Part shown: piece after piece, positions 1 to 64,000 of the stretch | How positions within the stretch are numbered: the first letter of the stretch is position 1 | How the letters are laid out: each line of letters opens with the position of its first letter | Source: a virus | IMG/VR virus record: IMGVR_UViG_3300027280_000002 | Coordinates: 47,330-111,329 of that record | DNA: 64,000 bases | Strand: one strand, 5' to 3' | Notes under the pieces: model-generated | Told to the model about the DNA's origin: nothing | The model's database searches: none | The model's input: the letters and a program-made list of their open reading frames with translations, nothing else | Translations under genes and position numbers: made by a program

Positions 1-1
1 A

Positions 2-559
2 AAGAAAGAAACATGGGATGAACAAGCTAGGTTGCTAATTAAGTATTTTAATGCAAGAGCCTTGTGTGAAAATGATGAAATATCTTTTATTGACTATATG
101 ATTAGTAAAGGAGATGCTCATTATTTAGAAAGACAACCGGAATGGTTAAAAGAAATAGTACCAAACACTACGGTTAGGCGTGATTATGGTATACATAGAT
201 CTTCAGAAAAAGTAAGGGACTTCCTGCACGGATGTCTTAAGAAATATACGGAAGATGTTATACATACTGAACTTGATGATGAAGGGGAAGTAATCTCATC
301 AGTAAAAGGTATGTCTAAAATATTAGATCCTGTATTACTAGAAGAGATGATACAATATAATGAGACTGGTAACTTTGATAGAATTATTGCAGCTGAGTTA
401 GCAATAGGATTAGCAATGAAACTAGATCCAATGATAGGTAGGGTTGGGGCAAAGGAAGATGAGAGAATAACCTCACTTTACAAAACAAATAAAAAAAATA
501 TTCTTTTTACCGAGTCACGAGGGCTTTTTGGAAGGAAAAAAAATAAACTTTTTTCATAA
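2..559 (+). CDS. terL: Terminase large subunit, C-terminal nuclease part (5'-truncated by window edge)
   Basis: Frame is open from position 2 (KKETWDEQARLLIKYFNARALCENDE...GNFDRIIAA). It resembles the crAss-like TerL C-terminus and lies directly upstream of the portal with a TAATG overlap. Confidence 0.85.
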   Translation, partial: KKETWDEQARLLIKYFNARALCENDEISFIDYMISKGDAHYLERQPEWLKEIVPNTTVRRDYGIHRSSEKVRDFLHGCLKKYTEDVIHTELDDEGEVISSVKGMSKILDPVLLEEMIQYNETGNFDRIIAAELAIGLAMKLDPMIGRVGAKEDERITSLYKTNKKNILFTESRGLFGRKKNKLFS

Positions 560-3135
560 TGGCAATTATAAGATATACAAAAGATGCATCTATAAGGTAT
601 GCGTACCTTAACATCTTTCCTGATCAGTTTAAAACTGAAAAACAAAAAAAAGATGATAGTTGGGTTAAAAACACTATGGATTACTTTGCAAATCAATCAT
701 ATGCAATGTATGTTAGAAATAGAGACACCTTTGTAAAGAACTATGATTTAATGAAAGGTGTTCTCCGTAGAGAAGACTTTTATCAAGAACCAGAAGTAAG
801 AAGTTTCACTGATCAACTTACTACAGATATAGATTTACCAGCATACGTTAAAATGTATTCTATAGTAACTACACCTGTTAACGAATTAGTCGGAGAGATA
901 TCTAAACGTCCAGACTCATTTAGAGTTAAGGCTTTTGATGATGATAGTCAAGCAGAAGAGTTACAATTTAAAACAGACACATTACAGAAATATGTAATAA
1001 CTAAAGTAAAAGAACAAGTAGTGGCAAAAGCTGCTATGGCTGGTGAAGAAATATCAGAAGAAGATATTGAAAAGATAACCTTTGAACAAGTTAAGGATCA
1101 ATTAGATAGTTATACATCTGTTGCAGAAAAATGGGCTAATCATGTATTAACTGCTCAAAAAGCAGATTTTAACATTAAAGAAAAGTCAGAAGAAGCATTT
1201 AGAGATCTTCTTATATCTGCAAGACAGTTCTATCATATCTATGAAGACAATTCTAGATTAGGATATAACATTGAGGTTTGTAACCCTAAGAACACTTGGT
1301 TCTTAACTACTCCTGATAAGAAATATATATCTGACCCTACAGGAAGAAAACAGGGAGCTTATGCTGCTGGTACTGTACAAGTTATGGAACTTTCAGAAAT
1401 AATTGAAGCTATTCCAGAATTAACAAAAGAAGAAATAGATCACTTAAGAACTTCACTACAGGATTACGGATTAATAAATGCTAGAGAATCTAATTTAGAT
1501 AATCCTGGTGTAACTCCAGGTAATGATTCTATTACATACGACACGTATGATCCATTGGTTTTACAAACACGTATGATTATTGAATCAGAAATGAAAGAGA
1601 ACGATGATGGTTTAAGAGACTTTCTTGGATTAACGAACAATGTATCTTCTTTTGGATATAAGTATGTTGTAATAAGGTCTTATTGGGTTTCTAAAAAGAA
1701 GATAGGTAAGTTAATATATATAGATGAGTTAGGTAACGAACAGTCTGTGCTAGTAGATGAAGACTATAAGTCAGGAACAATGCCTACACAACAGTCATTA
1801 GAGTGGGGTTGGATTAATCAATGGTATCAAGGAATTAAAATTGGTCCAGACATCTATCATGTTAGACCTTATAAGCTTTTAGATTACTGCCCAATCATTG
1901 GTACAGTTTATGAGCAAAAGAACACAGAGGCAAAATCATTAGTAGATTTAATGAAACCTTTCCAAACTATATATAATGTTTGTATGAATCAATTATACAA
2001 ATTATTAGAGAAGGAAGTTGGTAAGGTACAATTAATGTCACTAAGACATATCCCAGTTCCTAAAGACGGAGATGCACAAGATGCTATTGACATCTGGGAA
2101 ATGGAAGCACGTAATAGAGGAGTGGTATTTGTAGATGATAGTCCAGAGAATTTAAAAGCTCCAAGTTCATTTAATCAATTTAGTTCATTAGATCTTACAC
2201 GTACACAAGAAATACAATCACGATATACCTTAGCTCAGCAAATGAAGATTGAATGTTGGGAACTTATAGGTATGTCTAAACAGCGTATGGGTACTGTAGC
2301 TGCATCAGAAACAGCCACAGGTACAAATACAGCAATGCAACAAAGCTACTCTCAAACAGAGCCTCTATTTGTTGCACATGAATATGTTCAAGGGCAGTTA
2401 TATCAAGCAATTGTAGATGCTGCTTTATATACTGAAAGCCATAAACCACAATCTACATTATCATACATAACTAATGAAGGAGAATCTGCATTTGTACAAG
2501 TAAATGGAAGTGACCTATCGTTACGTGACCTTCAGGTATTTTTAACTAATAGACCAGAAGACACTCAAATGTTTAATGAACTTAGACAATTGTCTCAAGC
2601 TATTATACAAAATGGTGGTACATTATATGATGTAATTGAATTATATAGTACTAAATCAATGAGAGAAATGAAAAAGACTTTCAAAGATCTTAGAGATAAA
2701 CAAGAACAGCAACAACAAAAACAGATTCAACTTCAAGAACAACAACAGCAAGCTCAGCAGCAACAAGCTCAAGCAGCCCTAGAACAAGCTGAAAGAATGA
2801 AGATGGAAGAACAAGTTAACGAAGATAGACAGAATGATCTGGACAGAGTTAATAAAAAAGAAGTTGCTCTTATTAATGCTATGGCTAAAGGAACAGAAGT
2901 TGGGGCAGATATGGATAATTCAGGTGCCCCTGATATTGTAGAACTTTCTAAATTAGAAGCTGAGACTAATAAAGCTAATAAAGAATATAAAGGAAAGATG
3001 GCAGAAATTGATAATAGAAATTCTTTAGCACAACAAAAGTTACAATTGGAAAGAGATAAAATAAAATTAGCTCGTGAAAATCAGGCTAATGATCTAGCTG
3101 TAGCAAAACAAAACGCAAAAGGTCGAAATAAATAA
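559..3135 (+). CDS. Portal protein (crAss-like)
   Basis: 858 aa, follows TerL, with segments such as KSLVDLMKPFQTIYN and IGMSKQRMG and a Q-rich C-terminal coiled coil typical of crAss-like portals. Confidence 0.88.
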   Translation: MAIIRYTKDASIRYAYLNIFPDQFKTEKQKKDDSWVKNTMDYFANQSYAMYVRNRDTFVKNYDLMKGVLRREDFYQEPEVRSFTDQLTTDIDLPAYVKMYSIVTTPVNELVGEISKRPDSFRVKAFDDDSQAEELQFKTDTLQKYVITKVKEQVVAKAAMAGEEISEEDIEKITFEQVKDQLDSYTSVAEKWANHVLTAQKADFNIKEKSEEAFRDLLISARQFYHIYEDNSRLGYNIEVCNPKNTWFLTTPDKKYISDPTGRKQGAYAAGTVQVMELSEIIEAIPELTKEEIDHLRTSLQDYGLINARESNLDNPGVTPGNDSITYDTYDPLVLQTRMIIESEMKENDDGLRDFLGLTNNVSSFGYKYVVIRSYWVSKKKIGKLIYIDELGNEQSVLVDEDYKSGTMPTQQSLEWGWINQWYQGIKIGPDIYHVRPYKLLDYCPIIGTVYEQKNTEAKSLVDLMKPFQTIYNVCMNQLYKLLEKEVGKVQLMSLRHIPVPKDGDAQDAIDIWEMEARNRGVVFVDDSPENLKAPSSFNQFSSLDLTRTQEIQSRYTLAQQMKIECWELIGMSKQRMGTVAASETATGTNTAMQQSYSQTEPLFVAHEYVQGQLYQAIVDAALYTESHKPQSTLSYITNEGESAFVQVNGSDLSLRDLQVFLTNRPEDTQMFNELRQLSQAIIQNGGTLYDVIELYSTKSMREMKKTFKDLRDKQEQQQQKQIQLQEQQQQAQQQQAQAALEQAERMKMEEQVNEDRQNDLDRVNKKEVALINAMAKGTEVGADMDNSGAPDIVELSKLEAETNKANKEYKGKMAEIDNRNSLAQQKLQLERDKIKLARENQANDLAVAKQNAKGRNK

Positions 3136-3153
3136 GTAAATAATTACATTCAT

Positions 3154-3183
3154 TATAGCACGAAAATAGTTAATGCTATATTA
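3154..3183 (+). promoter_or_regulatory. Inverted repeat TATAGCA-N13-TGCTATA containing TGCTATATTA
   Basis: Intergenic dyad at 3154-3160/3174-3180. TGCTATATTA recurs intergenically at 59431-59440. Confidence 0.45.
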
Positions 3184-3216
3184 TCTCGAATATTTATAAA
3201 AATACATAAATAAAGT

Positions 3217-3255
3217 TTTGTAAATCAATATGACTGAATTAACTTTACAGTCATA
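3217..3255 (+). promoter_or_regulatory. Bacteroidota-type promoter candidate overlapped by an 8-bp dyad
   Basis: TTTG 3217-3220, 19 nt spacer, TAACTTTA 3240-3247 (consensus TAnnTTTG). Perfect inverted repeat TATGACTG 3229-3236 / CAGTCATA 3248-3255. Confidence 0.55.
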
Positions 3256-3295
3256 CAAGTAAAAAACCAAGTTTTAATAAAAAAAATAACTACAT

Positions 3296-4570
3296 ATGTC
3301 TGATAATTTACAGCCACAAGGTAACTTTGGCATCCAAGATACCGTAAATATGGGATCTGGAGATGCACAATTGCTAAATGATTTAATGGCTCCAGAAACT
3401 GCAAGTGGCAGTCCTGAGACCGTTGAACCAATAATAAAAGAAACTGAAGATGTTATACCAGCTACACAGGCACCGAAAGGTAAGGATATTATTCCTCCTA
3501 AAAGTGTAGATGGAAAAACAGATGAAGAAAAGCAAACAGGGGAATCTCTTATTTCTGATTTTTTAAGTAATGATCCTGATGCAATTGAGGAAGAAGAAGT
3601 TGAAATTGATATACCTGAAGTCGAAGAACCTAAAGATGTTCTTGATGAAGTGGTAAACGATGAAGAAGCTGAAGTTGGTTCTGCAAACTTTGAAGCACTA
3701 TCAAAAGATCTATTTGATCTAGGGGTGTTTAATAAAGAAGAAGGAGAAGAAGTAAGCATTGAAACTCCTGAAGATTTTTTAGCTCGATTTGAATCTGAAA
3801 AGAAAAAAGGAGCACAAAGTTTAGTCCAAGACTTTATAGGTCAATTTGGAGAAGATTATCAAAATGCATTTGAGTCCATCTTTGTAAAAGGTGTAGATCC
3901 AAAAGAATACTTTGGAGCATATAACCAGATAGTAAATTTCTCTGAAATGGATCTATCCAAAGAAAACAATCAAAAGCAAGTAATGCGTGAAGCACTTCTT
4001 GCACAAGGATTTGAAAAAGAAGACATAGGTAAAGAAATAGAGAGATTAGAAAATTACGGTGATCTCGAAACAGTATCTACTAGACATCATAAGGTGCTAG
4101 TAAAAAAGGAAGCTGCAAAGCTTGCGAAACTAGAAGCAAAGTCACAACAAGAGTTACAAGCAAAATCTGATATTAAAAATCAGTATGTAACAAATGTACA
4201 GGCTATACTTTCTGATAAAGTGAAAAATAAAGAGTTTGATGGTATACCTATTAACTCTAATTTAGCTAACGAACTACAAGACTTCTTAATAACAGATAAG
4301 TGGAAAACACCTACTGGAGAAACACTGACTGACTTTGATCGTTCTATTTTAGATTTGAAAAGACCTGAGAACCATGAACAAAAAGTCAAAGTAGGTTTAC
4401 TCCTTAAGATGTTAGAAAAAGATCCAACCTTATCAAGTATACAAAAAGCAGGCGTGACTAAAAAGTCAAACAAGCTATTTGGAGAAGTTGCGAGACAAGT
4501 TACTAAATCAAAAACAGTTGCTTCAACTAAAACAACGAGTAAACAGAAACCAAATTCATGGTTCATATAA
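3296..4570 (+). CDS. Acidic capsid assembly/scaffold-like protein
   Basis: 424 aa with a very acidic low-complexity N-half and helical C-half, located between portal and MCP as in crAss-like phages. Confidence 0.65.
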   Translation: MSDNLQPQGNFGIQDTVNMGSGDAQLLNDLMAPETASGSPETVEPIIKETEDVIPATQAPKGKDIIPPKSVDGKTDEEKQTGESLISDFLSNDPDAIEEEEVEIDIPEVEEPKDVLDEVVNDEEAEVGSANFEALSKDLFDLGVFNKEEGEEVSIETPEDFLARFESEKKKGAQSLVQDFIGQFGEDYQNAFESIFVKGVDPKEYFGAYNQIVNFSEMDLSKENNQKQVMREALLAQGFEKEDIGKEIERLENYGDLETVSTRHHKVLVKKEAAKLAKLEAKSQQELQAKSDIKNQYVTNVQAILSDKVKNKEFDGIPINSNLANELQDFLITDKWKTPTGETLTDFDRSILDLKRPENHEQKVKVGLLLKMLEKDPTLSSIQKAGVTKKSNKLFGEVARQVTKSKTVASTKTTSKQKPNSWFI

Positions 4571-4599
4571 TAATTATTAATTAATAAAAAACGAATAAA

Positions 4600-6165
4600 A
4601 TGGCAATTCAAACAATCCCAGGTTTAACTGGTTTTACTTATGCACGAGTAGCGTCTATGGATGCACGTGCTGTAGGTAAACTTACAGATTCAAACCACTT
4701 AGAGTCTTTTCACTCTACTGAGCCTGCAGATTATGATAAAAAGATTATCAGTCTGTATACTCAATCTTCATTGTATAGCAATGATTTCCTAGACATGATC
4801 AATAAGAGTACACCTTACTATATTGATACAAACAGTGATTCATGGAAATGGAACATTGCAGTACCTTACAAATTCCCAAAAATTATTGACATTCCTAAAT
4901 CTACGCAAGATACTATTGCTGCTACAGGTAAAGTAGGAATCGATGGACAAGAGTTCGAATTAATATTGAGTTCTAACGAATTCTCTAAGAATGCGATTAT
5001 TTCTGTTGGTACACGTCAGTACGGACCACGTTTTTACGTGATCAAAGATCCACAACCATGGAACATGGGATGGATATATAAATTTACACTTGTTAGTGAT
5101 AACCCAACAGTAGATTTCGTTAATACTACATTTTTAACACAAGGTGTTGAATTAGAATTAGTAGATGCTGCAATTGGAGAATTCGATCAAGATTTATTAG
5201 GTCTTCCAAGATTAGGTGAAGAGATCACTATGTTTGAATCATTAGGTTCTGCATATGGATATGAGCACAAAATTACGGAATGGGCTGATGATAAAATGTT
5301 AAGAGACTCTTCTGGGAAACCATTAGATATTTTAGTATATGCACCACAACGACGTAATCAACTTCCTTTAAGAAGAGAAGATGTTAAGTGGGAGCCGTTC
5401 ATTGAATTCTGGATGCGTAAATCTATGTTAGAATTAAAAGTTAAACGTATGATCTGGGCTTCTCCAGGTACAGTTAAGACTAATGGTTCTAAGCAAGAAG
5501 TAAAAAGAACTTCTGCTGGTGTATACCACAGAATGAGAAATAACGGAAACTTAGTACAATACAATAGAGGTGAATTCTCTGCAAACTTGATTCGTTCAGT
5601 ATTTGGAGATTTATTCTACAGAAGAGTGGATGTTAAAGACCGTAGAGTTAAGATGTATACTAATGAGGCTGGATTCGATGTATTCCAACAAGCTCTTAAG
5701 AATGATGCACTTAATTCTGGACTTACTTTCATGGCAGATTCTGGAAACAGATATATGCAAGGTGAAGGACAGAATATCACTTATAACTTTGCATTTGACG
5801 CAATGGTTACAAGAGAAACAGGTCGTGTTGAATTGATTCACTTAAAAGAACTTGATTTACCACAAACTAATTTAGAATTTGGACAAAACATGAAATCTAC
5901 TCCAGTATTTATGGTGTTTGATGTTTCTCCACTATCTGATGGTGCAATGGTAAACAATATCCGTGAAGTTCGTATGAAGGGTGCACCTTCTATGACATGG
6001 GGTTATATTGATGGTACTCGTTCCCACTTAGGCTTTGCAAAGTCTCAAGGAATGCAGTCTGCTAACAAATTCCCAGGTTATGAATTATGGATGAAAGATC
6101 GATGTGATGTATTCATTGAAGATTTATCAAGAACTGTACTTATAGAAGAAATTCCACAGTTCTAG
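4600..6165 (+). CDS. Major capsid protein (crAss-like)
   Basis: 521 aa, expected position and size, codon bias of a highly expressed gene (TTC/AAC/CGT), followed by strong hairpins. Confidence 0.88.
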   Translation: MAIQTIPGLTGFTYARVASMDARAVGKLTDSNHLESFHSTEPADYDKKIISLYTQSSLYSNDFLDMINKSTPYYIDTNSDSWKWNIAVPYKFPKIIDIPKSTQDTIAATGKVGIDGQEFELILSSNEFSKNAIISVGTRQYGPRFYVIKDPQPWNMGWIYKFTLVSDNPTVDFVNTTFLTQGVELELVDAAIGEFDQDLLGLPRLGEEITMFESLGSAYGYEHKITEWADDKMLRDSSGKPLDILVYAPQRRNQLPLRREDVKWEPFIEFWMRKSMLELKVKRMIWASPGTVKTNGSKQEVKRTSAGVYHRMRNNGNLVQYNRGEFSANLIRSVFGDLFYRRVDVKDRRVKMYTNEAGFDVFQQALKNDALNSGLTFMADSGNRYMQGEGQNITYNFAFDAMVTRETGRVELIHLKELDLPQTNLEFGQNMKSTPVFMVFDVSPLSDGAMVNNIREVRMKGAPSMTWGYIDGTRSHLGFAKSQGMQSANKFPGYELWMKDRCDVFIEDLSRTVLIEEIPQF

Positions 6166-6176
6166 TAACAATATCC

Positions 6177-6278
6177 GAGAAGTATCCCCTCACCCACACT
6201 GTCCCTCCTCAGAGGGGATAACTTTCTCAACAACCAGAGTGCTGAATTAACTTTCTACCTATTGAATTAGAGCACTCT
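6177..6278 (+). other. Two tandem stem-loops after MCP (attenuator, processing site or stabiliser)
   Basis: GAGAAGTATCCCCTC 6177-6191 pairs with GAGGGGATAACTTTCTC 6212-6228. AGAGTGCT 6236-6243 pairs with AGCACTCT 6271-6278. No long U-tract follows. Confidence 0.6.
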
Positions 6279-6318
6279 ACAAATAGTAATAAACCAAATA
6301 AATTAATTAAACTACATT

Positions 6319-7287
6319 ATGGGTAAATTAGGAAAAATCTCTACGATTAAAAGAGAGTATAATGGTAATCAATTACAAACACTTCAAAGTGGCTTATCAT
6401 CTCAAGGTATGACAAGAATTCCTGGAACAGGAGTTTTTAAATATCCTTATAAAGAATTAGATGGAAAATACAGAACAGGACTAGATCCTGATGCTGGTTA
6501 TATTAAACGCATAGCAGATCCAACTGAAAGAGAACTTGAAATCGAAAGAGTTACTGCTCTTAGAGACAGGTTACAATCATCATTGGGTGATATAGATTTA
6601 GGACCAAGAGCTAAGTTCTGGAATTACGGACTGTCTCAAGGAACTAATGATGATCTACATGTAAAATCTGTAAAACTTTTAGATGGTGATAATTTTTATG
6701 ACTTAAGTGTTCCTATTCAAGAAATTTGTTTTGCTTGGCTGAGAGTACATCCAACTATTGCATCTTCATACGGTGCATGGCAAAGAGGAGAATTTCCAGC
6801 TGATACACAGTTTTATGTTGTAAATGATGAAATTGAAAATCAACTTGTTTATAAAAAGAAACAGTCTATCAACAAAGCAATTGTTAAGTTTGATGGAATG
6901 AGTCCAGAGAAGAAAAGAAAAGTCGGAAGGCTATTAGGACTTCCTGTAACAAACGAATCTAAAGAAGAAGTGGTTTACAATTTAGTAGACAACATGTTAA
7001 AAGAAACCGAAATGAAAGGTGGAACATTCCAAGGATTAAATCCTATAGAAGTATTTAACAGATTTGCTGACATGAAAGAAAATTTACTCCATATAAAAGA
7101 TTTAATTAAACAAGCTATAACACACTCTATATATAGAATCAAACCAAGCGGTAAGGTTTATGAAGGAGAGTACGAAGTAGCAATGGACGAAGAAGAATTA
7201 GTAAAATATATGATTGACGAAGATAATCAAGATGACTTACTAGTACTTGAAAAGAAATTGAAATCTAAAAAACTAGCTTCTGTATAA
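6319..7287 (+). CDS. Conserved crAss-like protein downstream of MCP, function unknown
   Basis: 322 aa with clean ATG after an A-rich leader; syntenic with the conserved post-MCP gene. Confidence 0.7.
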   Translation: MGKLGKISTIKREYNGNQLQTLQSGLSSQGMTRIPGTGVFKYPYKELDGKYRTGLDPDAGYIKRIADPTERELEIERVTALRDRLQSSLGDIDLGPRAKFWNYGLSQGTNDDLHVKSVKLLDGDNFYDLSVPIQEICFAWLRVHPTIASSYGAWQRGEFPADTQFYVVNDEIENQLVYKKKQSINKAIVKFDGMSPEKKRKVGRLLGLPVTNESKEEVVYNLVDNMLKETEMKGGTFQGLNPIEVFNRFADMKENLLHIKDLIKQAITHSIYRIKPSGKVYEGEYEVAMDEEELVKYMIDEDNQDDLLVLEKKLKSKKLASV

Positions 7288-7316
7288 GAAGTTAGTTTTA
7301 ACAAACATAGTTAAAT

Positions 7317-8048
7317 ATGATACCAGTAGATAGTTTATTATATAAAATAGATCAAAAACTAAATAAACTATCAACTAACGAGCACCAACAGATTGCATTA
7401 GAAGACAAAATCTTAAGCTTGAATGAAGCTCAGATTAAGTTGATAAAACAAAAAGTTGATGGTTTTAGTGTCCCTAACCGATTAGGTTATGATGCTTTTA
7501 AAAAAAGGTATGAGGATTTACAGAATCTAGTTATAGATTTTACAAATCAACCACTTACGTTAGAGGAATCTAACAAAGAATTAAATCAATGGGATGCAGA
7601 TCTTACTCTCCTAACACCTAAATACATGTTTTATGTAGATAGCTATGTGTTAGCAGACAAAGGTAGATGCAAAAATCGAAAGATATGGATTAATAAAGAT
7701 CTAAGTAAACATGGAGATCTATCTATTTTACTTAACAATGATCATTATAAACCAAGTTTTGAATATCAGGAAACCTTAAATGGCATATCCTCTAATTCAA
7801 TAAGCATTTACACGGATGGAACTTTTACTCCCACAACTATACAAGTAATGTACATGAGATATCCTGTCTATATAAATAAGGCAGGATACATTATGTTAGA
7901 TGGAACACCATCGACAGATGTAAATTGCGAACTAGAACTATACTTAGAAGATGAAATTGTAGATTTAACAGTTCAGAATCTAGCTATGTATACAGAGAAT
8001 GCTGCTGCGGTTCAAAGTGCACAATTCAGAATTCAAACAAATGAATAA
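7317..8048 (+). CDS. Tail ring (head-tail connector) protein
   Basis: 243 aa, LNEAQIKLIK N-terminus and CELELYLEDEIVDLTV C-terminal pattern typical of crAss-like ring proteins. Confidence 0.7.
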   Translation: MIPVDSLLYKIDQKLNKLSTNEHQQIALEDKILSLNEAQIKLIKQKVDGFSVPNRLGYDAFKKRYEDLQNLVIDFTNQPLTLEESNKELNQWDADLTLLTPKYMFYVDSYVLADKGRCKNRKIWINKDLSKHGDLSILLNNDHYKPSFEYQETLNGISSNSISIYTDGTFTPTTIQVMYMRYPVYINKAGYIMLDGTPSTDVNCELELYLEDEIVDLTVQNLAMYTENAAAVQSAQFRIQTNE

Positions 8049-8075
8049 TTATAACCCTAAAAAAAAGAATAAATT

Positions 8076-9212
8076 ATGAGTACATTCGCATTAACCACGT
8101 TATTCGTGGTGCCAGTAGGTCAGACAACTCTGCCTAGCACTGGTTCGACTCAAGACCTTACAAAAGGTCAAGTAGGATTTTTCAATAGCTCCTATGCTAC
8201 AGTAAACGCTGGAACAATAGCTGCTTCTCCGTATTTCTACGTAGCACAAGGTAGAGAAAACACCTATTTACAAGGATCAAAAAGATCTGACAAAATTAAA
8301 GGATGCCCAACAGCTGGTGCTTCTTGCAACTCTAACGTTACAGAATGGTACAAAGCTTCTGGTTGTGATACTGCTGCTAACCAAATTACTGACGTTACAG
8401 ACTTTAAAGTACAATGTGGTGAAATAGTAACATTAACACTACGTGCTTTTTCTAGTTATATTAATACTTTATACTTCAACGGATTTACACGTTCAGTAAC
8501 CGTACAAGCTCCATGTTGTGAATGTGGAGGTGATGTATGTACTGATGTTGACACTAACGCATTAATCAACTCTTTAATTGCTAAGTTAAACCAAAGCGCT
8601 CCTGGAGATAATCCAGATAACGTATCTTTTAAAAGTTTCTTTACTTTTGAAAATGTTGGTGGAACAATACTAAGAATCCACGGTAAACCATTAACTAAAT
8701 ATGGACAACCATGTGACGTTGCTGCATTCCCATTTGAATATGATAGAATGTACTTCAACACATTTATATATGATGGACCAGCTACTACTGCTGATTTTAT
8801 TGTTGCTGATTCTTGTAACATTGTTGCAACCTCTACCATAACTCAGACTTCTACATATCCTTCAGGACTTTCTGCTGAATGGAAACAAGCAGAAATTAAT
8901 TACTATAGCTACCAAGCTGGGTATTTAAAATCTCTATATAGAATGGGTGGATACAACGAGAACTTTGAGTCTTATGTGACTGAAGGAACTGTATATGATA
9001 GCTACTATATTCGTTTTAATGAATATGATAAAGGAGCATACCAATGGGGTGACTATATCCATCAAGATTCTATCGTGATGATTGCTGTCCCAAATGAAGC
9101 GTCAGTTGCTGGTATTGCTACTGCTGTAGAGGCTGTCTTAGTTGGAGCTTTAGGGCCTGTTGTTGATAACAATGAGTGTATCACAACTACAACTACTACA
9201 ACTGCTGCTTAA
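8076..9212 (+). CDS. High-copy structural protein, likely auxiliary capsid protein, with C-terminal Thr tail
   Basis: 378 aa, MCP-like codon bias, followed by a strong terminator; synteny with the crAss auxiliary capsid gene; ends NNECITTTTTTTAA. Confidence 0.6.
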   Translation: MSTFALTTLFVVPVGQTTLPSTGSTQDLTKGQVGFFNSSYATVNAGTIAASPYFYVAQGRENTYLQGSKRSDKIKGCPTAGASCNSNVTEWYKASGCDTAANQITDVTDFKVQCGEIVTLTLRAFSSYINTLYFNGFTRSVTVQAPCCECGGDVCTDVDTNALINSLIAKLNQSAPGDNPDNVSFKSFFTFENVGGTILRIHGKPLTKYGQPCDVAAFPFEYDRMYFNTFIYDGPATTADFIVADSCNIVATSTITQTSTYPSGLSAEWKQAEINYYSYQAGYLKSLYRMGGYNENFESYVTEGTVYDSYYIRFNEYDKGAYQWGDYIHQDSIVMIAVPNEASVAGIATAVEAVLVGALGPVVDNNECITTTTTTTAA

Positions 9213-9245
9213 TAAAAAAGTATATATAATACAATACTAACCTAT

Positions 9246-9292
9246 AATACCAGAGGTGTGAGGATAATACTCAATCCTCTGGTATTTTTTTT
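9246..9292 (+). terminator. Rho-independent terminator
   Basis: AATACCAGAGG 9246-9256 pairs with CCTCTGGTATT 9276-9286, followed by a T-run. Confidence 0.85.
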
Positions 9293-9302
9293 AAATAAAT
9301 TT

Positions 9303-9869
9303 ATGGCAGCTAATTTTCAGTTAGATCTTATTGTTCCTCCAAGTTATAGTGTAAATCTACTTGCTGTTACAGATGCATCTGTCTATCCAGACAGCCCTCC
9401 TGTAGTATCAGCACCTAGTATTGAGATTCAAATTCCTGGATTTGGAACAAAGATAATCCCTTTTATACCTTTAGATACAAACATTTTTGCGTCAGATACC
9501 TTAGGCATTACTGAAGCTGGATGTAAACAACCTATTCCAGATGGAATTTACCATTTGAAATATTCGGTTGCACCTTCATATTTAAACTATGTTGAGAAAA
9601 CAATTATGCGCATAGACAAACTTCAAGAGAAATTTGACAATGCATTTTTAAAACTTAACATGATGGAGTGTGCTAGTGAAATAAAAACACAGTCAAGTGT
9701 TACATTAAATACAATTAATTTCTTTATTCAAGGCTCTGTAGCAGCTGCTAACAATTGTGCTGAAAAGGAATCAACAACATTATATAATCAAGCTAGTAAC
9801 ATGCTTGATACATTTATAAAATCAAACTGTGGTTGTACAGGTAACAACTACACAATAAACTTTCATTAA
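9303..9869 (+). CDS. Tail hub-like structural protein (188 aa)
   Basis: The track's start at 9258 lies inside the terminator, so ATG 9303 (MAANFQLD) is preferred. Contains IPDGIYHLKYSV; position matches the crAss tail-hub gene. Confidence 0.6.
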   Translation: MAANFQLDLIVPPSYSVNLLAVTDASVYPDSPPVVSAPSIEIQIPGFGTKIIPFIPLDTNIFASDTLGITEAGCKQPIPDGIYHLKYSVAPSYLNYVEKTIMRIDKLQEKFDNAFLKLNMMECASEIKTQSSVTLNTINFFIQGSVAAANNCAEKESTTLYNQASNMLDTFIKSNCGCTGNNYTINFH

Positions 9870-9871
9870 TT

Positions 9872-9970
9872 ATGGCGCAATGTGCAGGATGTGGAGCTCA
9901 GGTGGGATGTGGTTGTAGACTAAGTAACGGTCTATGCAGCACCTGTCAGCCCAAAGTAAATAAAAAGTAA
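9872..9970 (+). CDS. 32-aa Cys-rich microprotein MAQCAGCGAQVGCGCRLSNGLCSTCQPKVNKK
   Basis: Starts 2 nt after the previous stop and fills the gap to 9989. Six Cys in a CxxC-x5-CxC-x6-CxxC pattern. Not in the ORF track. Confidence 0.7.
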   Translation: MAQCAGCGAQVGCGCRLSNGLCSTCQPKVNKK

Positions 9971-9988
9971 AGTAAAAAAGTAAGACAT

Positions 9989-12900
9989 ATGTTATCACCA
10001 AGACTAACGAATTGTAAAGAATGTGCAAACATTCCTGATTTACTTAGAAAAATAGATTGTAAATTAGCAGAGCTAGGAAACAACTTATACAACAATGTTG
10101 TATTTATGTTGAACAGACCTATTGCTGTTAGTCAGATTTCAGAACTGTTAGTATACAAACGTGTACTAACTTTTCGTTATTGTGATACACATTATGCATC
10201 AGGATGTCCGGAGGTAAGTACAGAAGATATTGCAAGCAAGGTTATTCGTCTTACTGCTGGTTGTGTTTCATTATGTAATGAACCTACAGTGTGTGAGATT
10301 ACAACATGTGCTATAATTCCTTGTCCTAATCCAACAACAACAACTACAAGTACCTCTAGTACCAGCACTACTACAACCACTAGCACCACAGCAACACCAA
10401 CCACCACCACTACTACAACGATAACCCCAGATTGTAGAATAGAAGGATGCTTTGATATTATAGCTTTATCTACTACAACTACTTCAACATCTTCAACATC
10501 TTCGACTACTACTACTAGTACAACTGTTGTACCGTTTGATTGTGCAGAGCCATTTAACTTAAGTTCTCCTGAAGCCTTTCCTAATGCTATCACTGGAAAT
10601 GGAACTAAAGTATTGAGTAATGGAGTTTTGCTAACTACATCGTATACTCCAAATACGTTTAACCAACCTCCTATCTATGTAGCTGGCGTCCCAGGCACAA
10701 CAGAAGTATGTAATGGAGCATATGTAACTTCTCAGTCTGGTGGACAAGGAACATTGTCAATGCGTGGAGGTTCAACTGTTGTAATGGACTTTAATCCTCC
10801 AATAAATGCTATAGCGCTTGTCACTCAGGGTTATGGTTCTAGTAAAGATCCATCAGCGCAAGAGACTGTGGTTATAACATCTACTGATGTAATTGTTGCT
10901 ACTGAATTAACAGCATGTGGTGACTATGCAACAACACAAATAAGTCAAAATGAAATTAATTTAACTGGATCACAAGCTCTTTATCCAAACTATTCTGCAG
11001 GAGTTACAGCAATTTCACCAATTAGTGGAGGTATAAGTCAATTACAAATTACAATTAACCCACCTGCTGATGCATTAGCTGGTATTGGTTTTGATTTTTA
11101 TGTATGTCCTGGCAGTAGTCCAATAACTACGACAACAACTAGCACGTCTAGTACAACTACTACTACAACAAGTAGTTCAACTAGTACAACTACTAGTACG
11201 ACTACAATTGTACCAACAACAACTACAACTACAACAATTGCTGCATGTGTGGATTGTATTCCTAGTGATGTAACAATTGGAACACAAACCTGGAGTAAGT
11301 GTAATTTAAATGTTGATACATATTTAAATGGTGATCCAATTCCAGAAGTAACAGACCCAAGTGCTTGGGTAGGATTAACTACAGGAGCTTGGTGTTACCA
11401 TAGCAATGATTCTGCAAATGAACCAACTTATGGAAAATTATATAATTGGTTTGCTGTTAATGATCCAAGAGGGTTAGCTCCTGCAGGTTATCATATTCCA
11501 ACTAATGATGAACTAATTACATTAATTAATTATATTGACCCAGCTTCATCAGGAGGTGCAACTGTACCAAATAATGCAGGAGGTCCATTAAAAGAAGTAC
11601 AATTCTGTCATTGGGATGCACCTAATACTGCAGCAACAAATAGTTCAGGTTTCACAGGTCTTCCAGGAGGTTTTCGTGAGCCTCTCTCTGGGGTGTTTGG
11701 TGGTATTAATGAGGGTGGTACATGGTGGAGTAGTACAGACGAGATAGTAGGGCCTGATGCTTTTGCTTTTAGTTTATACAATAATCAGACTTGGGCGTAT
11801 AGAAATGACTGGAATCAAAATCACGGTTATTCAGTTCGTCTAATAAAAGATACAGGAACTACAACAACCACCACTTTAGCACCAACAACCACTACAACTA
11901 GTACATCTAGTACATCAACTACAACTAGTACAACAACTGTTGCTCCTACTACAACTAGTACAACAACTGTTGCTCCTACTACCACTACTACAACTACAGT
12001 GGTGGCACCAACAACAACTACAACCACAACGGTAACACCTACTACAACTACAACAACAACTATTACACCACTAGTTGGATGTCTAGAGTTTGACTATTTA
12101 AGTCTTATAGTTAGTAGCGATTGGATTCTAGATCCACCTACTGACTCTCTATTTGCTCGAGCAGATTATTTTACAGGACCAACTACAAACACAACAAGTT
12201 ATACCAACTGGTCTCAAGTTCCAAATACCAACTATGATGTAGTATTTAATATAGGAGGAGTAGACTATACAGCAGTGTATCAATTTATCAATGTTGGAAC
12301 TGGAGGAGTTACTGTTCCTTATGGTAAATTTAGTGTTAACAGTGTCAACTTCTCAGCTATGTCTACATTCCAATTTTCAAAGATAGATGCAAATGGTAAT
12401 GACTTATCATCAATACTTTCTACCTTTGATCATACAACTGGAGATGGTTATAAAGTTACTGCATATGGAGATTGTACAACACCAACAACAACAACTACAA
12501 CCACTGTAGCTCCAACAACAACAACTACAACCACCTTACCTGTTTTCCTTTGTACAGATCCACTACTAACAGTATCTTTACCTGATGGAATTGTAGGAGA
12601 TCCACTGAATGGAAGTGTTGTATATGATGGACTCAATCTAGCTATAACTGGTTACACTTATGGTGGGGGTAATACAACTGTATATATTGCTGGAACAGTT
12701 GCTTATACGCTTGCATTTATTGTTCCTTCAGGATATAGTAACTCAGGATCTGCTACTGGTTGCGCTGTTGCAGCAACTGGTACAACACCAACAACTACAA
12801 CTACAACAACTGTTGCTCCTACTACTACAACTACAACCACTAGTGCAAAAAGCTACGATATTAATTGGCAAGTTGATGGAGGAGGAAATGGATTTAAAGA

Positions 12901-13591
12901 AGCAGAATTACAATTATTTAAAAATGGAGCGAGTGTAGTAACTCAAGTTATTACTAATGGCACGCCTTCGGTACAAGGATTGTTTTCAAGTTCTAACGGT
13001 GATGTTATTAATGCTAAACTTACTACTAAGAACTTAACAAGTGAAGAGACTCAAGTGCAGAATAGTTTTTCATTGATAGGAGCAGGAGGTGGAGGTCTGC
13101 AAGAATTAGATACAGGTATACTACAACCACCTGCTGGTGGAGTCACAAATTCACTTGCGACTAGTTTTAGTACTGGATATACTCAACCTGGTGTTACTAA
13201 TGGTCCTTTATTATTATTTAAAGTAAATCAAGAACAAATAGCATCATCTGAAATTACTATGTCGCTTACTAATAACGGTGCTAATTTTAACTTTGAAATA
13301 GAAGATAATGATCAGCCAGGTGATCCTGTAGTATTGAGTATACCAACAACTGGTCCACTTTGGAATGGTAATTATTATTATGACTTCTTAGTTGGTAGAG
13401 AATATACAGTTACATTTCCATATTCAAACAACGAAGTTGGAGGTGTATCTACTGAACTAGTTATAAGCGGTGGTGGAATGACACCATTTAGCGATCAGGT
13501 GGATAATCCTTCTGGTTCAGTAAACACTATAACCCATACATTTACAGTATTAAATGCTACATCAATAGTAATTGAAGCATTTGAATATTAA
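9989..13591 (+). CDS. Modular Thr-linker fibre/adhesin: Cys-rich hub-like N-domain, beta domains, FISUMP (Fib_succ_major) domain, Ig-like domains
   Basis: 1200 aa with several poly-Thr tracts. FISUMP signature at ~11270-11851 (VTIGTQTW..CNL, YGKLYNW, P.GYHIPT, NSSGFTGLPGG, WWSST, GYSVRLIKD). Confidence 0.75.
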   Translation: MLSPRLTNCKECANIPDLLRKIDCKLAELGNNLYNNVVFMLNRPIAVSQISELLVYKRVLTFRYCDTHYASGCPEVSTEDIASKVIRLTAGCVSLCNEPTVCEITTCAIIPCPNPTTTTTSTSSTSTTTTTSTTATPTTTTTTTITPDCRIEGCFDIIALSTTTTSTSSTSSTTTTSTTVVPFDCAEPFNLSSPEAFPNAITGNGTKVLSNGVLLTTSYTPNTFNQPPIYVAGVPGTTEVCNGAYVTSQSGGQGTLSMRGGSTVVMDFNPPINAIALVTQGYGSSKDPSAQETVVITSTDVIVATELTACGDYATTQISQNEINLTGSQALYPNYSAGVTAISPISGGISQLQITINPPADALAGIGFDFYVCPGSSPITTTTTSTSSTTTTTTSSSTSTTTSTTTIVPTTTTTTTIAACVDCIPSDVTIGTQTWSKCNLNVDTYLNGDPIPEVTDPSAWVGLTTGAWCYHSNDSANEPTYGKLYNWFAVNDPRGLAPAGYHIPTNDELITLINYIDPASSGGATVPNNAGGPLKEVQFCHWDAPNTAATNSSGFTGLPGGFREPLSGVFGGINEGGTWWSSTDEIVGPDAFAFSLYNNQTWAYRNDWNQNHGYSVRLIKDTGTTTTTTLAPTTTTTSTSSTSTTTSTTTVAPTTTSTTTVAPTTTTTTTVVAPTTTTTTTVTPTTTTTTTITPLVGCLEFDYLSLIVSSDWILDPPTDSLFARADYFTGPTTNTTSYTNWSQVPNTNYDVVFNIGGVDYTAVYQFINVGTGGVTVPYGKFSVNSVNFSAMSTFQFSKIDANGNDLSSILSTFDHTTGDGYKVTAYGDCTTPTTTTTTTVAPTTTTTTTLPVFLCTDPLLTVSLPDGIVGDPLNGSVVYDGLNLAITGYTYGGGNTTVYIAGTVAYTLAFIVPSGYSNSGSATGCAVAATGTTPTTTTTTTVAPTTTTTTTSAKSYDINWQVDGGGNGFKEAELQLFKNGASVVTQVITNGTPSVQGLFSSSNGDVINAKLTTKNLTSEETQVQNSFSLIGAGGGGLQELDTGILQPPAGGVTNSLATSFSTGYTQPGVTNGPLLLFKVNQEQIASSEITMSLTNNGANFNFEIEDNDQPGDPVVLSIPTTGPLWNGNYYYDFLVGREYTVTFPYSNNEVGGVSTELVISGGGMTPFSDQVDNPSGSVNTITHTFTVLNATSIVIEAFEY
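11921..11980 (+). repeat. Perfect 30-bp tandem duplication in a Thr linker
   Basis: ACAACTAGTACAACAACTGTTGCTCCTACT twice; part of the unit recurs near 12804. Confidence 0.9.
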
Positions 13592-13613
13592 TAACAAATA
13601 AAATAAAAAAATT

Positions 13614-14696
13614 ATGTCAACACAAAATTGCTCAAATTGTTATAACGGATGCACTGAAATTACTTCAGACAGATGTGTTAAATATACAGGAGTAGATGTT
13701 CCTATTTTAGGAATACAGACTGGGGACTCTCTATCTTTTGTAGAGCAGGCTATTATAACTTTCTTAAGTTCTACAATTGATGGAACAGGAGTATTTCCTA
13801 TAATACAACCAACTGATATATGTCCAATCGTAGAAGCTAACTTGCCAGTATGTGATCCGCTTTCTTTAAACAATTATCTTACAGGTATAGTTCAAACTAT
13901 CTGTAACTTAAATGAACAAATACAACTTATAGAAGAAAGTGAACCAACCAGTGCATATGAGGTAGGATGTGTGTCAGGAGTAACAGATAACACTTCTACT
14001 CAAGATGTTTTACAACAAACTATAGTAAAGTTATGTGAAGTTGAGCAATCACTAAATACTTTCATTACAGATGTTACTACTAACTATGTAAGAATCGTTG
14101 ATATAAATACATATATAGATAACTATTTTAACACTAACCCTACACAACAATTAATAAATAATAGAATGGTTCCATTCTCTGCTCAACCTTATTTTGGAGA
14201 CTTGTCTCCATTTAGTCAGTCAGGAGCTGGTATAGGCGTTTGGGATAGAATCTTTTTATGTAATGGGCAAAATGGAACACCTGATCTTAGAGGAAGAGTA
14301 CCAGTTGGTACTACTAGTGGAATGGGAGGAGCTTCGTTAGATTCTGCAGTTGACCCTAATGTAGCTGGAAACCCAACATATAATCTTAATACTCCTGTTG
14401 GAACTAACAGTGTTACATTAGGTATTACACAAATACCTTCACATACACATACAATTACCATTGGACCATCAACGCCTACAATAACCCCTACAGGAAAGGC
14501 AGCAGGACCTTACGTTGGTAATAATATTGGTGGAGGATTTAAAGGTGGGGATAATGACTTTAAAATGAGATCGTTTGTAGCAGATCCCCTTCCACCGCAT
14601 TCACATTCTGCTACAATAAATCCGACAGGTGGAGGATTATCACATGATAATTTTCAACCTGGCCTTGGATCATATTATATAATTTACATACCTTAA
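13614..14696 (+). CDS. Tail fibre with phage tail collar domain
   Basis: 360 aa, LCNGQNGTPDLRGRVPVG collar motif, HTH/HSH metal-binding tip motifs, SHDNFQP..YYIIY end; N-terminal CVKYTG module plus coiled coil. Confidence 0.8.
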   Translation: MSTQNCSNCYNGCTEITSDRCVKYTGVDVPILGIQTGDSLSFVEQAIITFLSSTIDGTGVFPIIQPTDICPIVEANLPVCDPLSLNNYLTGIVQTICNLNEQIQLIEESEPTSAYEVGCVSGVTDNTSTQDVLQQTIVKLCEVEQSLNTFITDVTTNYVRIVDINTYIDNYFNTNPTQQLINNRMVPFSAQPYFGDLSPFSQSGAGIGVWDRIFLCNGQNGTPDLRGRVPVGTTSGMGGASLDSAVDPNVAGNPTYNLNTPVGTNSVTLGITQIPSHTHTITIGPSTPTITPTGKAAGPYVGNNIGGGFKGGDNDFKMRSFVADPLPPHSHSATINPTGGGLSHDNFQPGLGSYYIIYIP

Positions 14697-14708
14697 AATA
14701 AAAACAAA

Positions 14709-15020
14709 ATGGCATACTTACCTGTAAATCCTTGTTGCACAGATGTAGTTTCAAACACTCCTTGTGGATGTTCAAGCACTACAAGCAATAATCCTTGTGC
14801 AACTGGGGTACATTATTCAAAGTCTATTACATACAATGGACCTGTATTACCTTGTTCAAATGTGCAACCTTGTGATGATTTAAACATTGCTTTGTCTAAA
14901 ATTGACGCAATTATTTGTACATTGGTAAACCAACAAGCAATCAATACATCTGAAATTGCTACTATAAAGCAGCAAGTAATAAGTATAAATCAAACATTAA
15001 CAACTTGTTGTGACTCATAA
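14709..15020 (+). CDS. Small Cys-rich coiled-coil structural protein
   Basis: 103 aa with ITYNGPVLPC module and heptad C-terminus; coupled to the next gene by TAATG. Confidence 0.7.
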   Translation: MAYLPVNPCCTDVVSNTPCGCSSTTSNNPCATGVHYSKSITYNGPVLPCSNVQPCDDLNIALSKIDAIICTLVNQQAINTSEIATIKQQVISINQTLTTCCDS

Positions 15021-15268
15021 TGGAAGCAATCTTAACACTAAATACAGCAGGAAATAATACTGGATCTTTTAATCTGTTTTCAGACGTAGATGGATTTAGT
15101 GTTGCTTTTCAAACAAATGTAACTAAAACCCAGTTATTGAATGGGTATACAGCTGTGATGCCTGATTACACTACTATAGTAAAAGTAGCATCAGGTTCAG
15201 TTTGTAAAAATAGTATTGAGATAACACTAGAACAAACAACCACAACAACCACCACAATAACACCGTAG
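15020..15268 (+). CDS. Stand-alone GPF-module protein with Thr tail
   Basis: 82 aa; aligns by eye with the N-termini of 15273, 19407, 20515, 20772 and 31927. Confidence 0.75.
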   Translation: MEAILTLNTAGNNTGSFNLFSDVDGFSVAFQTNVTKTQLLNGYTAVMPDYTTIVKVASGSVCKNSIEITLEQTTTTTTTITP

Positions 15269-15272
15269 GACA

Positions 15273-18038
15273 ATGACAATACTTATAACATTAACTTTAG
15301 CAGGCATAGATACAGGTCCATTTGATCTATATTCTGATGCAGATAATTATCAAAATGCATTTGAGACTAATGTTTCCAGACAAGATCTATTGAATGGTTA
15401 CACTTCTAATAATGCCCCTGTTGGAACTACTACTGTTAGGTTAGATAGTACAAATCAGACTTGCGGTTCAGTGGATATATATTCTTGTGTTAGACCAAAT
15501 TGTGATTTTACAGGAGAGATAATTTGTGATATTACAACAACTACAACCAGTACATCTTCATCTTCAACTACAACTACTACTACTACATCAAGTGGACCTG
15601 GACCAATTACTTCACTATGTCTTTGGTCAACTCTTAACGAAGGAACCTCCGGAGAACTAGGAGTATATAATATAGACACCAATGTAGTAACTACAGTATT
15701 AGTTCCTAATGACTTTTTAGTAACCCAAGGTGTAACTAGACCTATATGTAGTACACAAAATAAACTTTGGTTAGCTAGTGAAACAGACCTTACCCAGAAC
15801 AACTTTATAATTAGAGAATATGATGTAACTTTTACATCAGGTAATGTAGGTTTATCTTTTACAAGAGACATTACTGTTAGCACACAAGGTATCCTATCAT
15901 ACCCTGGTTATTCTAGAGTTGGTTCTGAATGTACGGCACTAACTGCTATTAATGATACAAGTATAATAATAGTTTTTGGTGGACCAACTGCTACTGTTAT
16001 TTCACCAGATGTATGGGGTTTTACTATTGATATAAGTCAAACAGGTAATATTGCTAAAAATCTAACATCTAGTATTGGAAGAACTGTTAAACCTGTAATA
16101 AATACCTATGGTAAGGTTGTTTCAAACCCTAGACTACTATATCTTAATAACGGTGATGTTATTACTAGTATGAGGATGGATGGCGAAGTTGATGGTCCTT
16201 ATAATGGGAATTATCTACAACAATACAACATTTCAAATAATGATCGTATAACTGGAACTATGAAGTTGCAGGATTTAGGCATTCCAGAATTTACCGTTAA
16301 TTACACTTCTGAGAAATATATAGATATATTCTCAATAAATAGTAAATTATATGCTCTTCAACCAGAATTAAATAGAGTATATGAAATATCACAAACTCCT
16401 GACTACCAACAACAATCATCAAATCTTGTAGGTACAAATGTAAAAAGTTTATCTACAACTAGTGGTTGTGCAGATATTACCCTTTATGCAGAACCAGAAT
16501 GTGAATCTACTACAATACCTAATATGTACGACCAAGCAGGAGATGTGTACATAGGTCCAGTACCGTTTACGTATGCAGGTGTGACTGTTATGGCTAGTAG
16601 TACACTTGCTGCTGGATCTAACGGAATTGTTGGTACTGGTGGAGGGGTGACACTATATAAGTTGTGCGCTTATACTGGACTAGTTATAGCCTATGACTTT
16701 GTTGTTCAAGGGTCCGTATTTGAAATTATACTAACGTTTGCTCAACCTGTAAATAATATTCCAATAACAGCTGCAGTACTAAATACCGTATTAACTGAAG
16801 AAGGTGAATTTAGTAATGGAGACATTTATCAAGTAGATACAAATACAGAAACTCCAACTCTTTCAATATCGACAGGTTATGGAGTTAAGGTTATTGGTAA
16901 CCAGTTTGGAGGAATAGATTATTATAATAATGACAATAATGGAGAGTTTATTGTAACTTGTGAAACTGACTATACTATATTAACTTTATCAGGACAAGCT
17001 CCTACTGGTGGACCAGTTGGATTAGGATGTACTGTACCACCTCTAAATTGTAATAGAATATTTAGTGAACCTAGTCAAGGAAGAGACTGTGTTCCTGGAG
17101 TGTGTGCTCCTCAAAACAACTGGCCATCTTCAGGTCCTGAATATAAAAAGCTCTACTCACACAATGTTGCAACAGGAGTTTTAGAAGAAATACCATACCC
17201 AGCAGCAAGCGCTTTCACGACTCCTAACAGTGATGTTAGTGAAACTTATTTAATAAATCAACTACTGTTAACAAATGCAGAAAGTCTTACAACAAGTTTT
17301 AGATTTGCAAGATATAGATATAATGAGTCATCAACTGGGGTACCTCAAAACCTTGATTGGGACGGCATAGTTTATGAAATAGATAAAAATGATTTACCTG
17401 GTGTATTTAGTAATTTTATATATGGACTAAGTGCAATTAATGATGATGTAATAAGTCTTAATTACCAACGCACTACTGCAGGTGGTGGTGGTCACATGGT
17501 GGTTGAAGCACAATTTGTACCAGGATCTACAACATTAGCAATAACTGAAAAATTTACAATACCTGAGCCATTTAATGGAGGTAGTGAGAGTGTAGTAACT
17601 CTTAACGAAGATGGAACACCAAATAAATTTATAGCTTTACGATCAAACGAACCTGTGATAATTTCACAATTTGATTATGCTACAGGTAATTTTGAAGGTG
17701 ATGTTGAATTATCTGCTCCAGGAAACCCTGAAAACTATAGAACTGGAGGAGACATGTGTGTAATTGGTGACTTCTTATATATTTCTATAAAAGATTTACC
17801 TAATAATAACACTGACTTATGGAAGGTTAGTTTCGATACACTAGAATGGAGCATTGCAGAGTCTGATGATAGTTATAATGGTGGAAGTTCAGGAAGTAAA
17901 CCAAGCTGTAGAATAAGTAATGGATTTACATCATTTGATCCACCGCCATCTACTACAACTACTAGTACAACAACAGGGCTGCCAGCAGGAGTAAAAACAA
18001 TATGGACTACATTTTCAGCCTACACATCCCCAATATAA
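15273..18038 (+). CDS. GPF-module adhesin with Thr linkers and two putative beta-propeller-like heads
   Basis: 921 aa; N-terminal GPFDLYSD module; internal repeat ALTAINDTSIII / GLSAINDDVISL. Confidence 0.7.
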   Translation: MTILITLTLAGIDTGPFDLYSDADNYQNAFETNVSRQDLLNGYTSNNAPVGTTTVRLDSTNQTCGSVDIYSCVRPNCDFTGEIICDITTTTTSTSSSSTTTTTTTSSGPGPITSLCLWSTLNEGTSGELGVYNIDTNVVTTVLVPNDFLVTQGVTRPICSTQNKLWLASETDLTQNNFIIREYDVTFTSGNVGLSFTRDITVSTQGILSYPGYSRVGSECTALTAINDTSIIIVFGGPTATVISPDVWGFTIDISQTGNIAKNLTSSIGRTVKPVINTYGKVVSNPRLLYLNNGDVITSMRMDGEVDGPYNGNYLQQYNISNNDRITGTMKLQDLGIPEFTVNYTSEKYIDIFSINSKLYALQPELNRVYEISQTPDYQQQSSNLVGTNVKSLSTTSGCADITLYAEPECESTTIPNMYDQAGDVYIGPVPFTYAGVTVMASSTLAAGSNGIVGTGGGVTLYKLCAYTGLVIAYDFVVQGSVFEIILTFAQPVNNIPITAAVLNTVLTEEGEFSNGDIYQVDTNTETPTLSISTGYGVKVIGNQFGGIDYYNNDNNGEFIVTCETDYTILTLSGQAPTGGPVGLGCTVPPLNCNRIFSEPSQGRDCVPGVCAPQNNWPSSGPEYKKLYSHNVATGVLEEIPYPAASAFTTPNSDVSETYLINQLLLTNAESLTTSFRFARYRYNESSTGVPQNLDWDGIVYEIDKNDLPGVFSNFIYGLSAINDDVISLNYQRTTAGGGGHMVVEAQFVPGSTTLAITEKFTIPEPFNGGSESVVTLNEDGTPNKFIALRSNEPVIISQFDYATGNFEGDVELSAPGNPENYRTGGDMCVIGDFLYISIKDLPNNNTDLWKVSFDTLEWSIAESDDSYNGGSSGSKPSCRISNGFTSFDPPPSTTTTSTTTGLPAGVKTIWTTFSAYTSPI

Positions 18039-18045
18039 ATAAGCT

Positions 18046-19395
18046 ATGGAAGGAAAAATAACAAAAGAAGTATCAAAAAAGATTAAGGAATTAGCTATTC
18101 AATATCCTCAAGCAGTTTCTATTGGTTTGGGTAAAAAAATAACTAATGGAGTTGATACTGGAGAATTTGCTATAGTTATATCTATACCAAAAAAGAAGAA
18201 ACTTTCTGAACTTACATCTTCTGAAATAATAGTTGATAATGTAACTATAGAAAATGAAGGAGTGGTAAAAGTAGATATTATAGAAGAAACTATTATACAA
18301 CATTTAGGATGTGACGCATTTTGTGGTAACACAGCAGCAGGTTCAAATAATGCAGCTAATAGAGCAACCAATCAACTGATGCAAGGAGGTATTTCCTTCT
18401 CTAGCAGAAATAATACAAAAACTGTAGGAACATTAGGAGGAATGGTAAAACATGTAGAAACTGGTACAACCGTAGGTTTAACTAATAATCATGTATCAAT
18501 AAATGATGCTTTTTACACTTCAGATAGAGACATAAATAATCAATACTTAAATGATGCATTTCCAGTTAATCGTGTGTATCAAAATGGAGAAAATGGTCCT
18601 AACACTCCTGTTAGTAATAATATGGGAGTTAGTCTAAGGTATGTACCTATTCATAAAAAAAGTACAGGTATATGGAATCAAGTAGATGCAGCTATCTGTT
18701 CTATAGTTGAATCTAGATTTAATATAAATACTGCTTGGAATCAAATAGGGTTAGAATCTATATTAGGTAGTACTGCTCCACCTTTTGCTAGTACAGCTGA
18801 ATTAGATTTATTATTAACTATCAATCCTCGTGTATATAGTTCTGGAAGAACAACTGGACCAAAAGGATTAATGCCTGAATGTCCTATGACAATATCAGCA
18901 GTTGATGCACTTGTTACCAGTATAGGATACCAAATGCAGAATCCTACACAAGCAAACTTAGCAGATGCTCAGAATAGTCCTTATTATGTAGTCTGTCAAT
19001 TTGATAGAGCTATTAAGTTTGTAAAACCAAATAACGATACACCTGACAGTACAGTTCCAGGATGTATAAATCCTATATTTAGTGGAGATTCTGGATCTTT
19101 TCTTTTAGCAGAATTAAATGGGACTATTAAAATAATAGGACTTTGTTATGCAGGAAGTTCAAATAGTCAAGGTCAAGTAACCACAGGAATCGCCTGTAGG
19201 ATAGATGATGTAGTACAACAATTAGGAATAGCTGCATATGATCCAGATGATGTATTAGCTGGAAGATTAGCTGACCCTGACAGTATAATATATATTACAG
19301 AACCAGGAACAAGTGATGATAAAATAAGATCTTGTAATTCCAAAACATACTGGCAAGCAGGTTTTACAGATACATTAGAAAATCAATGCGTATAA
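18046..19395 (+). CDS. Trypsin/chymotrypsin-fold (Nal1-like) serine protease
   Basis: 449 aa with GTLG, LTNNHV (His ~18490), VDAA (Asp ~18685), GRTTG and GDSGS (Ser ~19090), plus an N-terminal pro-domain-like segment. Confidence 0.85.
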   Translation: MEGKITKEVSKKIKELAIQYPQAVSIGLGKKITNGVDTGEFAIVISIPKKKKLSELTSSEIIVDNVTIENEGVVKVDIIEETIIQHLGCDAFCGNTAAGSNNAANRATNQLMQGGISFSSRNNTKTVGTLGGMVKHVETGTTVGLTNNHVSINDAFYTSDRDINNQYLNDAFPVNRVYQNGENGPNTPVSNNMGVSLRYVPIHKKSTGIWNQVDAAICSIVESRFNINTAWNQIGLESILGSTAPPFASTAELDLLLTINPRVYSSGRTTGPKGLMPECPMTISAVDALVTSIGYQMQNPTQANLADAQNSPYYVVCQFDRAIKFVKPNNDTPDSTVPGCINPIFSGDSGSFLLAELNGTIKIIGLCYAGSSNSQGQVTTGIACRIDDVVQQLGIAAYDPDDVLAGRLADPDSIIYITEPGTSDDKIRSCNSKTYWQAGFTDTLENQCV

Positions 19396-19406
19396 TAAAT
19401 TAAGAT

Positions 19407-20495
19407 ATGTTAATACAAATAAATATAACAATTCCTCCAACTGGCAGTGCTGGACCATTTGATTTATTTTCAGATGCAAATGCATACAGTTCTCCATTTC
19501 AAACACAAGTTCCAGCTACTGCTTTAGAAAATGGCTATGTGGTAACACTTCCTATAGGTGCAACTATTATTAGAGTGTGTTCTGTTGGTACGTGTGAAAA
19601 CTGTATTGACTTACCAACTAATTGTCCAACTACAACTACAACATCTACTAGTTCAACAACAACAACTACAAGTACAAGTAGTACAACTACAACAACTACC
19701 ACTGCACCTCCGCCATATGAATTTAACTTTGAGTTATATACACAAACTCCAGGTTATATAGGAACTGTAAATTTAGTAATAAATGTAGATGGTTCTCCTG
19801 TAACAAATACAACAATAACTAGTGGGGCTGATTTTGCATCTGGAACTATCAATGTACTAGAAGGTCAAGTTGTAACCGCAACTATTACTAACTCTAATGT
19901 AGGAACTTGGGATCTACGAAATATAGTTAGCAAAGACGGTAGCGCTTATCAACCTGAAGATGCTTGTGATGATTGTAATCAATTAATTACACCACTTTTT
20001 TCTTCATATACAATGGAGCCATTTAATACACTTTTTCAATTTGGAGGAAATATAATTGTTCCAACAACAACTACAACAACAAGTACAAGCACAAGTACAA
20101 GTACAAGTACAACAAGTACGACAAGTACAACTACTACTATAGCGTGTTGTTTAAACGGTCCAGTTGCAGTAATTGTTCCACTTACTACCACCACTACAAC
20201 TTCCTCAGGAGGCTTTCTTGAGCCAGCTCAGATTTCATCACAAGGTGCAAACAGTAGCGGTGCAGCATGTGGTTTAAATATAAATACTAATATATGGGCA
20301 AGAACTGAAATTACAGGAGTAATTTCGCCAGGTGATTCCTTGTGGAATAATCCAACTGGAACTAGTCCTTATGTTGGAAATGATAACTTTAGACGTTTAA
20401 AACTAACAGAAAGCATAAGTGCTCAATCCGAAAAAGGAGTATATCTACCTGAAGGAGATAATGTGATCCAATCACCTTTCTCAATATGTTCATAA
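19407..20495 (+). CDS. GPF-module adhesin with Thr linkers, Ig-like domain and Cys-containing tip domain
   Basis: 362 aa; AGPFDLFSD module and three Thr tracts. Confidence 0.7.
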   Translation: MLIQINITIPPTGSAGPFDLFSDANAYSSPFQTQVPATALENGYVVTLPIGATIIRVCSVGTCENCIDLPTNCPTTTTTSTSSTTTTTSTSSTTTTTTTAPPPYEFNFELYTQTPGYIGTVNLVINVDGSPVTNTTITSGADFASGTINVLEGQVVTATITNSNVGTWDLRNIVSKDGSAYQPEDACDDCNQLITPLFSSYTMEPFNTLFQFGGNIIVPTTTTTTSTSTSTSTSTTSTTSTTTTIACCLNGPVAVIVPLTTTTTTSSGGFLEPAQISSQGANSSGAACGLNINTNIWARTEITGVISPGDSLWNNPTGTSPYVGNDNFRRLKLTESISAQSEKGVYLPEGDNVIQSPFSICS

Positions 20496-20514
20496 TCATT
20501 TAAAAAATAATAAA

Positions 20515-20766
20515 ATGGCACAACCACCACTAAAATTTCCTGTAAAAGTAACTCTCGTAAGCGCTTGTTCAAGCTCAGGACCTTGTGACATATATGGAAA
20601 CTCAGATAATTTTACAGTACCTCTTGTTCAAAATGTATTGATATCTACACTTACTAGTCCTATTGGATATGTTTTTGTAGGAGGCGTTCCTTCTGGAACT
20701 ACTATTTTAAGAATTCAAAATACAGGAACTTGTACAAACTATGTAGATGTGCCAATAACATTTTAA
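20515..20766 (+). CDS. Stand-alone divergent GPF-module protein
   Basis: 83 aa; SGPCDIY...GY...VPSGTTILRI..TGTCTNYVD. Confidence 0.7.
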   Translation: MAQPPLKFPVKVTLVSACSSSGPCDIYGNSDNFTVPLVQNVLISTLTSPIGYVFVGGVPSGTTILRIQNTGTCTNYVDVPITF

Positions 20767-20771
20767 TAATT

Positions 20772-21440
20772 ATGACAGAATCAATACAAATACAATCAAA
20801 TAACATTGGTATAGATGCAGGTCCATTTAATATATTTTCCCAAGTAAATGGATTTACAGAAGCATTTGAAACTGATATAACACCTGTGCAATTACTTATC
20901 GGATTTATTTCTTATAATGCACCTGTTGGAACTACGACTATACGAGTGGTATCAACTAGTGAGGATTGTAATGATTATGTAGAGGAGACAGTAGACGATG
21001 TTCCACTCTGTCAAGATAAGGTAGTGGTATTTCAAGTTTGTAACTCAAACGCTTTAGTAGATGATAATTTTGATGTTTTTCTAAATGGAGTTTTAATTGG
21101 AAACTTAGACTTGCAACAACCTGCTCAAGTTGGTTCAGTTTTCATAGGCAGTACTTCTACTTTAACTATAGGAACTTCAGATTTCACATGTCCTTTAAAC
21201 TTAATGCAGGAGTTCTTTTTTGACCCTGCTCTTATATCTACTACTAATGTTATAGATATGGTAAATACCCAAAATAATGGAAACGGTAATGCAGGAACAT
21301 TTGAAATAAGAAACTATGAATTAACCGGCACTGTGTTATCAAATGCTTGTATTGTAAAAAATGCTAATTTTGAAGGAGTTAGTGGTGATAGTTTTCAATT
21401 CGATTGGAACTATACTCAATGTTGTCCAGACCCCACATAA
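20772..21440 (+). CDS. GPF-module protein with beta-sandwich head (222 aa)
   Basis: ATG 20772 is preferred over the track's overlapping start at 20730. AGPFNIFSQ module, then VCNSNALVDDNFDVFLNG domain. Confidence 0.7.
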   Translation: MTESIQIQSNNIGIDAGPFNIFSQVNGFTEAFETDITPVQLLIGFISYNAPVGTTTIRVVSTSEDCNDYVEETVDDVPLCQDKVVVFQVCNSNALVDDNFDVFLNGVLIGNLDLQQPAQVGSVFIGSTSTLTIGTSDFTCPLNLMQEFFFDPALISTTNVIDMVNTQNNGNGNAGTFEIRNYELTGTVLSNACIVKNANFEGVSGDSFQFDWNYTQCCPDPT

Positions 21441-21442
21441 AA

Positions 21443-21504
21443 AAGTTCTCTTTTGTTGGTTTTAGAGAACTTCTCCTAGGGACTACATGTCCTTAGGAGT
21501 TTTT
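21443..21504 (+). terminator. Tandem hairpins, the second a Rho-independent terminator closing the adhesin cluster
   Basis: AAGTTCTC/GAGAACTT at 21443-21472, then CTCCTAGGGAC-tacat-GTCCTTAGGAG at 21473-21499 followed by TTTTT. Confidence 0.8.
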
Positions 21505-21505
21505 A

Positions 21506-21585
21506 TTTATAACGAGATTAGTTATAAAGAATAAGTGTCTCTAGTAAATTTATTTGTAATATCCAAAATAAATTCCATATCTTTA
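21506..21585 (+). promoter_or_regulatory. Palindromic operator plus Bacteroidota-type promoter
   Basis: TTTATAAC-N7-GTTATAAA 21506-21528; TTTG 21553-21556, 21 nt spacer, TATCTTTA 21578-21585. Confidence 0.65.
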
Positions 21586-21610
21586 CCATATTTAACTAAA
21601 ACCACATACT

Positions 21611-22852
21611 ATGTCGTACTCTGAAGATTTACTCGTCCAGTTAAAATCAATGTTAGCTTGGAAGAAGAGTAAAAAGTTTTATGCTGAGAAGTTGCAAATT
21701 ACAGAAGATGAAGTGAATGATTTGCTAAAAGATATTAAAAAGGAAAATAAAGATCCTTTAGAAGAATTTACAAAAGAGTCAAGTAAGTTTGAAGAATTAG
21801 AATTTGTAAGGAAGGTAAACAAAGAAAAGGGTACAGTAGAAAGTACTGTTACTTTAGACTTTGAACCAAAAAGTGAAATAGATTTAGCTGCATTGCACAA
21901 AATAGATCTATCTAAATATATAATTACTAATTACTGGTCTAAACTACTCCCTAGTGGAAAGTTTACATCTTCTGTGTTTTCTAAAAGAAAACAACCTAAA
22001 GATTATACACCAGAAGACTTTAAACAGTTTTTAGAAAACTATAAGTCAAACTACATTCCAACTCCTACACCAGAAAGAAACGATCACAAAGATCTTGTAG
22101 ATATTGAGTTATCTCTTTCAGATTTTCATTTAGCAAAACGATATGTAGATGGAGATAATGATCCTGGAACTAGAGCTGTTAGATTTATTAACGTAGCTCA
22201 AAAGCTAATAGACAAAGTTAAATCAGTATATGATATAAATAGAGTGGTCTTCCCTATATCAAATGATTTTTTCCATACCGATAATTATCAAAATCAAACA
22301 ACAAATGGAACACCTCAAGATGTCATATTAGATTATGCCACTGAGTATGAATTAGGATTTTCTATTCTTGTAGACACCATTAAGATGTTAAAGTCAAACT
22401 CTTTGGATGTTCAAGTGATATTGGTTCAAGGTAATCATGATAGAACTAAATCATTTTATTTAGCACATGCGCTAGATGTATACTTTCAAGATGAACCAAA
22501 TGTATTCTTTGATAGAGAAGAAGGTTTAGTAAAAGCAACCGTAATAGGTAATACATTCATTGGTTTTCATCACGGTAATTGTAAAATAGAGGCACTACCT
22601 TTATTATTTGCAACACACCCAAAGTATAGTAAATGGTTTGGAGATTCTACATATAGAGAAGTTCACACTGGTGATAAACATCACTATATGGCTAAAGAAA
22701 TCAAAGGAGTGAGAATACAGCAAATGCCTAGTTTATCTGGAACAGATAGGTGGCATAAAGATAATAATTTTGTACATAGTGTACGAGCTGCTCTAGCTTT
22801 AGTCTATGACTTTAAAGTAGGAAAGGTAGCTGAATTTGAAGAAAGAATATAA
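21611..22852 (+). CDS. Calcineurin-like metallophosphoesterase with possible N-terminal HTH
   Basis: 413 aa; SDFH, NDFFHTDN, GNHD, HHG and HTGDKHH metal-binding motifs. Confidence 0.8.
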   Translation: MSYSEDLLVQLKSMLAWKKSKKFYAEKLQITEDEVNDLLKDIKKENKDPLEEFTKESSKFEELEFVRKVNKEKGTVESTVTLDFEPKSEIDLAALHKIDLSKYIITNYWSKLLPSGKFTSSVFSKRKQPKDYTPEDFKQFLENYKSNYIPTPTPERNDHKDLVDIELSLSDFHLAKRYVDGDNDPGTRAVRFINVAQKLIDKVKSVYDINRVVFPISNDFFHTDNYQNQTTNGTPQDVILDYATEYELGFSILVDTIKMLKSNSLDVQVILVQGNHDRTKSFYLAHALDVYFQDEPNVFFDREEGLVKATVIGNTFIGFHHGNCKIEALPLLFATHPKYSKWFGDSTYREVHTGDKHHYMAKEIKGVRIQQMPSLSGTDRWHKDNNFVHSVRAALALVYDFKVGKVAEFEERI

Positions 22853-22854
22853 AC

Positions 22855-22998
22855 ATGGCAACAAAATACGGAAAACCTACCCCAGGTAAAAATGTAAAAG
22901 CTCCTAAGGTTCGTCCTTATAATATGAAAAATAATTATATGAGAGAGGCTGATCAATTAGGAGGTATACTAGGTAACAGAACACGCAAAACACCATAA
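22855..22998 (+). CDS. 47-aa basic microprotein MATKYGKPTPGKNVKAPKVRPYNMKNNYMREADQLGGILGNRTRKTP
   Basis: Fills the gap between 22852 and 23000 with 2-nt and 1-nt spacers. Not in the ORF track. Confidence 0.65.
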   Translation: MATKYGKPTPGKNVKAPKVRPYNMKNNYMREADQLGGILGNRTRKTP

Positions 22999-22999
22999 G

Positions 23000-23728
23000 A
23001 TGGCAACACTAAGAAAATTAGTTTCAGATGTGCGATCTATGCACAAGATATTATCAACAGACGCACTTATCACAGATCGAGCAATTGCTTCTGAGGTTAA
23101 GAATAATGCCCAATTGTTAATTAAGAGAGAAACTAATTTAAGAAAACTATGGGCTAGTGATACATTATTTACTACCATCCCATGTTTAGAAATGAAAGAA
23201 GTACCTATTTCAGAGTGCTGCGAGTATGCAGATGAATGTAATGTTTCAAGAACAGTATTTAAATTACCCAGAATATCTGAAGGTAATTATCAATACATAA
23301 TTCAAGGAGTATATTCTGTAGATGCTATGGGAGGTAGAGGTACTAAGTTAAAAGAAATAACTATTAACAGATTTATAAATTTGTTAAAGTTACCCATAGT
23401 AAAGAATGATTATTATTTTTGGATATCTAATGGATATTTATATGTTAATAATCCTTTACTAAAAGCTATAAGATTAGCTGCATTTTTTGAAGAAGATGTA
23501 CCTAATGAAATCATGTACCCAGAATGTGGGTGTGGAACTCCTGAATATACAGATGAGGAATATTGTAAGAATCCTTTAGATAAAGAATATGCATTACCTG
23601 GTTATTTAGAACAGCAAGCATTGTCACTAACCTCTCAAAAACTTCTAGCTACATATTTTCAAATTAAAACAGACATGAGTAATGAGGGAATAGATGGTCA
23701 GTCACCAAACGCCCAACCTACTCAATAA
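23000..23728 (+). CDS. Tail ring protein
   Basis: 242 aa; MATLRKLVSDVR start, YFWISNGYLY and DKEYALPGYL patterns; synteny. Confidence 0.7.
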   Translation: MATLRKLVSDVRSMHKILSTDALITDRAIASEVKNNAQLLIKRETNLRKLWASDTLFTTIPCLEMKEVPISECCEYADECNVSRTVFKLPRISEGNYQYIIQGVYSVDAMGGRGTKLKEITINRFINLLKLPIVKNDYYFWISNGYLYVNNPLLKAIRLAAFFEEDVPNEIMYPECGCGTPEYTDEEYCKNPLDKEYALPGYLEQQALSLTSQKLLATYFQIKTDMSNEGIDGQSPNAQPTQ

Positions 23729-23738
23729 TAAATTATAT

Positions 23739-24218
23739 ATGTCAAGAGTAGCAGTTGATTGGAGAAGTGCTAGTAAGAAAAGTTATGAGGATTTTTGTAA
23801 AAAGAACCCTCTAATATCTCTGAATTTTGATGAGTGGAAAAATATTCTTTATTCATTTAATGAATCATTTAAACACTATATCTTAGAAACAGGAGAAAGG
23901 GAAAAACTCCCTACTGGTTTTGGAGAGTTTTCTATAAATAAAAAGAAAAGAAAAAGAAGTAAAGATATTGATGGTAAAGAGTTTGTAAACTTACCTATTG
24001 ATTGGGTAAAAACTAAAGAGAAAGGTAAACGTATCTATAACTTTAACTATCATACAGAGGGTTATTTCTTTGGATGGATGTGGTTTAAACAAACTGCAAG
24101 ATTTAGAAACTCAGACCTTTGGTACTTTAAACCTTCTAGAAGAACATCTAGAGACCTGTCTCATTACTTAAAGACAGATTCTAAATATCAACACACTTAC
24201 AATGAATGGAAAAAATAA
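23739..24218 (+). CDS. IHF/HU-like protein of the crAss tail module (159 aa)
   Basis: ATG 23739 preferred; basic; EKLPTGFGEFSINKKKR resembles the IHF/HU arm; lies between ring genes. Confidence 0.6.
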   Translation: MSRVAVDWRSASKKSYEDFCKKNPLISLNFDEWKNILYSFNESFKHYILETGEREKLPTGFGEFSINKKKRKRSKDIDGKEFVNLPIDWVKTKEKGKRIYNFNYHTEGYFFGWMWFKQTARFRNSDLWYFKPSRRTSRDLSHYLKTDSKYQHTYNEWKK

Positions 24219-24221
24219 GTT

Positions 24222-25226
24222 ATGTCATACTACTATAAATACGATTTTGTATCCCCTGAACCTCTATACGCAACAGTAAAAGAAGAACTTAAAAGTTACT
24301 TTGATACTGGAGCTGTAGATGATTTATTATTTCCTACTTACTTAGACAAATGTCTTAGAAAGATGGGTAGGACAACTTATCAAATTACCACTGAAGTTTT
24401 ACTTATAGATGACTATCAATCAAGACTTCCAGATAATTTTCATGCAGTTAGAGAAGCGTGGATGTGTGCAGTTATACCAGGAAACCCTTATCCTGCAGCA
24501 TCTTCATTTTATTCACAAGCTGCCAATGCTACCACCATTCAAGTTGCTCCATTAACTATTGGAGGTTCACCCTGTAATAGACCTGATTGTCAACATCCTA
24601 GTTGTGACGGAACTTGTATGCCAGAGGTTGTGCAAGCTGTTTATAAAACAAATGCTGAGATACCTAGATCTTATAGACGAACATACTTACTTCAACCAGG
24701 TAATATATCTGCAAGAAAAAACTGTAACTTATCATATACTAGTTCTTTTGATCAGTATAATCAATTAGCTGTAGCAGGTGCTAACTTTACTCCTGGTGCT
24801 TCTTCTTACGATTCTTTTGACATTAGAGATAATAAGTTTATAACAAATTTTAGAAATGGTGTAATACACTTAGTCTTTTATTCAACAGATTATGATAAAA
24901 TAGGAAATCAATTAATTCCTGACAATTATCGTGTTCGAGAATATATTGAATCTTTTATTAAGTTTAAAGTTTTTGAGACTTTAACTAATCAAACAGTAGA
25001 TGAAACATTTAATCAACTACAAACTAAGTTAGTTTACCATAAACAAGTAATGGATGAAGCTTGGATAATGGCTGAAACAGAACTTAAAAAACAAACAGTA
25101 TATCAGAAACAAAGAGCAATTGTTACTGACTTAAATCGTTTTAATCAATATGAACTTCCTGACTCAAGATCTCAAGTATCTGGTAGATACACTAACAGGT
25201 ACGGAAGACGTAATGGAAATAGTTAA
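24222..25226 (+). CDS. Tail tubular/ring protein
   Basis: 334 aa directly upstream of the muzzle; RLPDNF, FITNFRNGVIHLVFY and LIPDN motifs. Confidence 0.7.
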   Translation: MSYYYKYDFVSPEPLYATVKEELKSYFDTGAVDDLLFPTYLDKCLRKMGRTTYQITTEVLLIDDYQSRLPDNFHAVREAWMCAVIPGNPYPAASSFYSQAANATTIQVAPLTIGGSPCNRPDCQHPSCDGTCMPEVVQAVYKTNAEIPRSYRRTYLLQPGNISARKNCNLSYTSSFDQYNQLAVAGANFTPGASSYDSFDIRDNKFITNFRNGVIHLVFYSTDYDKIGNQLIPDNYRVREYIESFIKFKVFETLTNQTVDETFNQLQTKLVYHKQVMDEAWIMAETELKKQTVYQKQRAIVTDLNRFNQYELPDSRSQVSGRYTNRYGRRNGNS

Positions 25227-25231
25227 TACAC

Positions 25232-28200
25232 ATGGCTACTAAAAAAGAAATTGAAGACGATAAGAAGAAGAAGGCAGCTTCTAAGGCAAAAACTGATAAA
25301 GCTCAACAAGGTCAAGTAAGACTAGAGTTTAATCAGGCAATGTCTGGCTTAAATATGGATAGCACAATTAACCAAGTAGCGACAGGTAGTCTTACTTATG
25401 CGTTAAATGCAACTGTAGAAAACTTTGACTCTAGTTCTGTTAATTATCAAAATGAACCTGGTAACGAACCTTGTTTTAGTTTTCCTGATGGTTATGAACT
25501 TATTGGAAAACATACTATTCCTGAAAAAGACAAAGACATATTCTTTTTAACTAACCCCACTACTGGAGGTAGTGAAATTGGATTCATGTTTAATAATGAT
25601 TGTCAATATAAAACGCTAATCAATGCTCCATGTTTAAACTTTAATGTAGATCATCCTATACCAAAAGTCGTACATAGAATAACAAACTGTACTACAGAAA
25701 TATATTGGACCGATGGATTTAATGCTAGAAGATATTTGGATATAGAAAACATTCCTTATATACTTGCACCAGGAACAACTCCTACTTGTGATCCTGTAGA
25801 AACAGATCAACTAGACTGTAATCAACTTAAGATACAACCTGACTTTCCAATACCATTTTTAAATGTAGATGAGGTGACTAATGTAGGATCATTAGTTGCT
25901 GGAACCTACCAATTTGCTATACAGTATTCTGATGCAGTAGGTAATGATTTAACGTCATACTACTCAATAACCAACCCATGTCCAATAGCTGATGCACTTA
26001 TAACAACAGTAAATTTTAACTATCCAGTAGGAAAATCTATAGTTGTAAAAATATCTAACTTAGATATCTCAGGACAATTTAATTACTTTAATTTAGCAGT
26101 AATTAAAACTATAAATAATATTTCCTCTGTTGAATTAGTAGGGACATATAACATTACAGACGTTAGTGAAGAAATAACATATACAGGTGCAGATCAAACA
26201 GCCAAAAGATTATCTATGTCTGATATATTTGAGAAATATCCGTATTATGACATAGCACAAGATATAACATCTGTACAAGATATTCTAGTATGGGATAATT
26301 TAACTTCTATAGATAGGATAAATTATCAGCAGATAGCTAGTAACATAACTTTGAAGTGGGAATCTTATAGGATACCTCCTGGTGAAAATTATTCTGATGA
26401 GAATAATGCTACTAATTTACGTGGATACATGCGTGATGAAGTTTATGCATTTGAGATAGTGTTCCTTCTTAAGAATGGAAAACAAACTGATTCTTTTCAC
26501 ATTCCAGGACCTCCTAACCTTAATATAAATCCTGATGTACCTGACACAAATGATGACTTTATTGGTGATCCAGATTATGTTGAGAATGGTATAGGGTATA
26601 GCTCATATTGGAAGATATATAACAACGCTATTAATTTAGGAGCTTCTCCAACTGCTACAAGTGCTGACGATTACAAAGGACCATGGGAATATGGAGAATT
26701 TGCATATTGGGAATCAACAGAAAAATACCCTTGTAATACAGATGTATGGGGAGACTTAGCTGATCAACCAATCAGACATCATAAATTTCCAGATGTATTG
26801 GTTAGTCCTATTATAGAAAATAGCACAATCACTTATGATGGTAATAACATTGTTCCTACAATGCAGGATGATGCAGTTTTTCCTATTGGAGTAAAAATTA
26901 ACAATAGTCAAATCTCAGGTCTGATACTAACCTCTGATCTAACACAAGACCAAAAAGATGATATTGTAGGGTTTAAGATTGTTAGAGGAGATCGTAGTAC
27001 TAACAGGTCAGTAATAGCTAAGGGTATACTCAGAAACATGGGCAAGTATTCAAGAAATGATCAAGAGTACTATTACCCTAATTATCCCTATAATCAAGTT
27101 TCTGGAGAAGACTCTTTTCTTCAAGAAAACAATAATGCATGGAATTATAAATCTAAAGCATGGCTCGTATATATGCCAGATCAAGAAACAACAAGTTTAT
27201 TTGATTGGGGTTCTCTTAATTTTGGTAGTGTAGATATAGATGTTAATGTTGAAGAAGGTGTATTTACATATACAAGTATTGTTAATGGTAGAAATACACA
27301 AGCTAAGATTCTACCTAATTGTATTATAGAAGTATGTTCTCTTACACGACCTGTAGCACTTAGGGGTCTTATGACTGTAGGTCCTGCAGATTTTGATGCA
27401 TGGCGTGGATTTCATGGGCAAAAAGTGTTTGCTGCAGGATATGCAATTAAATCAGAAAATCCTTTTAATAACTTTAATTTTGATGGTACAGTAGCTTCTA
27501 GACGATGGTTGGATTATCAAGGTTCATTAACTTCAGGAGGTGGTGATACGTGTACTGTTCTTACCAATGTGGATTATGATTATGATTATGATAATTTATA
27601 TGGACAGGTTACTGAAAGTGGAGATGGTCATATATGGAAACCTCAAGTTTCAGGAGCTAATTCTGGCTTATCAATTCCAAGAATAAATTTAAATGGTATT
27701 ATTCCTGGTCCTTGTTTTGAAAGTGATGACATTTCTACTGAAGAAATAGAAGATGACGCATTAATAACATATCCTCCAGGTACATTTGATCCAGCTAACG
27801 AATGTCCAGAAGGACAAAGTGCAGCTTGTCAAGAATGTATAAAAACAGAAAATCCAGATAACATAACTCCTTGGCCACAAGCTGCTTTTGGGCAGCCTAC
27901 AAATCCCCTTCCTCAACTTAGTAACGGTGTCCCATCACAATCTTTTCCGCTTCCAACAAATCAAACAAATACATTTACTCCAGCAGTTGATGTAAATCAA
28001 ATGGACGGATCTATAAATGGGACAACTTCAAGATGGAGTAGAAGATCATGTTTAGCATGTGATAGAGATATACCTATTAAACCATTAGAGGGAGCAGAAT
28101 ATGATTCAGTAAAAGATATTTTAGAAAAACAAATATTTAATTCTCCTGACACGTCTTTTGGACAACCTTTCTTAGGTAGTGTATTAAAACTAGAGAGTGT

Positions 28201-31200
28201 AATGTTTGGGGCAGGTAAAGGTCATTTTGTAGAAGTTAAAGATAATGCCAAATACAAACTTTTATCTAAAGAAGCTCAAGAAGATGCACTTAGGAGTTCA
28301 GAAAGAATAGCTAGCATAGGTTCTGGTGGATTTAATGCTGGTATAATGTTTACAGTTTATCAGTCCTATCTTACTATATATATAAATGGAATAACAAGAA
28401 AGAACTATGGAATGTCTTTCAATTCACGAGCAAACTATGACTACTCTTACCCTATTGATAATAATGTTAAAGGTGGCATCAAACAGAGAGAAATAGAACT
28501 TACAAGATATTTAATACCAGGAGTACAATCATTTAATAATAATGATTTGCCTATAAATAACTGGAATAGAGAATCATCTGTATATATAAAAACAAAAATT
28601 AATGATGACATATTAGCTTTTCCTCTTCCACAAGATACGCCTAGTTTAACATCACCTGATGGTACATCTAGCATGGTTGAGTTCTCTAGATTTAACATAA
28701 GTGAAATTGGAGCATGTGATGCACCAGAGAAAGAAAAGGACATGAAGGTGGTTTCATATTATGCTTCTATGAAAAACATTTTACCTAATCAATGGGGACA
28801 AATAAATTCATTCAAAAGAATTGATACTGGATATCAAAAAGGCATAGCTTCCTCAGGAGAGGATATTATATTTGGTGGAGATGTTTATATATCTAGATTT
28901 ACATTTAAAACTAAACTACCATTTTTTATAGACAATAGAGTAAATGCGCCTGATGATTCCGATATATTCTTTGATGAAATAGGCAACATTGCATATCCTA
29001 AATATTGGCACTCTGCTAGATCTATATTAAACGCTTATAGAGTTGAGGCTAATGATTCAAACATGCTTAACCTTATATCTACTAAAGCACATAATTTAGA
29101 TTGTCCAAGTGATCCTTCATTAATTACTGCACCATCAACTACTGCTCAACCTGTATCTACTTTTGCAGGGACATACAGATCATTCTATGATGGATTTATG
29201 TATTTATTTGCATACGGTGTACCAAACTTTTATTGTGAAAGTGTATACAATACAGACTTAAGGCAAGCTTTTAATACTAAAGAAGGTGACTTTTGGCCCC
29301 ATGTAAGCAGTAGTATTCCAGATGATTGGGTACAAGAAACAAACGTGCCTATTGCTCAAGATAATACTTATTACTATAATGTAACATTCTCTAAACAAAA
29401 TAAAGAGAATGTATTTACTCAACTCCCTCCAGATTGGGAAAATGATTTATGTTTTACATACTTTCCGTTTAGAGCTATTTATTCAGATACACAAGGAGAC
29501 AGTCCTGACAATAGAGTAAATAACTGGTTAGTGTATAGAGCTATTTCTTATCACGACTTTCCACAAAACTATGGTAATCTTACATCATTAGATGGTGTAC
29601 AAGATAAGGCTATCTTGGCAAGATTTGAGAACAAGGCATTGCTGTATAATAATTTATTAACTATTGATACAAGTAATCCTCAAGCAGCTTATGTAGGTAA
29701 CTCTAGACTTTTTGATGGGTCACCCCCATTAGATTTTGCTGAAACAGACTTAGGTTACGTAGGGTCACAACATAAGTTTCTACTTAAGGTCCCTTATGGT
29801 CAAATTACTGCAGACGCTAAGAGGGGACAAATCTTTTTATTAAATGGAAATAAACCTGTTGACATGACAGCTTATGGGTCAGGGGTGAATAGATTTATGA
29901 CAAGTAGTTTACCTTTTGAAATTTTAGAATACTTTCCAGAAGTAAATGTAGACAATAATTTTACAGGATTTGGATTACACGGTGTGTACGATAGTAAGTT
30001 TGACAGAGTGATTATTACAAAAATTGATTATATTCCTACAGACAGTTCGGTATTCTACGATAAAGATGATAAAAACTTTTATATACCAATAGAGGGTTAT
30101 ACTGATACTTCTGGTAATCAAACTATCAAACAAGAAGTATTCTTAAACGATAGAAAGTATTTCTGTAATAAGTCATGGACTATGTCATTTGATTTTAATA
30201 CAAAAAGCTGGATATCGTTTCATAGTTATTTACCAAACTTTTATATAGGAGAAAATAACTTTTACTATTCAGGGATTAACGGATGCTGTACAAACTTTAC
30301 TGCTATTCTTGATAATCCAAGTAGAAGTAAAATAGATACAGAGTCTCCTAATTTAGAGATGATAGTTGGAGAACTTGATGGCGTTGTTAAAATTACTACA
30401 ACAACCACCACTACAGGTCTTCCTTTATTTACCACTACTACTACAACAGCATATGTTCCTGATTGTGAGTTTGATATAAATGTAGTAAGTAAGTTAGATT
30501 GTCAAATGGAAGGAGTGGGTTACATTACTGTACCAACCCCTACTACTACAACAATATGTGCTAGACCTGATAGTTTAGTTATTTCTAATTTTACAGAAGG
30601 TTATCAAATTACAGGACAAGCTTCTCCAGTTTTAGGTACACTCTCTGCACAGAAAGCTTGCGCAGTGGGTAGTTTTGTAAGAGTAGCAAATCCTCTAGAA
30701 ACAGTAGATATAAATTTCCAATATCAATATGAATTTCCAAAACCAGTTACAGTGGGTCAGATTTTATATTTTGGAGGTGGTAGTGATTGCACATTTGTAC
30801 CAGATGGCTGGTACACTAGTAGTGAAGATGGTTGGAATAAAGCCTACTATGTTGAAAATTCAAGATTAGAAGAAATAATACCATGTGATTGTAATACACT
30901 TACCACAACAACCACTCTTTATGATGGGGAATTAACAGAATGCTGTGGTATTATATACAATGATGTAAATGGTAATGTAAAACTTTCAAACATAGCATCG
31001 TCTCACTCTGTAGATTCAGATAATTTTCACACTATAGTTATCCCAGGATACACTACTGGTAAGTTAGCTGTTGGCCCAACTGCTCTATACGGAGTTTCAC
31101 CAGGTATCAGTACATCATTTAAGAAATGGACAATTACAACAAGCCCATGGACTGTAGTAGCAGATTCAGATTTAGTAATAGCTGATAATGCATTTGGTAC

Positions 31201-31924
31201 AACTGCTGGAGTGGTAGTTAAAGATGACAGTGCAATTATTGCAATAGATACAGCTCAAGGATTTATAGTAGAAATAGATACAACAAGTGGAATTCCATCA
31301 CAGAAAATTCTAGTGGGAGGTGGTTATACATACACTACAAATCTATTATATACTACTAAAGGTAAACTAATAACAATAGGAGAAGATGGTGGAGGAGTGT
31401 TCCATTACTTCCAATGGGATTATGATAACGAAACAGTAACCCCAGAAATTGATATAACAATCACTGCACCTGAATTTGGTAGTGAGGTTGTAGCAATATA
31501 TGAATGTGATTGTGACATTACGATAATTACAAAAGAAGCTAATCAATATAATGTATTTAGCGTATCACCAATATCTCCTTATGGTGTTATATTTTCAGGA
31601 AATATAACAGATGATAATCGAAGCATTTGGAACTCTTTTGATGCTACTAACGTAACTCAAATGCAATCATGCGTTAATCCAATTGGAGGACAAGAGTTTA
31701 CAACAACTACAAGTACCACAGAAAGCCCAAGTACTACTACTACTACATCAATATACCCTTGTTATAAATGGGAGATAACAGGCCCTGTAGGAATTATTAT
31801 TACTGACTGTAATGGGCTACCTGAAGTACTAAGTGTTCCTAGTGGAGTGACACAACAATTTTGTACAAACGTTAATACTGGAGGACCTGCTGGAGCAACC
31901 TTTATAGGAAACTGTGATATATAA
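25232..31924 (+). CDS. Muzzle/tail stabilisation protein with large insertions and a Thr-linked C-terminal extension
   Basis: 2230 aa; GLNMD, NEPGN, IYWTDGFN, GYMRDEVYAFEIV, IRHHKFPD, FGGDVYISRF and SWTMSF...WISFHSYLP motifs typical of the crAss muzzle. Confidence 0.8.
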   Translation: MATKKEIEDDKKKKAASKAKTDKAQQGQVRLEFNQAMSGLNMDSTINQVATGSLTYALNATVENFDSSSVNYQNEPGNEPCFSFPDGYELIGKHTIPEKDKDIFFLTNPTTGGSEIGFMFNNDCQYKTLINAPCLNFNVDHPIPKVVHRITNCTTEIYWTDGFNARRYLDIENIPYILAPGTTPTCDPVETDQLDCNQLKIQPDFPIPFLNVDEVTNVGSLVAGTYQFAIQYSDAVGNDLTSYYSITNPCPIADALITTVNFNYPVGKSIVVKISNLDISGQFNYFNLAVIKTINNISSVELVGTYNITDVSEEITYTGADQTAKRLSMSDIFEKYPYYDIAQDITSVQDILVWDNLTSIDRINYQQIASNITLKWESYRIPPGENYSDENNATNLRGYMRDEVYAFEIVFLLKNGKQTDSFHIPGPPNLNINPDVPDTNDDFIGDPDYVENGIGYSSYWKIYNNAINLGASPTATSADDYKGPWEYGEFAYWESTEKYPCNTDVWGDLADQPIRHHKFPDVLVSPIIENSTITYDGNNIVPTMQDDAVFPIGVKINNSQISGLILTSDLTQDQKDDIVGFKIVRGDRSTNRSVIAKGILRNMGKYSRNDQEYYYPNYPYNQVSGEDSFLQENNNAWNYKSKAWLVYMPDQETTSLFDWGSLNFGSVDIDVNVEEGVFTYTSIVNGRNTQAKILPNCIIEVCSLTRPVALRGLMTVGPADFDAWRGFHGQKVFAAGYAIKSENPFNNFNFDGTVASRRWLDYQGSLTSGGGDTCTVLTNVDYDYDYDNLYGQVTESGDGHIWKPQVSGANSGLSIPRINLNGIIPGPCFESDDISTEEIEDDALITYPPGTFDPANECPEGQSAACQECIKTENPDNITPWPQAAFGQPTNPLPQLSNGVPSQSFPLPTNQTNTFTPAVDVNQMDGSINGTTSRWSRRSCLACDRDIPIKPLEGAEYDSVKDILEKQIFNSPDTSFGQPFLGSVLKLESVMFGAGKGHFVEVKDNAKYKLLSKEAQEDALRSSERIASIGSGGFNAGIMFTVYQSYLTIYINGITRKNYGMSFNSRANYDYSYPIDNNVKGGIKQREIELTRYLIPGVQSFNNNDLPINNWNRESSVYIKTKINDDILAFPLPQDTPSLTSPDGTSSMVEFSRFNISEIGACDAPEKEKDMKVVSYYASMKNILPNQWGQINSFKRIDTGYQKGIASSGEDIIFGGDVYISRFTFKTKLPFFIDNRVNAPDDSDIFFDEIGNIAYPKYWHSARSILNAYRVEANDSNMLNLISTKAHNLDCPSDPSLITAPSTTAQPVSTFAGTYRSFYDGFMYLFAYGVPNFYCESVYNTDLRQAFNTKEGDFWPHVSSSIPDDWVQETNVPIAQDNTYYYNVTFSKQNKENVFTQLPPDWENDLCFTYFPFRAIYSDTQGDSPDNRVNNWLVYRAISYHDFPQNYGNLTSLDGVQDKAILARFENKALLYNNLLTIDTSNPQAAYVGNSRLFDGSPPLDFAETDLGYVGSQHKFLLKVPYGQITADAKRGQIFLLNGNKPVDMTAYGSGVNRFMTSSLPFEILEYFPEVNVDNNFTGFGLHGVYDSKFDRVIITKIDYIPTDSSVFYDKDDKNFYIPIEGYTDTSGNQTIKQEVFLNDRKYFCNKSWTMSFDFNTKSWISFHSYLPNFYIGENNFYYSGINGCCTNFTAILDNPSRSKIDTESPNLEMIVGELDGVVKITTTTTTTGLPLFTTTTTTAYVPDCEFDINVVSKLDCQMEGVGYITVPTPTTTTICARPDSLVISNFTEGYQITGQASPVLGTLSAQKACAVGSFVRVANPLETVDINFQYQYEFPKPVTVGQILYFGGGSDCTFVPDGWYTSSEDGWNKAYYVENSRLEEIIPCDCNTLTTTTTLYDGELTECCGIIYNDVNGNVKLSNIASSHSVDSDNFHTIVIPGYTTGKLAVGPTALYGVSPGISTSFKKWTITTSPWTVVADSDLVIADNAFGTTAGVVVKDDSAIIAIDTAQGFIVEIDTTSGIPSQKILVGGGYTYTTNLLYTTKGKLITIGEDGGGVFHYFQWDYDNETVTPEIDITITAPEFGSEVVAIYECDCDITIITKEANQYNVFSVSPISPYGVIFSGNITDDNRSIWNSFDATNVTQMQSCVNPIGGQEFTTTTSTTESPSTTTTTSIYPCYKWEITGPVGIIITDCNGLPEVLSVPSGVTQQFCTNVNTGGPAGATFIGNCDI

Positions 31925-31926
31925 CT

Positions 31927-32799
31927 ATGGCAACTAAAATAATAAACTTAAAAATAACAAGCTCTAGTCCTCAAGTAGGACCTTTTGAGATTACGGATGA
32001 CTTATCAAATGTCCTAGGAACCGATGTGTCTTTAAGTAGCCTTATTGTGGGCATAAGCTATAGGGTAGATGTTTCAGTTTCAGTGATTACTTTAACCTCT
32101 TCAGGTGATTGTAATTTTGTAAAAGAATTTTCAGTTAGAGATTCAGTACCTAGTATAGAATATATAACAGCTACATATACTCAAATTAAAACAGGATGTG
32201 TATGGACACACTTAAGAAACGATACTTTATATAATTATTACTATGGAGATATAGCTCCTTACATAATCGAGTATCCTTTTTCATATAAGTATCATGATCA
32301 AATATTACAGAATATAAAAGACTATAGTAAAGTGTATGTATATCTTCCATCTACATTAGGGTCATTTGATTCTAATAGCAAGGTGCAAGTAGATGATAAA
32401 TATTTTAATAAAGCTATTCTATATAACGATCAACAATCTACAGGAGTAATAGAACTTGTTCCTAAACCAATGAATGATTTAAGTTCATATTTAAATTATC
32501 CTATACTTAATTCTAATAGTAAAACTATTACTTTTGCAAAGACAGATAGTTTCTATCAATATAACACTTTCTGGGCACTACAAAAAAATGATAAGATTCC
32601 TTTATTTAAAACATCTTGTGAATCTGGCTCAATAGATAAAGTAGTTAATCAAGATAATATGAACTATGGTGACTTATCATTTAAGAAGTCACAACTAAGA
32701 GCTAAAGATTTAAAGGTGAGACACATACTAGACAACTCTTCTATAACACATATAGTAAGTCAATTTATTGTAGCACCAGCACAAATATCATATAAGTAA
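31927..32799 (+). CDS. GPF module fused to a probable split-off muzzle C-terminal domain
   Basis: 290 aa; VGPFEITD...TSSGDC, then VWTHL..LYNYYYG..PYIIEY and FNKAILYNDQQSTG, recalled as the distal muzzle segment. Confidence 0.55.
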   Translation: MATKIINLKITSSSPQVGPFEITDDLSNVLGTDVSLSSLIVGISYRVDVSVSVITLTSSGDCNFVKEFSVRDSVPSIEYITATYTQIKTGCVWTHLRNDTLYNYYYGDIAPYIIEYPFSYKYHDQILQNIKDYSKVYVYLPSTLGSFDSNSKVQVDDKYFNKAILYNDQQSTGVIELVPKPMNDLSSYLNYPILNSNSKTITFAKTDSFYQYNTFWALQKNDKIPLFKTSCESGSIDKVVNQDNMNYGDLSFKKSQLRAKDLKVRHILDNSSITHIVSQFIVAPAQISYK

Positions 32800-35318
32800 T
32801 GGCAAAAGGTTTATCAGCAGCAAAAGCTAAAAAGATACTACAAGATGGTTACGTAAAAGGTAAGCCTCTCACAGCAAAGCAAAAGAAATACTTTGGAGCT
32901 ATTGCTAGTGGTGGTACGCCCTTGAAAGCAATGAATGGTAATTGGCTAGATAAGTTTGCTATGGGAGGAAGTCTTCCAGGTGCATCAGGTATGATGTATT
33001 CACGTAACTCTGGTTCTTCTACAATGTCTCCTCCTAACCTTACTAAAGCTCAAGATGGAACAGTAGAATATGGTACACCTGAATATAAAAAAGCATATGA
33101 GGAAGGTAGATTTGCTGATGTACCTAATCAACTAGATGAAGTAGTTATAGATAGTGGTGTAGATTATGAGAAATATCCTCTGTATGATAAACTCTCTGTA
33201 CAAGAGAAAGAGTATTTTAATGACCCAGGAACAATTGGTAGAGGTGTAAGAAGAGCTGCTCAAACAGATAGAGGGTTATCTGAGGATACAAGAGATATGG
33301 TGACAGGAATGTTGGTGAAACAACCTTTAGCTGCATTACAAGTTCCTCAATCTTTAATGGTGGAAGGTATAGAAACTTTAAGGGGTAAAGATGCTAACTT
33401 TTTAAATGCACTTACATTTGACACACAAAGGTTACCGTCTCAAACAATGGGTTTTGAAACTACAAGTGATATGTCTTGGTATAACCCTAAAGTTATATCA
33501 AACTTTGCAATGGATGTTGTATCCGACCCATTGAATCTTGTTGGTGCAGGTATAGTAGATGATGCTTTAAAACTTGGTTTAAGACAAGGATTAACAAATA
33601 CAGTAGCAAGAAGTCTGGACAGACCAATTATAAATACGCTAGGAAATAAGTATTTACCTAATGCAAATAAAATAAATCCTTGGGCATATCAATACAATCT
33701 TCCAAAAAATACCATGTGGAGAGGGTTGGGTCAAGAAGGTATGGAAGATGCTGTTAGTTCTGGTTTATTTAGATCAAAACAAAATGTTCCTGATCAGTTT
33801 TTTCCTGGATCAAGTTTAAAACTAAGTAAAAGTTTTGGAACTAATCCATACTTTACACCGAAGTTTAAAACTGCTGCAACTTATGGAGATAATTATTTAG
33901 CTGAAGTTCCAAGAGATGTTGCTAATTGGACACAAAGATACAAACGTAGTAACTGGAGTCAGTTTGCAGATAGACCGATACCAACTTTAGAAGGTAGAAT
34001 ACTACAAAAAGATTGGTTAAGAGGATATAAACCAATTGAAATTCCTCAAGCTCCTTCTAGTTTTGTTGAAGCTGCAGCAAACCCTAGTGTTAGACAAAGT
34101 CTTAAAGATTTAAATGATAAATTAGGAATAAGTAATACAACTTCAGCACAAATTAGATCTAGTGAGAAGTTCAACAAAAATTGGTTTAACAACCCTGAGA
34201 CTATTAGAAGAACAGAAGAGATGATAAATCAACCCTCCTCTTTAAGATCTAATATGAGTGAGATTGAGATTCTGCAAGACCTTAATCTTTATGAGACAAT
34301 GCTTGATAAATCTCGTAATCTAACTCCAGCTCAAAAAGCTGGTATAGAAAGACAAAAGAAAGATTTATATGCTGGATTAGCAAAAAGAAATCTTCAAACA
34401 GTACAACAGAAAGGAAGATTTACGGAAGTGTTTGATCCAGATAACATAAGACATCAAGATGTAGGTTTAACTTATGAAAAGAATCCCAACTATTTAGGAC
34501 TTTACACAGGTAGAACAAACCAAGGAACAGTTAATGTACCACGTACAAAAAAAGCAGGCAAGGATACTGGTTCAACCTTTACACATGAAGACTTGCATGC
34601 AGTTACAGCAGGAAGAAAAGGATATACAGATGAAGCTACAGACATATTAAAAGATGCAGTGGGTAAAGATCAAGACTGGTGGCTTAATAAAATAAACACA
34701 ACAAAAGATCAAAAAACAAGAGAAAAGTTAATTGATAGATTGGAATACCTATCAAGACCTCAAGAGATGCATGCTAGAGTACATGAGCTTAGAAAAGCTT
34801 TTAATTTAAAACCTGGTCAAGAGGTTAGTGCTGCAAAGATTGACCAGATAATGATGAAAGGGTTAAAAGGAGACACCCCTGTTGATGAAGACTTTTTTAG
34901 ACTATTAGGTGACAAAGAGAAGTTTAGAAAGATATTTAACAAGCTTCCAGCATATGTACCAGTAGCTGTAGGACTTGGTGCTGCTTCACAAAACAAAAAT
35001 GGTGGATGGTTATCTAAGTATGAGAACGGTGGTGTGATAGAAGATAACAGAGGGCAATGGGCACACCCAGGAAAAATAACTAAAATAAACTCCAACAAAA
35101 TAACAATGAAGGGTGTTAACTACCCTGTACTTGGAGTATCTGATAAAGGAGATACTCAAATGATGTATCCTAATGGAGAATATCAATATGATGGAAACAG
35201 CGTTACAGAGTATCCTATGGCTAAAGATGGAAAGTCTTTGGTAGAACTAGATCAATTGACTAACTTTACAAACTACAACACCTCACAACCAGGAGGCTGG
35301 TTAAACAAATATAATTAA
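32799..35318 (+). CDS. Polyvalent cargo protein: ART-like domain plus zincin metallopeptidase
   Basis: 839 aa, no Cys; MWRGLG...YFTPKFKTAATY..YLAEV (~33711-34040); HEDLH (34584-34598) with distal YLSRPQEMHAR; three WLxK(Y/F) repeats. Confidence 0.6.
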   Translation: MAKGLSAAKAKKILQDGYVKGKPLTAKQKKYFGAIASGGTPLKAMNGNWLDKFAMGGSLPGASGMMYSRNSGSSTMSPPNLTKAQDGTVEYGTPEYKKAYEEGRFADVPNQLDEVVIDSGVDYEKYPLYDKLSVQEKEYFNDPGTIGRGVRRAAQTDRGLSEDTRDMVTGMLVKQPLAALQVPQSLMVEGIETLRGKDANFLNALTFDTQRLPSQTMGFETTSDMSWYNPKVISNFAMDVVSDPLNLVGAGIVDDALKLGLRQGLTNTVARSLDRPIINTLGNKYLPNANKINPWAYQYNLPKNTMWRGLGQEGMEDAVSSGLFRSKQNVPDQFFPGSSLKLSKSFGTNPYFTPKFKTAATYGDNYLAEVPRDVANWTQRYKRSNWSQFADRPIPTLEGRILQKDWLRGYKPIEIPQAPSSFVEAAANPSVRQSLKDLNDKLGISNTTSAQIRSSEKFNKNWFNNPETIRRTEEMINQPSSLRSNMSEIEILQDLNLYETMLDKSRNLTPAQKAGIERQKKDLYAGLAKRNLQTVQQKGRFTEVFDPDNIRHQDVGLTYEKNPNYLGLYTGRTNQGTVNVPRTKKAGKDTGSTFTHEDLHAVTAGRKGYTDEATDILKDAVGKDQDWWLNKINTTKDQKTREKLIDRLEYLSRPQEMHARVHELRKAFNLKPGQEVSAAKIDQIMMKGLKGDTPVDEDFFRLLGDKEKFRKIFNKLPAYVPVAVGLGAASQNKNGGWLSKYENGGVIEDNRGQWAHPGKITKINSNKITMKGVNYPVLGVSDKGDTQMMYPNGEYQYDGNSVTEYPMAKDGKSLVELDQLTNFTNYNTSQPGGWLNKYN

Positions 35319-35319
35319 T

Positions 35320-38300
35320 ATGAAAGCTCAAATTTTAAAAATAGCAGGCGTTAAGTCTGAAAAAGAATTCTATAAGAAGTTTCCTACGGAGGAGGCTTTC
35401 ATGAAGAAATATGCAAAACAATTATCTAAACTTAAGAAAGCTGCAACAGGTGATGTTCTAAATAACAACATTCAGCCAATGAATGGTACTGATCTTTTAG
35501 AAAGAAATAAGAAAAATGTTTTGTCTGGTTTGGGAGAATTTAAAGATAGAGCATTTGAACTTGGAGTAGATTCTATGCTTACTCAAGATGAGTTAGAAGA
35601 ATATGAGTACAAAGCAAAGATAGATGCATTATATAGTCAACAACAAGAAAAGAAAGGCGGTGGATTAATGTCTATGCTTACACCAGAAAATATGGAAAAA
35701 GCTAAAGGGCTTTTGGGTGGTTTATCTAAAGGAGGTGGTAATGGTGGTGGAACTGTTGAGGTTGGAGAATTAGAGATGTTGAAAAAAGGTGGTAAAGTAA
35801 AGGGGTCAGAAAAAGATATGTTTGAGCCACATATGATGTATGATCCAAAAACTAAAAAAGGTAAGAAAGCTATGACTTACAAAGAGCACTTAGCTCTTAA
35901 GAAAAAAGGATGGGGACATGAAGCACCTAAAGCTATGGGAGGTTTTAGTGGTGGAGGCGGTTCAACTGCTACACCTTCTTGGGGACAAGATATAGATATA
36001 CCAGAAGGGGCTACTAGACAAGGTAGGTATAACTCTGATGGTTCAGCTGCACCTTCAGTTGGAAGTCAGGTTCTTACACAAATTGAGGGTACTCCTATAA
36101 TTGGTGACATTGCTATGGGTATAGGTAAGATACAGGGACAGAAAGATGCTTTAAAAGATCTTAAACAAATGAAGGAAGTCACTGGTATACAGTACCAAGC
36201 TGCCATGACTAAGCCAGAAGAAGTAGAAAGAGAGTACGTCCGTCCTGAAGATGTTCAGAATACAGGAGAAGAATTCTTTCCAATATATGGAGTAGGTACA
36301 AATGTACTTGCAAAAAATGGTGCAACCTTATTTAATAATCCAGACTATACTCCTTTAATTAATGTAAATAAAGCAAAGTCATTTATGAATGGCGGCTATT
36401 TACCTAAGGCTATGGGAGGCTTTAGTGGTGGTTCTGGAGGTTCTGGTGGCGGAGGAATGACTTCTGGTGGATATGATCAAATTGGTAATATAGCTGGAAA
36501 CATGGCCTACGGAGACAAAGCTGAAAGAGATGCAGGAAGTAACATAGGTGGAGGAGTTGGAAGAGGTATAGGTATGTTGGTTGGAGGACCAGCAGGAGGA
36601 GCTATTGGTGAATTTATTGGTAGTGGTATTGGAGATCTAGTTGATAGAAATGATAGAAGACAACAACTGGAAAGGGATCAAATAGATCGAAATATATCAA
36701 TGATGACTAACATGAAAATAGGACCTCAAATCCATTCAGGGTATGCATCACACATGAAAGAAGGTGGAAGAGTGCCTGGACCTCAAGTAGTAAAATATAT
36801 GGGAGGTAACTCTGTAAGTAAATTATTTAAACCGGATCCTAAAATGAACACTCTTAAAGAAGGTGGTTCTGTAGCTGCTAATGGAGATATTAAAACTCTA
36901 TGGGGAGGTGAGGCTAATGCAGTTTCATATAATCCGTATGCTGGAGGTCAGAGTATATCATTTACTGGTAACTCTCACGATACTAAAGATGCTAAAACTG
37001 GTAAAACAGGAATAGGTGTTGCTTACGGACCACAATCTGTTGCTAATAATGAAGCAGTAGTAGAGGTAGAAAATGAACCAGCTCAAATTATGAAGGATGG
37101 TGGAAACCAAGAAAGCTTAGTAGTCTTCGGAGATTTAAAAATACCAAAAGGGTATGCACAAGAAATAGGTGATAAAAATGCTGGAGGTCAAAAGTTTAAA
37201 AAATATGTTGATAATCTTAATTCTGAAGAATCAAAAATAAATAAACAAATGGGGACTGCTGTAGACGCTGCTGCTGACATTGATAATACTAAGTGGGGAG
37301 AATTATTAAGATCCACATCTGATGTTATTGTAAATGGAGGTGACATGAAGCTAAAAGATATCGCAAATAAAAAAAGAGTATTAGCTGATATTCAAAGTGC
37401 ATTAAATGATACCTTTGAAGAAAATAATATAGACGGTAATCAGTTTATAAGCAAAGGAGTACTTAAAGATGTTAAAGACACAGAGAACTATGCTAAGAAT
37501 GGTAAGAAAGAAACCTACACTGAATATGCAGAAGATGGTAGAAAGATACCTAAAGCTCAAAAAGGTCTTACTTTAAATGAGTTACCTTTTAAATCAGCTG
37601 AAGAAGCAATCGCTGCTGGTTATACTTTAGACGAAGATAAAAACTCAGAAAACTTTGGTAAATATTATATAGAGGAGGAGTCATCAGATACGGAGACAAA
37701 CACTGAAGTTGATTTTATAAAAGATATTCCTGAAGATCAAAAGTTTGGAGGTTCCGATATAGGAAAAATGGTTAATAAAAAAATAACTGCTGAACAATAT
37801 AATGATTGGAAAAAAGATAACAAATGGTTTTTTGATAAGAACCCTGATTGGAAAGCTGACACAAAAGAAGATGTAATGTTATTCCAAAGAGAATTTAATA
37901 AGATAAATCCTAATAGTATAAAGGTTGATGGATTATTTGGTGATCAAACAATATCAGCTAGATTTAAAAGTGAAGATAGTGAGACACCTAAAACAGAAAG
38001 AAGGTACAGAGATGTTGCTGTGGCGGAAGAAGAAGAAGAAGTTGTAACAACAGAAGAAACTACTACTGTTAAATCTAAAATACCGTTTGATGTAAATATG
38101 CTTAGACCTTTGTTTTCTGAAGAATTAGAAAATAATCTAGACTACAATCAGATTATACCTGAGTTAAATGCAGCTGCAAACAATCAACTTGAACCTGTAT
38201 ATGCACAGACATTTGATCCTAGGCTAAGAGTACCTTATGACATAAGCTTACAAGATCAAATGAATGAAGTTACTGCAGCTTATAGAGCAGCAAGTCAAAA

Positions 38301-38895
38301 TCCTGCAGCAATGAATAATCCAGCACTGCAAGCTTCTATGGCTGCACCTATGTATTCTGCAATTAATCAAACTAAAGGAGAAGAGTTTAGACAGAACCAA
38401 GCTATGAAAGATACTGTATACAGTGGAAACATTGAAGCGATCAATCAGGCCAAAAAAATGAATCTGGGCATTTATGACCAACAGCAACAAAGACAAGCTC
38501 AAGCCCTATCTAATACTAAAGCAACACAGCAAGAAATTGTTAAATCTATATCTGATAAGTATCAAGCAAACAAACAACTTAATCAGAGACAAAAGGTTCT
38601 AAGTGAATTATACAACCAATTTGGATATACTAAAAACTTAGACATTGTAAACGATGGACCTCCTGCTGTATTTAATATACCAGGCATGGGACCTACAGGA
38701 CAAGTTGGTACTGGTAATAAATATATGGATATGTTTAATATATTAACTGGTGGAGGATTTAATCCTAATGCTAATCAACAAACCACCACTGACACTACTA
38801 CCGTAGCTGAATACGGTGCTAAATTAAAACCAATAAAAACAGTAAAAAGAAATCAGAAAAATAGCAATGTTGTACGAGCGTACAAAAAACTATAA
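35320..38895 (+). CDS. Ejected cargo protein with glycine zipper and peptidoglycan-binding-like motif
   Basis: 1191 aa, no Cys; GGGVGRGIGMLVGGPAGGAIGEFIGSGIG; VEVENEP..LVVFG; DVMLFQREFN...VDGLFGDQT; Q/N-rich helical C-terminus. Confidence 0.65.
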   Translation: MKAQILKIAGVKSEKEFYKKFPTEEAFMKKYAKQLSKLKKAATGDVLNNNIQPMNGTDLLERNKKNVLSGLGEFKDRAFELGVDSMLTQDELEEYEYKAKIDALYSQQQEKKGGGLMSMLTPENMEKAKGLLGGLSKGGGNGGGTVEVGELEMLKKGGKVKGSEKDMFEPHMMYDPKTKKGKKAMTYKEHLALKKKGWGHEAPKAMGGFSGGGGSTATPSWGQDIDIPEGATRQGRYNSDGSAAPSVGSQVLTQIEGTPIIGDIAMGIGKIQGQKDALKDLKQMKEVTGIQYQAAMTKPEEVEREYVRPEDVQNTGEEFFPIYGVGTNVLAKNGATLFNNPDYTPLINVNKAKSFMNGGYLPKAMGGFSGGSGGSGGGGMTSGGYDQIGNIAGNMAYGDKAERDAGSNIGGGVGRGIGMLVGGPAGGAIGEFIGSGIGDLVDRNDRRQQLERDQIDRNISMMTNMKIGPQIHSGYASHMKEGGRVPGPQVVKYMGGNSVSKLFKPDPKMNTLKEGGSVAANGDIKTLWGGEANAVSYNPYAGGQSISFTGNSHDTKDAKTGKTGIGVAYGPQSVANNEAVVEVENEPAQIMKDGGNQESLVVFGDLKIPKGYAQEIGDKNAGGQKFKKYVDNLNSEESKINKQMGTAVDAAADIDNTKWGELLRSTSDVIVNGGDMKLKDIANKKRVLADIQSALNDTFEENNIDGNQFISKGVLKDVKDTENYAKNGKKETYTEYAEDGRKIPKAQKGLTLNELPFKSAEEAIAAGYTLDEDKNSENFGKYYIEEESSDTETNTEVDFIKDIPEDQKFGGSDIGKMVNKKITAEQYNDWKKDNKWFFDKNPDWKADTKEDVMLFQREFNKINPNSIKVDGLFGDQTISARFKSEDSETPKTERRYRDVAVAEEEEEVVTTEETTTVKSKIPFDVNMLRPLFSEELENNLDYNQIIPELNAAANNQLEPVYAQTFDPRLRVPYDISLQDQMNEVTAAYRAASQNPAAMNNPALQASMAAPMYSAINQTKGEEFRQNQAMKDTVYSGNIEAINQAKKMNLGIYDQQQQRQAQALSNTKATQQEIVKSISDKYQANKQLNQRQKVLSELYNQFGYTKNLDIVNDGPPAVFNIPGMGPTGQVGTGNKYMDMFNILTGGGFNPNANQQTTTDTTTVAEYGAKLKPIKTVKRNQKNSNVVRAYKKL

Positions 38896-38968
38896 CGAAC
38901 CTGGTGATAAAGAATTACTAGAATAGGTTATCCTATTTTGGAAAGTTCTATAAATAATAATACATTTG
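38891..38968 (+). promoter_or_regulatory. Operator plus consensus Bacteroidota promoter
   Basis: TATAAC-N7-GTGATA from 38891; TTTG 38937-38940, 20 nt spacer, TACATTTG 38961-38968 (exact TAnnTTTG); ATG at 38976. Confidence 0.7.
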
Positions 38969-38975
38969 TTAAATT

Positions 38976-41672
38976 ATGGCATCATACTTAGATAACATAC
39001 CTACCTTCAATGAATATAGAGAGCAACTTCCTGTGGAGGATATGCTTAAGGTTGGTCTGTTCAAACAACAACGTTATGAAGAGGGCGTACAGAAAATTCA
39101 AAAAAGCATAGATAATATTGCTGGACTGGATGTAGTAAGAGACGTAGATAAAAAGTATCTACAATCCAAACTAAACTCTCTTGGAGGACAATTACAAAGT
39201 GTAGCAGCTTCGGATTTTTCAAACTTTCAACTTGTTAATACTGTAGACGGTATGACAAACCAATTAGTTAAAGATCCTAACATACTAAATGCTGTAGGGT
39301 CCGCAGCTAAATATAGAAAGCAACTAGAGAATCAAGAAAAGATTAACCTAGATGGCAAAGGTTCAGAATCAAATGACTGGAACTTTAATAAGAGTGTACA
39401 ACAATGGTATGAGGGAGGCATAGATGCTTCTTTTAATACACAGTTTAAACCTTATGTTAATTTCAATGAACAAGCTATGAAAATAGTTAAAGCTCTTGCT
39501 TCTGATAGCATTGAGGGAGATGTTTACATGGAGAAAGATAAGAATGGAAGAACAGTAATATACAATGTACTTACAAGAGAAAAAGTAGAAGGCATATCTG
39601 CTGATAAAATACAAACTGCATTAATGGCTGGACTTACTCCAGATGCATTTAATCAAATGAACATTGATGGACAATACCAATATTCAAATGTTTCTGATGA
39701 TCAATTTGTAAATGATATTAATGAAAGTTATTCTAATACTTTTAATGCACTTTTAAAAGAAAGAAATTCTTTAGAAAGCATAATGAACGATGCATCTACT
39801 GCTTCAGAAAAGATTAGAATTCAAAATCAGATAGACCAATTAGATTCTCAAACAAATCTTTTAAAGAATGAGTATGAAAATGTATCAGGTTCATTTACTG
39901 AAGGAGATGTAGAGAGTTCAAAAGCTAGGCTATATTCTACTAACTGGATGAGAGATTTTTCTAATTCTATGTCAAGTAAAAATGTTTCGCAAACTGTTCA
40001 TAGTAATCCAGCAAGAGCAGATCAGTTAAAGGTACTACAAATGCAACAGGATGCTGCTCAGTTTAATGCTAAATATTTACAGACTGAAAAAAATAATAAA
40101 ATCAGAAATGCAATAGAAGAACGAAAAGCAGAAGTATTAGAAAAAGCAAATCAAGAAGGTTACGGTGGTGTTCCAATGCCAGGTGGAGAAGAAGAAGATG
40201 ATGTGGATGTTGTGGCTTACGCAGAACTTGATAAAGATAACAGTGAAGCTTTACGTGATCAGTACAAAGAAAAATACATGAAGACTCATGGAAAAAGTAA
40301 AGAGGAACTTGAAGACCTGTTGGCTAATTTCAAAAAAAGTCAAGGATCTGCTGTAGCCTCTGATCTTCATTCAGCACTTTCTGAAATAGTTAAGTTAGAG
40401 GAAGATTATACTCGTAAGGATGAAGTTATTACTAAGCTTCGTAAAGAGTCTTTATTACTATTTCCTACTCCTGTAGAGCTTGAAAGATTAAATAAAACAA
40501 TTACAGTAAATTTTGATGATACATCAAATGGTCAAGTAATACCTAGTACTCTTTCTATAGATTATAACTCAATGGATGTCATGTTTGAGAAGTTTCAAAA
40601 ATATGTATATTCTGACACAGATGGTGATGACATGCCTTTACCAGATAGTATAAATCAAAGAAGTATTGATAGAGCTCAAAGTGAATTAAGTGGTGAGGAA
40701 TTAGCAGTGTTCAATCAAATTTTTGTTCCTGGATACGACAGAGGAGCTCTTTATGGAGTTAGCAGCAGTAGTGGTTCAGACGTATATGATGACTGGGCTA
40801 ATTCACGTAAACCAAGAGCAGCTATGAAAGATAATCTTGATGAAGATAGAAACAAATATCTGGCTGATGAACTTAGACTTACTAGCATAGTTCCTCAATC
40901 AGTATCTTATAACATTCCACTAGAAGATAGTAAACAACAAAGAATTTTTGCAGGTACACTAGAAGGTTTAGCAAATGAGATTCAGAGTTTAGATGAAGAC
41001 AAGGCTGAAAACATAAGAAGGATTAGCAGTAAGCTTGTAAGTTCAAATATTATAACTAAAGGAATTGGAGATAACTATAGAGTAACTATAACTGGTTCTA
41101 CTGGATCTGGGAATTCTGTTGAAACTGAAACTATAGATATGACACCTGAGTTGTATTCAACTGTGTTTGGTGAGACATATGAACCCAGTCCTTCTATTGA
41201 ATATTTTAATAATAACTATCTTCCTTCTATGTTAGATACAAGACCAGACCTAGAAGAAGTTACAATTATTAATAGTGCAGGTAATAATGAAACTATTTAT
41301 ACAAGACCAGAACAAGACTTTTGGTCTACTTCTACAAACATGTCATACAATACTACACCGGCTACTGCTGGATTAAAAGGTAGAAGAGATTTTCCTAATA
41401 CAATATACTTTGGAGTTACTGGAGATTTGGTAACTAAGAGAAATCCTAAAGACCCTAATAGTGTTTATTATTTAAAATTAAATATAACCAATCCTATAAC
41501 TGGGGAGGTGACTTCAAACATTACACTTGATGTACCTTTTGTAAAAGAGAAAGTAGCAACAACATTACAAAAAATAAGCGATTCAGATATATATGAAATA
41601 CTAAATGGTAGAGGTGCTACTATGACAGACGAATATATTGCTAATCTCAAAAAGGCTGCTGAAAGCAACTAA
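38976..41672 (+). CDS. Ejected cargo protein (helical)
   Basis: 898 aa, no Cys, N-terminus resembling the crAss pre-RNAP cargo gene; synteny. Confidence 0.6.
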   Translation: MASYLDNIPTFNEYREQLPVEDMLKVGLFKQQRYEEGVQKIQKSIDNIAGLDVVRDVDKKYLQSKLNSLGGQLQSVAASDFSNFQLVNTVDGMTNQLVKDPNILNAVGSAAKYRKQLENQEKINLDGKGSESNDWNFNKSVQQWYEGGIDASFNTQFKPYVNFNEQAMKIVKALASDSIEGDVYMEKDKNGRTVIYNVLTREKVEGISADKIQTALMAGLTPDAFNQMNIDGQYQYSNVSDDQFVNDINESYSNTFNALLKERNSLESIMNDASTASEKIRIQNQIDQLDSQTNLLKNEYENVSGSFTEGDVESSKARLYSTNWMRDFSNSMSSKNVSQTVHSNPARADQLKVLQMQQDAAQFNAKYLQTEKNNKIRNAIEERKAEVLEKANQEGYGGVPMPGGEEEDDVDVVAYAELDKDNSEALRDQYKEKYMKTHGKSKEELEDLLANFKKSQGSAVASDLHSALSEIVKLEEDYTRKDEVITKLRKESLLLFPTPVELERLNKTITVNFDDTSNGQVIPSTLSIDYNSMDVMFEKFQKYVYSDTDGDDMPLPDSINQRSIDRAQSELSGEELAVFNQIFVPGYDRGALYGVSSSSGSDVYDDWANSRKPRAAMKDNLDEDRNKYLADELRLTSIVPQSVSYNIPLEDSKQQRIFAGTLEGLANEIQSLDEDKAENIRRISSKLVSSNIITKGIGDNYRVTITGSTGSGNSVETETIDMTPELYSTVFGETYEPSPSIEYFNNNYLPSMLDTRPDLEEVTIINSAGNNETIYTRPEQDFWSTSTNMSYNTTPATAGLKGRRDFPNTIYFGVTGDLVTKRNPKDPNSVYYLKLNITNPITGEVTSNITLDVPFVKEKVATTLQKISDSDIYEILNGRGATMTDEYIANLKKAAESN

Positions 41673-41682
41673 CAAAAACAAC

Positions 41683-44600
41683 ATGGCAAAAGATATAAAA
41701 AAAGCACAGACAGGTATAAACATACCTCCTATGGCAAATGTTCCTAGTCCTACTAGTTCAAACCAATCTTTTATGCAAGAAAGATTTGGTGGATATAGAG
41801 AACCAGGAAATCCAAGACCCATGCCTAATATATCTACACGTCCCAACTTAGGGGTTGTTAAACCTAATAACGGTAATCAACCAAGTGGACTAGACTTGCT
41901 TTTAAGAGATGCTAGCACAAGAGGTGACCGAGGTAAGGGAGATAGGATAACTACTGCAGATGAATATGAAGGAGCCGATAGATACGATTATTTTCAACCT
42001 TCGTCAATGGGAGTTGACAATGAAGACATGGCTGGACAATATCAATCTTTGGGCAGTAAAGCTGTAAACGGTGTAACTAAAGGACTTATTCTTGCAGGTA
42101 CAACATTTATACAAGGTACAGCAGGACTTGTTAATGGCGTGTATCAAGCAATAAATGATGGTAAGTTTTCGTCTTTCTATGATAATGAATTTAATAGAGG
42201 GTTAGATGGAATTAACAAGTGGTCTGAAGATGCTATGCCAAACTACTATACAGCAGCAGAAAGAGATGCTAATTTTTATTCTCCTAAATATTGGGCTACA
42301 GGAAATTTTGTATTTGATGGTGTAATTAAGAATCTTGGATTTGCAGCTGGTGCTTATTTAACAGGTGGTGCATACACTAATGTATTAAAAGCACTTCCAG
42401 GAACCTCTAGATTATTTTCTATGGGTAAGGCAGCAGAAACTTTAGCTGCTACAGAAAAAGGATTAAGTGCAGCAAATAAAGGAGCTGGTGTATATGGTGA
42501 AATAAAAGCTTTATCAGATAGTTTCTTAGCACAATATAATTTACTTAACCCAGCAGGAAGAGCTGTGGTAGCAGGATTATCAACAACTGGTGAAGCAGGT
42601 ATTGAGGCGCTACATAACAGTAATGAGTTTAGACAAGAACTTATAGATGAATTTAAAAAAGAGTATGGTGTAGTTCCTGGTGCTGAACAAATGGATAATA
42701 TTAATGCAGCTGTAGAAGGAGCAGGTAACGCTTCTTTTTATGCTAATGTAGGAATACTAACTGCAAGTAATTATGTTATCTTTCCACGTATTGCACGTTC
42801 TAGTTTTAAAGCAGATAAACGAGCAATCAATGGTCTTGTAAGAGAGATAGATGATATTGCATATGAGGGAGGAAAGTATGCAGCAAAGACATCTAAGTTA
42901 CATCCTATACTACGTACTCTAAACAATATTAGACCTTACACATTTACTGTCTCAGAAGGACTAGAGGAAGTTTCACAGTATGGAAGTAGTGTAGGAACAC
43001 AAGATTATTACAATAAGCAATATAATAACGAAGCAACTAGTTGGTTAACATCTATAGGTGTAGGTTTAACTAAAGGTGTCTTTAGTGATGAGGGTGCAAA
43101 GAATGCATTGATTGGTGGATTGTCTGGTGGTATAATGACTGGACGAGGTAGGTATAGAAGAAATCAACAAAGAGCAGCAGATACAGCAGAGGCTATAGAG
43201 CTACTAAATGATTTTCAACTCTCTGACTTTACAAAAGAAAGTATATATTCTAACAATAGAGCTGGTGTTTTAGGAGAAGAGCTTGAACAAGCTGCTGAAC
43301 GTGGAGACATGTTGTCTTATAAAAACCTAGAAAGTCAATACATAATCAACTACCTTACTCCTAGAATAAAATATGGTAGATTAGACTTAGTTATGCAAGA
43401 CATAGCAGATATGAAAAAGCTGTCTTCTACTGAACAAGGATTTGCTCAACTGGTTGCAGAAGGAAAAGTTCAAGAAGGAGAAACAAAAGAAACTTTTATT
43501 GCACGTCTAGAAAACTTTAAACAAACAGCTAATGACGTAAATAGTCTATACCAATCTTTAGAGCTTAGGTATGGAGGAATTACTGAAGAAGGTGTTGATG
43601 GAAAAAGATATCGTACGTACGGACCAGCTGTAATAAATAAAATGATATACGCAGCTTCTACAGTTGCAGATACAGACAGTCGCATACCTCAACTATCAGC
43701 AGAGTTACAAGCTGCAATTCCCACTTTAAATATACAAGAGATATTACAAGATCTAATAAGTGGAGAGGTTGAAAGCTTTAATAATGCTGTTAATCAAATA
43801 CAAAACTTAGATATACTTTCTGATAAAAAAGATGTATTAGGAGAAAAGTTAAACGACGTAGCTGCTCTAGCTAAGATTAGAGAACTAATGCTACAAGAGT
43901 ATGAGCTTATAAAAACTAATCCTAAAAACTTTCAAGAGAAGCCATTACGTCAACAAGATAGTGTTAAAACATACGAGGAAATATTAGAAGATGATGCCAA
44001 TACTTTTGTAATTAAAGCTAAGAATGGAGAACAGTCATTACAAATAGGACAAGAGTATTTTGTAGGACAAGGTGTAAACTTTGAAGGGGAAACACCTCTT
44101 GATGAACCAGTAGTAATAAGTAGTTTTGTTCCAGTAGGACAGAATGAAGATGGAACTATTCAGATCAAAGATCAGTCTGGCCAGGTAAGGGATATATCAC
44201 CAGATGTTTTATTAGATTATAATGTAGGTAGAAAATCTACATTAGTTAATAACAAGACAGCTAACTTCTATTACAGGCATAGGGATAAAGTATTTGAATT
44301 TAACTTTGGTAAAAACTTTGGAGGTAAAAGAAAAGGAAGACTTATGTATGATAATGGGAAACTGTTTTTTGTATATAAAGATTCTAATGGTACTATTCTT
44401 AAAAAAGAATTAGCTAATAAGTTTTTTGCACCACAACCTGGATTTGATCAAGCAAGAATTACTCCAGTAGGAAAAGTTACTGCTGAACAACAAGATGCTG
44501 CAAATCAGTTTCTTAGTCCAGAGGAGTTAGCAAAGAATGAACAAACTCTTCAGTCAAATAGAGAGAATAGGCTTAAGATAATGAATGACTTAGGCGTAGA

Positions 44601-47600
44601 GTCTAAGAGAAGATTAGAGGAGATAAATAAACAGTTAGAGAAGGATAGAAAGAAACTAGCTATCATTAAGAAAGATCTTGAGTCTATCTATACAATGAAA
44701 GAGGGAGGTTCTAGAATAAAACTAACATATTCTAAGGCACAAAAGAATTTTACTAGAGCTATAAATAACTATACTGCTATGCAACAGGATACGCAAGATC
44801 GTATCACAGAGTTAGAAAGAGAGCAAGAAGAGCTTGATTTAAACACTTCATACTTTGAAGCATTTGAAGTAGATCTATTAGACCTACCAGGAAACACTAA
44901 AGAGTTTTTAAAAGAATTAAAAGATCAACTATCTTTACTAGAACAAAATGGTAAAGCTGTAAACAACGAAATAAAAGCTAATAACAAATTACTAGACTCT
45001 ATAAAGAAAGCTACTAAGAAGGCAGCTAAGTTACTTAAGAGTGCTTTAGAAACTACATATGTATATGATGAAGATTATGGTGATTATTTAAAAGATCTTT
45101 TAGAAAAGTCTGTGACTGGAGAAGACTTATTAAATACATGGCCTTTATTAAAACAAGAACTAGCTAACTTTAATCTTACTAACGACATACAAAAAGAAAC
45201 TAATGTTTCTGAGAGAGATGTGTTTGATGCATTAGAAAGTCGTAAAGAATTAGAAGCTACATTAGAGAGTCTAAGAAAAGAGTATGTAGCTAAGAAAGTT
45301 ATTGTAGATAGATTCCAAAGAGTAATGGATGAGTATGTTGTAGAAAAACAAAATCAAGATAAGATTGCTAATAATACTAAGTTGCTAGCAGACTTACAAC
45401 AAACTGCAAATACTGGTCCTGTAACAGATGCAGAACCAAAATCATTTGATCCTATTTCTAAAAAGTCTAATGACGTAATACCAAGAGCTAGTGTAGGTGA
45501 ACCTACAGGCCCAATACAGGATCATCAAGTTAGAGCTAATACATTTGGAGTAAACTTAAATAAGTTTGCGAATAGAAAGAATATTCGTGCTATATATTTA
45601 ACACTTAAGACCCAAGACCAAAAATTAGATGGGGTTGTACAAAGAATACTTGATAATGGTAGTCCAGAACTTATGGAAAAGTTTGGAGATTCTATTATTG
45701 TTATGGTGATGATAGATACAGCTGGTAACTTAGTAGGAGTTGATGGTCAACCTATACCTAACACTAAGAATCAACTAGACAATGCTATCTATCAAACTAT
45801 ACCTGAATCATCTCTTACAAACACTAAAGGTAGTTTGTTTAGAGTAGAGGATAGCGAAACAGCTGCAATTAAAAAACAGTTTGGTGTCTTTAGAAAAGGT
45901 ATTCTAGACAGGAATATGGTAGGTGTACCATTTAATATAGAAGCATCTTTTGGTATACCTCAATATGAACAAGACTCTAATGGAAATAATGTCTTAGGAA
46001 CTACATCTGTAGTAGAAGCAGACTTAATTAGTGAAACGGATTTATCTAAAACTAATGTAATATTTATTCCTACGACTAACAAGAATATATTTAAAGGTAC
46101 AGTTACGTACTCTCAACCTTTTGGTAGTGTATTTTTAGATCTACCTAATGGATATGTTAAGTTAAGAAATAGAAAACATACTACACAAGAAGCAGAAGCT
46201 ATATATGATTCTTTACATGCACTCTCTAAAGAGATAGTAGATTTAGATAAAGGAGCAACTAGTGATACATCAGTTCGATTATTTAACTTTTTAAAAGGTG
46301 TAACTTATTGGGGAATTCCTGTAGACACTAATGGTAATAGAAAAGCAACAGGACAAAATAGTGTGTTCTTTGAAAGAGAAATTGGTGAATCAATATCAGG
46401 AATAAATTTTACTAAGTTATCATTAAAAATGGGAGCATTTCCATCAGTGGATTTTAACCCTGTTTCTATATCAAAGAATAAAGAATTTATTATTGAGACG
46501 TTGGGCCAGATGTATAATAACATCGATAACTCTAATCTAAAAAACATAGACCAGTCCTTTGAGCAAATAACAAAAATAAATGAGAACGGTACAATAGAAT
46601 CAATAACGTGGCCTAATTACCAAACCTATCTATTATCTAAAAACATACCAGGAGGAGGTACAAGACAAGATTTTCAACTTCCTTTACATACTACAATGAA
46701 ACCTGTGGTAGAAGGTAGTGATGAGGTTAACAGAAGGGGTGTATATTTTGTAAATGAAGATAGTGCTGAAGATTTTATATCCGAAGTGGTGCCACCAAAG
46801 TCAACAAGAATTCAAGTAATAAGTCCAAAAGGACCAGCTGCGCCAACACAACAAACTAGTGAGGTTAGTTTAAATAAACAATCATCTTTAAGTACTATAG
46901 TTTCTTCATGGTTACAAACAGAGGAAGGTTCTTTAGACAACCAAACTGCAGAAGAATCAGCATCTAAGTTTGCTTTAATCTACAACAGAAAAAACCCTGT
47001 AACAGGTGAAGACAATAGATCAGTAGCTGAGATTATAGAAGGCAACAAAAGCTTAACACCTGGTCAAAGAAAAGATAACGCAGGTCAAGTAGGTACAGAT
47101 CTATTTAACACAATTGCTCAAGGCATGAGTGTTAGAGAAACTATATTGAATGAAATTAAAAATCAAACTTTATCTTTAAAACCAACACCACAAACTAGTG
47201 AGGTTGAAGTTGTATTAGATAACAAACAAACTAATACCTTTACCAGTCCTAAAGGCAAAAAGATTTTGTTTAAAGCTTCTCCAAGTACTACTGCTCAAAA
47301 CTATAAGGAAAAGGGACAGATTTCAGTTATGATGAATGATGACTTGAAACAATTACTTGCAGAAAATCCTGATGCTGCAACACAAGAAAAAATAAAGAAA
47401 AGTATAAAGTATGAGATCTATAATTATATAGCACCTGAGTTAGCTAAATTAAAAGAACAGGATGCAGAGGATGAAATGCAAATGACTCCTGAGATGTTTG
47501 ATCAGATCATGGCTGCAAGAAAACAAAAAGGTAAATCATCTCCAAGTAGTGATGTGCTAAACGCTTTAAAGAATGGACGTAATAATCAGAACAATGAAGT

Positions 47601-50600
47601 TCTACGTGAGGTTGTTACTGAGTCTATAGAGGGAATGAGTGAGGAGAACTGGAAAGATGCAAGAGCATGGATGTCTAAGAATTTACCTGGTGTTAGTTTC
47701 AATAGAGTTAAGAATATAATAAAAACTAAAGATGGAAAAAAAGCATGGGGATTCTTTGAAAACAATAGTATATATGTATATGAAAATGCAGAAGTAGGTA
47801 CAGTTTACCATGAAGCATTTGAAGCTGTCTTTGCACAATTCTTATCTCCACAAGAAAAGGAAAAACTATTTAATGAATTTACATCTCGCAAAGGAACTTT
47901 TGTAGACAGACCTACAGGAAGAACAGTAAAATATTCTCAAGCTACGAGAGATGAAATGAGAGAACAGTTAGCAGAAGACTTTAGAGATTATATACAAGAC
48001 AAGAAAAAACCAGAAGGTGGTTTCTTTTCTAGAGTATTTAAACAATTAAAGGATCTTATTGAAAAATGGTTTCTTAGTCCACAGTCACAAACTTATAGTA
48101 ATGAATTGTTTGACAAGATTGATGGAGGTGGCTTTGTGTCTTTGGATTACCTTCCTCTTTTACCTTTTGGGTTATTTAATTCTTATGATACTGTTGACTT
48201 TGCAACACCAGGAACTAGTGCTGTATTTAGAGTAGAAACAGGTCTTAGTGATGTGCAAGTACATGATACGATTGAGCACATGACATATCTTACACTGAGA
48301 AATATAATTGCAAATAACGAAAGTTTATTCTCAGTACCAGAACTTAATCAAACAGAGTTATATAGTAGATTAAAAGGTGAGGTTCTTGCTTCTGTAGGAC
48401 AGGTGGCCCAACAGTATAAAGACATTCGTCCTCAGTTTGAAAAGTCAACTGGAGGTCAATTACAAGAAATAGATAATAAAATAGATGAGACTGTAGATCT
48501 AATGCAAAGAATAGATGACTCATGGACTTATCTTACTAAAAAGCATAAAGAATATATACTATCTTTTGGGATTACTTTTGATGAAGCTGATCAGTTACAA
48601 CTAGAAGAAGATAGATCTAATAAAGGGTATAATTCTGATGCTACAAAAATAGATAACTTTAAAAAGACTGGAGCAGCAGTAAAATTATTACTAGCTACTG
48701 TTCCAGTAGTTACAGTTAATGAAAATGCAGATGTAAGATTTAGTCCTAGCACTATAAACGGTGTTAAGCTTCTTCCTGTTACACAAACATTTATTACTGT
48801 TTTAGAAAATGTTTCTAATGCTACTAGCATGGAGAACATGTTAGAGAAGTTAAGGGATGTTGCTCTTAATGATCCTAATTACTTATCTTTATATAAACGT
48901 CTTAGTGGAAGAGGTGCTAATGAAGGTGCAGTTAGTCTTGACAATATTACTGAAAGACATCAGTTAACCTTACTAGCAGCATTGTTTAAAACATTTAAAA
49001 AACAAAATCCTATTGTTAAAATAGTAAATGTATTAGAGAATGGAGAAACTGTAGTTTCTGAAGCTAATTTATCTACAGCATCTCGTCAGATGTCTCAACA
49101 GTATCTAAACTCTATTGTTACTACATCTAAGAGAGGTAATGGAATATTTAAGCAAGTGGGTGGAGTATTTAATCCAGACACTAAAAAGTTATCTAAATAT
49201 CCTTTAAATACTTTGCAGAACATGTTTAATTTCTTAGGAGGATTAGGCATACCTTTTAATGCAAAAGAGTACAATAATTTTGATGTAGGTCAAAAGAAAA
49301 GATTTGCATCAGCTGTTAATGGAATAAAGAAAAGTATTGAACAATCAAAAGATATTAAATTCTTTTCTACTAAATCATTAAACTTTGCTGGACAGATATT
49401 AAATTTAGCTACATTAAAAGTTATAGCTACTAACCCAGAGGTATCTAGTACATACTTTAATATAGATGGTGAGAGAGTTCAAACTTATATTGGAACTAAT
49501 GCTGCATCTGAAGTACATAACTTTATGACATCTGTAGGAAATAAGCAAGAACTAGGAGATACTCCTTATTCTTATTTATTAACTGATGTATTCGCACAAA
49601 ACTCTACTATAATAGAAAGAATATATGATGCAGAAGGTAACCTAAGAACAGATAAAGTAAATTTATTTAAGCCAGGATATGCTGGAGGAATACTCAATGG
49701 ACAAAAAGGTACTGCAAAGGGATCATCTCAGTTACAATTTCCTGATAGACTACGACAAGAATTAAATCAAAACATAAATGGTCAATATCTAAACCTTGTT
49801 CCTGGAGATTCTTCTTTAGAGCATACGTTAGAAATGGGCAATCCTATTACTGAAAGAGACATAGTAAGTGGAGGTGCAGTATTAAACACTGTAATGAAAG
49901 GTTATTTTCTTTCTGAAGTAGAATTAGCTAGAGAAAAACGTGATATAGTTGAGATAGATAATAGACAAACTTCTGACTTAAGATTCTTTAAAGAGATATT
50001 AGGAGAAGAATTGCATGAAGAGATAAGACAAAATGTTTTAGATCCTGCTTTAACAGCAGAACAAGTTTATGAACTCAGTGTAGATAAAATTATAGATGCT
50101 ACTTCTTCTTATATACAAAGAAATAAAAATCAATATGCTACTTTTTTATTAAAGTACGGAGTTATACAACAAGCTGAAAATGAGCAATCAGGAGAACTTA
50201 CAGATAGGTATACTGCATCAGGTGTAGAAGGTATGACAAATATGACTATACAAGAAATGGACAGAAAACTTCTTGTGCAGGAGATTAATTATATCATTTC
50301 TAACATAGAGATGCATAAAATACTATATGGAGATCCTTATGGATATAAAGATGAACTTAAACGTATTAAAAGTTTCTTATCTCCTAGACAAGCTATAGTT
50401 AACAACTCTCCACAATGGAACAATAGAGCAAATGAAATATGGAATAGAGGATTAGAAATAGATACTGTAGGTTATACTAAGTTTACTAGAGATTACTTTC
50501 GAACTGTAACAGGAGGAGATGTAAAAGGAGTAATAGATATACCTAATTATAAAGCATATACAGAGACTGATGGTGGAGGAATAATTTCTATAAAAGCTTA

Positions 50601-53600
50601 TCGTAACTTTAGAATTAGAACTGCAGACTGGAATGATGCACAAGAGAGTCAATATAGATATGATATAGCTTGGTACAAAAGACACAAGAGTTTACCACTT
50701 TCAAAATCAGAAAAAGATCTTTTAAAAGAAGGTAACCCTCAAGTACAGAGTACATACGTAACTCTTAAACCTATTGTTTCTGGTGCTAAACTAGATAAAG
50801 ACGGTAGTGTATCTGCTAATAATAATGTAGTGCTAGATAAATATGCATTATATCCTCTTTCATACAGAGTGATGCATGAAATAAATCCTACATCTAATAC
50901 TCTTAAGTTATATGATAAGATGCAAAAAGAAGATATAGATTATCTGGTCTTTGAGTCTGGTAGAAAAGTAGGAGCAGAAGGTATACATGATACATATAAT
51001 GATGATGGTGAGTTTAATAATGCAGAATATGAAAGTGTTATAAATATACCGTTTAATATTATAAGTCTGCAATCAGAAGTACCTTCTAAGGAAGATGGAA
51101 GAGTAACACGTGCAAGTCAAATTACTAAACTTATAACTCTAGATTACTTAGATAATGGTATGCCTATAGATTATAAAGGTGCACTTGATCAGTGGTTAAC
51201 TTTAACTGAAGAACAAAAACAAAAAGCATCAGTTATATATGCAGAGATTCAGAATAACACAAAGCTCTTAGATGAGATGACCAAGGAAGGTCTTAATGTT
51301 ATGATGAAAAAACTTGGTATTACCAGAGTAGGTAACGCATATAAAGTTACTGATTTGGCTCCAGCTGCTAAAACATTACGTGAGGAATTATTTAAAAGAG
51401 AGACTAATGATAATATAAGTGATGCTCTAGATGGATTTTTAATGGGAGATGCAGTTCTAGAAGCTACCCAATCATATAATCAGATTAGAAATATATTATA
51501 TTCTATAGTACAGAAAAGTATTGTACGTCCTAAGATAAACGGTGGACAGAAAGTGCAGATACCTTCAGCATTATTTGAGTCTACTCGTACAAAAAAAACC
51601 ACTATTAATGGTAAGATAGGTTATACTTCTGAGGTACTTAAGTTTTACAATAACTCAAAGGGAGAAAACGTAATGGAAGTTATGGTGGGTCGTTGGTTTG
51701 GTAGTAGCTTATCTGATGAGGCACTTCTAGAATACCTAAACAATACTGAGGAAGGTCAAAAGATATTACGTGGTGTAGCTTTCCGTATACCTACACAGAA
51801 ACAAAACTCTATTGATGCTATAAAGATAAAGCAATTCTTACCAAAAGAATTTGGGGATAATGTTGTTGTACCTGCTGCTCTAGTAGAGAAGGTGGGATCG
51901 GATTTTGATATTGATAAACTTTTCATGTATCTTAAAAATGTAACATACATTAATAATGAGTTACAGTTAATTCCATTTTATGGATATGGTGAACAATCCA
52001 AGAAAAGATTTGGAGAGTTATTTGATGCAGGTTCACTTCTTAATAAAGCTCAGCAAAAAGAATTACAAGCTCAAATAGATTTGTTTGAATCTGGAGAACT
52101 TGAAGGTGATTTAATTGAAGCTATATTTGGAGAAACCTTTGACAATCAGGATGTTATTGATGATTACATATTAGAACTTAAAGACAAAGGTATACGTCAG
52201 ACTGTAATAGATAGAATGTATATGAGATCTTTAGAGAATGAATTTATTCAGTCTACAGAGAATCTTATAACCTTTCCAGAAAACTATGAAAGATTAACTG
52301 TTCCAAATGACGCTAGTCAATTAGAAGAATTATCTAAAGAGATTGTAGACAAGACAAAAGAATCAGCATTTAACTATCGTAACGTTGGTAACTTACTAAA
52401 TAGAAGATTTATGGCTAGGTTACGTAATGCTTTTGTACAAGGTAAAAGAGGTATTGGTATTGCTGCAGTGAATCAAACTAACTTAGCACTTAACCAACAT
52501 TCTCCAGTATTTGTAGAACTAAATAGTATAAAGTTTAGAAGAAAAAATACTGTAAACATACCTGATAACGGTGAGATGATAAGTCTTTCTGGTGTCAAAA
52601 ATAAAGCTGAAGATTATATATCAGACATAAATGGACAAGTGATAGATGGCATGGTAGATATATCAGCAGGTCCATGGATTATAGAGTTAGGAATTACACC
52701 TGCTACAGCTTCTACATGGTTGTACTTAATTAAGGCTGGTGTACCAATAGATTCTGTAGCATACTTTATGAACCAACCTATCATTATTGACTATTTAAAC
52801 AAGATAGAAGAGAGTGGTTATACATGGTTATTTATAGAGGACTTTGCTAATGAGCTTAAAGAAAATAAATATGACAGCCCAAGTAACTTAACATCTGCTG
52901 AAAAACAACTTCTTCCTGATTCAAATGCATTACGTTCACAACTTGGTAAGACTACCTTTAGTAATAAAGATGCTGCATATCAAAGACTTATATTAGATGA
53001 GTTTTTAAACTACGCAAAGCAAGCTCAAGATCTATTTGAAGTAACACAAGGTACGAATTGGGATACCTCTACATTTAATGACCCTCTACTCATCTTTAAA
53101 AAAGAAGAACAATATTTAAATGCATTACAGAAACCCATATTTAGTTATGTAGATGGAAAAGTAATTCCAGCTGCTGAAGCTTTAGTACAAACCACTTTCT
53201 TAAAAGAAACTATATTGTCTCTTACACAAGCAAGAAATGGCATAGCTAACTTTCTTACATCAGATCAAGACAGGAGTAGAACAATCTTGCAAAAGGTTTT
53301 ACGTCCATACATTAATAGATCAGATAGAGATTTTATTAAAATTAGTAGAGCTGCAACAAATAGTTTCTTTGATTATGCAGTTCAGACAGATCAAAATTTA
53401 AACATGTTTCTAAAGTCTTTACTGATAGACAAAGATGGAATAGCTTTTCAAGTAGACAAGTTTGTCGAAGATGTATTAGGAAACCCTAACCATCCTTTAT
53501 ATGAAAACCAAGTAGTGCGACTATTGGAAAGTGATCCTAATAAACGTGTTGGGGATGTTGCTAATAATATAAAGTTAAGAAACAATGATAGAAAAGTTTA

Positions 53601-54546
53601 TGAACAGAACTCTATTATATATGCTTTCCGCCAACTTAAAGAAGAATTAGGTGATGGAAGTAATCTATATAGTAATATTTTAATAAGTTCTATACTACAG
53701 TCAGGTTTAAATAATTCTCCTATATCATTTACATCTTTGTTACCTTATGAAGACTTCCAAAAAATATACAATCAAACATTGTCTACCTTAGAAAAAAACC
53801 CTAACTTGAACGACTTCTATGAACTAGGTATGTTCGAGAGAAATAATTGGTCTGCTGGAAGTGGAATTGTTCCATCAAAGAAGGCTCCTTGGATACAAAC
53901 AGATCAAGGTAAAAGATACAATCCAGCAATGTTATACCTTCCTAAAAACATTAAAGCAAGTACAGCTACAAAAGCTATACCTCAATTAGTAACAATTGGT
54001 ACAGGGACTAGGGAAGGACAATCAGACTATATAACATATAGTTGGAACAGTGGAAGTTATGATGCTAAACAAAGAAAAGAAATGGCTTCTAAAGGAGACT
54101 TCTCATTTATTAATAAAGCTTTATTTAAGAAGATAAAGAGTGGAGATGAAGGTTTTATTCATTCTTACAAACAGAAAAAAACTGGTAAACTTATGGAATA
54201 TTTTGTATACAAACATATAAATGCACTAGGAGATTCTTATAGAGCTCAAGAATATTACATAAATGCTAAGCCTTCTGTATTTGATAATGGTTTATTAAAA
54301 GCAGAAGAGAAACAAGATGTTACTATAATAGAAGCATGGAAAGGAAAAGCTGCTGTAAGGCCAGTTGCTCAAAAGAATGACACATCAGACAGTAACCAAT
54401 TAGTTACTAAAACAGGTGCAGTCTATAAATTAAGTTTGTCAAATGCTACGTACAGTGAAGCTGCTATTAATACAGTGCTATTAACAGAGCTAGGGTATAC
54501 AGAAGAACAAGCAGGTGAGATATTTGAAGAAATTTGTAAAATATAA
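41683..54546 (+). CDS. Giant virion RNA polymerase polyprotein (crAss/phi14:2-type two-barrel RNAP) with degenerate zincin
   Basis: ~4287 aa from ATG 41683; catalytic GSDFDIDK (DFDID 51901-51915), FRIPTQ (51781), ETDGGG, TLKP and DKYAL; HEAFE at 47809; Gly/Ala-rich hydrophobic N-region. Confidence 0.88.
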   Translation: MAKDIKKAQTGINIPPMANVPSPTSSNQSFMQERFGGYREPGNPRPMPNISTRPNLGVVKPNNGNQPSGLDLLLRDASTRGDRGKGDRITTADEYEGADRYDYFQPSSMGVDNEDMAGQYQSLGSKAVNGVTKGLILAGTTFIQGTAGLVNGVYQAINDGKFSSFYDNEFNRGLDGINKWSEDAMPNYYTAAERDANFYSPKYWATGNFVFDGVIKNLGFAAGAYLTGGAYTNVLKALPGTSRLFSMGKAAETLAATEKGLSAANKGAGVYGEIKALSDSFLAQYNLLNPAGRAVVAGLSTTGEAGIEALHNSNEFRQELIDEFKKEYGVVPGAEQMDNINAAVEGAGNASFYANVGILTASNYVIFPRIARSSFKADKRAINGLVREIDDIAYEGGKYAAKTSKLHPILRTLNNIRPYTFTVSEGLEEVSQYGSSVGTQDYYNKQYNNEATSWLTSIGVGLTKGVFSDEGAKNALIGGLSGGIMTGRGRYRRNQQRAADTAEAIELLNDFQLSDFTKESIYSNNRAGVLGEELEQAAERGDMLSYKNLESQYIINYLTPRIKYGRLDLVMQDIADMKKLSSTEQGFAQLVAEGKVQEGETKETFIARLENFKQTANDVNSLYQSLELRYGGITEEGVDGKRYRTYGPAVINKMIYAASTVADTDSRIPQLSAELQAAIPTLNIQEILQDLISGEVESFNNAVNQIQNLDILSDKKDVLGEKLNDVAALAKIRELMLQEYELIKTNPKNFQEKPLRQQDSVKTYEEILEDDANTFVIKAKNGEQSLQIGQEYFVGQGVNFEGETPLDEPVVISSFVPVGQNEDGTIQIKDQSGQVRDISPDVLLDYNVGRKSTLVNNKTANFYYRHRDKVFEFNFGKNFGGKRKGRLMYDNGKLFFVYKDSNGTILKKELANKFFAPQPGFDQARITPVGKVTAEQQDAANQFLSPEELAKNEQTLQSNRENRLKIMNDLGVESKRRLEEINKQLEKDRKKLAIIKKDLESIYTMKEGGSRIKLTYSKAQKNFTRAINNYTAMQQDTQDRITELEREQEELDLNTSYFEAFEVDLLDLPGNTKEFLKELKDQLSLLEQNGKAVNNEIKANNKLLDSIKKATKKAAKLLKSALETTYVYDEDYGDYLKDLLEKSVTGEDLLNTWPLLKQELANFNLTNDIQKETNVSERDVFDALESRKELEATLESLRKEYVAKKVIVDRFQRVMDEYVVEKQNQDKIANNTKLLADLQQTANTGPVTDAEPKSFDPISKKSNDVIPRASVGEPTGPIQDHQVRANTFGVNLNKFANRKNIRAIYLTLKTQDQKLDGVVQRILDNGSPELMEKFGDSIIVMVMIDTAGNLVGVDGQPIPNTKNQLDNAIYQTIPESSLTNTKGSLFRVEDSETAAIKKQFGVFRKGILDRNMVGVPFNIEASFGIPQYEQDSNGNNVLGTTSVVEADLISETDLSKTNVIFIPTTNKNIFKGTVTYSQPFGSVFLDLPNGYVKLRNRKHTTQEAEAIYDSLHALSKEIVDLDKGATSDTSVRLFNFLKGVTYWGIPVDTNGNRKATGQNSVFFEREIGESISGINFTKLSLKMGAFPSVDFNPVSISKNKEFIIETLGQMYNNIDNSNLKNIDQSFEQITKINENGTIESITWPNYQTYLLSKNIPGGGTRQDFQLPLHTTMKPVVEGSDEVNRRGVYFVNEDSAEDFISEVVPPKSTRIQVISPKGPAAPTQQTSEVSLNKQSSLSTIVSSWLQTEEGSLDNQTAEESASKFALIYNRKNPVTGEDNRSVAEIIEGNKSLTPGQRKDNAGQVGTDLFNTIAQGMSVRETILNEIKNQTLSLKPTPQTSEVEVVLDNKQTNTFTSPKGKKILFKASPSTTAQNYKEKGQISVMMNDDLKQLLAENPDAATQEKIKKSIKYEIYNYIAPELAKLKEQDAEDEMQMTPEMFDQIMAARKQKGKSSPSSDVLNALKNGRNNQNNEVLREVVTESIEGMSEENWKDARAWMSKNLPGVSFNRVKNIIKTKDGKKAWGFFENNSIYVYENAEVGTVYHEAFEAVFAQFLSPQEKEKLFNEFTSRKGTFVDRPTGRTVKYSQATRDEMREQLAEDFRDYIQDKKKPEGGFFSRVFKQLKDLIEKWFLSPQSQTYSNELFDKIDGGGFVSLDYLPLLPFGLFNSYDTVDFATPGTSAVFRVETGLSDVQVHDTIEHMTYLTLRNIIANNESLFSVPELNQTELYSRLKGEVLASVGQVAQQYKDIRPQFEKSTGGQLQEIDNKIDETVDLMQRIDDSWTYLTKKHKEYILSFGITFDEADQLQLEEDRSNKGYNSDATKIDNFKKTGAAVKLLLATVPVVTVNENADVRFSPSTINGVKLLPVTQTFITVLENVSNATSMENMLEKLRDVALNDPNYLSLYKRLSGRGANEGAVSLDNITERHQLTLLAALFKTFKKQNPIVKIVNVLENGETVVSEANLSTASRQMSQQYLNSIVTTSKRGNGIFKQVGGVFNPDTKKLSKYPLNTLQNMFNFLGGLGIPFNAKEYNNFDVGQKKRFASAVNGIKKSIEQSKDIKFFSTKSLNFAGQILNLATLKVIATNPEVSSTYFNIDGERVQTYIGTNAASEVHNFMTSVGNKQELGDTPYSYLLTDVFAQNSTIIERIYDAEGNLRTDKVNLFKPGYAGGILNGQKGTAKGSSQLQFPDRLRQELNQNINGQYLNLVPGDSSLEHTLEMGNPITERDIVSGGAVLNTVMKGYFLSEVELAREKRDIVEIDNRQTSDLRFFKEILGEELHEEIRQNVLDPALTAEQVYELSVDKIIDATSSYIQRNKNQYATFLLKYGVIQQAENEQSGELTDRYTASGVEGMTNMTIQEMDRKLLVQEINYIISNIEMHKILYGDPYGYKDELKRIKSFLSPRQAIVNNSPQWNNRANEIWNRGLEIDTVGYTKFTRDYFRTVTGGDVKGVIDIPNYKAYTETDGGGIISIKAYRNFRIRTADWNDAQESQYRYDIAWYKRHKSLPLSKSEKDLLKEGNPQVQSTYVTLKPIVSGAKLDKDGSVSANNNVVLDKYALYPLSYRVMHEINPTSNTLKLYDKMQKEDIDYLVFESGRKVGAEGIHDTYNDDGEFNNAEYESVINIPFNIISLQSEVPSKEDGRVTRASQITKLITLDYLDNGMPIDYKGALDQWLTLTEEQKQKASVIYAEIQNNTKLLDEMTKEGLNVMMKKLGITRVGNAYKVTDLAPAAKTLREELFKRETNDNISDALDGFLMGDAVLEATQSYNQIRNILYSIVQKSIVRPKINGGQKVQIPSALFESTRTKKTTINGKIGYTSEVLKFYNNSKGENVMEVMVGRWFGSSLSDEALLEYLNNTEEGQKILRGVAFRIPTQKQNSIDAIKIKQFLPKEFGDNVVVPAALVEKVGSDFDIDKLFMYLKNVTYINNELQLIPFYGYGEQSKKRFGELFDAGSLLNKAQQKELQAQIDLFESGELEGDLIEAIFGETFDNQDVIDDYILELKDKGIRQTVIDRMYMRSLENEFIQSTENLITFPENYERLTVPNDASQLEELSKEIVDKTKESAFNYRNVGNLLNRRFMARLRNAFVQGKRGIGIAAVNQTNLALNQHSPVFVELNSIKFRRKNTVNIPDNGEMISLSGVKNKAEDYISDINGQVIDGMVDISAGPWIIELGITPATASTWLYLIKAGVPIDSVAYFMNQPIIIDYLNKIEESGYTWLFIEDFANELKENKYDSPSNLTSAEKQLLPDSNALRSQLGKTTFSNKDAAYQRLILDEFLNYAKQAQDLFEVTQGTNWDTSTFNDPLLIFKKEEQYLNALQKPIFSYVDGKVIPAAEALVQTTFLKETILSLTQARNGIANFLTSDQDRSRTILQKVLRPYINRSDRDFIKISRAATNSFFDYAVQTDQNLNMFLKSLLIDKDGIAFQVDKFVEDVLGNPNHPLYENQVVRLLESDPNKRVGDVANNIKLRNNDRKVYEQNSIIYAFRQLKEELGDGSNLYSNILISSILQSGLNNSPISFTSLLPYEDFQKIYNQTLSTLEKNPNLNDFYELGMFERNNWSAGSGIVPSKKAPWIQTDQGKRYNPAMLYLPKNIKASTATKAIPQLVTIGTGTREGQSDYITYSWNSGSYDAKQRKEMASKGDFSFINKALFKKIKSGDEGFIHSYKQKKTGKLMEYFVYKHINALGDSYRAQEYYINAKPSVFDNGLLKAEEKQDVTIIEAWKGKAAVRPVAQKNDTSDSNQLVTKTGAVYKLSLSNATYSEAAINTVLLTELGYTEEQAGEIFEEICKI
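46843..47205 (+). repeat. 24-bp direct repeats flanking an in-frame cassette (339-nt period)
   Basis: CCAACACAACAAACTAGTGAGGTT 46843-46866 and CCAACACCACAAACTAGTGAGGTT 47182-47205, one mismatch. Confidence 0.85.
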
Positions 54547-54549
54547 GAA

Positions 54550-57500
54550 ATGGCGACATGTCCTAATATAAATTTACCAGAGTGGAAAGAGCTGGTTGCT
54601 GCCCAAGGTAAAGCAAGAGCATACTTTCTATGGAATGAGTATAGTGGTGATGTTCCTGGACAGGAATACACTGGTGTAGCAGGTGTTGAATCTATTTCCC
54701 CTAAAGTAAAACAACTTATAGCTAAAATGGGTGTAGACATTCTAGACCTACAAACTTATGCAGAGCAAAATCCTGATATAGATATTAGTGGTGCTTATGC
54801 TATTGCAGATGCTGTTGGAAAGATGATTGCTATAAGTGAAGGGTCTACAGATGTAGAGGTGACAGAAGAGATAGTGCACATTGCCACTCAAATAATAGAA
54901 GAAAAGAATCCTGGTTTAGTTACAGAAATGATATCTAAAATAGGTAGATTTAAAATATATAAGGACACATTAAAACAGTATAGGAACATTCCAGCTTATC
55001 AATTAGAAGATGGAAGACCTAATATTAGAAAGATAAAAAAAGAAGCTGCAGATAAACTAATTACTCAATTAGTCTCTAGTAGTCTAACTGAAACCGAAAT
55101 CTCTGAAGAGTTGTTAGAAGAAGAGAATGCTTCTATATTTAGAAGAATTTGGAATGATATAACTGACTGGTTCAAAGGACAGTATGCAAAATCTAATTTA
55201 AATATATTTCAAACAGCAGCTGATCAAGTTGTTGAAGGGGTAGAGGGAAGTTTAATTGATGGTACACCTAGAGAGATATACTTTTCTGTAACAGATGCTC
55301 AAAAGAATATACAGAGAGAACTATTAGAAACTCAGAAAATTCTTAGAAGTGTTCCTGTGGTAAAAGAGAACTCTAATCCTTTACTAGGTGATGAGATAAG
55401 TAATGAATATGAATTGTATGTAGACGGTGAATGGAAAAAGAATCCAAAAAGAGTAACAGACCAAGTAAAAAAATACTATTTAGAAAAGTTTAAAAATAAA
55501 CCACCGTTTACCAAAGAAGAGGATAGAGATAATGAGTTTAAAAAACAACTTGGTATAGAGTTTCATGATTACTTTCAAGAGATTCATTCTAGATACTTTA
55601 ATGAAGATGGCACAAGAAGAGAAGTTTCTAAACCTCGTCCTGTAATAGAAGATTCTAAAAAGGCTGTAGTCTATGCAAAGTTAGAAACATACTATACAAA
55701 TCTTGTTGCAGAATATTCTAAAGATGGAAAGACTCCTCTCGTATTTTCTGAGATAAAAGTATATAATAAAAAAGAAAAGGAAGCTGGTACGATTGATCTT
55801 CTTATCATAGATGAAAATGGTAAGGCTAATATATATGATTGGAAGTTTATGAGTATGTCTAAAACAGCTGAAGATGTATCTAATTACAAACAAGGTGCAT
55901 TTGGTATACAGCTTAGGTCATACAAAAATATATTACAGCAAGACTACGGAGTTAAAGAGATAGGAAAAAATAGAGCTGTTCCTATTTCTCTTGAATTGAA
56001 AAGAGAAAACTTTCAAGACAGTAAGTCTCCTTTAACTTTTACTGGTATAGGTATAGGTAGTGTAAACCCTACTGAAATAGAACCACTCTACTATACCCCT
56101 GTATCAGAAAAATCAGAGAAAACAGGATTTGAAGAATTAGACGACCTTATATCTAAACTAAATGCTGTATACGGTCAGATAAGTAAAACAATACCCAATG
56201 ACGAACTGTCAAAAAACAGTAAGAAAAATAGACTTGGGATTCTTAAACAGGCAATACGTCAAGCTCAGGCTAATGAAAACATCACTCCTACTATAGATGC
56301 TTTAAGAGTAATACAAACTGAAGGAGAAAATATTATAGCTGAGTATAAAACTATATATGAAGGAAGACCTGCACAATCAACAGACTTCGAAAATTCACAA
56401 CTTTCAGACTTCTCTAATAGAATAGATAACTATAAAGAACAAGCAAGTGCATTCAGTAAAATAAATGAAGAACTGTCTCCAATACTTCAAGCTGCTCAAA
56501 GTATTTCTAAAGAAGATAAGGCACGCATTCAAATTGACATAGATGCAAAAGCTCGTATGTTAAATATAAATGTTTCTGAGATAGAAAAAATAAGTGGTGA
56601 ATTTATAGACAAGTTTGTAGGACTAAGAAATAATGAAACAGGACTATTAGAACCCCAAGCTTTATTGAGAGGGCTTAAGGCAAGGTTCCGAAGTTTATCA
56701 GAGTTACCTCTGCCTTCACTAAGGATACTATCTAGACTAGCTAGAATAGCACAGTCAAAAGGACAAACTAAGTCATTAGAAGATGTTAATAAACTTTTAG
56801 AAATTAGAGATAAGATTAAGGAAAAAGGTGGTAATTTATTAAATACTGTAAATCCCTTATATCAAAAAGATAAAAAAGGAAGATTAGTAAATAAACTTGT
56901 ATACAAATATTCTAAAGACTTCTATGACGCTGTTAAGGATAACGCTCAAGAAGGAAATAGAAGTAAAGCGTGGTTACAGGACAATGTAGACTTATCAGCA
57001 TATAAGTTAGAAGCTGATAAAATGATTCAGAAACAGTTAGCTAGTAATAAAGAAGGATATGAAGATGAAGAATTAAGAAAGGAACTTGATCTGAAAGCTA
57101 AACGCATGTATGATGTGACTAGAAATGACTTTACTGGATGGGATAACTACATAATAAAAAGACACCCTTTGTCTAAATGGGAGTCAGTTGAATATCTTAA
57201 TATTAAAAAAGATAAGGATCTACTTGAGTTATATAATTTTACTCAAAAAATGAATGACGAAGCTGAAAAGATGGGTTATCTTCAAGGAAAAATTGCTAGC
57301 ACATTCTTACCTTTTGTTCGTAAAGGAACAGCAGAATCTCTTTCCTGGGAAAATGGTTTAAGTGTTTTACAAAACTTTGGAAAATCATTAACCAGAAGAG
57401 CAGATGATATAGGATATGGATCTATAAATGAGATTACAGGTGAAACAGAAAATGGTATACCTAAATACTATACTAGTGATTTTAGTAGAACTGAAGACCC

Positions 57501-59415
57501 TGAAGTAAATGACATGACTGATGTATCATTAGAATTCTTTAAAAATCAAATACTTTATATTCAACAGATGAATAAGTATAAGTACATGAAGGAAATTGAA
57601 GGACAGATAAATCTAGTTAGAACTATAGTACAAGCAAAAGATCATTACAAAACTAGTCCTAATTCCAAAGTGATAAGTGAAGGGGGAGAACCTGTAGTTG
57701 AAAAAGGTAATAAAAACAATGCAAAGATTTTTGACTTGTTTATGGAAACAATTATGTATGATAACGCATTTCCAGATGATAGTGAAGATTTTGGTATACC
57801 TACTGGGAAAATAAGAAAAGGTATAAATAGTGTTTGGACGCAAATGACAGGTAAACCTTTGTTTAAAGAAGGTGAGAAAGGAACTAACTATTCTATTGTT
57901 AAGAGTATGCAAGTTTTAAATAATGCTTTTCAAATGAAAACATTAGGATTAGAACCTATCTCTGGTGCGGTAAGTCTTTTTGGTGCAAACATTCAAGTAG
58001 CAGCACAGTCAGGTAACTACTTTAATTTTAGAGAGTACGTTAAGAATGAATTAAAAGTTTTAGGAAACTGGAGTAGAAAAAAAAGTGGTGTAGAAACAAA
58101 ACAAATGAAAGTTTTTGAGCAACTAACTGACTTGTTTATGCCGCTTAAAGATAGTCCTATATATGAAAAGTTAAAGACGTCTGGTGTAAACCTATCTACA
58201 AGACTTGACATGGAAGCAGGTGATACATTGTTTGCATTTTTCAGACAACCAGAAATAGTCTTAGAAAAAGGATTGTTCATGACTCTTTTAGATAACACAA
58301 TGGTTATTGATGGAAAGCTAATAAACATACCTGAGTTTGTAAGAAATAAATATAAAAATAGATACAACAACGCTGAAACATTTAGTAACATTAAAGGTGA
58401 TATAGAATCTGAAATACAAGATCTTAAAAAGAATAAATCCATAACTAGCACTTCTAAACTAGGAGAGAATGGTAAAGTAGAAGTTCCAGGTTTAAATTTA
58501 AATGACAGGAAAGAATTACAACGTATTACAGACCTCACAAGAACTTTAGCTAGAAATGCTACAGGTGGCTTTACAGACTTTGATAGTATTAAAATGAACA
58601 TGAACATCTGGACTAAGTCTATGATGGTATTTAAAGGGTGGATACCTAAACTTGTAGACACAAGGTTTAGTGAGTTTAGAAAAGTGGGAGATGACTTTAA
58701 TGTAAGAGTTGATGAAAATGGAATTCTTACTGGAGAGAAATATGATATTGGTAGAATAAGACTGTTCGTTGGTAATTTTCTGTCAGTTAATATATTAAAA
58801 AGTATAAGAGAGCTTCGATCAATAGGAGCAGTGGGAGGTACTTTAAACGATGAAGGTTTAGAAAAGTTAGATAAGATGTTTGAATACTACTCTACTTTCT
58901 ATAAAGAAACTACTGGTAAACCTTTCAACATGTCTAGAGAAGATTTTATAGACATGGTTAGAACTAATACTAGAAAACAATTACAAGAACTTCTTTTGTT
59001 AGTAGGATTAAATCTAATGCTATTTGCAGTAGGGTTTATGGAACCAGACGAAGATGATAGAGCTTCAAAAAACTGGTTCTATTTTCAAGAGAAAACTCTT
59101 AGAAGATTTCAACAAGAGCTTATGTTCTTTTATAACCCCTCAGAGTGGAGTGCTACTCTTGAAGGTGGTCTTTTCCCTTCTCTTTCATTACTAAGTGAGA
59201 TGGAAAAATTCATTACCCAATCTACTAAAGAAATTACAGGATATGATTACAGTGATCCAAATAAATCTGAACAGGACGTAAGAAGAGATGCTGTTCCTGT
59301 AAAGTATTTTATGAAACTATTACCTGTAACTAAATCTTTAGTACAGTGGTTATCAATATTTGATATCGGCTTTGCTGAAGAAATGGATGTAACAATAAAT
59401 GCACGTCCAAGATAA
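54550..59415 (+). CDS. Large cargo protein with degenerate zincin (EEIVH) and PD-(D/E)XK nuclease-like domain
   Basis: 1621 aa; EEIVH 54865-54879; GIEFH..SE...AGTIDLL...IYDWK...QLRSY (~55550-55925); hydrophobic segment near the C-terminus. Confidence 0.7.
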   Translation: MATCPNINLPEWKELVAAQGKARAYFLWNEYSGDVPGQEYTGVAGVESISPKVKQLIAKMGVDILDLQTYAEQNPDIDISGAYAIADAVGKMIAISEGSTDVEVTEEIVHIATQIIEEKNPGLVTEMISKIGRFKIYKDTLKQYRNIPAYQLEDGRPNIRKIKKEAADKLITQLVSSSLTETEISEELLEEENASIFRRIWNDITDWFKGQYAKSNLNIFQTAADQVVEGVEGSLIDGTPREIYFSVTDAQKNIQRELLETQKILRSVPVVKENSNPLLGDEISNEYELYVDGEWKKNPKRVTDQVKKYYLEKFKNKPPFTKEEDRDNEFKKQLGIEFHDYFQEIHSRYFNEDGTRREVSKPRPVIEDSKKAVVYAKLETYYTNLVAEYSKDGKTPLVFSEIKVYNKKEKEAGTIDLLIIDENGKANIYDWKFMSMSKTAEDVSNYKQGAFGIQLRSYKNILQQDYGVKEIGKNRAVPISLELKRENFQDSKSPLTFTGIGIGSVNPTEIEPLYYTPVSEKSEKTGFEELDDLISKLNAVYGQISKTIPNDELSKNSKKNRLGILKQAIRQAQANENITPTIDALRVIQTEGENIIAEYKTIYEGRPAQSTDFENSQLSDFSNRIDNYKEQASAFSKINEELSPILQAAQSISKEDKARIQIDIDAKARMLNINVSEIEKISGEFIDKFVGLRNNETGLLEPQALLRGLKARFRSLSELPLPSLRILSRLARIAQSKGQTKSLEDVNKLLEIRDKIKEKGGNLLNTVNPLYQKDKKGRLVNKLVYKYSKDFYDAVKDNAQEGNRSKAWLQDNVDLSAYKLEADKMIQKQLASNKEGYEDEELRKELDLKAKRMYDVTRNDFTGWDNYIIKRHPLSKWESVEYLNIKKDKDLLELYNFTQKMNDEAEKMGYLQGKIASTFLPFVRKGTAESLSWENGLSVLQNFGKSLTRRADDIGYGSINEITGETENGIPKYYTSDFSRTEDPEVNDMTDVSLEFFKNQILYIQQMNKYKYMKEIEGQINLVRTIVQAKDHYKTSPNSKVISEGGEPVVEKGNKNNAKIFDLFMETIMYDNAFPDDSEDFGIPTGKIRKGINSVWTQMTGKPLFKEGEKGTNYSIVKSMQVLNNAFQMKTLGLEPISGAVSLFGANIQVAAQSGNYFNFREYVKNELKVLGNWSRKKSGVETKQMKVFEQLTDLFMPLKDSPIYEKLKTSGVNLSTRLDMEAGDTLFAFFRQPEIVLEKGLFMTLLDNTMVIDGKLINIPEFVRNKYKNRYNNAETFSNIKGDIESEIQDLKKNKSITSTSKLGENGKVEVPGLNLNDRKELQRITDLTRTLARNATGGFTDFDSIKMNMNIWTKSMMVFKGWIPKLVDTRFSEFRKVGDDFNVRVDENGILTGEKYDIGRIRLFVGNFLSVNILKSIRELRSIGAVGGTLNDEGLEKLDKMFEYYSTFYKETTGKPFNMSREDFIDMVRTNTRKQLQELLLLVGLNLMLFAVGFMEPDEDDRASKNWFYFQEKTLRRFQQELMFFYNPSEWSATLEGGLFPSLSLLSEMEKFITQSTKEITGYDYSDPNKSEQDVRRDAVPVKYFMKLLPVTKSLVQWLSIFDIGFAEEMDVTINARPR

Positions 59416-59428
59416 AATAAAAAACACG

Positions 59429-59495
59429 ATTGCTATATTACACTAAGTAATTTTAATAGCAATAATTAAAAATTAAAAATAATAGCTTAAATTCG
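59429..59495 (+). promoter_or_regulatory. Dyad ATTGCTAT/ATAGCAAT with TGCTATATTA and -7-like TAAATTCG
   Basis: Arms at 59429-59436 and 59456-59463; TAAATTCG 59488-59495 followed by TAAATTATG, as at 38961-38978. Confidence 0.45.
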
Positions 59496-59501
59496 TAAAT
59501 T

Positions 59502-59927
59502 ATGAGAACCGCTGAAACTTGCCCAACTTGCTCCACTTTTCAAGATGCTACATGTATCTTGTATACTGGGGTATATCTACCTAATATTGATGCTAATCCA
59601 GGAACTGATCTGAATATTATATTAGAAGGTATAAATACAAATCTAGTACCTTTAACAGGAACAGGAGCTCCTGACGCACCTTCTTCTAATCCTCCTACAA
59701 ATATAAATTCTCCTGCACCTTATGTGGGGCAGATTTATATTGATAATGCTTCAAGTTTGGTATACTATGCAGCCACTTCAGGAACTGCAGATGATTATGA
59801 CATACTTATAACAGCACCTAAAACAGGAGCACCTGAATACTCTAACAATGCTGCAGCTGTGTTTGCAGGATTATCTATAGGTCAGATATATAGAACAGGA
59901 GACTTTCTTAAAATAGTACATTTATAA
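59502..59927 (+). CDS. Short fibre-like protein with CILYTG module
   Basis: 141 aa; C-terminal YSNNAAAVFAGLSIGQIYRTGDFLKI motif of the kind seen at phage fibre tips. Confidence 0.7.
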   Translation: MRTAETCPTCSTFQDATCILYTGVYLPNIDANPGTDLNIILEGINTNLVPLTGTGAPDAPSSNPPTNINSPAPYVGQIYIDNASSLVYYAATSGTADDYDILITAPKTGAPEYSNNAAAVFAGLSIGQIYRTGDFLKIVHL

Positions 59928-59942
59928 ATAACAACATTCCAG

Positions 59943-62900
59943 ATGAGTAAATTAATTTGTGTAGCGGATCCATGTCCAATCAGATTAAGTAGTGCCTGCG
60001 TATTTTACGAAGGACCTATCTTAGTTTGCGCTGGTGTCAATACAAACATGACTGTAGAGGAAGCTCTTCAGCATATAAACGATGCCTTGTGTTCAGGAGC
60101 TGGAGTAGATGGCACAAGTGGTTCTTCTGGTACTTCTGGTACTTCAGGTACAACTGGTACATCTGGAACGTCTGCTACATCTGGAACTTCAGGTACCACA
60201 GGAACTAGTGGAACATCTGGTTCAAGTGGAACATCTGCTACATCTGGTACATCTGGAACAACAGGTACAAGTGGTACAACTGGTACAAGTGGTACAACTG
60301 GTACTTCTGGTACAACTGGGACAAGTGGAACAACTGGGACAAGTGGAACCTCTGGTACCTCTGGTACCTCTGGTTCTAGTGGGTCAAGTGGAAGTAGTGG
60401 GTCTTCTGGTACAACAGGAACCAGTGGAACAACAGGTTCGTCAGGCAGTAGCGGTACAAGTGGAACAAGTGGAACCTCTGGTACCTCTGGTACTAGTGGA
60501 GATCAAGGAGATAAATATAAGACATGTATTACGGAAACATCATTTACATTAGGTAATACTGTAGATGAGTGTTTAACTGTAGATACTGGTCTTGCTTATA
60601 CTGCAGGTCAGTCTATTGTTATTGCTCATGATGTAAATAATTATCAAGAATGTGATGTTGTGTCGTATGATTCAACAACAGGAGTTTTATGTTTTACAGT
60701 ACCATTTAATGTTGTAGGTAGTGGAACATACACTACTTGGTGTTGTAATTTAGACGGTGCTACAGGTGGTGATGGATCACATGGTACAAGTGGAACTAGC
60801 GGCACAACTGGTAGTTCTGGAAGCTCAGGCACAACTGGGACTAGTGGTACAAGTGGTACAACAGGTACGAGTGGTACAACAGGTACAAGCGGTAGCTCTG
60901 GTACTAGTGGAACCTCTGGCTCAGCTGGTACGTCAGGTTCAGCTGGTACTAGTGGAACTACAGGAACATCAGGTACAACAGGGACTAGTGGAAGTTCTGG
61001 TACAACAGGAACTAGTGGAACCAGTGGTTCAGCTGGCACAAGTGGTACATCTGGAAGCAGTGGAACTACAGGAACTAGTGGTAGTGCAGGGTCGTCTGGT
61101 ACATCTGGCACATCTGGTACAAGTGGAACAACAGGAACCAGTGGAAGTACTGGTACTTCTGGAACAGCAGGAACTAGTGGTATTAATGGATCTTCTGGTG
61201 CATCAATAGCAAACTGGTATGCAATGTTTAGTGACAACACAACTCAAACCCTTGCAGCAGCAAATGTTCCAACAGCAGTTTTATTTAATACAATAGAATT
61301 ATCTAACGGTATAGCTTTAGATTTTGGTCAACAAATTAGATATCCATATGCAGGAGTATATGAAGTTGGATATTCTTTACAGTTTGAAAAAACAGCAGGA
61401 GTAGGTCATACAGAAATTGATGTGTGGTTACAGAAAAATGGTACAGACCTTGTAAGAAAAGATAGGATTCAATCCTTACATCACAATGATGCAATACATA
61501 CACCATATACACAATTTATAATAGAATTAGAAGCAGGTGACTATTTAGAAGTATATTTTGCTTCAAATAATGCTAACACTAGACTTGATGCATTTCCTAA
61601 TTCAATCACTCCTTTTCAAAAACCTGCAGCACCTTCAGCAATCTTTAATACTGTACAAGTAGGTATATCAGTAGGTATGACATCAGGCACTAGTGGTACT
61701 TCTGGTACCTCAGGGACAAGTGGTTCTTCTGGAACTAAAGGAACTTCTGGTACCTCTGGTAGCAGTGGTATAGATGGTACGTTTGGTACAAGTGGCACAA
61801 CTGGGACATCAGGTACTACTGGAACCTCTGGTACTTCAGGGACCTCTGGAACTTCTGGTAGTAGTGGTATAGATGGGACCTCTGGAACTAGTGGGTCAGC
61901 TGGTACAAGTGGTTCTTCTGCAACGTCAGGAACAAGAGGAACTAGTGGTACAAGTGGTACATCTGGAAATTCTGGTAGTTCAGGTACATCTGGATCAAGT
62001 GGTAACGCAGGTACTAGTGGTACAGCTGGAACCAGTGGGTCTAGTGGAGATGATGGAACAAGTGGTTCTAGTGGCACTGCAGGGTCTAGTGGGTCTAGTG
62101 GTGAAACAGGTAGCTCTGGAACAGCTGGTTCAAGTGGTACCAGTGGCACAACCGGTATAGACGGTACAAGTGGATCTAGTGGATCTAGTGGAGACACTGG
62201 AAGCTCAGGTACAAGTGGTACCTCAGGAAGTAGTGGATCTTCAGGAAACTCTGGTAGTTCAGGAACCAGTGGTACATCTGGCACGAGTGGATCTAGTGGT
62301 AATACTGGTTCTAGTGGAACTAGTGGTACTTCAGGAAGTTCTGGTACAGCAGGTACATCTGGAGCTGACGGTAGTTTTGGTGGTGCATGTTTCGATTATA
62401 CATTCTCAACTACTGTTCCTAATCCTGCAGCAAATCCTGGTACAGGAAAAGTTCAGTTAAATAATGCTACACAAACTTCAGCTACTAGATTATATATAAG
62501 TGAGTTTGATGATGATGGTAACAATATACAATCTTTCCTAGAAAGTATTGATGCATCTACATCTGCAATAAAAGGACACGTAAGATTAGCAGACAAAGAC
62601 GATTCACGTGACTTTATATTATTTGCAATAGATGAATTAACTGACAATGGATCTTGGTGGACATTAGTAGTAATAAATGAATCTCAAGGTGGTCTTCCTC
62701 TTACTAACTTTGAAGATATTACAGCATGTTTTGTATTAACAGGAGATAAAGGAGACCCAGGTGTGGATGGAACATCTGGATCCTCAGGGACTTCAGGTAC
62801 ATCTGGAAGTTCAGGTGATAGTGGAAGTAGTGGTACAAGTGGAACAGCTGGTACAAGTGGCACAAGTGCACAAAATGGAACATCTGGCACCTCTGGAACT

Positions 62901-64000
62901 AGTGGTAGCTCAGGAACAACTGGCACATCAGGGACTAGTGGTACAACTGGAGAGGATGGAACCTCTGGTACAAGTGGTAGCAGTGGGACATCTGGTACTA
63001 GTGGAGAAACAGGGACATCTGGTACTAGTGGAACAAGTGGGAGCTCTGGTGAAGATGGTACAAGTGGATCTTCTGGTACAGCTGGAACTAGTGGATCGAG
63101 TGGAACAACAGGTACTTCTGGAACTAGTGGTACATCTGGATCTTCAGGAGATGACGGTAGTTCAGGGACTACTGGAACTAGTGGAACTTCTGGTACATCA
63201 GGAACATCAGGAAGTTCAGGAAATAATGGAAGTAATGGAACTAGTGGTACAAGTGGGTCTTCAGGAACTAGTGGAACTTCAGGCAGCAGTGGTACAAGTG
63301 GTACCAGTGGCAGCAGTGGTACAAGTGGTACTTCTGGTACAAGTGGTACTTCAGGTTCAAGTGGTAGTTCTGGATCAACCCCTGCAGATCAAGTGTGTGG
63401 AACTGGTGTAGCCACAAGAGTTGCATGGTGGGAAAACACTACGTGCATAAGTCATGATGCAGATCTTTATTGGGACAATACTAATAAAAGATTAGGAATT
63501 GGCACTGCTGTACCAACAACTCCTTTACATATTGATATAGGCACCAACGACACAGGTATTCTAGTTGAAAGCTCAGATACATATGCACGCATACGGTTAA
63601 AAGACCAGTATGGGGAGGGTTCAATAGCTGCTTTATCTTCAAATTTATTATTTAGCACAGCCGCTAACTTTTCTGAAATGATGCGCCTTAATGATAATGG
63701 CAACCTTGGAATCGGTCAAACCGGTCCCCAAGAAAGACTCACCGTTAGCCAAGGAACAGGGAACGTTGCTATACAAATACACGCATTCAATGGTTCAGTT
63801 GGGACAGAGGCTACTTTAAAATTTAGCACCGCTGCTTCAACAGCCTCACAAGTAAAAGCGGCTATTATAGCCAGAAATACAGCAGGTAGTTTTGGAAGAA
63901 GTGACATGCACTTCGCTTTAGATTCTGCAGCAGACGGTAATAACGTCGAGCTTTCAGATACAAAAATGATCATATTAAATGGTGGCAACGTTGGTATTGG
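59943..64000 (+). CDS. Giant (Gly-Thr-Ser)n collagen-like tail fibre, 3'-truncated (>1350 aa)
   Basis: ATG 59943 (MSKLICVADPCP), frame checked open through each non-repeat domain to the window edge. Four G-X-X blocks are separated by globular domains, including a C1q/BclA-CTD-like one at ~61210-61665. Ends in GNLGIG/GNVGI fibre repeats. Absent from the track because there is no stop. Confidence 0.85.
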   Translation, partial: MSKLICVADPCPIRLSSACVFYEGPILVCAGVNTNMTVEEALQHINDALCSGAGVDGTSGSSGTSGTSGTTGTSGTSATSGTSGTTGTSGTSGSSGTSATSGTSGTTGTSGTTGTSGTTGTSGTTGTSGTTGTSGTSGTSGTSGSSGSSGSSGSSGTTGTSGTTGSSGSSGTSGTSGTSGTSGTSGDQGDKYKTCITETSFTLGNTVDECLTVDTGLAYTAGQSIVIAHDVNNYQECDVVSYDSTTGVLCFTVPFNVVGSGTYTTWCCNLDGATGGDGSHGTSGTSGTTGSSGSSGTTGTSGTSGTTGTSGTTGTSGSSGTSGTSGSAGTSGSAGTSGTTGTSGTTGTSGSSGTTGTSGTSGSAGTSGTSGSSGTTGTSGSAGSSGTSGTSGTSGTTGTSGSTGTSGTAGTSGINGSSGASIANWYAMFSDNTTQTLAAANVPTAVLFNTIELSNGIALDFGQQIRYPYAGVYEVGYSLQFEKTAGVGHTEIDVWLQKNGTDLVRKDRIQSLHHNDAIHTPYTQFIIELEAGDYLEVYFASNNANTRLDAFPNSITPFQKPAAPSAIFNTVQVGISVGMTSGTSGTSGTSGTSGSSGTKGTSGTSGSSGIDGTFGTSGTTGTSGTTGTSGTSGTSGTSGSSGIDGTSGTSGSAGTSGSSATSGTRGTSGTSGTSGNSGSSGTSGSSGNAGTSGTAGTSGSSGDDGTSGSSGTAGSSGSSGETGSSGTAGSSGTSGTTGIDGTSGSSGSSGDTGSSGTSGTSGSSGSSGNSGSSGTSGTSGTSGSSGNTGSSGTSGTSGSSGTAGTSGADGSFGGACFDYTFSTTVPNPAANPGTGKVQLNNATQTSATRLYISEFDDDGNNIQSFLESIDASTSAIKGHVRLADKDDSRDFILFAIDELTDNGSWWTLVVINESQGGLPLTNFEDITACFVLTGDKGDPGVDGTSGSSGTSGTSGSSGDSGSSGTSGTAGTSGTSAQNGTSGTSGTSGSSGTTGTSGTSGTTGEDGTSGTSGSSGTSGTSGETGTSGTSGTSGSSGEDGTSGSSGTAGTSGSSGTTGTSGTSGTSGSSGDDGSSGTTGTSGTSGTSGTSGSSGNNGSNGTSGTSGSSGTSGTSGSSGTSGTSGSSGTSGTSGTSGTSGSSGSSGSTPADQVCGTGVATRVAWWENTTCISHDADLYWDNTNKRLGIGTAVPTTPLHIDIGTNDTGILVESSDTYARIRLKDQYGEGSIAALSSNLLFSTAANFSEMMRLNDNGNLGIGQTGPQERLTVSQGTGNVAIQIHAFNGSVGTEATLKFSTAASTASQVKAAIIARNTAGSFGRSDMHFALDSAADGNNVELSDTKMIILNGGNVGI
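60108..63375 (+). repeat. Four blocks of degenerate 9-bp repeats encoding Gly-(Thr/Ser)-(Ser/Thr/Ala)
   Basis: Blocks at ~60108-60500, 60783-61199, 61680-62365 and 62766-63375. Confidence 0.9.

Follow-up and report, generated by a model that had tools for sequence, protein, structure and literature searches.

A recurrent N-terminal module on candidate appendage proteins of marine crAss-like phages

Gene content of the locus

We analysed a window of 64,000 nucleotides, positions 47,330 to 111,329 of IMG/VR record IMGVR_UViG_3300027280_000002, and give positions as those of the window. The portal protein matches PhicrAss001 gp20 (7QOG, E 5.6e-31) and phrog_6547 (3e-94), PHROG matches mark portal, major capsid and tail-fibre genes, and ORFs of 4302 and 1621 aa come after the structural genes. 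A crassvirus-homologous portal and a similar structural gene order, followed by giant cargo/RNAP genes, identify the virus as a crAss-like phage. Its relationship to the crassviruses is distant, since neither the major capsid protein nor a 2230-aa protein has a sequence match in the PDB. The genes of the block are as follows.

8076..9212, plus strand: conserved structural-module protein, 378 aa, ending in a T7-AA tag
9989..13591, plus strand: 'beads on a string' protein, 1200 aa, with 15 Thr/Ser tracts between domains; Fib_succ_major domain at residues 428-620 (DNA 11270-11848)
13614..14696, plus strand: tail-fibre-like protein (phrog_8763 and phrog_8469, tail / tail fibre); homologue in 149 loci
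14709..15020, plus strand: Cys-rich protein, 103 aa, directly upstream of the first module gene
15020..15268, plus strand: stand-alone module protein, 82 aa (leave-one-out E 1e-18; AF2 pLDDT 81); module at residues 1-70, then a T7-ITP C-terminal tail
15273..18038, plus strand: module (1-72), Cys-rich neck, Thr/Ser linker (residues 88-107, DNA 15534-15593) and ~800-aa head (E 9e-22)
18046..19395, plus strand: 449-aa protein within the variable cluster, weak PHROG 'protease' match; homologue in 57 loci
19407..20495, plus strand: module (1-72), Thr/Ser linker (residues 75-99, DNA 19629-19703) and H0 head, split by two more Thr/Ser tracts (leave-one-out E 2e-17)
20515..20766, plus strand: stand-alone module, 83 aa, 'GPCDIY' subtype with a short N-terminal extension (E 1.5e-11)
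20772..21440, plus strand: module (1-76) joined directly to a 145-aa Cys-containing head, H3 (E 1e-18)
25232..31924, plus strand: virion structural protein (PHROG 'virion structural protein'), 2230 aa, muzzle-like position
31927..32799, plus strand: core protein 'H1', 290 aa, divergent module (1-72) and 200-aa C-terminal domain

The module genes are located between tail-fibre-like genes and large virion proteins. The names given to 9989 ('hub-like') and 25232 ('muzzle') are putative, being drawn from gene order and PHROG 'virion structural protein' matches. Thr tracts had been reported for these core parts, and they are present in 9989, in 25232 (four tracts, all in the C-terminal quarter) and at the C-terminus of 8076. 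The block also includes an exonuclease gene (21611) and the possible protease gene (18046).

Six homologous copies of the GPF module

The N-termini of ORFs 15020, 15273, 19407, 20515, 20772 and 31927 align over ~72 columns and have in common the motif GPF..[LI][FY]S.D...F.T.V....L..GY....P.GTT.[IV]R[VL].S...C (the GPF module). All six ORFs are present on the plus strand at the coordinates listed above, with 20772 beginning at an ATG start within the mechanically listed TTG ORF 20730-21440. Leave-one-out HMMs were searched against the 734 six-frame ORFs of the whole 111-kb genome; in every case the withheld copy was the top match outside the training set, with E-values of 1e-11 to 1e-22 for 15020, 15273, 19407, 20515 and 20772 and of just 4e-3 for 31927. 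Comparison of the 31927 module with the others using hhalign gave a probability of 97.5% (E 5.9e-12, 71 columns), and Foldseek matched the module model to the NIOZ-UU157 orthologue of 31927 (TMq 0.74); the two results agree, and 31927 is a true but distant homologue. The original prediction that a module of ~70 aa starts six ORFs, two of them (15020 and 20515) consisting of the module only, is thereby borne out, and no seventh copy was found in the genome.

No module-bearing ORF matches a Pfam family at E<=0.1 or a PHROG at E<=1e-3, and none has a sequence match to known anchor families (T7 gp17 N-terminal, T4 gp10-like and others). The module has no significant match among PDB sequences (best E-value 0.38) and matches none of 50,697 GenBank phage records. 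On sequence grounds the GPF module is a small domain not described before, and the Pfam, PHROG and PDB sequence searches assigned it to no known non-docking family.

Predicted fold

The AF2 model of the module (pLDDT 81) contains six strands of three or more residues, where the FN3/Ig-like β-sandwich has seven, and a short helix. Its best VIA-align match reaches a Z of 5.7 (r.m.s.d. 2.6 Å, 64 residues aligned), and FN3 domains are frequent at Z 5.0-5.6, values that fall in the range the tool terms a common arrangement, and Foldseek against the PDB returned nothing at E<=1e-3. The predicted fold is tentatively of the small FN3/Ig-like β-sandwich class. The Pfam Ig, Big and fn3 models gave no match at E<=0.1 for module proteins, and fn3, Big and I-set were absent from the 70 head-bearing members scanned with Pfam. 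The AF2 model and the Foldseek comparisons suggest that the copies fold alike, as had been anticipated. We rejected the top VIA-align row (8gl8_D), a T9SS C-terminal sorting domain of the kind found at the C-terminus of secreted Bacteroidota proteins, as the GPF module lies strictly at the N-terminus of phage proteins and the Z-score is only 5.7.

Distribution and placement of the module

An HMM built from the copies matched 1,755 metagenome protein clusters, 1,231 of them at E<=1e-10. Among the matches listed, the module starts within 8 residues of the N-terminus in 149 of 150 proteins, whose lengths range from 78 to 894 aa: the N-terminal position held and the C-termini varied, in line with the original prediction. 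The 378 copies found in 163 loci of related phages are without exception N-terminal and encoded on the structural-gene strand. Each protein carries one module, the seeming second matches in relatives and in the listed clusters being poly-Thr runs. These proteins thus display a feature of the anchor architecture of phage receptor-binding proteins (RBPs), an N-terminal domain common to several different appendage proteins. The module begins at residues 1-3 and no signal peptide was found. Its carriers are an abundant clade of uncultured marine crAss-like phages. The lone exception among the 150 listed proteins has an apparently mis-called start.

Head diversity and exchange

The heads of module proteins in the 163 related loci form 41 clusters, of which H0, found in 19407, is the commonest variable head. 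A single module subtype occurs with at least nine unrelated heads, usually linked through Thr/Ser tracts, the junction falling straight after the module, and heads have evidently been swapped on near-identical modules, to judge from these sequences. The proposed interchangeability of the heads therefore holds for such accessory proteins and fails for 31927, which is a near-universal core protein. The few recognisable heads (Fib_succ_major, Lcl_C, Ice_binding-like and β-propellers) resemble binding or adhesin-type domains. The head of 15273 (cluster H2) is of possible β-propeller type and has weak FG-GAP/lactonase-like structural neighbours; NHL/SGL/SBBP β-propeller Pfam matches came from one of the 70 scanned head-bearing proteins, not necessarily this one.

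Of 230 headed proteins, 130 have a Thr/Ser run of at least six residues in the 45 aa that follow the module. The poly-Thr tethers described for 15273 and 19407 are among the features listed above; 20772 and 31927 have no Thr/Ser tract behind the module.

Identity is higher in the module than in the head for H0 (63% vs 34%), H2 (72% vs 44%) and H7 (78% vs 55%), as well as in two further accessory groups (69/62 and 74/57%). In accessory proteins the module is, by this measure, better conserved than the head, which is a signature of anchor-plus-receptor-binding architectures (PMC6872550). Stand-alone modules evolve under purifying selection (dN/dS 0.32-0.44), and since these proteins are the module alone, any function shared by the family must reside in the module.

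The 31927-type core protein

The gene at 31927 lies directly downstream of that for the 2230-aa protein, is present in nearly all relatives and has 2,556 homologues. Conservation in this type is the reverse of that in the accessory proteins, with 44% identity in the module and 72% in the C-terminal domain, which is highly conserved yet was not modelled as a monomer. That the module is the less conserved half does not fit the idea of a plug for a conserved socket. In some relatives the 31927-type protein is the only module carrier, or is joined by just one stand-alone module, from which we conclude that the accessory system is dispensable.

A candidate anchor domain for virion appendages

We propose, with a probability of roughly 0.55, that the module serves a family of accessory appendage proteins as their common virion-attachment domain. 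The N-terminal module would dock each protein on a conserved site of the particle, for which gene position favours the tail, with the capsid as the alternative. The Thr/Ser-rich tether that follows, possibly O-glycosylated, would hold out the head at the C-terminus, in most cases a small binding domain of lectin-like or Cys-rich type, for low-affinity contacts with polysaccharides of the host or of particles. Recombination just behind the module would trade heads among phages, and the conserved module would preserve compatibility with the particle. Head-less proteins, which are conserved paralogues and probably the basal form, would sit at the same kind of site but carry no cargo. In the 31927 type the conserved C-terminal domain would probably be buried, leaving the module as the exposed, faster-evolving part. 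The docking ('plug-and-socket') role first suggested for the module is plausible on these lines; the notion that stand-alone modules act as 'caps or adaptors' is speculation, and these may be no more than a small virion protein in its basal form.

The modules might instead bind each other, with the conserved C-terminal domain of the 31927 type fixed in the particle so as to present one module, on which the others would stack or co-oligomerise into mixed appendages. The 31927 type is the sole universal module carrier, and its unmodelled C-terminal domain is typical of parts that fold only in assembly. Conserved adjacent pairs of stand-alone and headed genes are frequent, although not universal, and a single cysteine at a conserved position, which is the sole cysteine of the 15020 protein, could form an intermolecular disulfide in 72 of 110 stand-alone modules, although 8 of the 110 have no cysteine at all. 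The tail hubs of crAss001 are disulfide-linked (PMC10172136). We nevertheless consider such assembly unlikely, as accessory modules are 63-78% conserved against 44% for 31927-type modules in the same phages, which is unexpected for tight partners.

Slightly more doubtful is the proposal that the module is an exposed Ig/FN3-like adhesion or spacer domain of Hoc type, its carriers being attached through other parts if at all. Ig/FN3-like domains of other phages are usually exposed accessory adhesion domains, which speaks against an anchor role, and Ig-like domains are reportedly (Fraser and colleagues, in 2006) widespread accessory decorations on phage structural proteins. The fold class agrees with this, as does the module being the variable and probably exposed half of the 31927 type. 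However, stand-alone proteins are module only and heads are mutually unrelated, leaving no other common part for attachment; strict N-terminal placement and conservation above that of the heads are atypical for promiscuous Ig-like decorations; and the Pfam Ig, Big and fn3 models gave no match at E<=0.1.

It is very improbable that these are soluble late proteins, intracellular or set free at lysis (such as unattached polysaccharide binders or decoys), in which the module would be a tag for folding, solubility or oligomerisation: the block is not purely structural (exonuclease 21611, possible protease 18046), but the genes are co-oriented and tightly packed in the structural module beside tail-fibre and large virion protein genes, the structural-block neighbours 9989, 25232 and 8076 have the same Thr-linked design, and the proteins start with the module and lack a signal peptide.

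Comparison with known systems

Cohesin-dockerin pairs of the cellulosome offer a conceptual analogy only, that of modular proteins with Thr/Pro-rich linkers, each plugged into a scaffold by a small domain dedicated to this. Neither sequence nor the fold-search lists link the GPF module to dockerin, a helical Ca-binding module, or to cohesin, a jelly roll of ~150 aa, and a scaffold protein with repeated sockets was not found. The Ig/FN3-like domains of phages, for example T4 Hoc, are likewise small β-sandwiches on structural-module proteins and are associated with weak carbohydrate adhesion. As a rule those domains are added inside a protein or at its C-terminus and match Pfam Ig, Big or fn3, whereas the GPF module is strictly N-terminal, has no Pfam match and is the conserved part rather than an add-on.

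The anchor design that we favour has precedents, so that the original prediction's claim of a system not described in crAss-like phages was too strong as to the concept: N-terminal anchors with exchangeable C-terminal domains are established for phage receptor-binding proteins (PMC6872550), and PhicrAss001 head and tail fibres also dock by their N-termini (PMC10172136). RBPs of phages of the KP32, KP34, PhiK64-1 and CBA120/Ackermannviridae types are attached to the particle, or to a further RBP, by a conserved N-terminal anchor and have a C-terminal functional domain traded by horizontal transfer, with up to 11 RBPs per genome (Latka et al. 2019, PMC6872550). The GPF proteins resemble these Klebsiella and E. 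coli phage RBPs in the conserved N-terminal domain, the exchanged C-terminal part and the several proteins per genome, but the module is unrelated to their anchors in sequence (Pfam and PHROG searches) and is a predicted ~70-aa, monomer-sized β-sandwich rather than a trimeric T7 gp17-like or T4 gp10-like domain. The heads also differ, being small lectin-like or Cys-rich domains on flexible Thr/Ser tethers instead of rigid trimeric depolymerase β-helices, and head-less anchors retained as conserved genes are a feature of the GPF phages.

In PhicrAss001, which by portal homology belongs to the same virus group, the head fibres gp21 and gp29 and the tail fibre gp22, all small proteins, dock by short segments at their N-termini (residues 1-38, 1-58 and 1-26) into capsid hexon pockets or tail hubs, and their flexible distal parts carry C-terminal domains, one of them Ig-like, that project outward (Bayfield et al. 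2023, PMC10172136). According to the same authors, fibre roles may fall to uncharacterised proteins in other crassviruses (PMC10172136). Neither in sequence nor in fold was a match detected between the GPF module and the three chains. PhicrAss001 anchors are short extended segments, whereas the GPF module is an autonomous domain common to many paralogues; Thr-rich linkers and combinatorial head sets belong to the GPF phages and none are described for crAss001. We thus see a known design built from new parts, by which the phage probably swaps displayed adhesins.

Thr tracts and glycosyltransferases

The genome codes for a methyltransferase-GT1/4-GT9 fusion and three GT2 enzymes, with Glycos_transf_1, Glyco_transf_9 and two of three Glycos_transf_2 matches above the Pfam cut-offs and the third at 22.8 bits against a cut-off of 23.3. 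Structural-block proteins bear T7-xx(x) C-terminal tags as well as Thr tracts, so that glycosyltransferases and Ser/Thr-rich tracts are encoded together, as in O-glycosylation systems of the mycobacteriophage type. Freeman et al. (2023, Cell Host Microbe 31:1216) reportedly describe O-glycosylation of mycobacteriophage virions through Ser/Thr-rich tails. The likeness lies in phage glycosyltransferases alongside Thr-rich tracts and C-terminal tags on structural-block proteins; unlike the mycobacteriophage tails, most of the GPF phage's tracts link domains inside a protein (7-27 residues) and not all are C-terminal, and the glycosyltransferase genes are ~40-55 kb distant. The Thr/Ser tethers are possibly O-glycosylated by the phage's own glycosyltransferases, which could instead act on DNA or host glycans.

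Other N-terminal families in the block

The conserved N-terminal ~90 aa of 9989 may be a second anchor-like module, which in relatives occurs as a stand-alone protein of 86-107 aa or is extended to as many as 1223 aa. The 14709 protein belongs to a third small family: it matches the N-terminal part of a protein of 312 aa in locus L168 (E 1e-6), and in a relative the family occurs with a Thr/Ser-linked extension. In parallel to the design of the GPF proteins, the N-termini of 9989 and 14709 thus also occur either bare or with Thr-linked extensions.

Structural block of a distant crAss-like phage

The window covers the right-hand 64 kb of one contig (111,329 bp, 33% GC), and its plus strand carries a structural block of phage type (ORFs are named here by their start coordinates in the window):

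Plus strand: portal (phrog_6547, E 3e-94), homologous to the PhicrAss001 portal gp20 (PDB 7QOG, E 5.6e-31)
Plus strand: major capsid protein, MCP (phrog_11589)
Plus strand: several "virion structural" and tail-fibre genes (PHROG matches)
Plus strand: structural protein of 2230 aa (ORF 25232)
Plus strand: Cys-free ORFs of 839, 1191 and 898 aa, then giant ORFs of 4302 and 1621 aa

Because this block combines portal, capsid and tail-fibre genes with the 2230-aa and giant ORFs, the label crAss-like is justified, the relationship being distant. The best match of the MCP among GenBank phages reaches 25% identity, and PDB sequence searches with the MCP and the 2230-aa protein returned no match. Such searches with these two proteins and with 31927, 8076, 23000 and 24222 gave no usable match for mapping onto PhicrAss001, so that the names "muzzle" and "hub" and the ring names remain putative. 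Cys-rich proteins are found between 8076 and 32799 (40 Cys in ORF 25232, 25 in ORF 9989 and 10 in the 103-aa ORF 14709); the next ORF, 32799 (839 aa), has none. Midway through the structural block, a conserved SbcD/Mre11-like DNA repair exonuclease gene (21611–22852; phrog_704, E 3e-52) separates a variable appendage cluster from the conserved 23000–25226 block. The GC content is 43% at 60001–64000, inside an open-ended ORF (59943–63998, >1352 aa), versus ~33% elsewhere.

Six ORFs share an N-terminal module

ORFs 15020, 15273, 19407, 20515, 20772 and 31927 begin with a shared segment of ~70 residues, the GPF module, which aligns with the motif of the original prediction. When each copy in turn was left out of the HMM and all 734 six-frame ORFs of the genome were searched, the omitted copy was always the top non-training match, with E-values of 1e-11 to 1e-22 for five copies and 4e-3 for 31927, and no further copy was found in the genome. 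We consider 31927 a true sixth copy on two mutually independent grounds: a profile of 61 31927 orthologues aligned with an 81-module profile from which 31927 had been excluded (97.5% probability, E 5.9e-12, 71 columns), and the AlphaFold model of the 15020 module matched the 31927 orthologue of Virus NIOZ-UU157 in BFVD (TMq 0.74).

The AlphaFold2 model of 15020 (81-sequence alignment; pLDDT 81, pTM 0.68) is a small β-sandwich with one short helix, and the N-terminal 85 residues of 31927 were modeled with the same order of elements (pLDDT 80–91). These two copies are thus predicted to be alike in fold, as had been anticipated for the family. The fold class would be FN3/Ig-like, without a significant specific match: Foldseek of the module model against the PDB returned nothing at E ≤ 1e-3, the wide VIA-align search gave generic FN3-like rows only (best Z 5.7), and the significant BFVD matches were only five paralogues from the related Virus NIOZ-UU157.

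The proposed layout of the six proteins is also borne out, since ORFs 15020 and 20515 (82 and 83 aa) consist of the module alone, Thr/Ser tracts directly follow the module in ORFs 15273 and 19407, and Thr tracts also occur in ORFs 9989, 25232 and 8076. ORFs 20772 and 31927 have no Thr/Ser tract behind the module. A head or payload domain common to the window's tail proteins was rejected, as blastp among them (E ≤ 1e-3, low-complexity filtered) found only the module to be shared.

A large, strictly N-terminal family

Pfam and PHROG searches with all module ORFs returned no family for the module, a known non-docking one included. The module profile had no significant match among PDB sequences, and tblastn of two modules found nothing in 50,697 GenBank phage records, even with the threshold relaxed to E ≤ 1. 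The six-copy profile, searched against 1.84 billion cluster representatives, recovered 1,755 proteins at E ≤ 1e-3, of which 1,231 reach E ≤ 1e-10. The expected strict N-terminal position was observed among the 150 proteins listed (78 to 894 aa), in which the module begins at residues 1–8 with one exception, apparently a mis-called start.

Anchored on the capsid protein and on the conserved protein 23000, locus searches in IMG/VR yielded 163 loci from related phages. By HMM, 129 of them contain module copies, 378 in total, each of which opens its ORF and lies on the structural strand; 142 copies are module-only and 230 bear a head, that is, a variable part C-terminal to the module. The head-bearing proteins fall into 41 head clusters, and 130 of the 230 have a Thr/Ser run of at least six residues within 45 residues of the module end. 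Tandem modules were rejected: each of the four proteins in which two stretches had matched contains one module plus poly-Thr runs. Within the variable appendage cluster, a 449-aa protein (18046–19395) has a weak PHROG "protease" match (phrog_20754, E 7e-13, residues 9–230) and homologues in only 57 of the 163 loci; a locus search anchored on it retrieved near-identical loci only.

Six module-carrying GTDB MAG contigs are all syntenic phage contigs, three of them binned with Bacteroidota. In IMG/VR, a close relative of the capsid protein is present on more than 597 contigs (the best 80 all at least 90% identical), and searches with the core 31927-type protein recovered 2,556 homologues, Tara Oceans records among them. 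The clade is very abundant in marine metagenomes and its appendage proteins are wholly unannotated; a literature search on these appendages found no paper. The claim of no prior description therefore stands for the domain family, its size, the stand-alone forms and the Thr-tethered small heads (no Pfam or PHROG entry), but not for the design principle, which is already known. Defining the module makes ~1,750 protein clusters recognizable as probable appendages of the virion and marks the exact start of their variable, presumably ligand-binding heads, which is of use for host-range prediction and for mining new carbohydrate-binding domains, and bears on how non-gut crAss-like phages attach to hosts or particles.

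Heads are exchanged at a fixed junction

Different head clusters are attached to modules that are at least 70% identical. The subtype MTVLITLT.AG.DSGPFNLYSN... carries at least nine unrelated heads, always joined right after the last module strand. In the accessory groups, i.e. module proteins other than the 31927 type, the module is always more conserved than the head (module/head identity 63/34, 72/44, 69/62, 74/57 and 78/55%). Pfam matched few heads among 70 head-bearing members (Fib_succ_major, Lcl_C, Ice_binding-like at E 1e-48, and NHL/SGL/SBBP β-propellers); the recognized ones are, by domain assignment, of binding or adhesin type, and the other heads scanned had no Pfam match. The head of the 921-aa protein 15273 has only weak β-propeller-like structural neighbours in the Atlas (TM ≤ 0.36).

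The strict N-terminal position, the higher conservation of module than head, the swapping of heads at one junction, the flexible linkers, the adhesin-like nature of the heads and the tail-fibre gene neighbourhood together argue for an anchor with exchangeable distal domains. We therefore favour, with a probability of roughly 0.55, a common virion anchor bearing tethers and swappable adhesin heads as the best explanation. The same architecture of an N-terminal anchor and exchangeable distal domains is known from receptor-binding proteins of Klebsiella and E. coli phages (PMC6872550). In PhicrAss001, the head fibres gp21 and gp29 and the tail fibre gp22 dock through N-terminal segments, and the authors suggested that uncharacterized proteins may fill these roles in other crassviruses (PMC10172136). 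Should docking be confirmed, the module would offer a compact model of phage adhesin exchange, as an autonomous 70-aa anchor naturally furnished with a flexible linker.

Stand-alone modules and other small N-terminal domains

Stand-alone modules form four conserved subfamilies with dN/dS values of 0.32–0.44 and are therefore functional genes, not debris; as their length and position are conserved too, and each precedes another gene with its own module, we rejected decayed or mis-assembled fragments as their origin. Exactly one Cys, at a conserved position, is present in 72 of 110. The design of a small N-terminal domain, bare or Thr-extended, recurs in two other domains of the block (L168, L171 and L172 are loci of related phages):

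Window 9989–10270; L168:1759–2046, L171:3584–3853, L172:3227–3496: second anchor-like module, the N-terminal ~90 aa of ORF 9989
Window 14709–15020; L168:3163–3456, L168:3460–4395, L172:4682–4987: third family, Cys-rich, ~100 aa (ORF 14709, 103 aa)

The N-terminal ~90 residues of ORF 9989 (1200 aa) occur as a separate 86–107-aa protein in compact relatives and are elsewhere extended through Thr tracts, up to 1223 aa, with 111 homologues in the fetched loci. A relative encodes a 312-aa Thr/Ser-linked protein whose N-terminus resembles ORF 14709 (E 1e-6); the family of ORF 14709, always just upstream of the GPF genes, is bare, has a poly-Thr tail or has a Thr/Ser-linked extension. A similarity of 14709 to the N-terminus of ORF 13614 was rejected (E 1.1). 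This recurrence makes it likely that heads were grafted onto small virion proteins, of which the bare forms would be the basal state, and it argues against the proposal that stand-alone GPF modules act specifically as caps.

The 31927-type protein and alternative readings

Nearly all relatives have a 31927-type protein (~288 aa) directly after the 2230-aa gene, and the remaining module copies form a variable cluster of 0–5 genes upstream of the exonuclease gene. Some relatives have one stand-alone module plus the 31927-type protein and no others, and in at least one full-length locus the latter is the sole module carrier. Its conservation is reversed, with 44% identity in the module and 72% in the C-terminal domain (window 32128–32799, residues 68–290), which has dozens of invariant columns, many of them aromatic or polar. 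The AlphaFold2 model of this domain was unusable (pLDDT < 50), which, given its conservation, would fit a segment that needs its assembly partners to fold. An ESM Atlas search with it returned unnamed viral clusters only and no named relative.

Since the reversed conservation misfits a simple plug, two alternatives to the virion anchor stay alive. Modules might assemble homotypically on the 31927-type protein as a base, which we consider unlikely. About equally unlikely, the module would be an exposed Ig-like adhesion or spacer domain.

The anchor reading can be extended to a true combinatorial display, a tentative and rather unlikely proposal in which any GPF module would fit one conserved type of particle site, or the 31927-type module. 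The tethers on each virion would then be mucin-like and glycosylated, end in different lectin-type heads and form a mixed set that the genome can program; the lone conserved Cys might lock the module into its site, and head-less modules would tune site occupancy. Such a display would parallel the cellulosome principle in phages and offer a naturally occurring plug-in scaffold.

Thr tracts and candidate glycosyltransferases

The Thr tracts mix ACA and ACT codons, like the rest of these genes, and are therefore maintained at the protein level and not by simple repeat slippage; slippage-prone perfect repeats are unsupported for the same reason. The tracts could possibly serve as recombination microhomology. 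In four proteins the C-terminus is a T7 run followed by AA, AAP or ITP, and genes for glycosyltransferases (GTs) lie in the genome upstream of the window (locus L164):

Window 9183–9212: T7 tag, C-terminus of ORF 8076
Window 15236–15268: T7 tag, C-terminus of ORF 15020
Genome G000:C1:8570–8746 and 9797–10018: two T7-tagged tiny peptides
L164:3171–6665, minus strand: methyltransferase–GT1/GT4–GT9 (heptosyltransferase-like) fusion, 1164 aa
L164:12062–14055, minus strand: three adjacent GT2 proteins

The GT fusion and the GT2 proteins are candidate enzymes for glycosylation of the Thr tracts. Freeman et al. are said to have described virion glycosylation in mycobacteriophages in 2023, to our knowledge the sole documented precedent; if docking holds, Thr-tract glycosylation on the present virions would be an additional case. 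An unannotated 339-aa ORF with no Pfam match (L164:8777–9796) is flanked by the two tiny T7 peptides.

What the first reader, a model, noticed from the sequence alone, without database searches (positions are those of the whole stretch)
54535..54561. Only two cysteines in ~8,800 aa of cargo, facing each other across the RNAP junction
Seen by manual scan: ORFs 32799, 35320 and 38976 have no Cys; the RNAP has one, third from the end (EEICKI); the next protein has one at position 4 (MATCPN). Tail proteins are Cys-rich by contrast. Known: coliphage N4 virion RNAP lacks Cys, which has been linked to passage through the envelope. Inference: the retained pair forms a tail-to-head disulfide or metal bridge that chains the two proteins for packaging or ordered ejection and is released in the reducing cytoplasm.
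Basis: partly seen in the sequence, partly recalled or inferred. Interest (0 to 1): 0.8.

Follow-up and report, generated by a model that had tools for sequence, protein, structure and literature searches.

The report
Terminal cysteine pair links crAss cargo
In this uncultured crAss-like phage, about 8,800 residues of injected proteins contain only two cysteines, one at the tail end of the giant RNA polymerase and one at the head of the next protein; relatives keep such a pair wherever these genes are split and lack it where they are fused, which points to an untested end-to-end disulfide tether.

Summary
Five consecutive ORFs (32799-59415; 8,836 aa) hold two Cys where about 137 are expected. 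One is third from the end of the 4,287-aa RNAP protein (TGT 54535-54537). The other is residue 4 of the next, 1,621-aa protein (TGT 54559-54561).

The pair is under strong selection:
- 120 of 120 giant homologues carry a Cys 1-7 residues from the C-end.
- 116 of 120 homologues of the next protein have exactly one Cys, at residue 3-5.
- 46 of 46 distinct junctions in IMG/VR loci have Cys on both sides, in many unrelated sequence contexts. 6 of 6 neighbouring control junctions have none.

The pair follows gene architecture. Three-protein phages (crAss001, phi14:2, cr111_1) have two pairs. Fused forms lack the pair at the fused site. One close relative split the giant gene with a diverged copy of the whole junction cassette.

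Cyanophage A4 has the same signature, and cryo-EM shows its Cys1715-Cys5 disulfide (PMC12002296). It shares no detectable sequence homology with this phage.

A tail-to-head disulfide is the best reading, but it has not been tested chemically. I found no paper describing this for Crassvirales. This scan has already noted the same rule in at least 125 other genomes.

The parts
32799..35318 (+). Cargo-block protein, 839 aa, no Cys
   Evidence: No Pfam or PHROG hit. Its junction with the next ORF has no Cys on either side.
35320..38895 (+). Cargo-block protein, 1,191 aa, no Cys
   Evidence: No family hit.
38976..41672 (+). Cargo-block protein, 898 aa, no Cys. Its junction with the giant protein is a Cys-free control junction.
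   Evidence: The equivalent 850-940-aa protein | giant junctions in relatives have no terminal Cys in 6 of 6 cases.
41683..54546 (+). Giant virion RNAP protein, 4,287 aa. It is a colinear fusion of crAss001 gp47-like and gp50-like parts. Its single Cys is at 4285.
   Evidence: tblastn to crAss001 gp50 'putative RNA polymerase' and to cr4_1 at E 5e-18. blastp: gp47 89-832 aligns with giant 118-761, and gp50 1176-1803 with giant 3080-3706. P0123 is the identical database gene call.
51901..51915 (+). DFDID catalytic motif of the two-barrel RNAP
   Evidence: D3407-D3411 are invariant in alignment A1. The motif is described for crAss virion RNAPs in Drobysheva et al..
54394..54543 (+). C-terminal 'tail' mini-domain of about 50 aa, tethered by a disordered linker. 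It ends in a helix that carries the Cys.
   Evidence: AF2 model of the last 250 aa. Residues 201-250 have pLDDT 81-86. Helix 237-249 holds Cys248. The linker at 186-200 has pLDDT below 50.
54535..54537 (+). TGT, Cys4285, third residue from the C-end of the giant protein
   Evidence: It is the only invariant Cys column in A1. A Cys lies 1-7 aa from the end in 120 of 120 homologues and within 10 aa in 111 of 112 full-length representatives.
54544..54552 (+). Stop TAA, 3-nt spacer, start ATG of the next gene
   Evidence: In relatives the stop-start gap varies from -4 to +21 nt.
54559..54561 (+). TGT, Cys4 of the downstream protein
   Evidence: M1, A2, C4 and N6 are invariant in A2. 116 of 120 homologues have exactly one Cys, at residue 3-5.
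54550..54657 (+). N-terminal 'head' module, residues 1-36: MAxCPNxN..W..LV...G...A..LW..Y.G.VP
   Evidence: Invariant columns in A3. AF2: residues 1-9 coil, helices 10-19 and 21-30. A duplicated copy sits at the new split site in L019.
54550..59415 (+). Downstream cargo protein, 1,621 aa, in the position of crAss001 gp49. It contains a PD-(D/E)XK nuclease-like domain at residues 309-481.
   Evidence: Pfam PF12705 at E 2.8e-5, 24.6 bits against a cut-off of 22. phrog_298 'exonuclease'.

Best explanation
The giant RNAP protein and the next protein belong to the virion-packaged, host-injected RNA-polymerase module of a crAss-like phage. All cysteines have been purged from this cargo, as in other ejected phage proteins. 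The exception is one Cys on the last turn of the giant protein's C-terminal helix and one on the flexible N-terminal arm of the next protein.

I propose three steps (all inferred):
1. The roughly 50-aa tail mini-domain docks onto the roughly 36-aa head module of the next protein.
2. The two thiols then form an inter-chain disulfide. This probably happens once the particle leaves the reducing cytoplasm.
3. The link sits only 3-4 residues from each chain end, so the two proteins become one quasi-linear thread of about 5,900 residues. That thread can be packed in fixed stoichiometry, pass unfolded and in order through the tail channel, and fall apart when reduced in the new host's cytoplasm.

What is shown: the Cys pattern, its conservation, its tracking of gene splits and fusions, and a structural precedent in another phage. 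What is inferred: docking, the bond itself, its timing, and its role in packaging or ejection.
For: 1. Depletion. Two Cys in 8,836 aa against about 137 expected. Across 112 full-length representatives, Cys makes up 0.0435% of 485,001 aa.

2. Conservation in changing contexts.
- 120 of 120 giant homologues have a Cys 1-7 aa from the C-end. Contexts include ICKI, KCKG, KSIC, DPFTC, TSKKC and NNDTCVPF.
- 116 of 120 downstream homologues have one Cys only, at residue 3-5. Contexts include MATCPN, MPCKIQ, MSCNDK, MACNVQ and MSKCAL.
- 46 of 46 distinct junctions in IMG/VR loci have both Cys, once one miscalled start is corrected.
- 6 of 6 control junctions (preceding cargo protein | giant) have neither.
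- Both TGT and TGC are used (37:9 and 39:7), and the stop-start spacing runs from -4 to +21 nt. Selection therefore acts on the protein.

3. The pair tracks architecture.
- crAss001: gp47 has its only Cys at -3; gp50 has Cys5 and Cys at -9; gp49 has only Cys5. gp47 is on the opposite strand.
- phi14:2: gp078 has its only Cys as the last residue; gp077 (the crystallised RNAP) has only Cys3 and Cys2179 of 2,180; gp076 has only Cys3.
- cr111_1 follows the same pattern.
- Suoliviridae cr4_1, cr118_1 and cr60_1 have the window's architecture and the same pair.
- p-crAssphage-like LMMB and crAss002 fuse the other junction. They keep only the pair between the zincin protein and the fusion protein.
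- 0 of 112 fused giants have an N-terminal Cys. All 4 stand-alone gp50-like forms in the same clade do.
- The outer ends of the module never carry a Cys.

4. Portable cassette. In L019, a close relative, the giant gene is split into proteins of 2,015 and 2,149 aa. The new junction is a diverged duplicate of the old one (...KKCKG* / MGVCPNIKLPEW...). The tail is 53% identical over 17 aa and the head 61% over 44 aa (E 8e-17). The cassette sits in the variable linker that corresponds to giant residues 1851-2187.

5. Precedent. Cyanopodophage A4 gp27 (1,717 aa) has Cys1715 as its only Cys. gp26 (1,114 aa) has Cys5 as its only Cys. Cryo-EM shows the gp27 C-terminal helix docked in gp26 and a Cys1715-Cys5 disulfide (PMC12002296).

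6. Disulfides occur in crassvirus particles. Several structural disulfides are resolved in the crAss001 tail and in gp57 (PMC10172136).

7. Models place both Cys in exposed terminal elements.

8. Co-fold of tail (120 aa) with head (110 aa): weak support. The score was 0.32 and the best control 0.02. That mark was reached by 58 of 80 solved complexes and 2 of 110 mismatched pairs, but scores at or below 0.60 came from only 7 of those 80 solved complexes and from both mismatches that passed. The runs agreed in at least 36% of contacts and partner pLDDT was at least 46.
Against: - There is no chemical evidence for any crassvirus: no reducing versus non-reducing gel and no linked peptide. None of the papers I could read mentions these cysteines.
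- The co-fold is only weak, and no interface was reported.
- Tail and head lie within 30 nt of each other in most genomes, so their co-variation could be simple co-inheritance.
- The host cytoplasm is reducing and the gut is anoxic, so it is unclear when a disulfide would form.
- In genomes with two junctions the two heads resemble each other (crAss001, phi14:2, L019). Pairing specificity is therefore unexplained.
- cr273_1 carries a 49-aa extension after the tail Cys. Some gut clades (cr272_1, LMMB) have several internal Cys.
- A4 shares no detectable sequence homology with this cargo, so the precedent is an analogy.
Confidence: 0.6

Rival explanations
1. The tail and head dock as proposed, but the two thiols are ligands of a bridging metal ion (Zn, Fe or Cu), or of a cluster shared by several copies, rather than partners in a disulfide.
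For: It uses the same conservation and split/fusion data. A metal bridge could form in the reducing cytoplasm during assembly, which removes the timing problem.
Against: Each side contributes only one Cys. No His, Cys, Asp or Glu is conserved next to it across the many tail and head types. The Cys can be the very last residue (52 of 120), which is a poor position for a defined metal site. In the one solved analogue the two Cys form a disulfide.
Confidence: 0.1
2. The terminal Cys do not pair with each other. Each links its protein to a third partner (portal, inner capsid, another cargo protein) or to a second copy of itself, tail to tail and head to head.
For: Terminal Cys conservation alone does not say who the partner is. 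A4 ejection proteins form multimeric rings.
Against: The numbers of tail Cys and head Cys always match within a genome. The outer ends of the module never carry a Cys. Fusion removes both at once, and a new split brings both at once as a single cassette. The other Cys-free cargo proteins have no such ends.
Confidence: 0.1
3. The terminal Cys are sites of a covalent modification, for example S-acylation, that anchors the ejected proteins to the host membrane, or they act as catalytic nucleophiles in a processing or ligation reaction.
For: N-terminal M-x-C and C-terminal Cys resemble eukaryotic lipidation sites (my own knowledge). N4 virion RNAP associates with membranes.
Against: No fixed motif surrounds the Cys, and its distance from the end varies (1-7 and 3-5 residues). 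The module's outer ends lack a Cys. The Cys disappear on fusion, which makes no sense for a membrane anchor. No modifying enzyme is known in these phages.
Confidence: 0.04
4. The two TGT codons are kept for a nucleotide-level reason, such as a translational-coupling signal or RNA structure at the gene junction. The amino acids would be incidental.
For: The stop and start overlap as TAATG in many relatives, which is typical of translational coupling. In this window the two Cys codons lie 21 nt apart.
Against: TGC replaces TGT in 9 of 46 tails and 7 of 46 heads. The spacing and surrounding sequence vary widely. In crAss001, gp47, which carries the tail Cys, is encoded on the opposite strand, far from the start of gp50.
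Confidence: 0.02

Closest known systems
Cyanopodophage A4 (Anabaena phage A-4L) ejection proteins gp27 and gp26, with the Cys1715-Cys5 disulfide in the pre-ejectosome (PNAS 2025, PMC12002296)
   Same: These are two consecutive genes for capsid-internal ejection proteins. The upstream protein has its only Cys third from the C-end. The downstream protein has its only Cys at residue 5. A C-terminal helix docks into the next protein, and cryo-EM shows a disulfide locking it. The window shows the same sequence signature and a predicted terminal helix.
   Different: No sequence similarity to the window's cargo was found (phmmer and profile searches), and Foldseek found no PDB match for the head region. 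A4 is a small T7-like podophage with no virion RNAP. The paper mentions the bond in passing as a stabiliser and does not present it as a general rule. In Crassvirales the pairs join up to three giant proteins and follow gene splits and fusions.
Virion RNA-polymerase cargo module of Crassvirales: crAss001 gp47, gp50, gp49 (Bayfield 2023, PMC10172136) and phi14:2 gp65-gp66-gp67, which are GenBank gp078/077/076 (Drobysheva 2020/2021)
   Same: The window's proteins are homologous to this module: gp47-like and gp50-like parts, the DFDID motif, and the same gene order after the tail and cargo genes. The module proteins are detected in virions. They are known to be variably fused, sometimes into one polyprotein. 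They carry the same terminal Cys pairs.
   Different: In the window gp47-like and gp50-like are fused into one protein of 4,287 aa, so only one pair remains. The papers discuss proteolytic cleavage of fused forms. The texts I searched contain no mention of cysteines or an inter-protein link.
Cys-free ejection proteins of Schitoviridae (N4 gp50-52, DEV gp71-73; PMC11445570)
   Same: They include a giant virion-packaged RNAP that is ejected into the host. Near-total suppression of Cys is conserved across the ejection operon and is attributed to passage through the envelope.
   Different: The N4 RNAP is a T7-like single-subunit enzyme, unrelated to the two-barrel crAss enzyme. No conserved terminal Cys are retained there: the few Cys found in that survey were attributed to annotation or sequencing error.

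Membership tests
Crassvirales virion RNAP cargo module (crAss001 gp47/gp50/gp49) | Two-barrel RNAP catalytic motif DFDxD in a giant protein | tested here: met
   DFDID lies at residues 3407-3411 of the 4,287-aa protein and is invariant in A1.
Crassvirales virion RNAP cargo module (crAss001 gp47/gp50/gp49) | Sequence homology to gp50 (RNAP) and gp47 (RNAP-associated protein) | tested here: met
   tblastn found 106 crassvirus records, the best being cr4_1 at E 5e-18. blastp gave gp47 E 1e-30 and gp50 E 7e-12, both colinear.
Crassvirales virion RNAP cargo module (crAss001 gp47/gp50/gp49) | Homology of the downstream protein to gp49 | tested here: inconclusive
   blastp of crAss001 gp49 against the 1,621-aa protein gave no hit at E <= 0.01. 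Its position, its size and its single N-terminal Cys match gp49. Suoliviridae cr4_1 gp27 and cr118_1 gp15 share the M-I-C-P-N start.
Crassvirales virion RNAP cargo module (crAss001 gp47/gp50/gp49) | Proteins present in the virion and ejected into the host | not testable with these tools
   This is shown only for crAss001 and phi14:2 by mass spectrometry and rifampicin-resistant early transcription.
Head-to-tail disulfide-linked ejection proteins (cyanophage A4 gp27-gp26 type) | Sole Cys near the C-end of the upstream protein and sole Cys near the N-end of the next-encoded protein | tested here: met
   Window: Cys at -3 and at +4. A-4L: Cys at -3 and at +5.
Head-to-tail disulfide-linked ejection proteins (cyanophage A4 gp27-gp26 type) | C-terminal helix of the upstream protein docks onto the downstream protein | tested here: inconclusive
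   A terminal helix is predicted. The co-fold gave weak support: 0.32 against a best control of 0.02, and no interface was reported.
Head-to-tail disulfide-linked ejection proteins (cyanophage A4 gp27-gp26 type) | Disulfide physically present in the virion | not testable with these tools
   This needs non-reducing gels, mass spectrometry or cryo-EM of particles.
Head-to-tail disulfide-linked ejection proteins (cyanophage A4 gp27-gp26 type) | Sequence or fold homology to A4 gp26/gp27 | tested here: not met
   phmmer and profiles A1/A2 against A-4L gp26-29 gave no hit at E <= 10. The PDB profile search gave none. Foldseek on the head model gave no match at E <= 0.001.
Cys-suppressed ejection operon of Schitoviridae (N4-like) | Near absence of Cys in the ejected proteins | tested here: met
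   2 Cys in 8,836 aa.
Cys-suppressed ejection operon of Schitoviridae (N4-like) | T7-like single-subunit virion RNAP | tested here: not met
   The enzyme carries a DFDID two-barrel motif and matches crassvirus RNAPs only.

The most novel reading that the evidence does not exclude
The junction as a whole (tail mini-domain with Cys, stop, start, head module with Cys) is a portable 'split cassette'. Dropped into a linker, it lets a giant cargo gene be cut into separately translated pieces that re-join after translation into one continuous thread. Crassviruses would then eject their whole RNAP module (5,900 to more than 9,000 residues) as a single disulfide-stitched chain in a fixed order, and the host's reducing cytoplasm would cut it into active parts. 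Middle units that carry both a head and a tail could in principle also join to each other.
Probability: 0.3. Interest if true: 0.85.

Novelty: new variant of a known kind. Interest (0 to 1): 0.72.

Why it matters
It is an open question how podovirus-like phages pack and then inject several giant proteins, in order, through a channel narrower than the folded proteins. The crassvirus papers say so explicitly. A redox-cleavable end-to-end tether would explain three things at once: fixed stoichiometry, ordered threading, and release and activation in the host.

It would also explain why these genes fuse and split so freely across the order, because a peptide bond and a terminal disulfide would be interchangeable.

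The idea can be tested directly in cultured phages (phi14:2, crAss001) with a non-reducing gel or a search for linked peptides.

The rule also helps annotation. It places start codons (crAss002 gp33) and identifies members of the RNAP module in uncultured genomes.

Tried and rejected
- **Window against cultured phages.** blastn and tblastn of the junction and of the downstream protein against the 'phages' collection found nothing. Only the RNAP core matched.
- **Family searches.** Pfam, PHROGs and PDB sequence searches of the giant protein and the three upstream cargo proteins found no family.
- **PDB searches for the downstream protein.** The profile of the downstream protein (A2) had no PDB hit. 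Foldseek on the 300-aa head model gave no match at E <= 0.001.
- **A4 homology.** A4 gp26-29 against the window cargo, by phmmer and profiles, gave nothing. The A4 parallel is therefore an analogy.
- I could not fetch the neighbours of the stand-alone forms P0274, P0290 and P0295. The search for related loci gave L019 for P0243 instead.
- **Sulfhydryl oxidase.** Evr1/Alr was not found in the phage's own genome, but the control genomes did not ring either, so the search is uninformative.
- **Split intein.** Considered and rejected. The tail has only 0-6 residues after the Cys, and there is no intein block.
- **Lipobox or CaaX-type motifs.** Rejected. There is no signal peptide and no fixed spacing.
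- **Tolerance of Cys at disordered ends.** Rejected, because the Cys is invariant.
- **Tail/head co-variation as independent proof of contact.** Not used as such, because the two segments are adjacent in the DNA and are inherited together.


Full report
**Observation.** The window is the right-hand 64 kb of a 111,329-bp virus record that is about 98% complete. On the + strand, tail-type genes are followed by five large ORFs.

| ORF | Length | Cys |
|---|---|---|
| 32799-35318 | 839 aa | 0 |
| 35320-38895 | 1,191 aa | 0 |
| 38976-41672 | 898 aa | 0 |
| 41683-54546 | 4,287 aa | 1, third from the end (EEICKI*) |
| 54550-59415 | 1,621 aa | 1, residue 4 (MATCPN) |

The giant ORF is 4,302 aa if read from TTG 41638. 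ATG 41683 matches the database gene call P0123.

The finding's coordinates run exactly from the first TGT to the second, across TAA, 3 nt and ATG. The other long ORFs hold 179 Cys in 11,512 aa (1.55%). About 137 Cys would therefore be expected in the 8,836 cargo residues, which gives P(<=2) of about 2e-56. Two random positions would both fall within 4 aa of one junction with P of about 3e-6.

**What the proteins are.**
- The giant protein has no Pfam, PHROG or PDB sequence hit.
- Its core carries DFDID.
- The core matches 106 crassvirus records by tblastn, including crAss001 gp50 'putative RNA polymerase'.
- blastp shows it is a colinear fusion. crAss001 gp47 aligns with residues 118-761 and 1995-2104. 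gp50 aligns with residues 3080-3706.
- The downstream protein has a weak but above-threshold PD-(D/E)XK nuclease domain. It occupies the position of gp49.
- In crAss001, gp45, 46, 47, 49 and 50 are virion cargo by mass spectrometry and are thought to be ejected partly unfolded (PMC10172136).
- In phi14:2 the RNAP is delivered into the cell, and its two neighbours are also in the virion. Some phages fuse the three proteins.

**Conservation.**
- Seven IMG/VR relatives (45-75% identity) all keep C-K-x-stop and M-A-x-C-P-N.
- In the 5.8-billion-protein collection, 116 of 120 homologues of the downstream protein have exactly one Cys, at residue 3-5. This holds even where the following sequence is unrelated (MPCKIQIK, MSCNDKKK, MACNVQLN). 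Two of the four exceptions (P0058, P0117) look like miscalled starts and one (P0083) is a 953-aa fragment.
- All 120 giant homologues have a Cys 1-7 residues from the C-end, in many contexts. 65 of them have no other Cys.
- An exhaustive phmmer search with the RNAP core gave 112 full-length representatives. 111 have a C-terminal Cys and none has an N-terminal Cys. Total Cys is 0.0435% of 485,001 aa.
- Across IMG/VR loci, 46 of 46 distinct module junctions have Cys on both sides, after correcting one miscalled start (L048).
- The 6 junctions between the preceding ~850-940-aa cargo protein and the giant protein have none.
- TGT and TGC are both used, and the stop-start distance ranges from -4 to +21 nt.

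Selection therefore acts on the residues and not on a DNA signal.

**The pair tracks gene architecture.**
- Three separate proteins carry two pairs.
  - crAss001: gp47 Cys at -3; gp50 Cys5 and Cys at -9; gp49 Cys5. gp47 lies on the other strand.
  - phi14:2: gp078 has its only Cys as the last residue; gp077 has only Cys3 and Cys2179; gp076 has only Cys3.
  - cr111_1 shows the same pattern.
- A gp47~gp50 fusion carries one pair. This is the case in the window and in Suoliviridae cr4_1, cr118_1, cr60_1 and cr272_1.
- A gp50~gp49 fusion also carries one pair, at the other junction. This is the case in LMMB and crAss002.
- Within the window's own clade, the four stand-alone gp50-like proteins all have an N-terminal Cys as well as a C-terminal one. 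None of the 112 fused forms has an N-terminal Cys.
- The two outer ends of the module never carry a Cys.

**A portable junction.** L019 is on the same contig as L003. Its giant gene is split into proteins of 2,015 and 2,149 aa. The new junction reads ...IKKCKG* / MGVCPNIKLPEW... and the old one reads ...AKCKG* / MATCPNINLPEW.... The tails are 53% identical over 17 aa. The heads are 61% identical over 44 aa (E 8e-17).

Compared with the fused form, the cassette lies in a variable linker corresponding to giant residues 1851-2187, and the head is an insertion. So the gene was cut by a copy of the complete tail-stop-start-head unit, and both Cys have been kept since. This is hard to explain unless tail and head work as a pair.

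**Structure predictions.**
- The last 50 residues form a linker-tethered mini-domain whose final helix carries the Cys.
- In the downstream protein, residues 1-9 are a coil that holds Cys4, followed by a helical hairpin.
- Co-folding tail and head gave weak support only. The score was 0.32 against a best control of 0.02. That mark was reached by 58 of 80 solved complexes and 2 of 110 mismatched pairs, but scores at or below 0.60 came from only 7 of those 80 solved complexes and from both mismatches that passed. The runs agreed in at least 36% of contacts, and partner pLDDT was at least 46.

**Comparison with what is known.** Cys suppression in ejected proteins is established for N4-like phages and is linked to envelope passage (PMC11445570).

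A lead from this scan's earlier notes took me to cyanopodophage A4. I checked two things:
- In the paper, the gp27 C-terminal helix docks in gp26 and is locked by a Cys1715-Cys5 disulfide seen by cryo-EM.
- In the A-4L genome, these are the only Cys in the 1,717-aa and 1,114-aa proteins.

That is the window's signature. There is no detectable homology between the two systems.

crAss001 particles do contain structural disulfides. The phi14:2 preprint, the crAss001 atlas, the 2023 Crassvirales review and the 2026 N4 paper do not mention these cysteines. Other searches found nothing further.

**Verdict.** The best reading is a tail-to-head disulfide that stitches the RNAP module into one quasi-linear chain for packaging and ordered ejection, and that is cleaved by reduction in the host (confidence about 0.6). 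The rivals are a metal bridge, third-party or homotypic links, a covalent modification, and a DNA-level signal. Each fits the split/fusion bookkeeping less well.

The bond chemistry and its function are untested. The same rule has been noted by this scan in at least 125 other genomes. This window adds three things: the two-protein architecture in a marine clade, the control junctions, and the duplicated junction cassette.

Noticed in passing
L014:15951-16050 (Bacteroides phage crAss002 gp33): The annotated start gives a first Cys at residue 35. Met33 gives MSCTPSNP, which fits the N-terminal-Cys rule and matches LMMB's MSCGNIK. The annotated start is probably 32 codons too early.
   Followed up: partly
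L104:23520-23800 (cr273_1 gp35/gp36 junction): The tail Cys is kept (…HKAC…) but is followed by a 49-aa low-complexity extension before the stop. This was the only junction I saw where the Cys is not within 10 residues of the end. The next protein still starts MFCPN.
   Followed up: partly
window 51673-51675 (giant residue M3331, motif MEVMVGRWF): About half of the giant homologues, probably including crAss001 gp50 at C1334, carry a second conserved Cys about 950-1,250 aa from the C-end. In alignment A1 it falls on this position, 76 aa before DFDID. The window's clade has Met there instead.
   Followed up: partly
G000:C1:14672-14887 (-), outside the window: The phage genome encodes an 83-aa thioredoxin-like ORF (PF00085, E 2e-15). 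cr111_1 also has an annotated thioredoxin. It is probably linked to nucleotide metabolism, but it could bear on the redox handling of the cargo.
   Followed up: no
window 55474-55992: The downstream cargo protein contains a PD-(D/E)XK nuclease-like domain with a D...D-W-K motif (PF12705, 24.6 bits; phrog_298). This would make it an injected nuclease candidate. gp47 of crAss001 shows weak similarity to the same stretch (E 0.002).
   Followed up: partly
homologues P0160, P0176, P0195, P0202, P0205, P0219 and others: Giant RNAP proteins of relatives carry varying extra Pfam domains: PF08719, the kinase PF13671, the 2OG oxygenase PF13532, the helicase set PF13604/PF13245/PF13538, PF25176 and PF11887. 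This suggests that exchangeable payload domains ride on the injected chain.
   Followed up: no
window 47233-48243 (giant residues 1851-2187): This variable linker region does not align between the window and the split relative L019. It is where L019 and probably P0274, P0290 and P0295 are cut.
   Followed up: partly
window 59943-63998: The next ORF is open at the window end. It has at least 1,352 aa and 15 Cys, five of them in the first 50 residues. It marks an abrupt return to Cys-rich proteins right after the cargo block. L019 has a homologous start (MSKLICAADP, 23 Cys).
   Followed up: no
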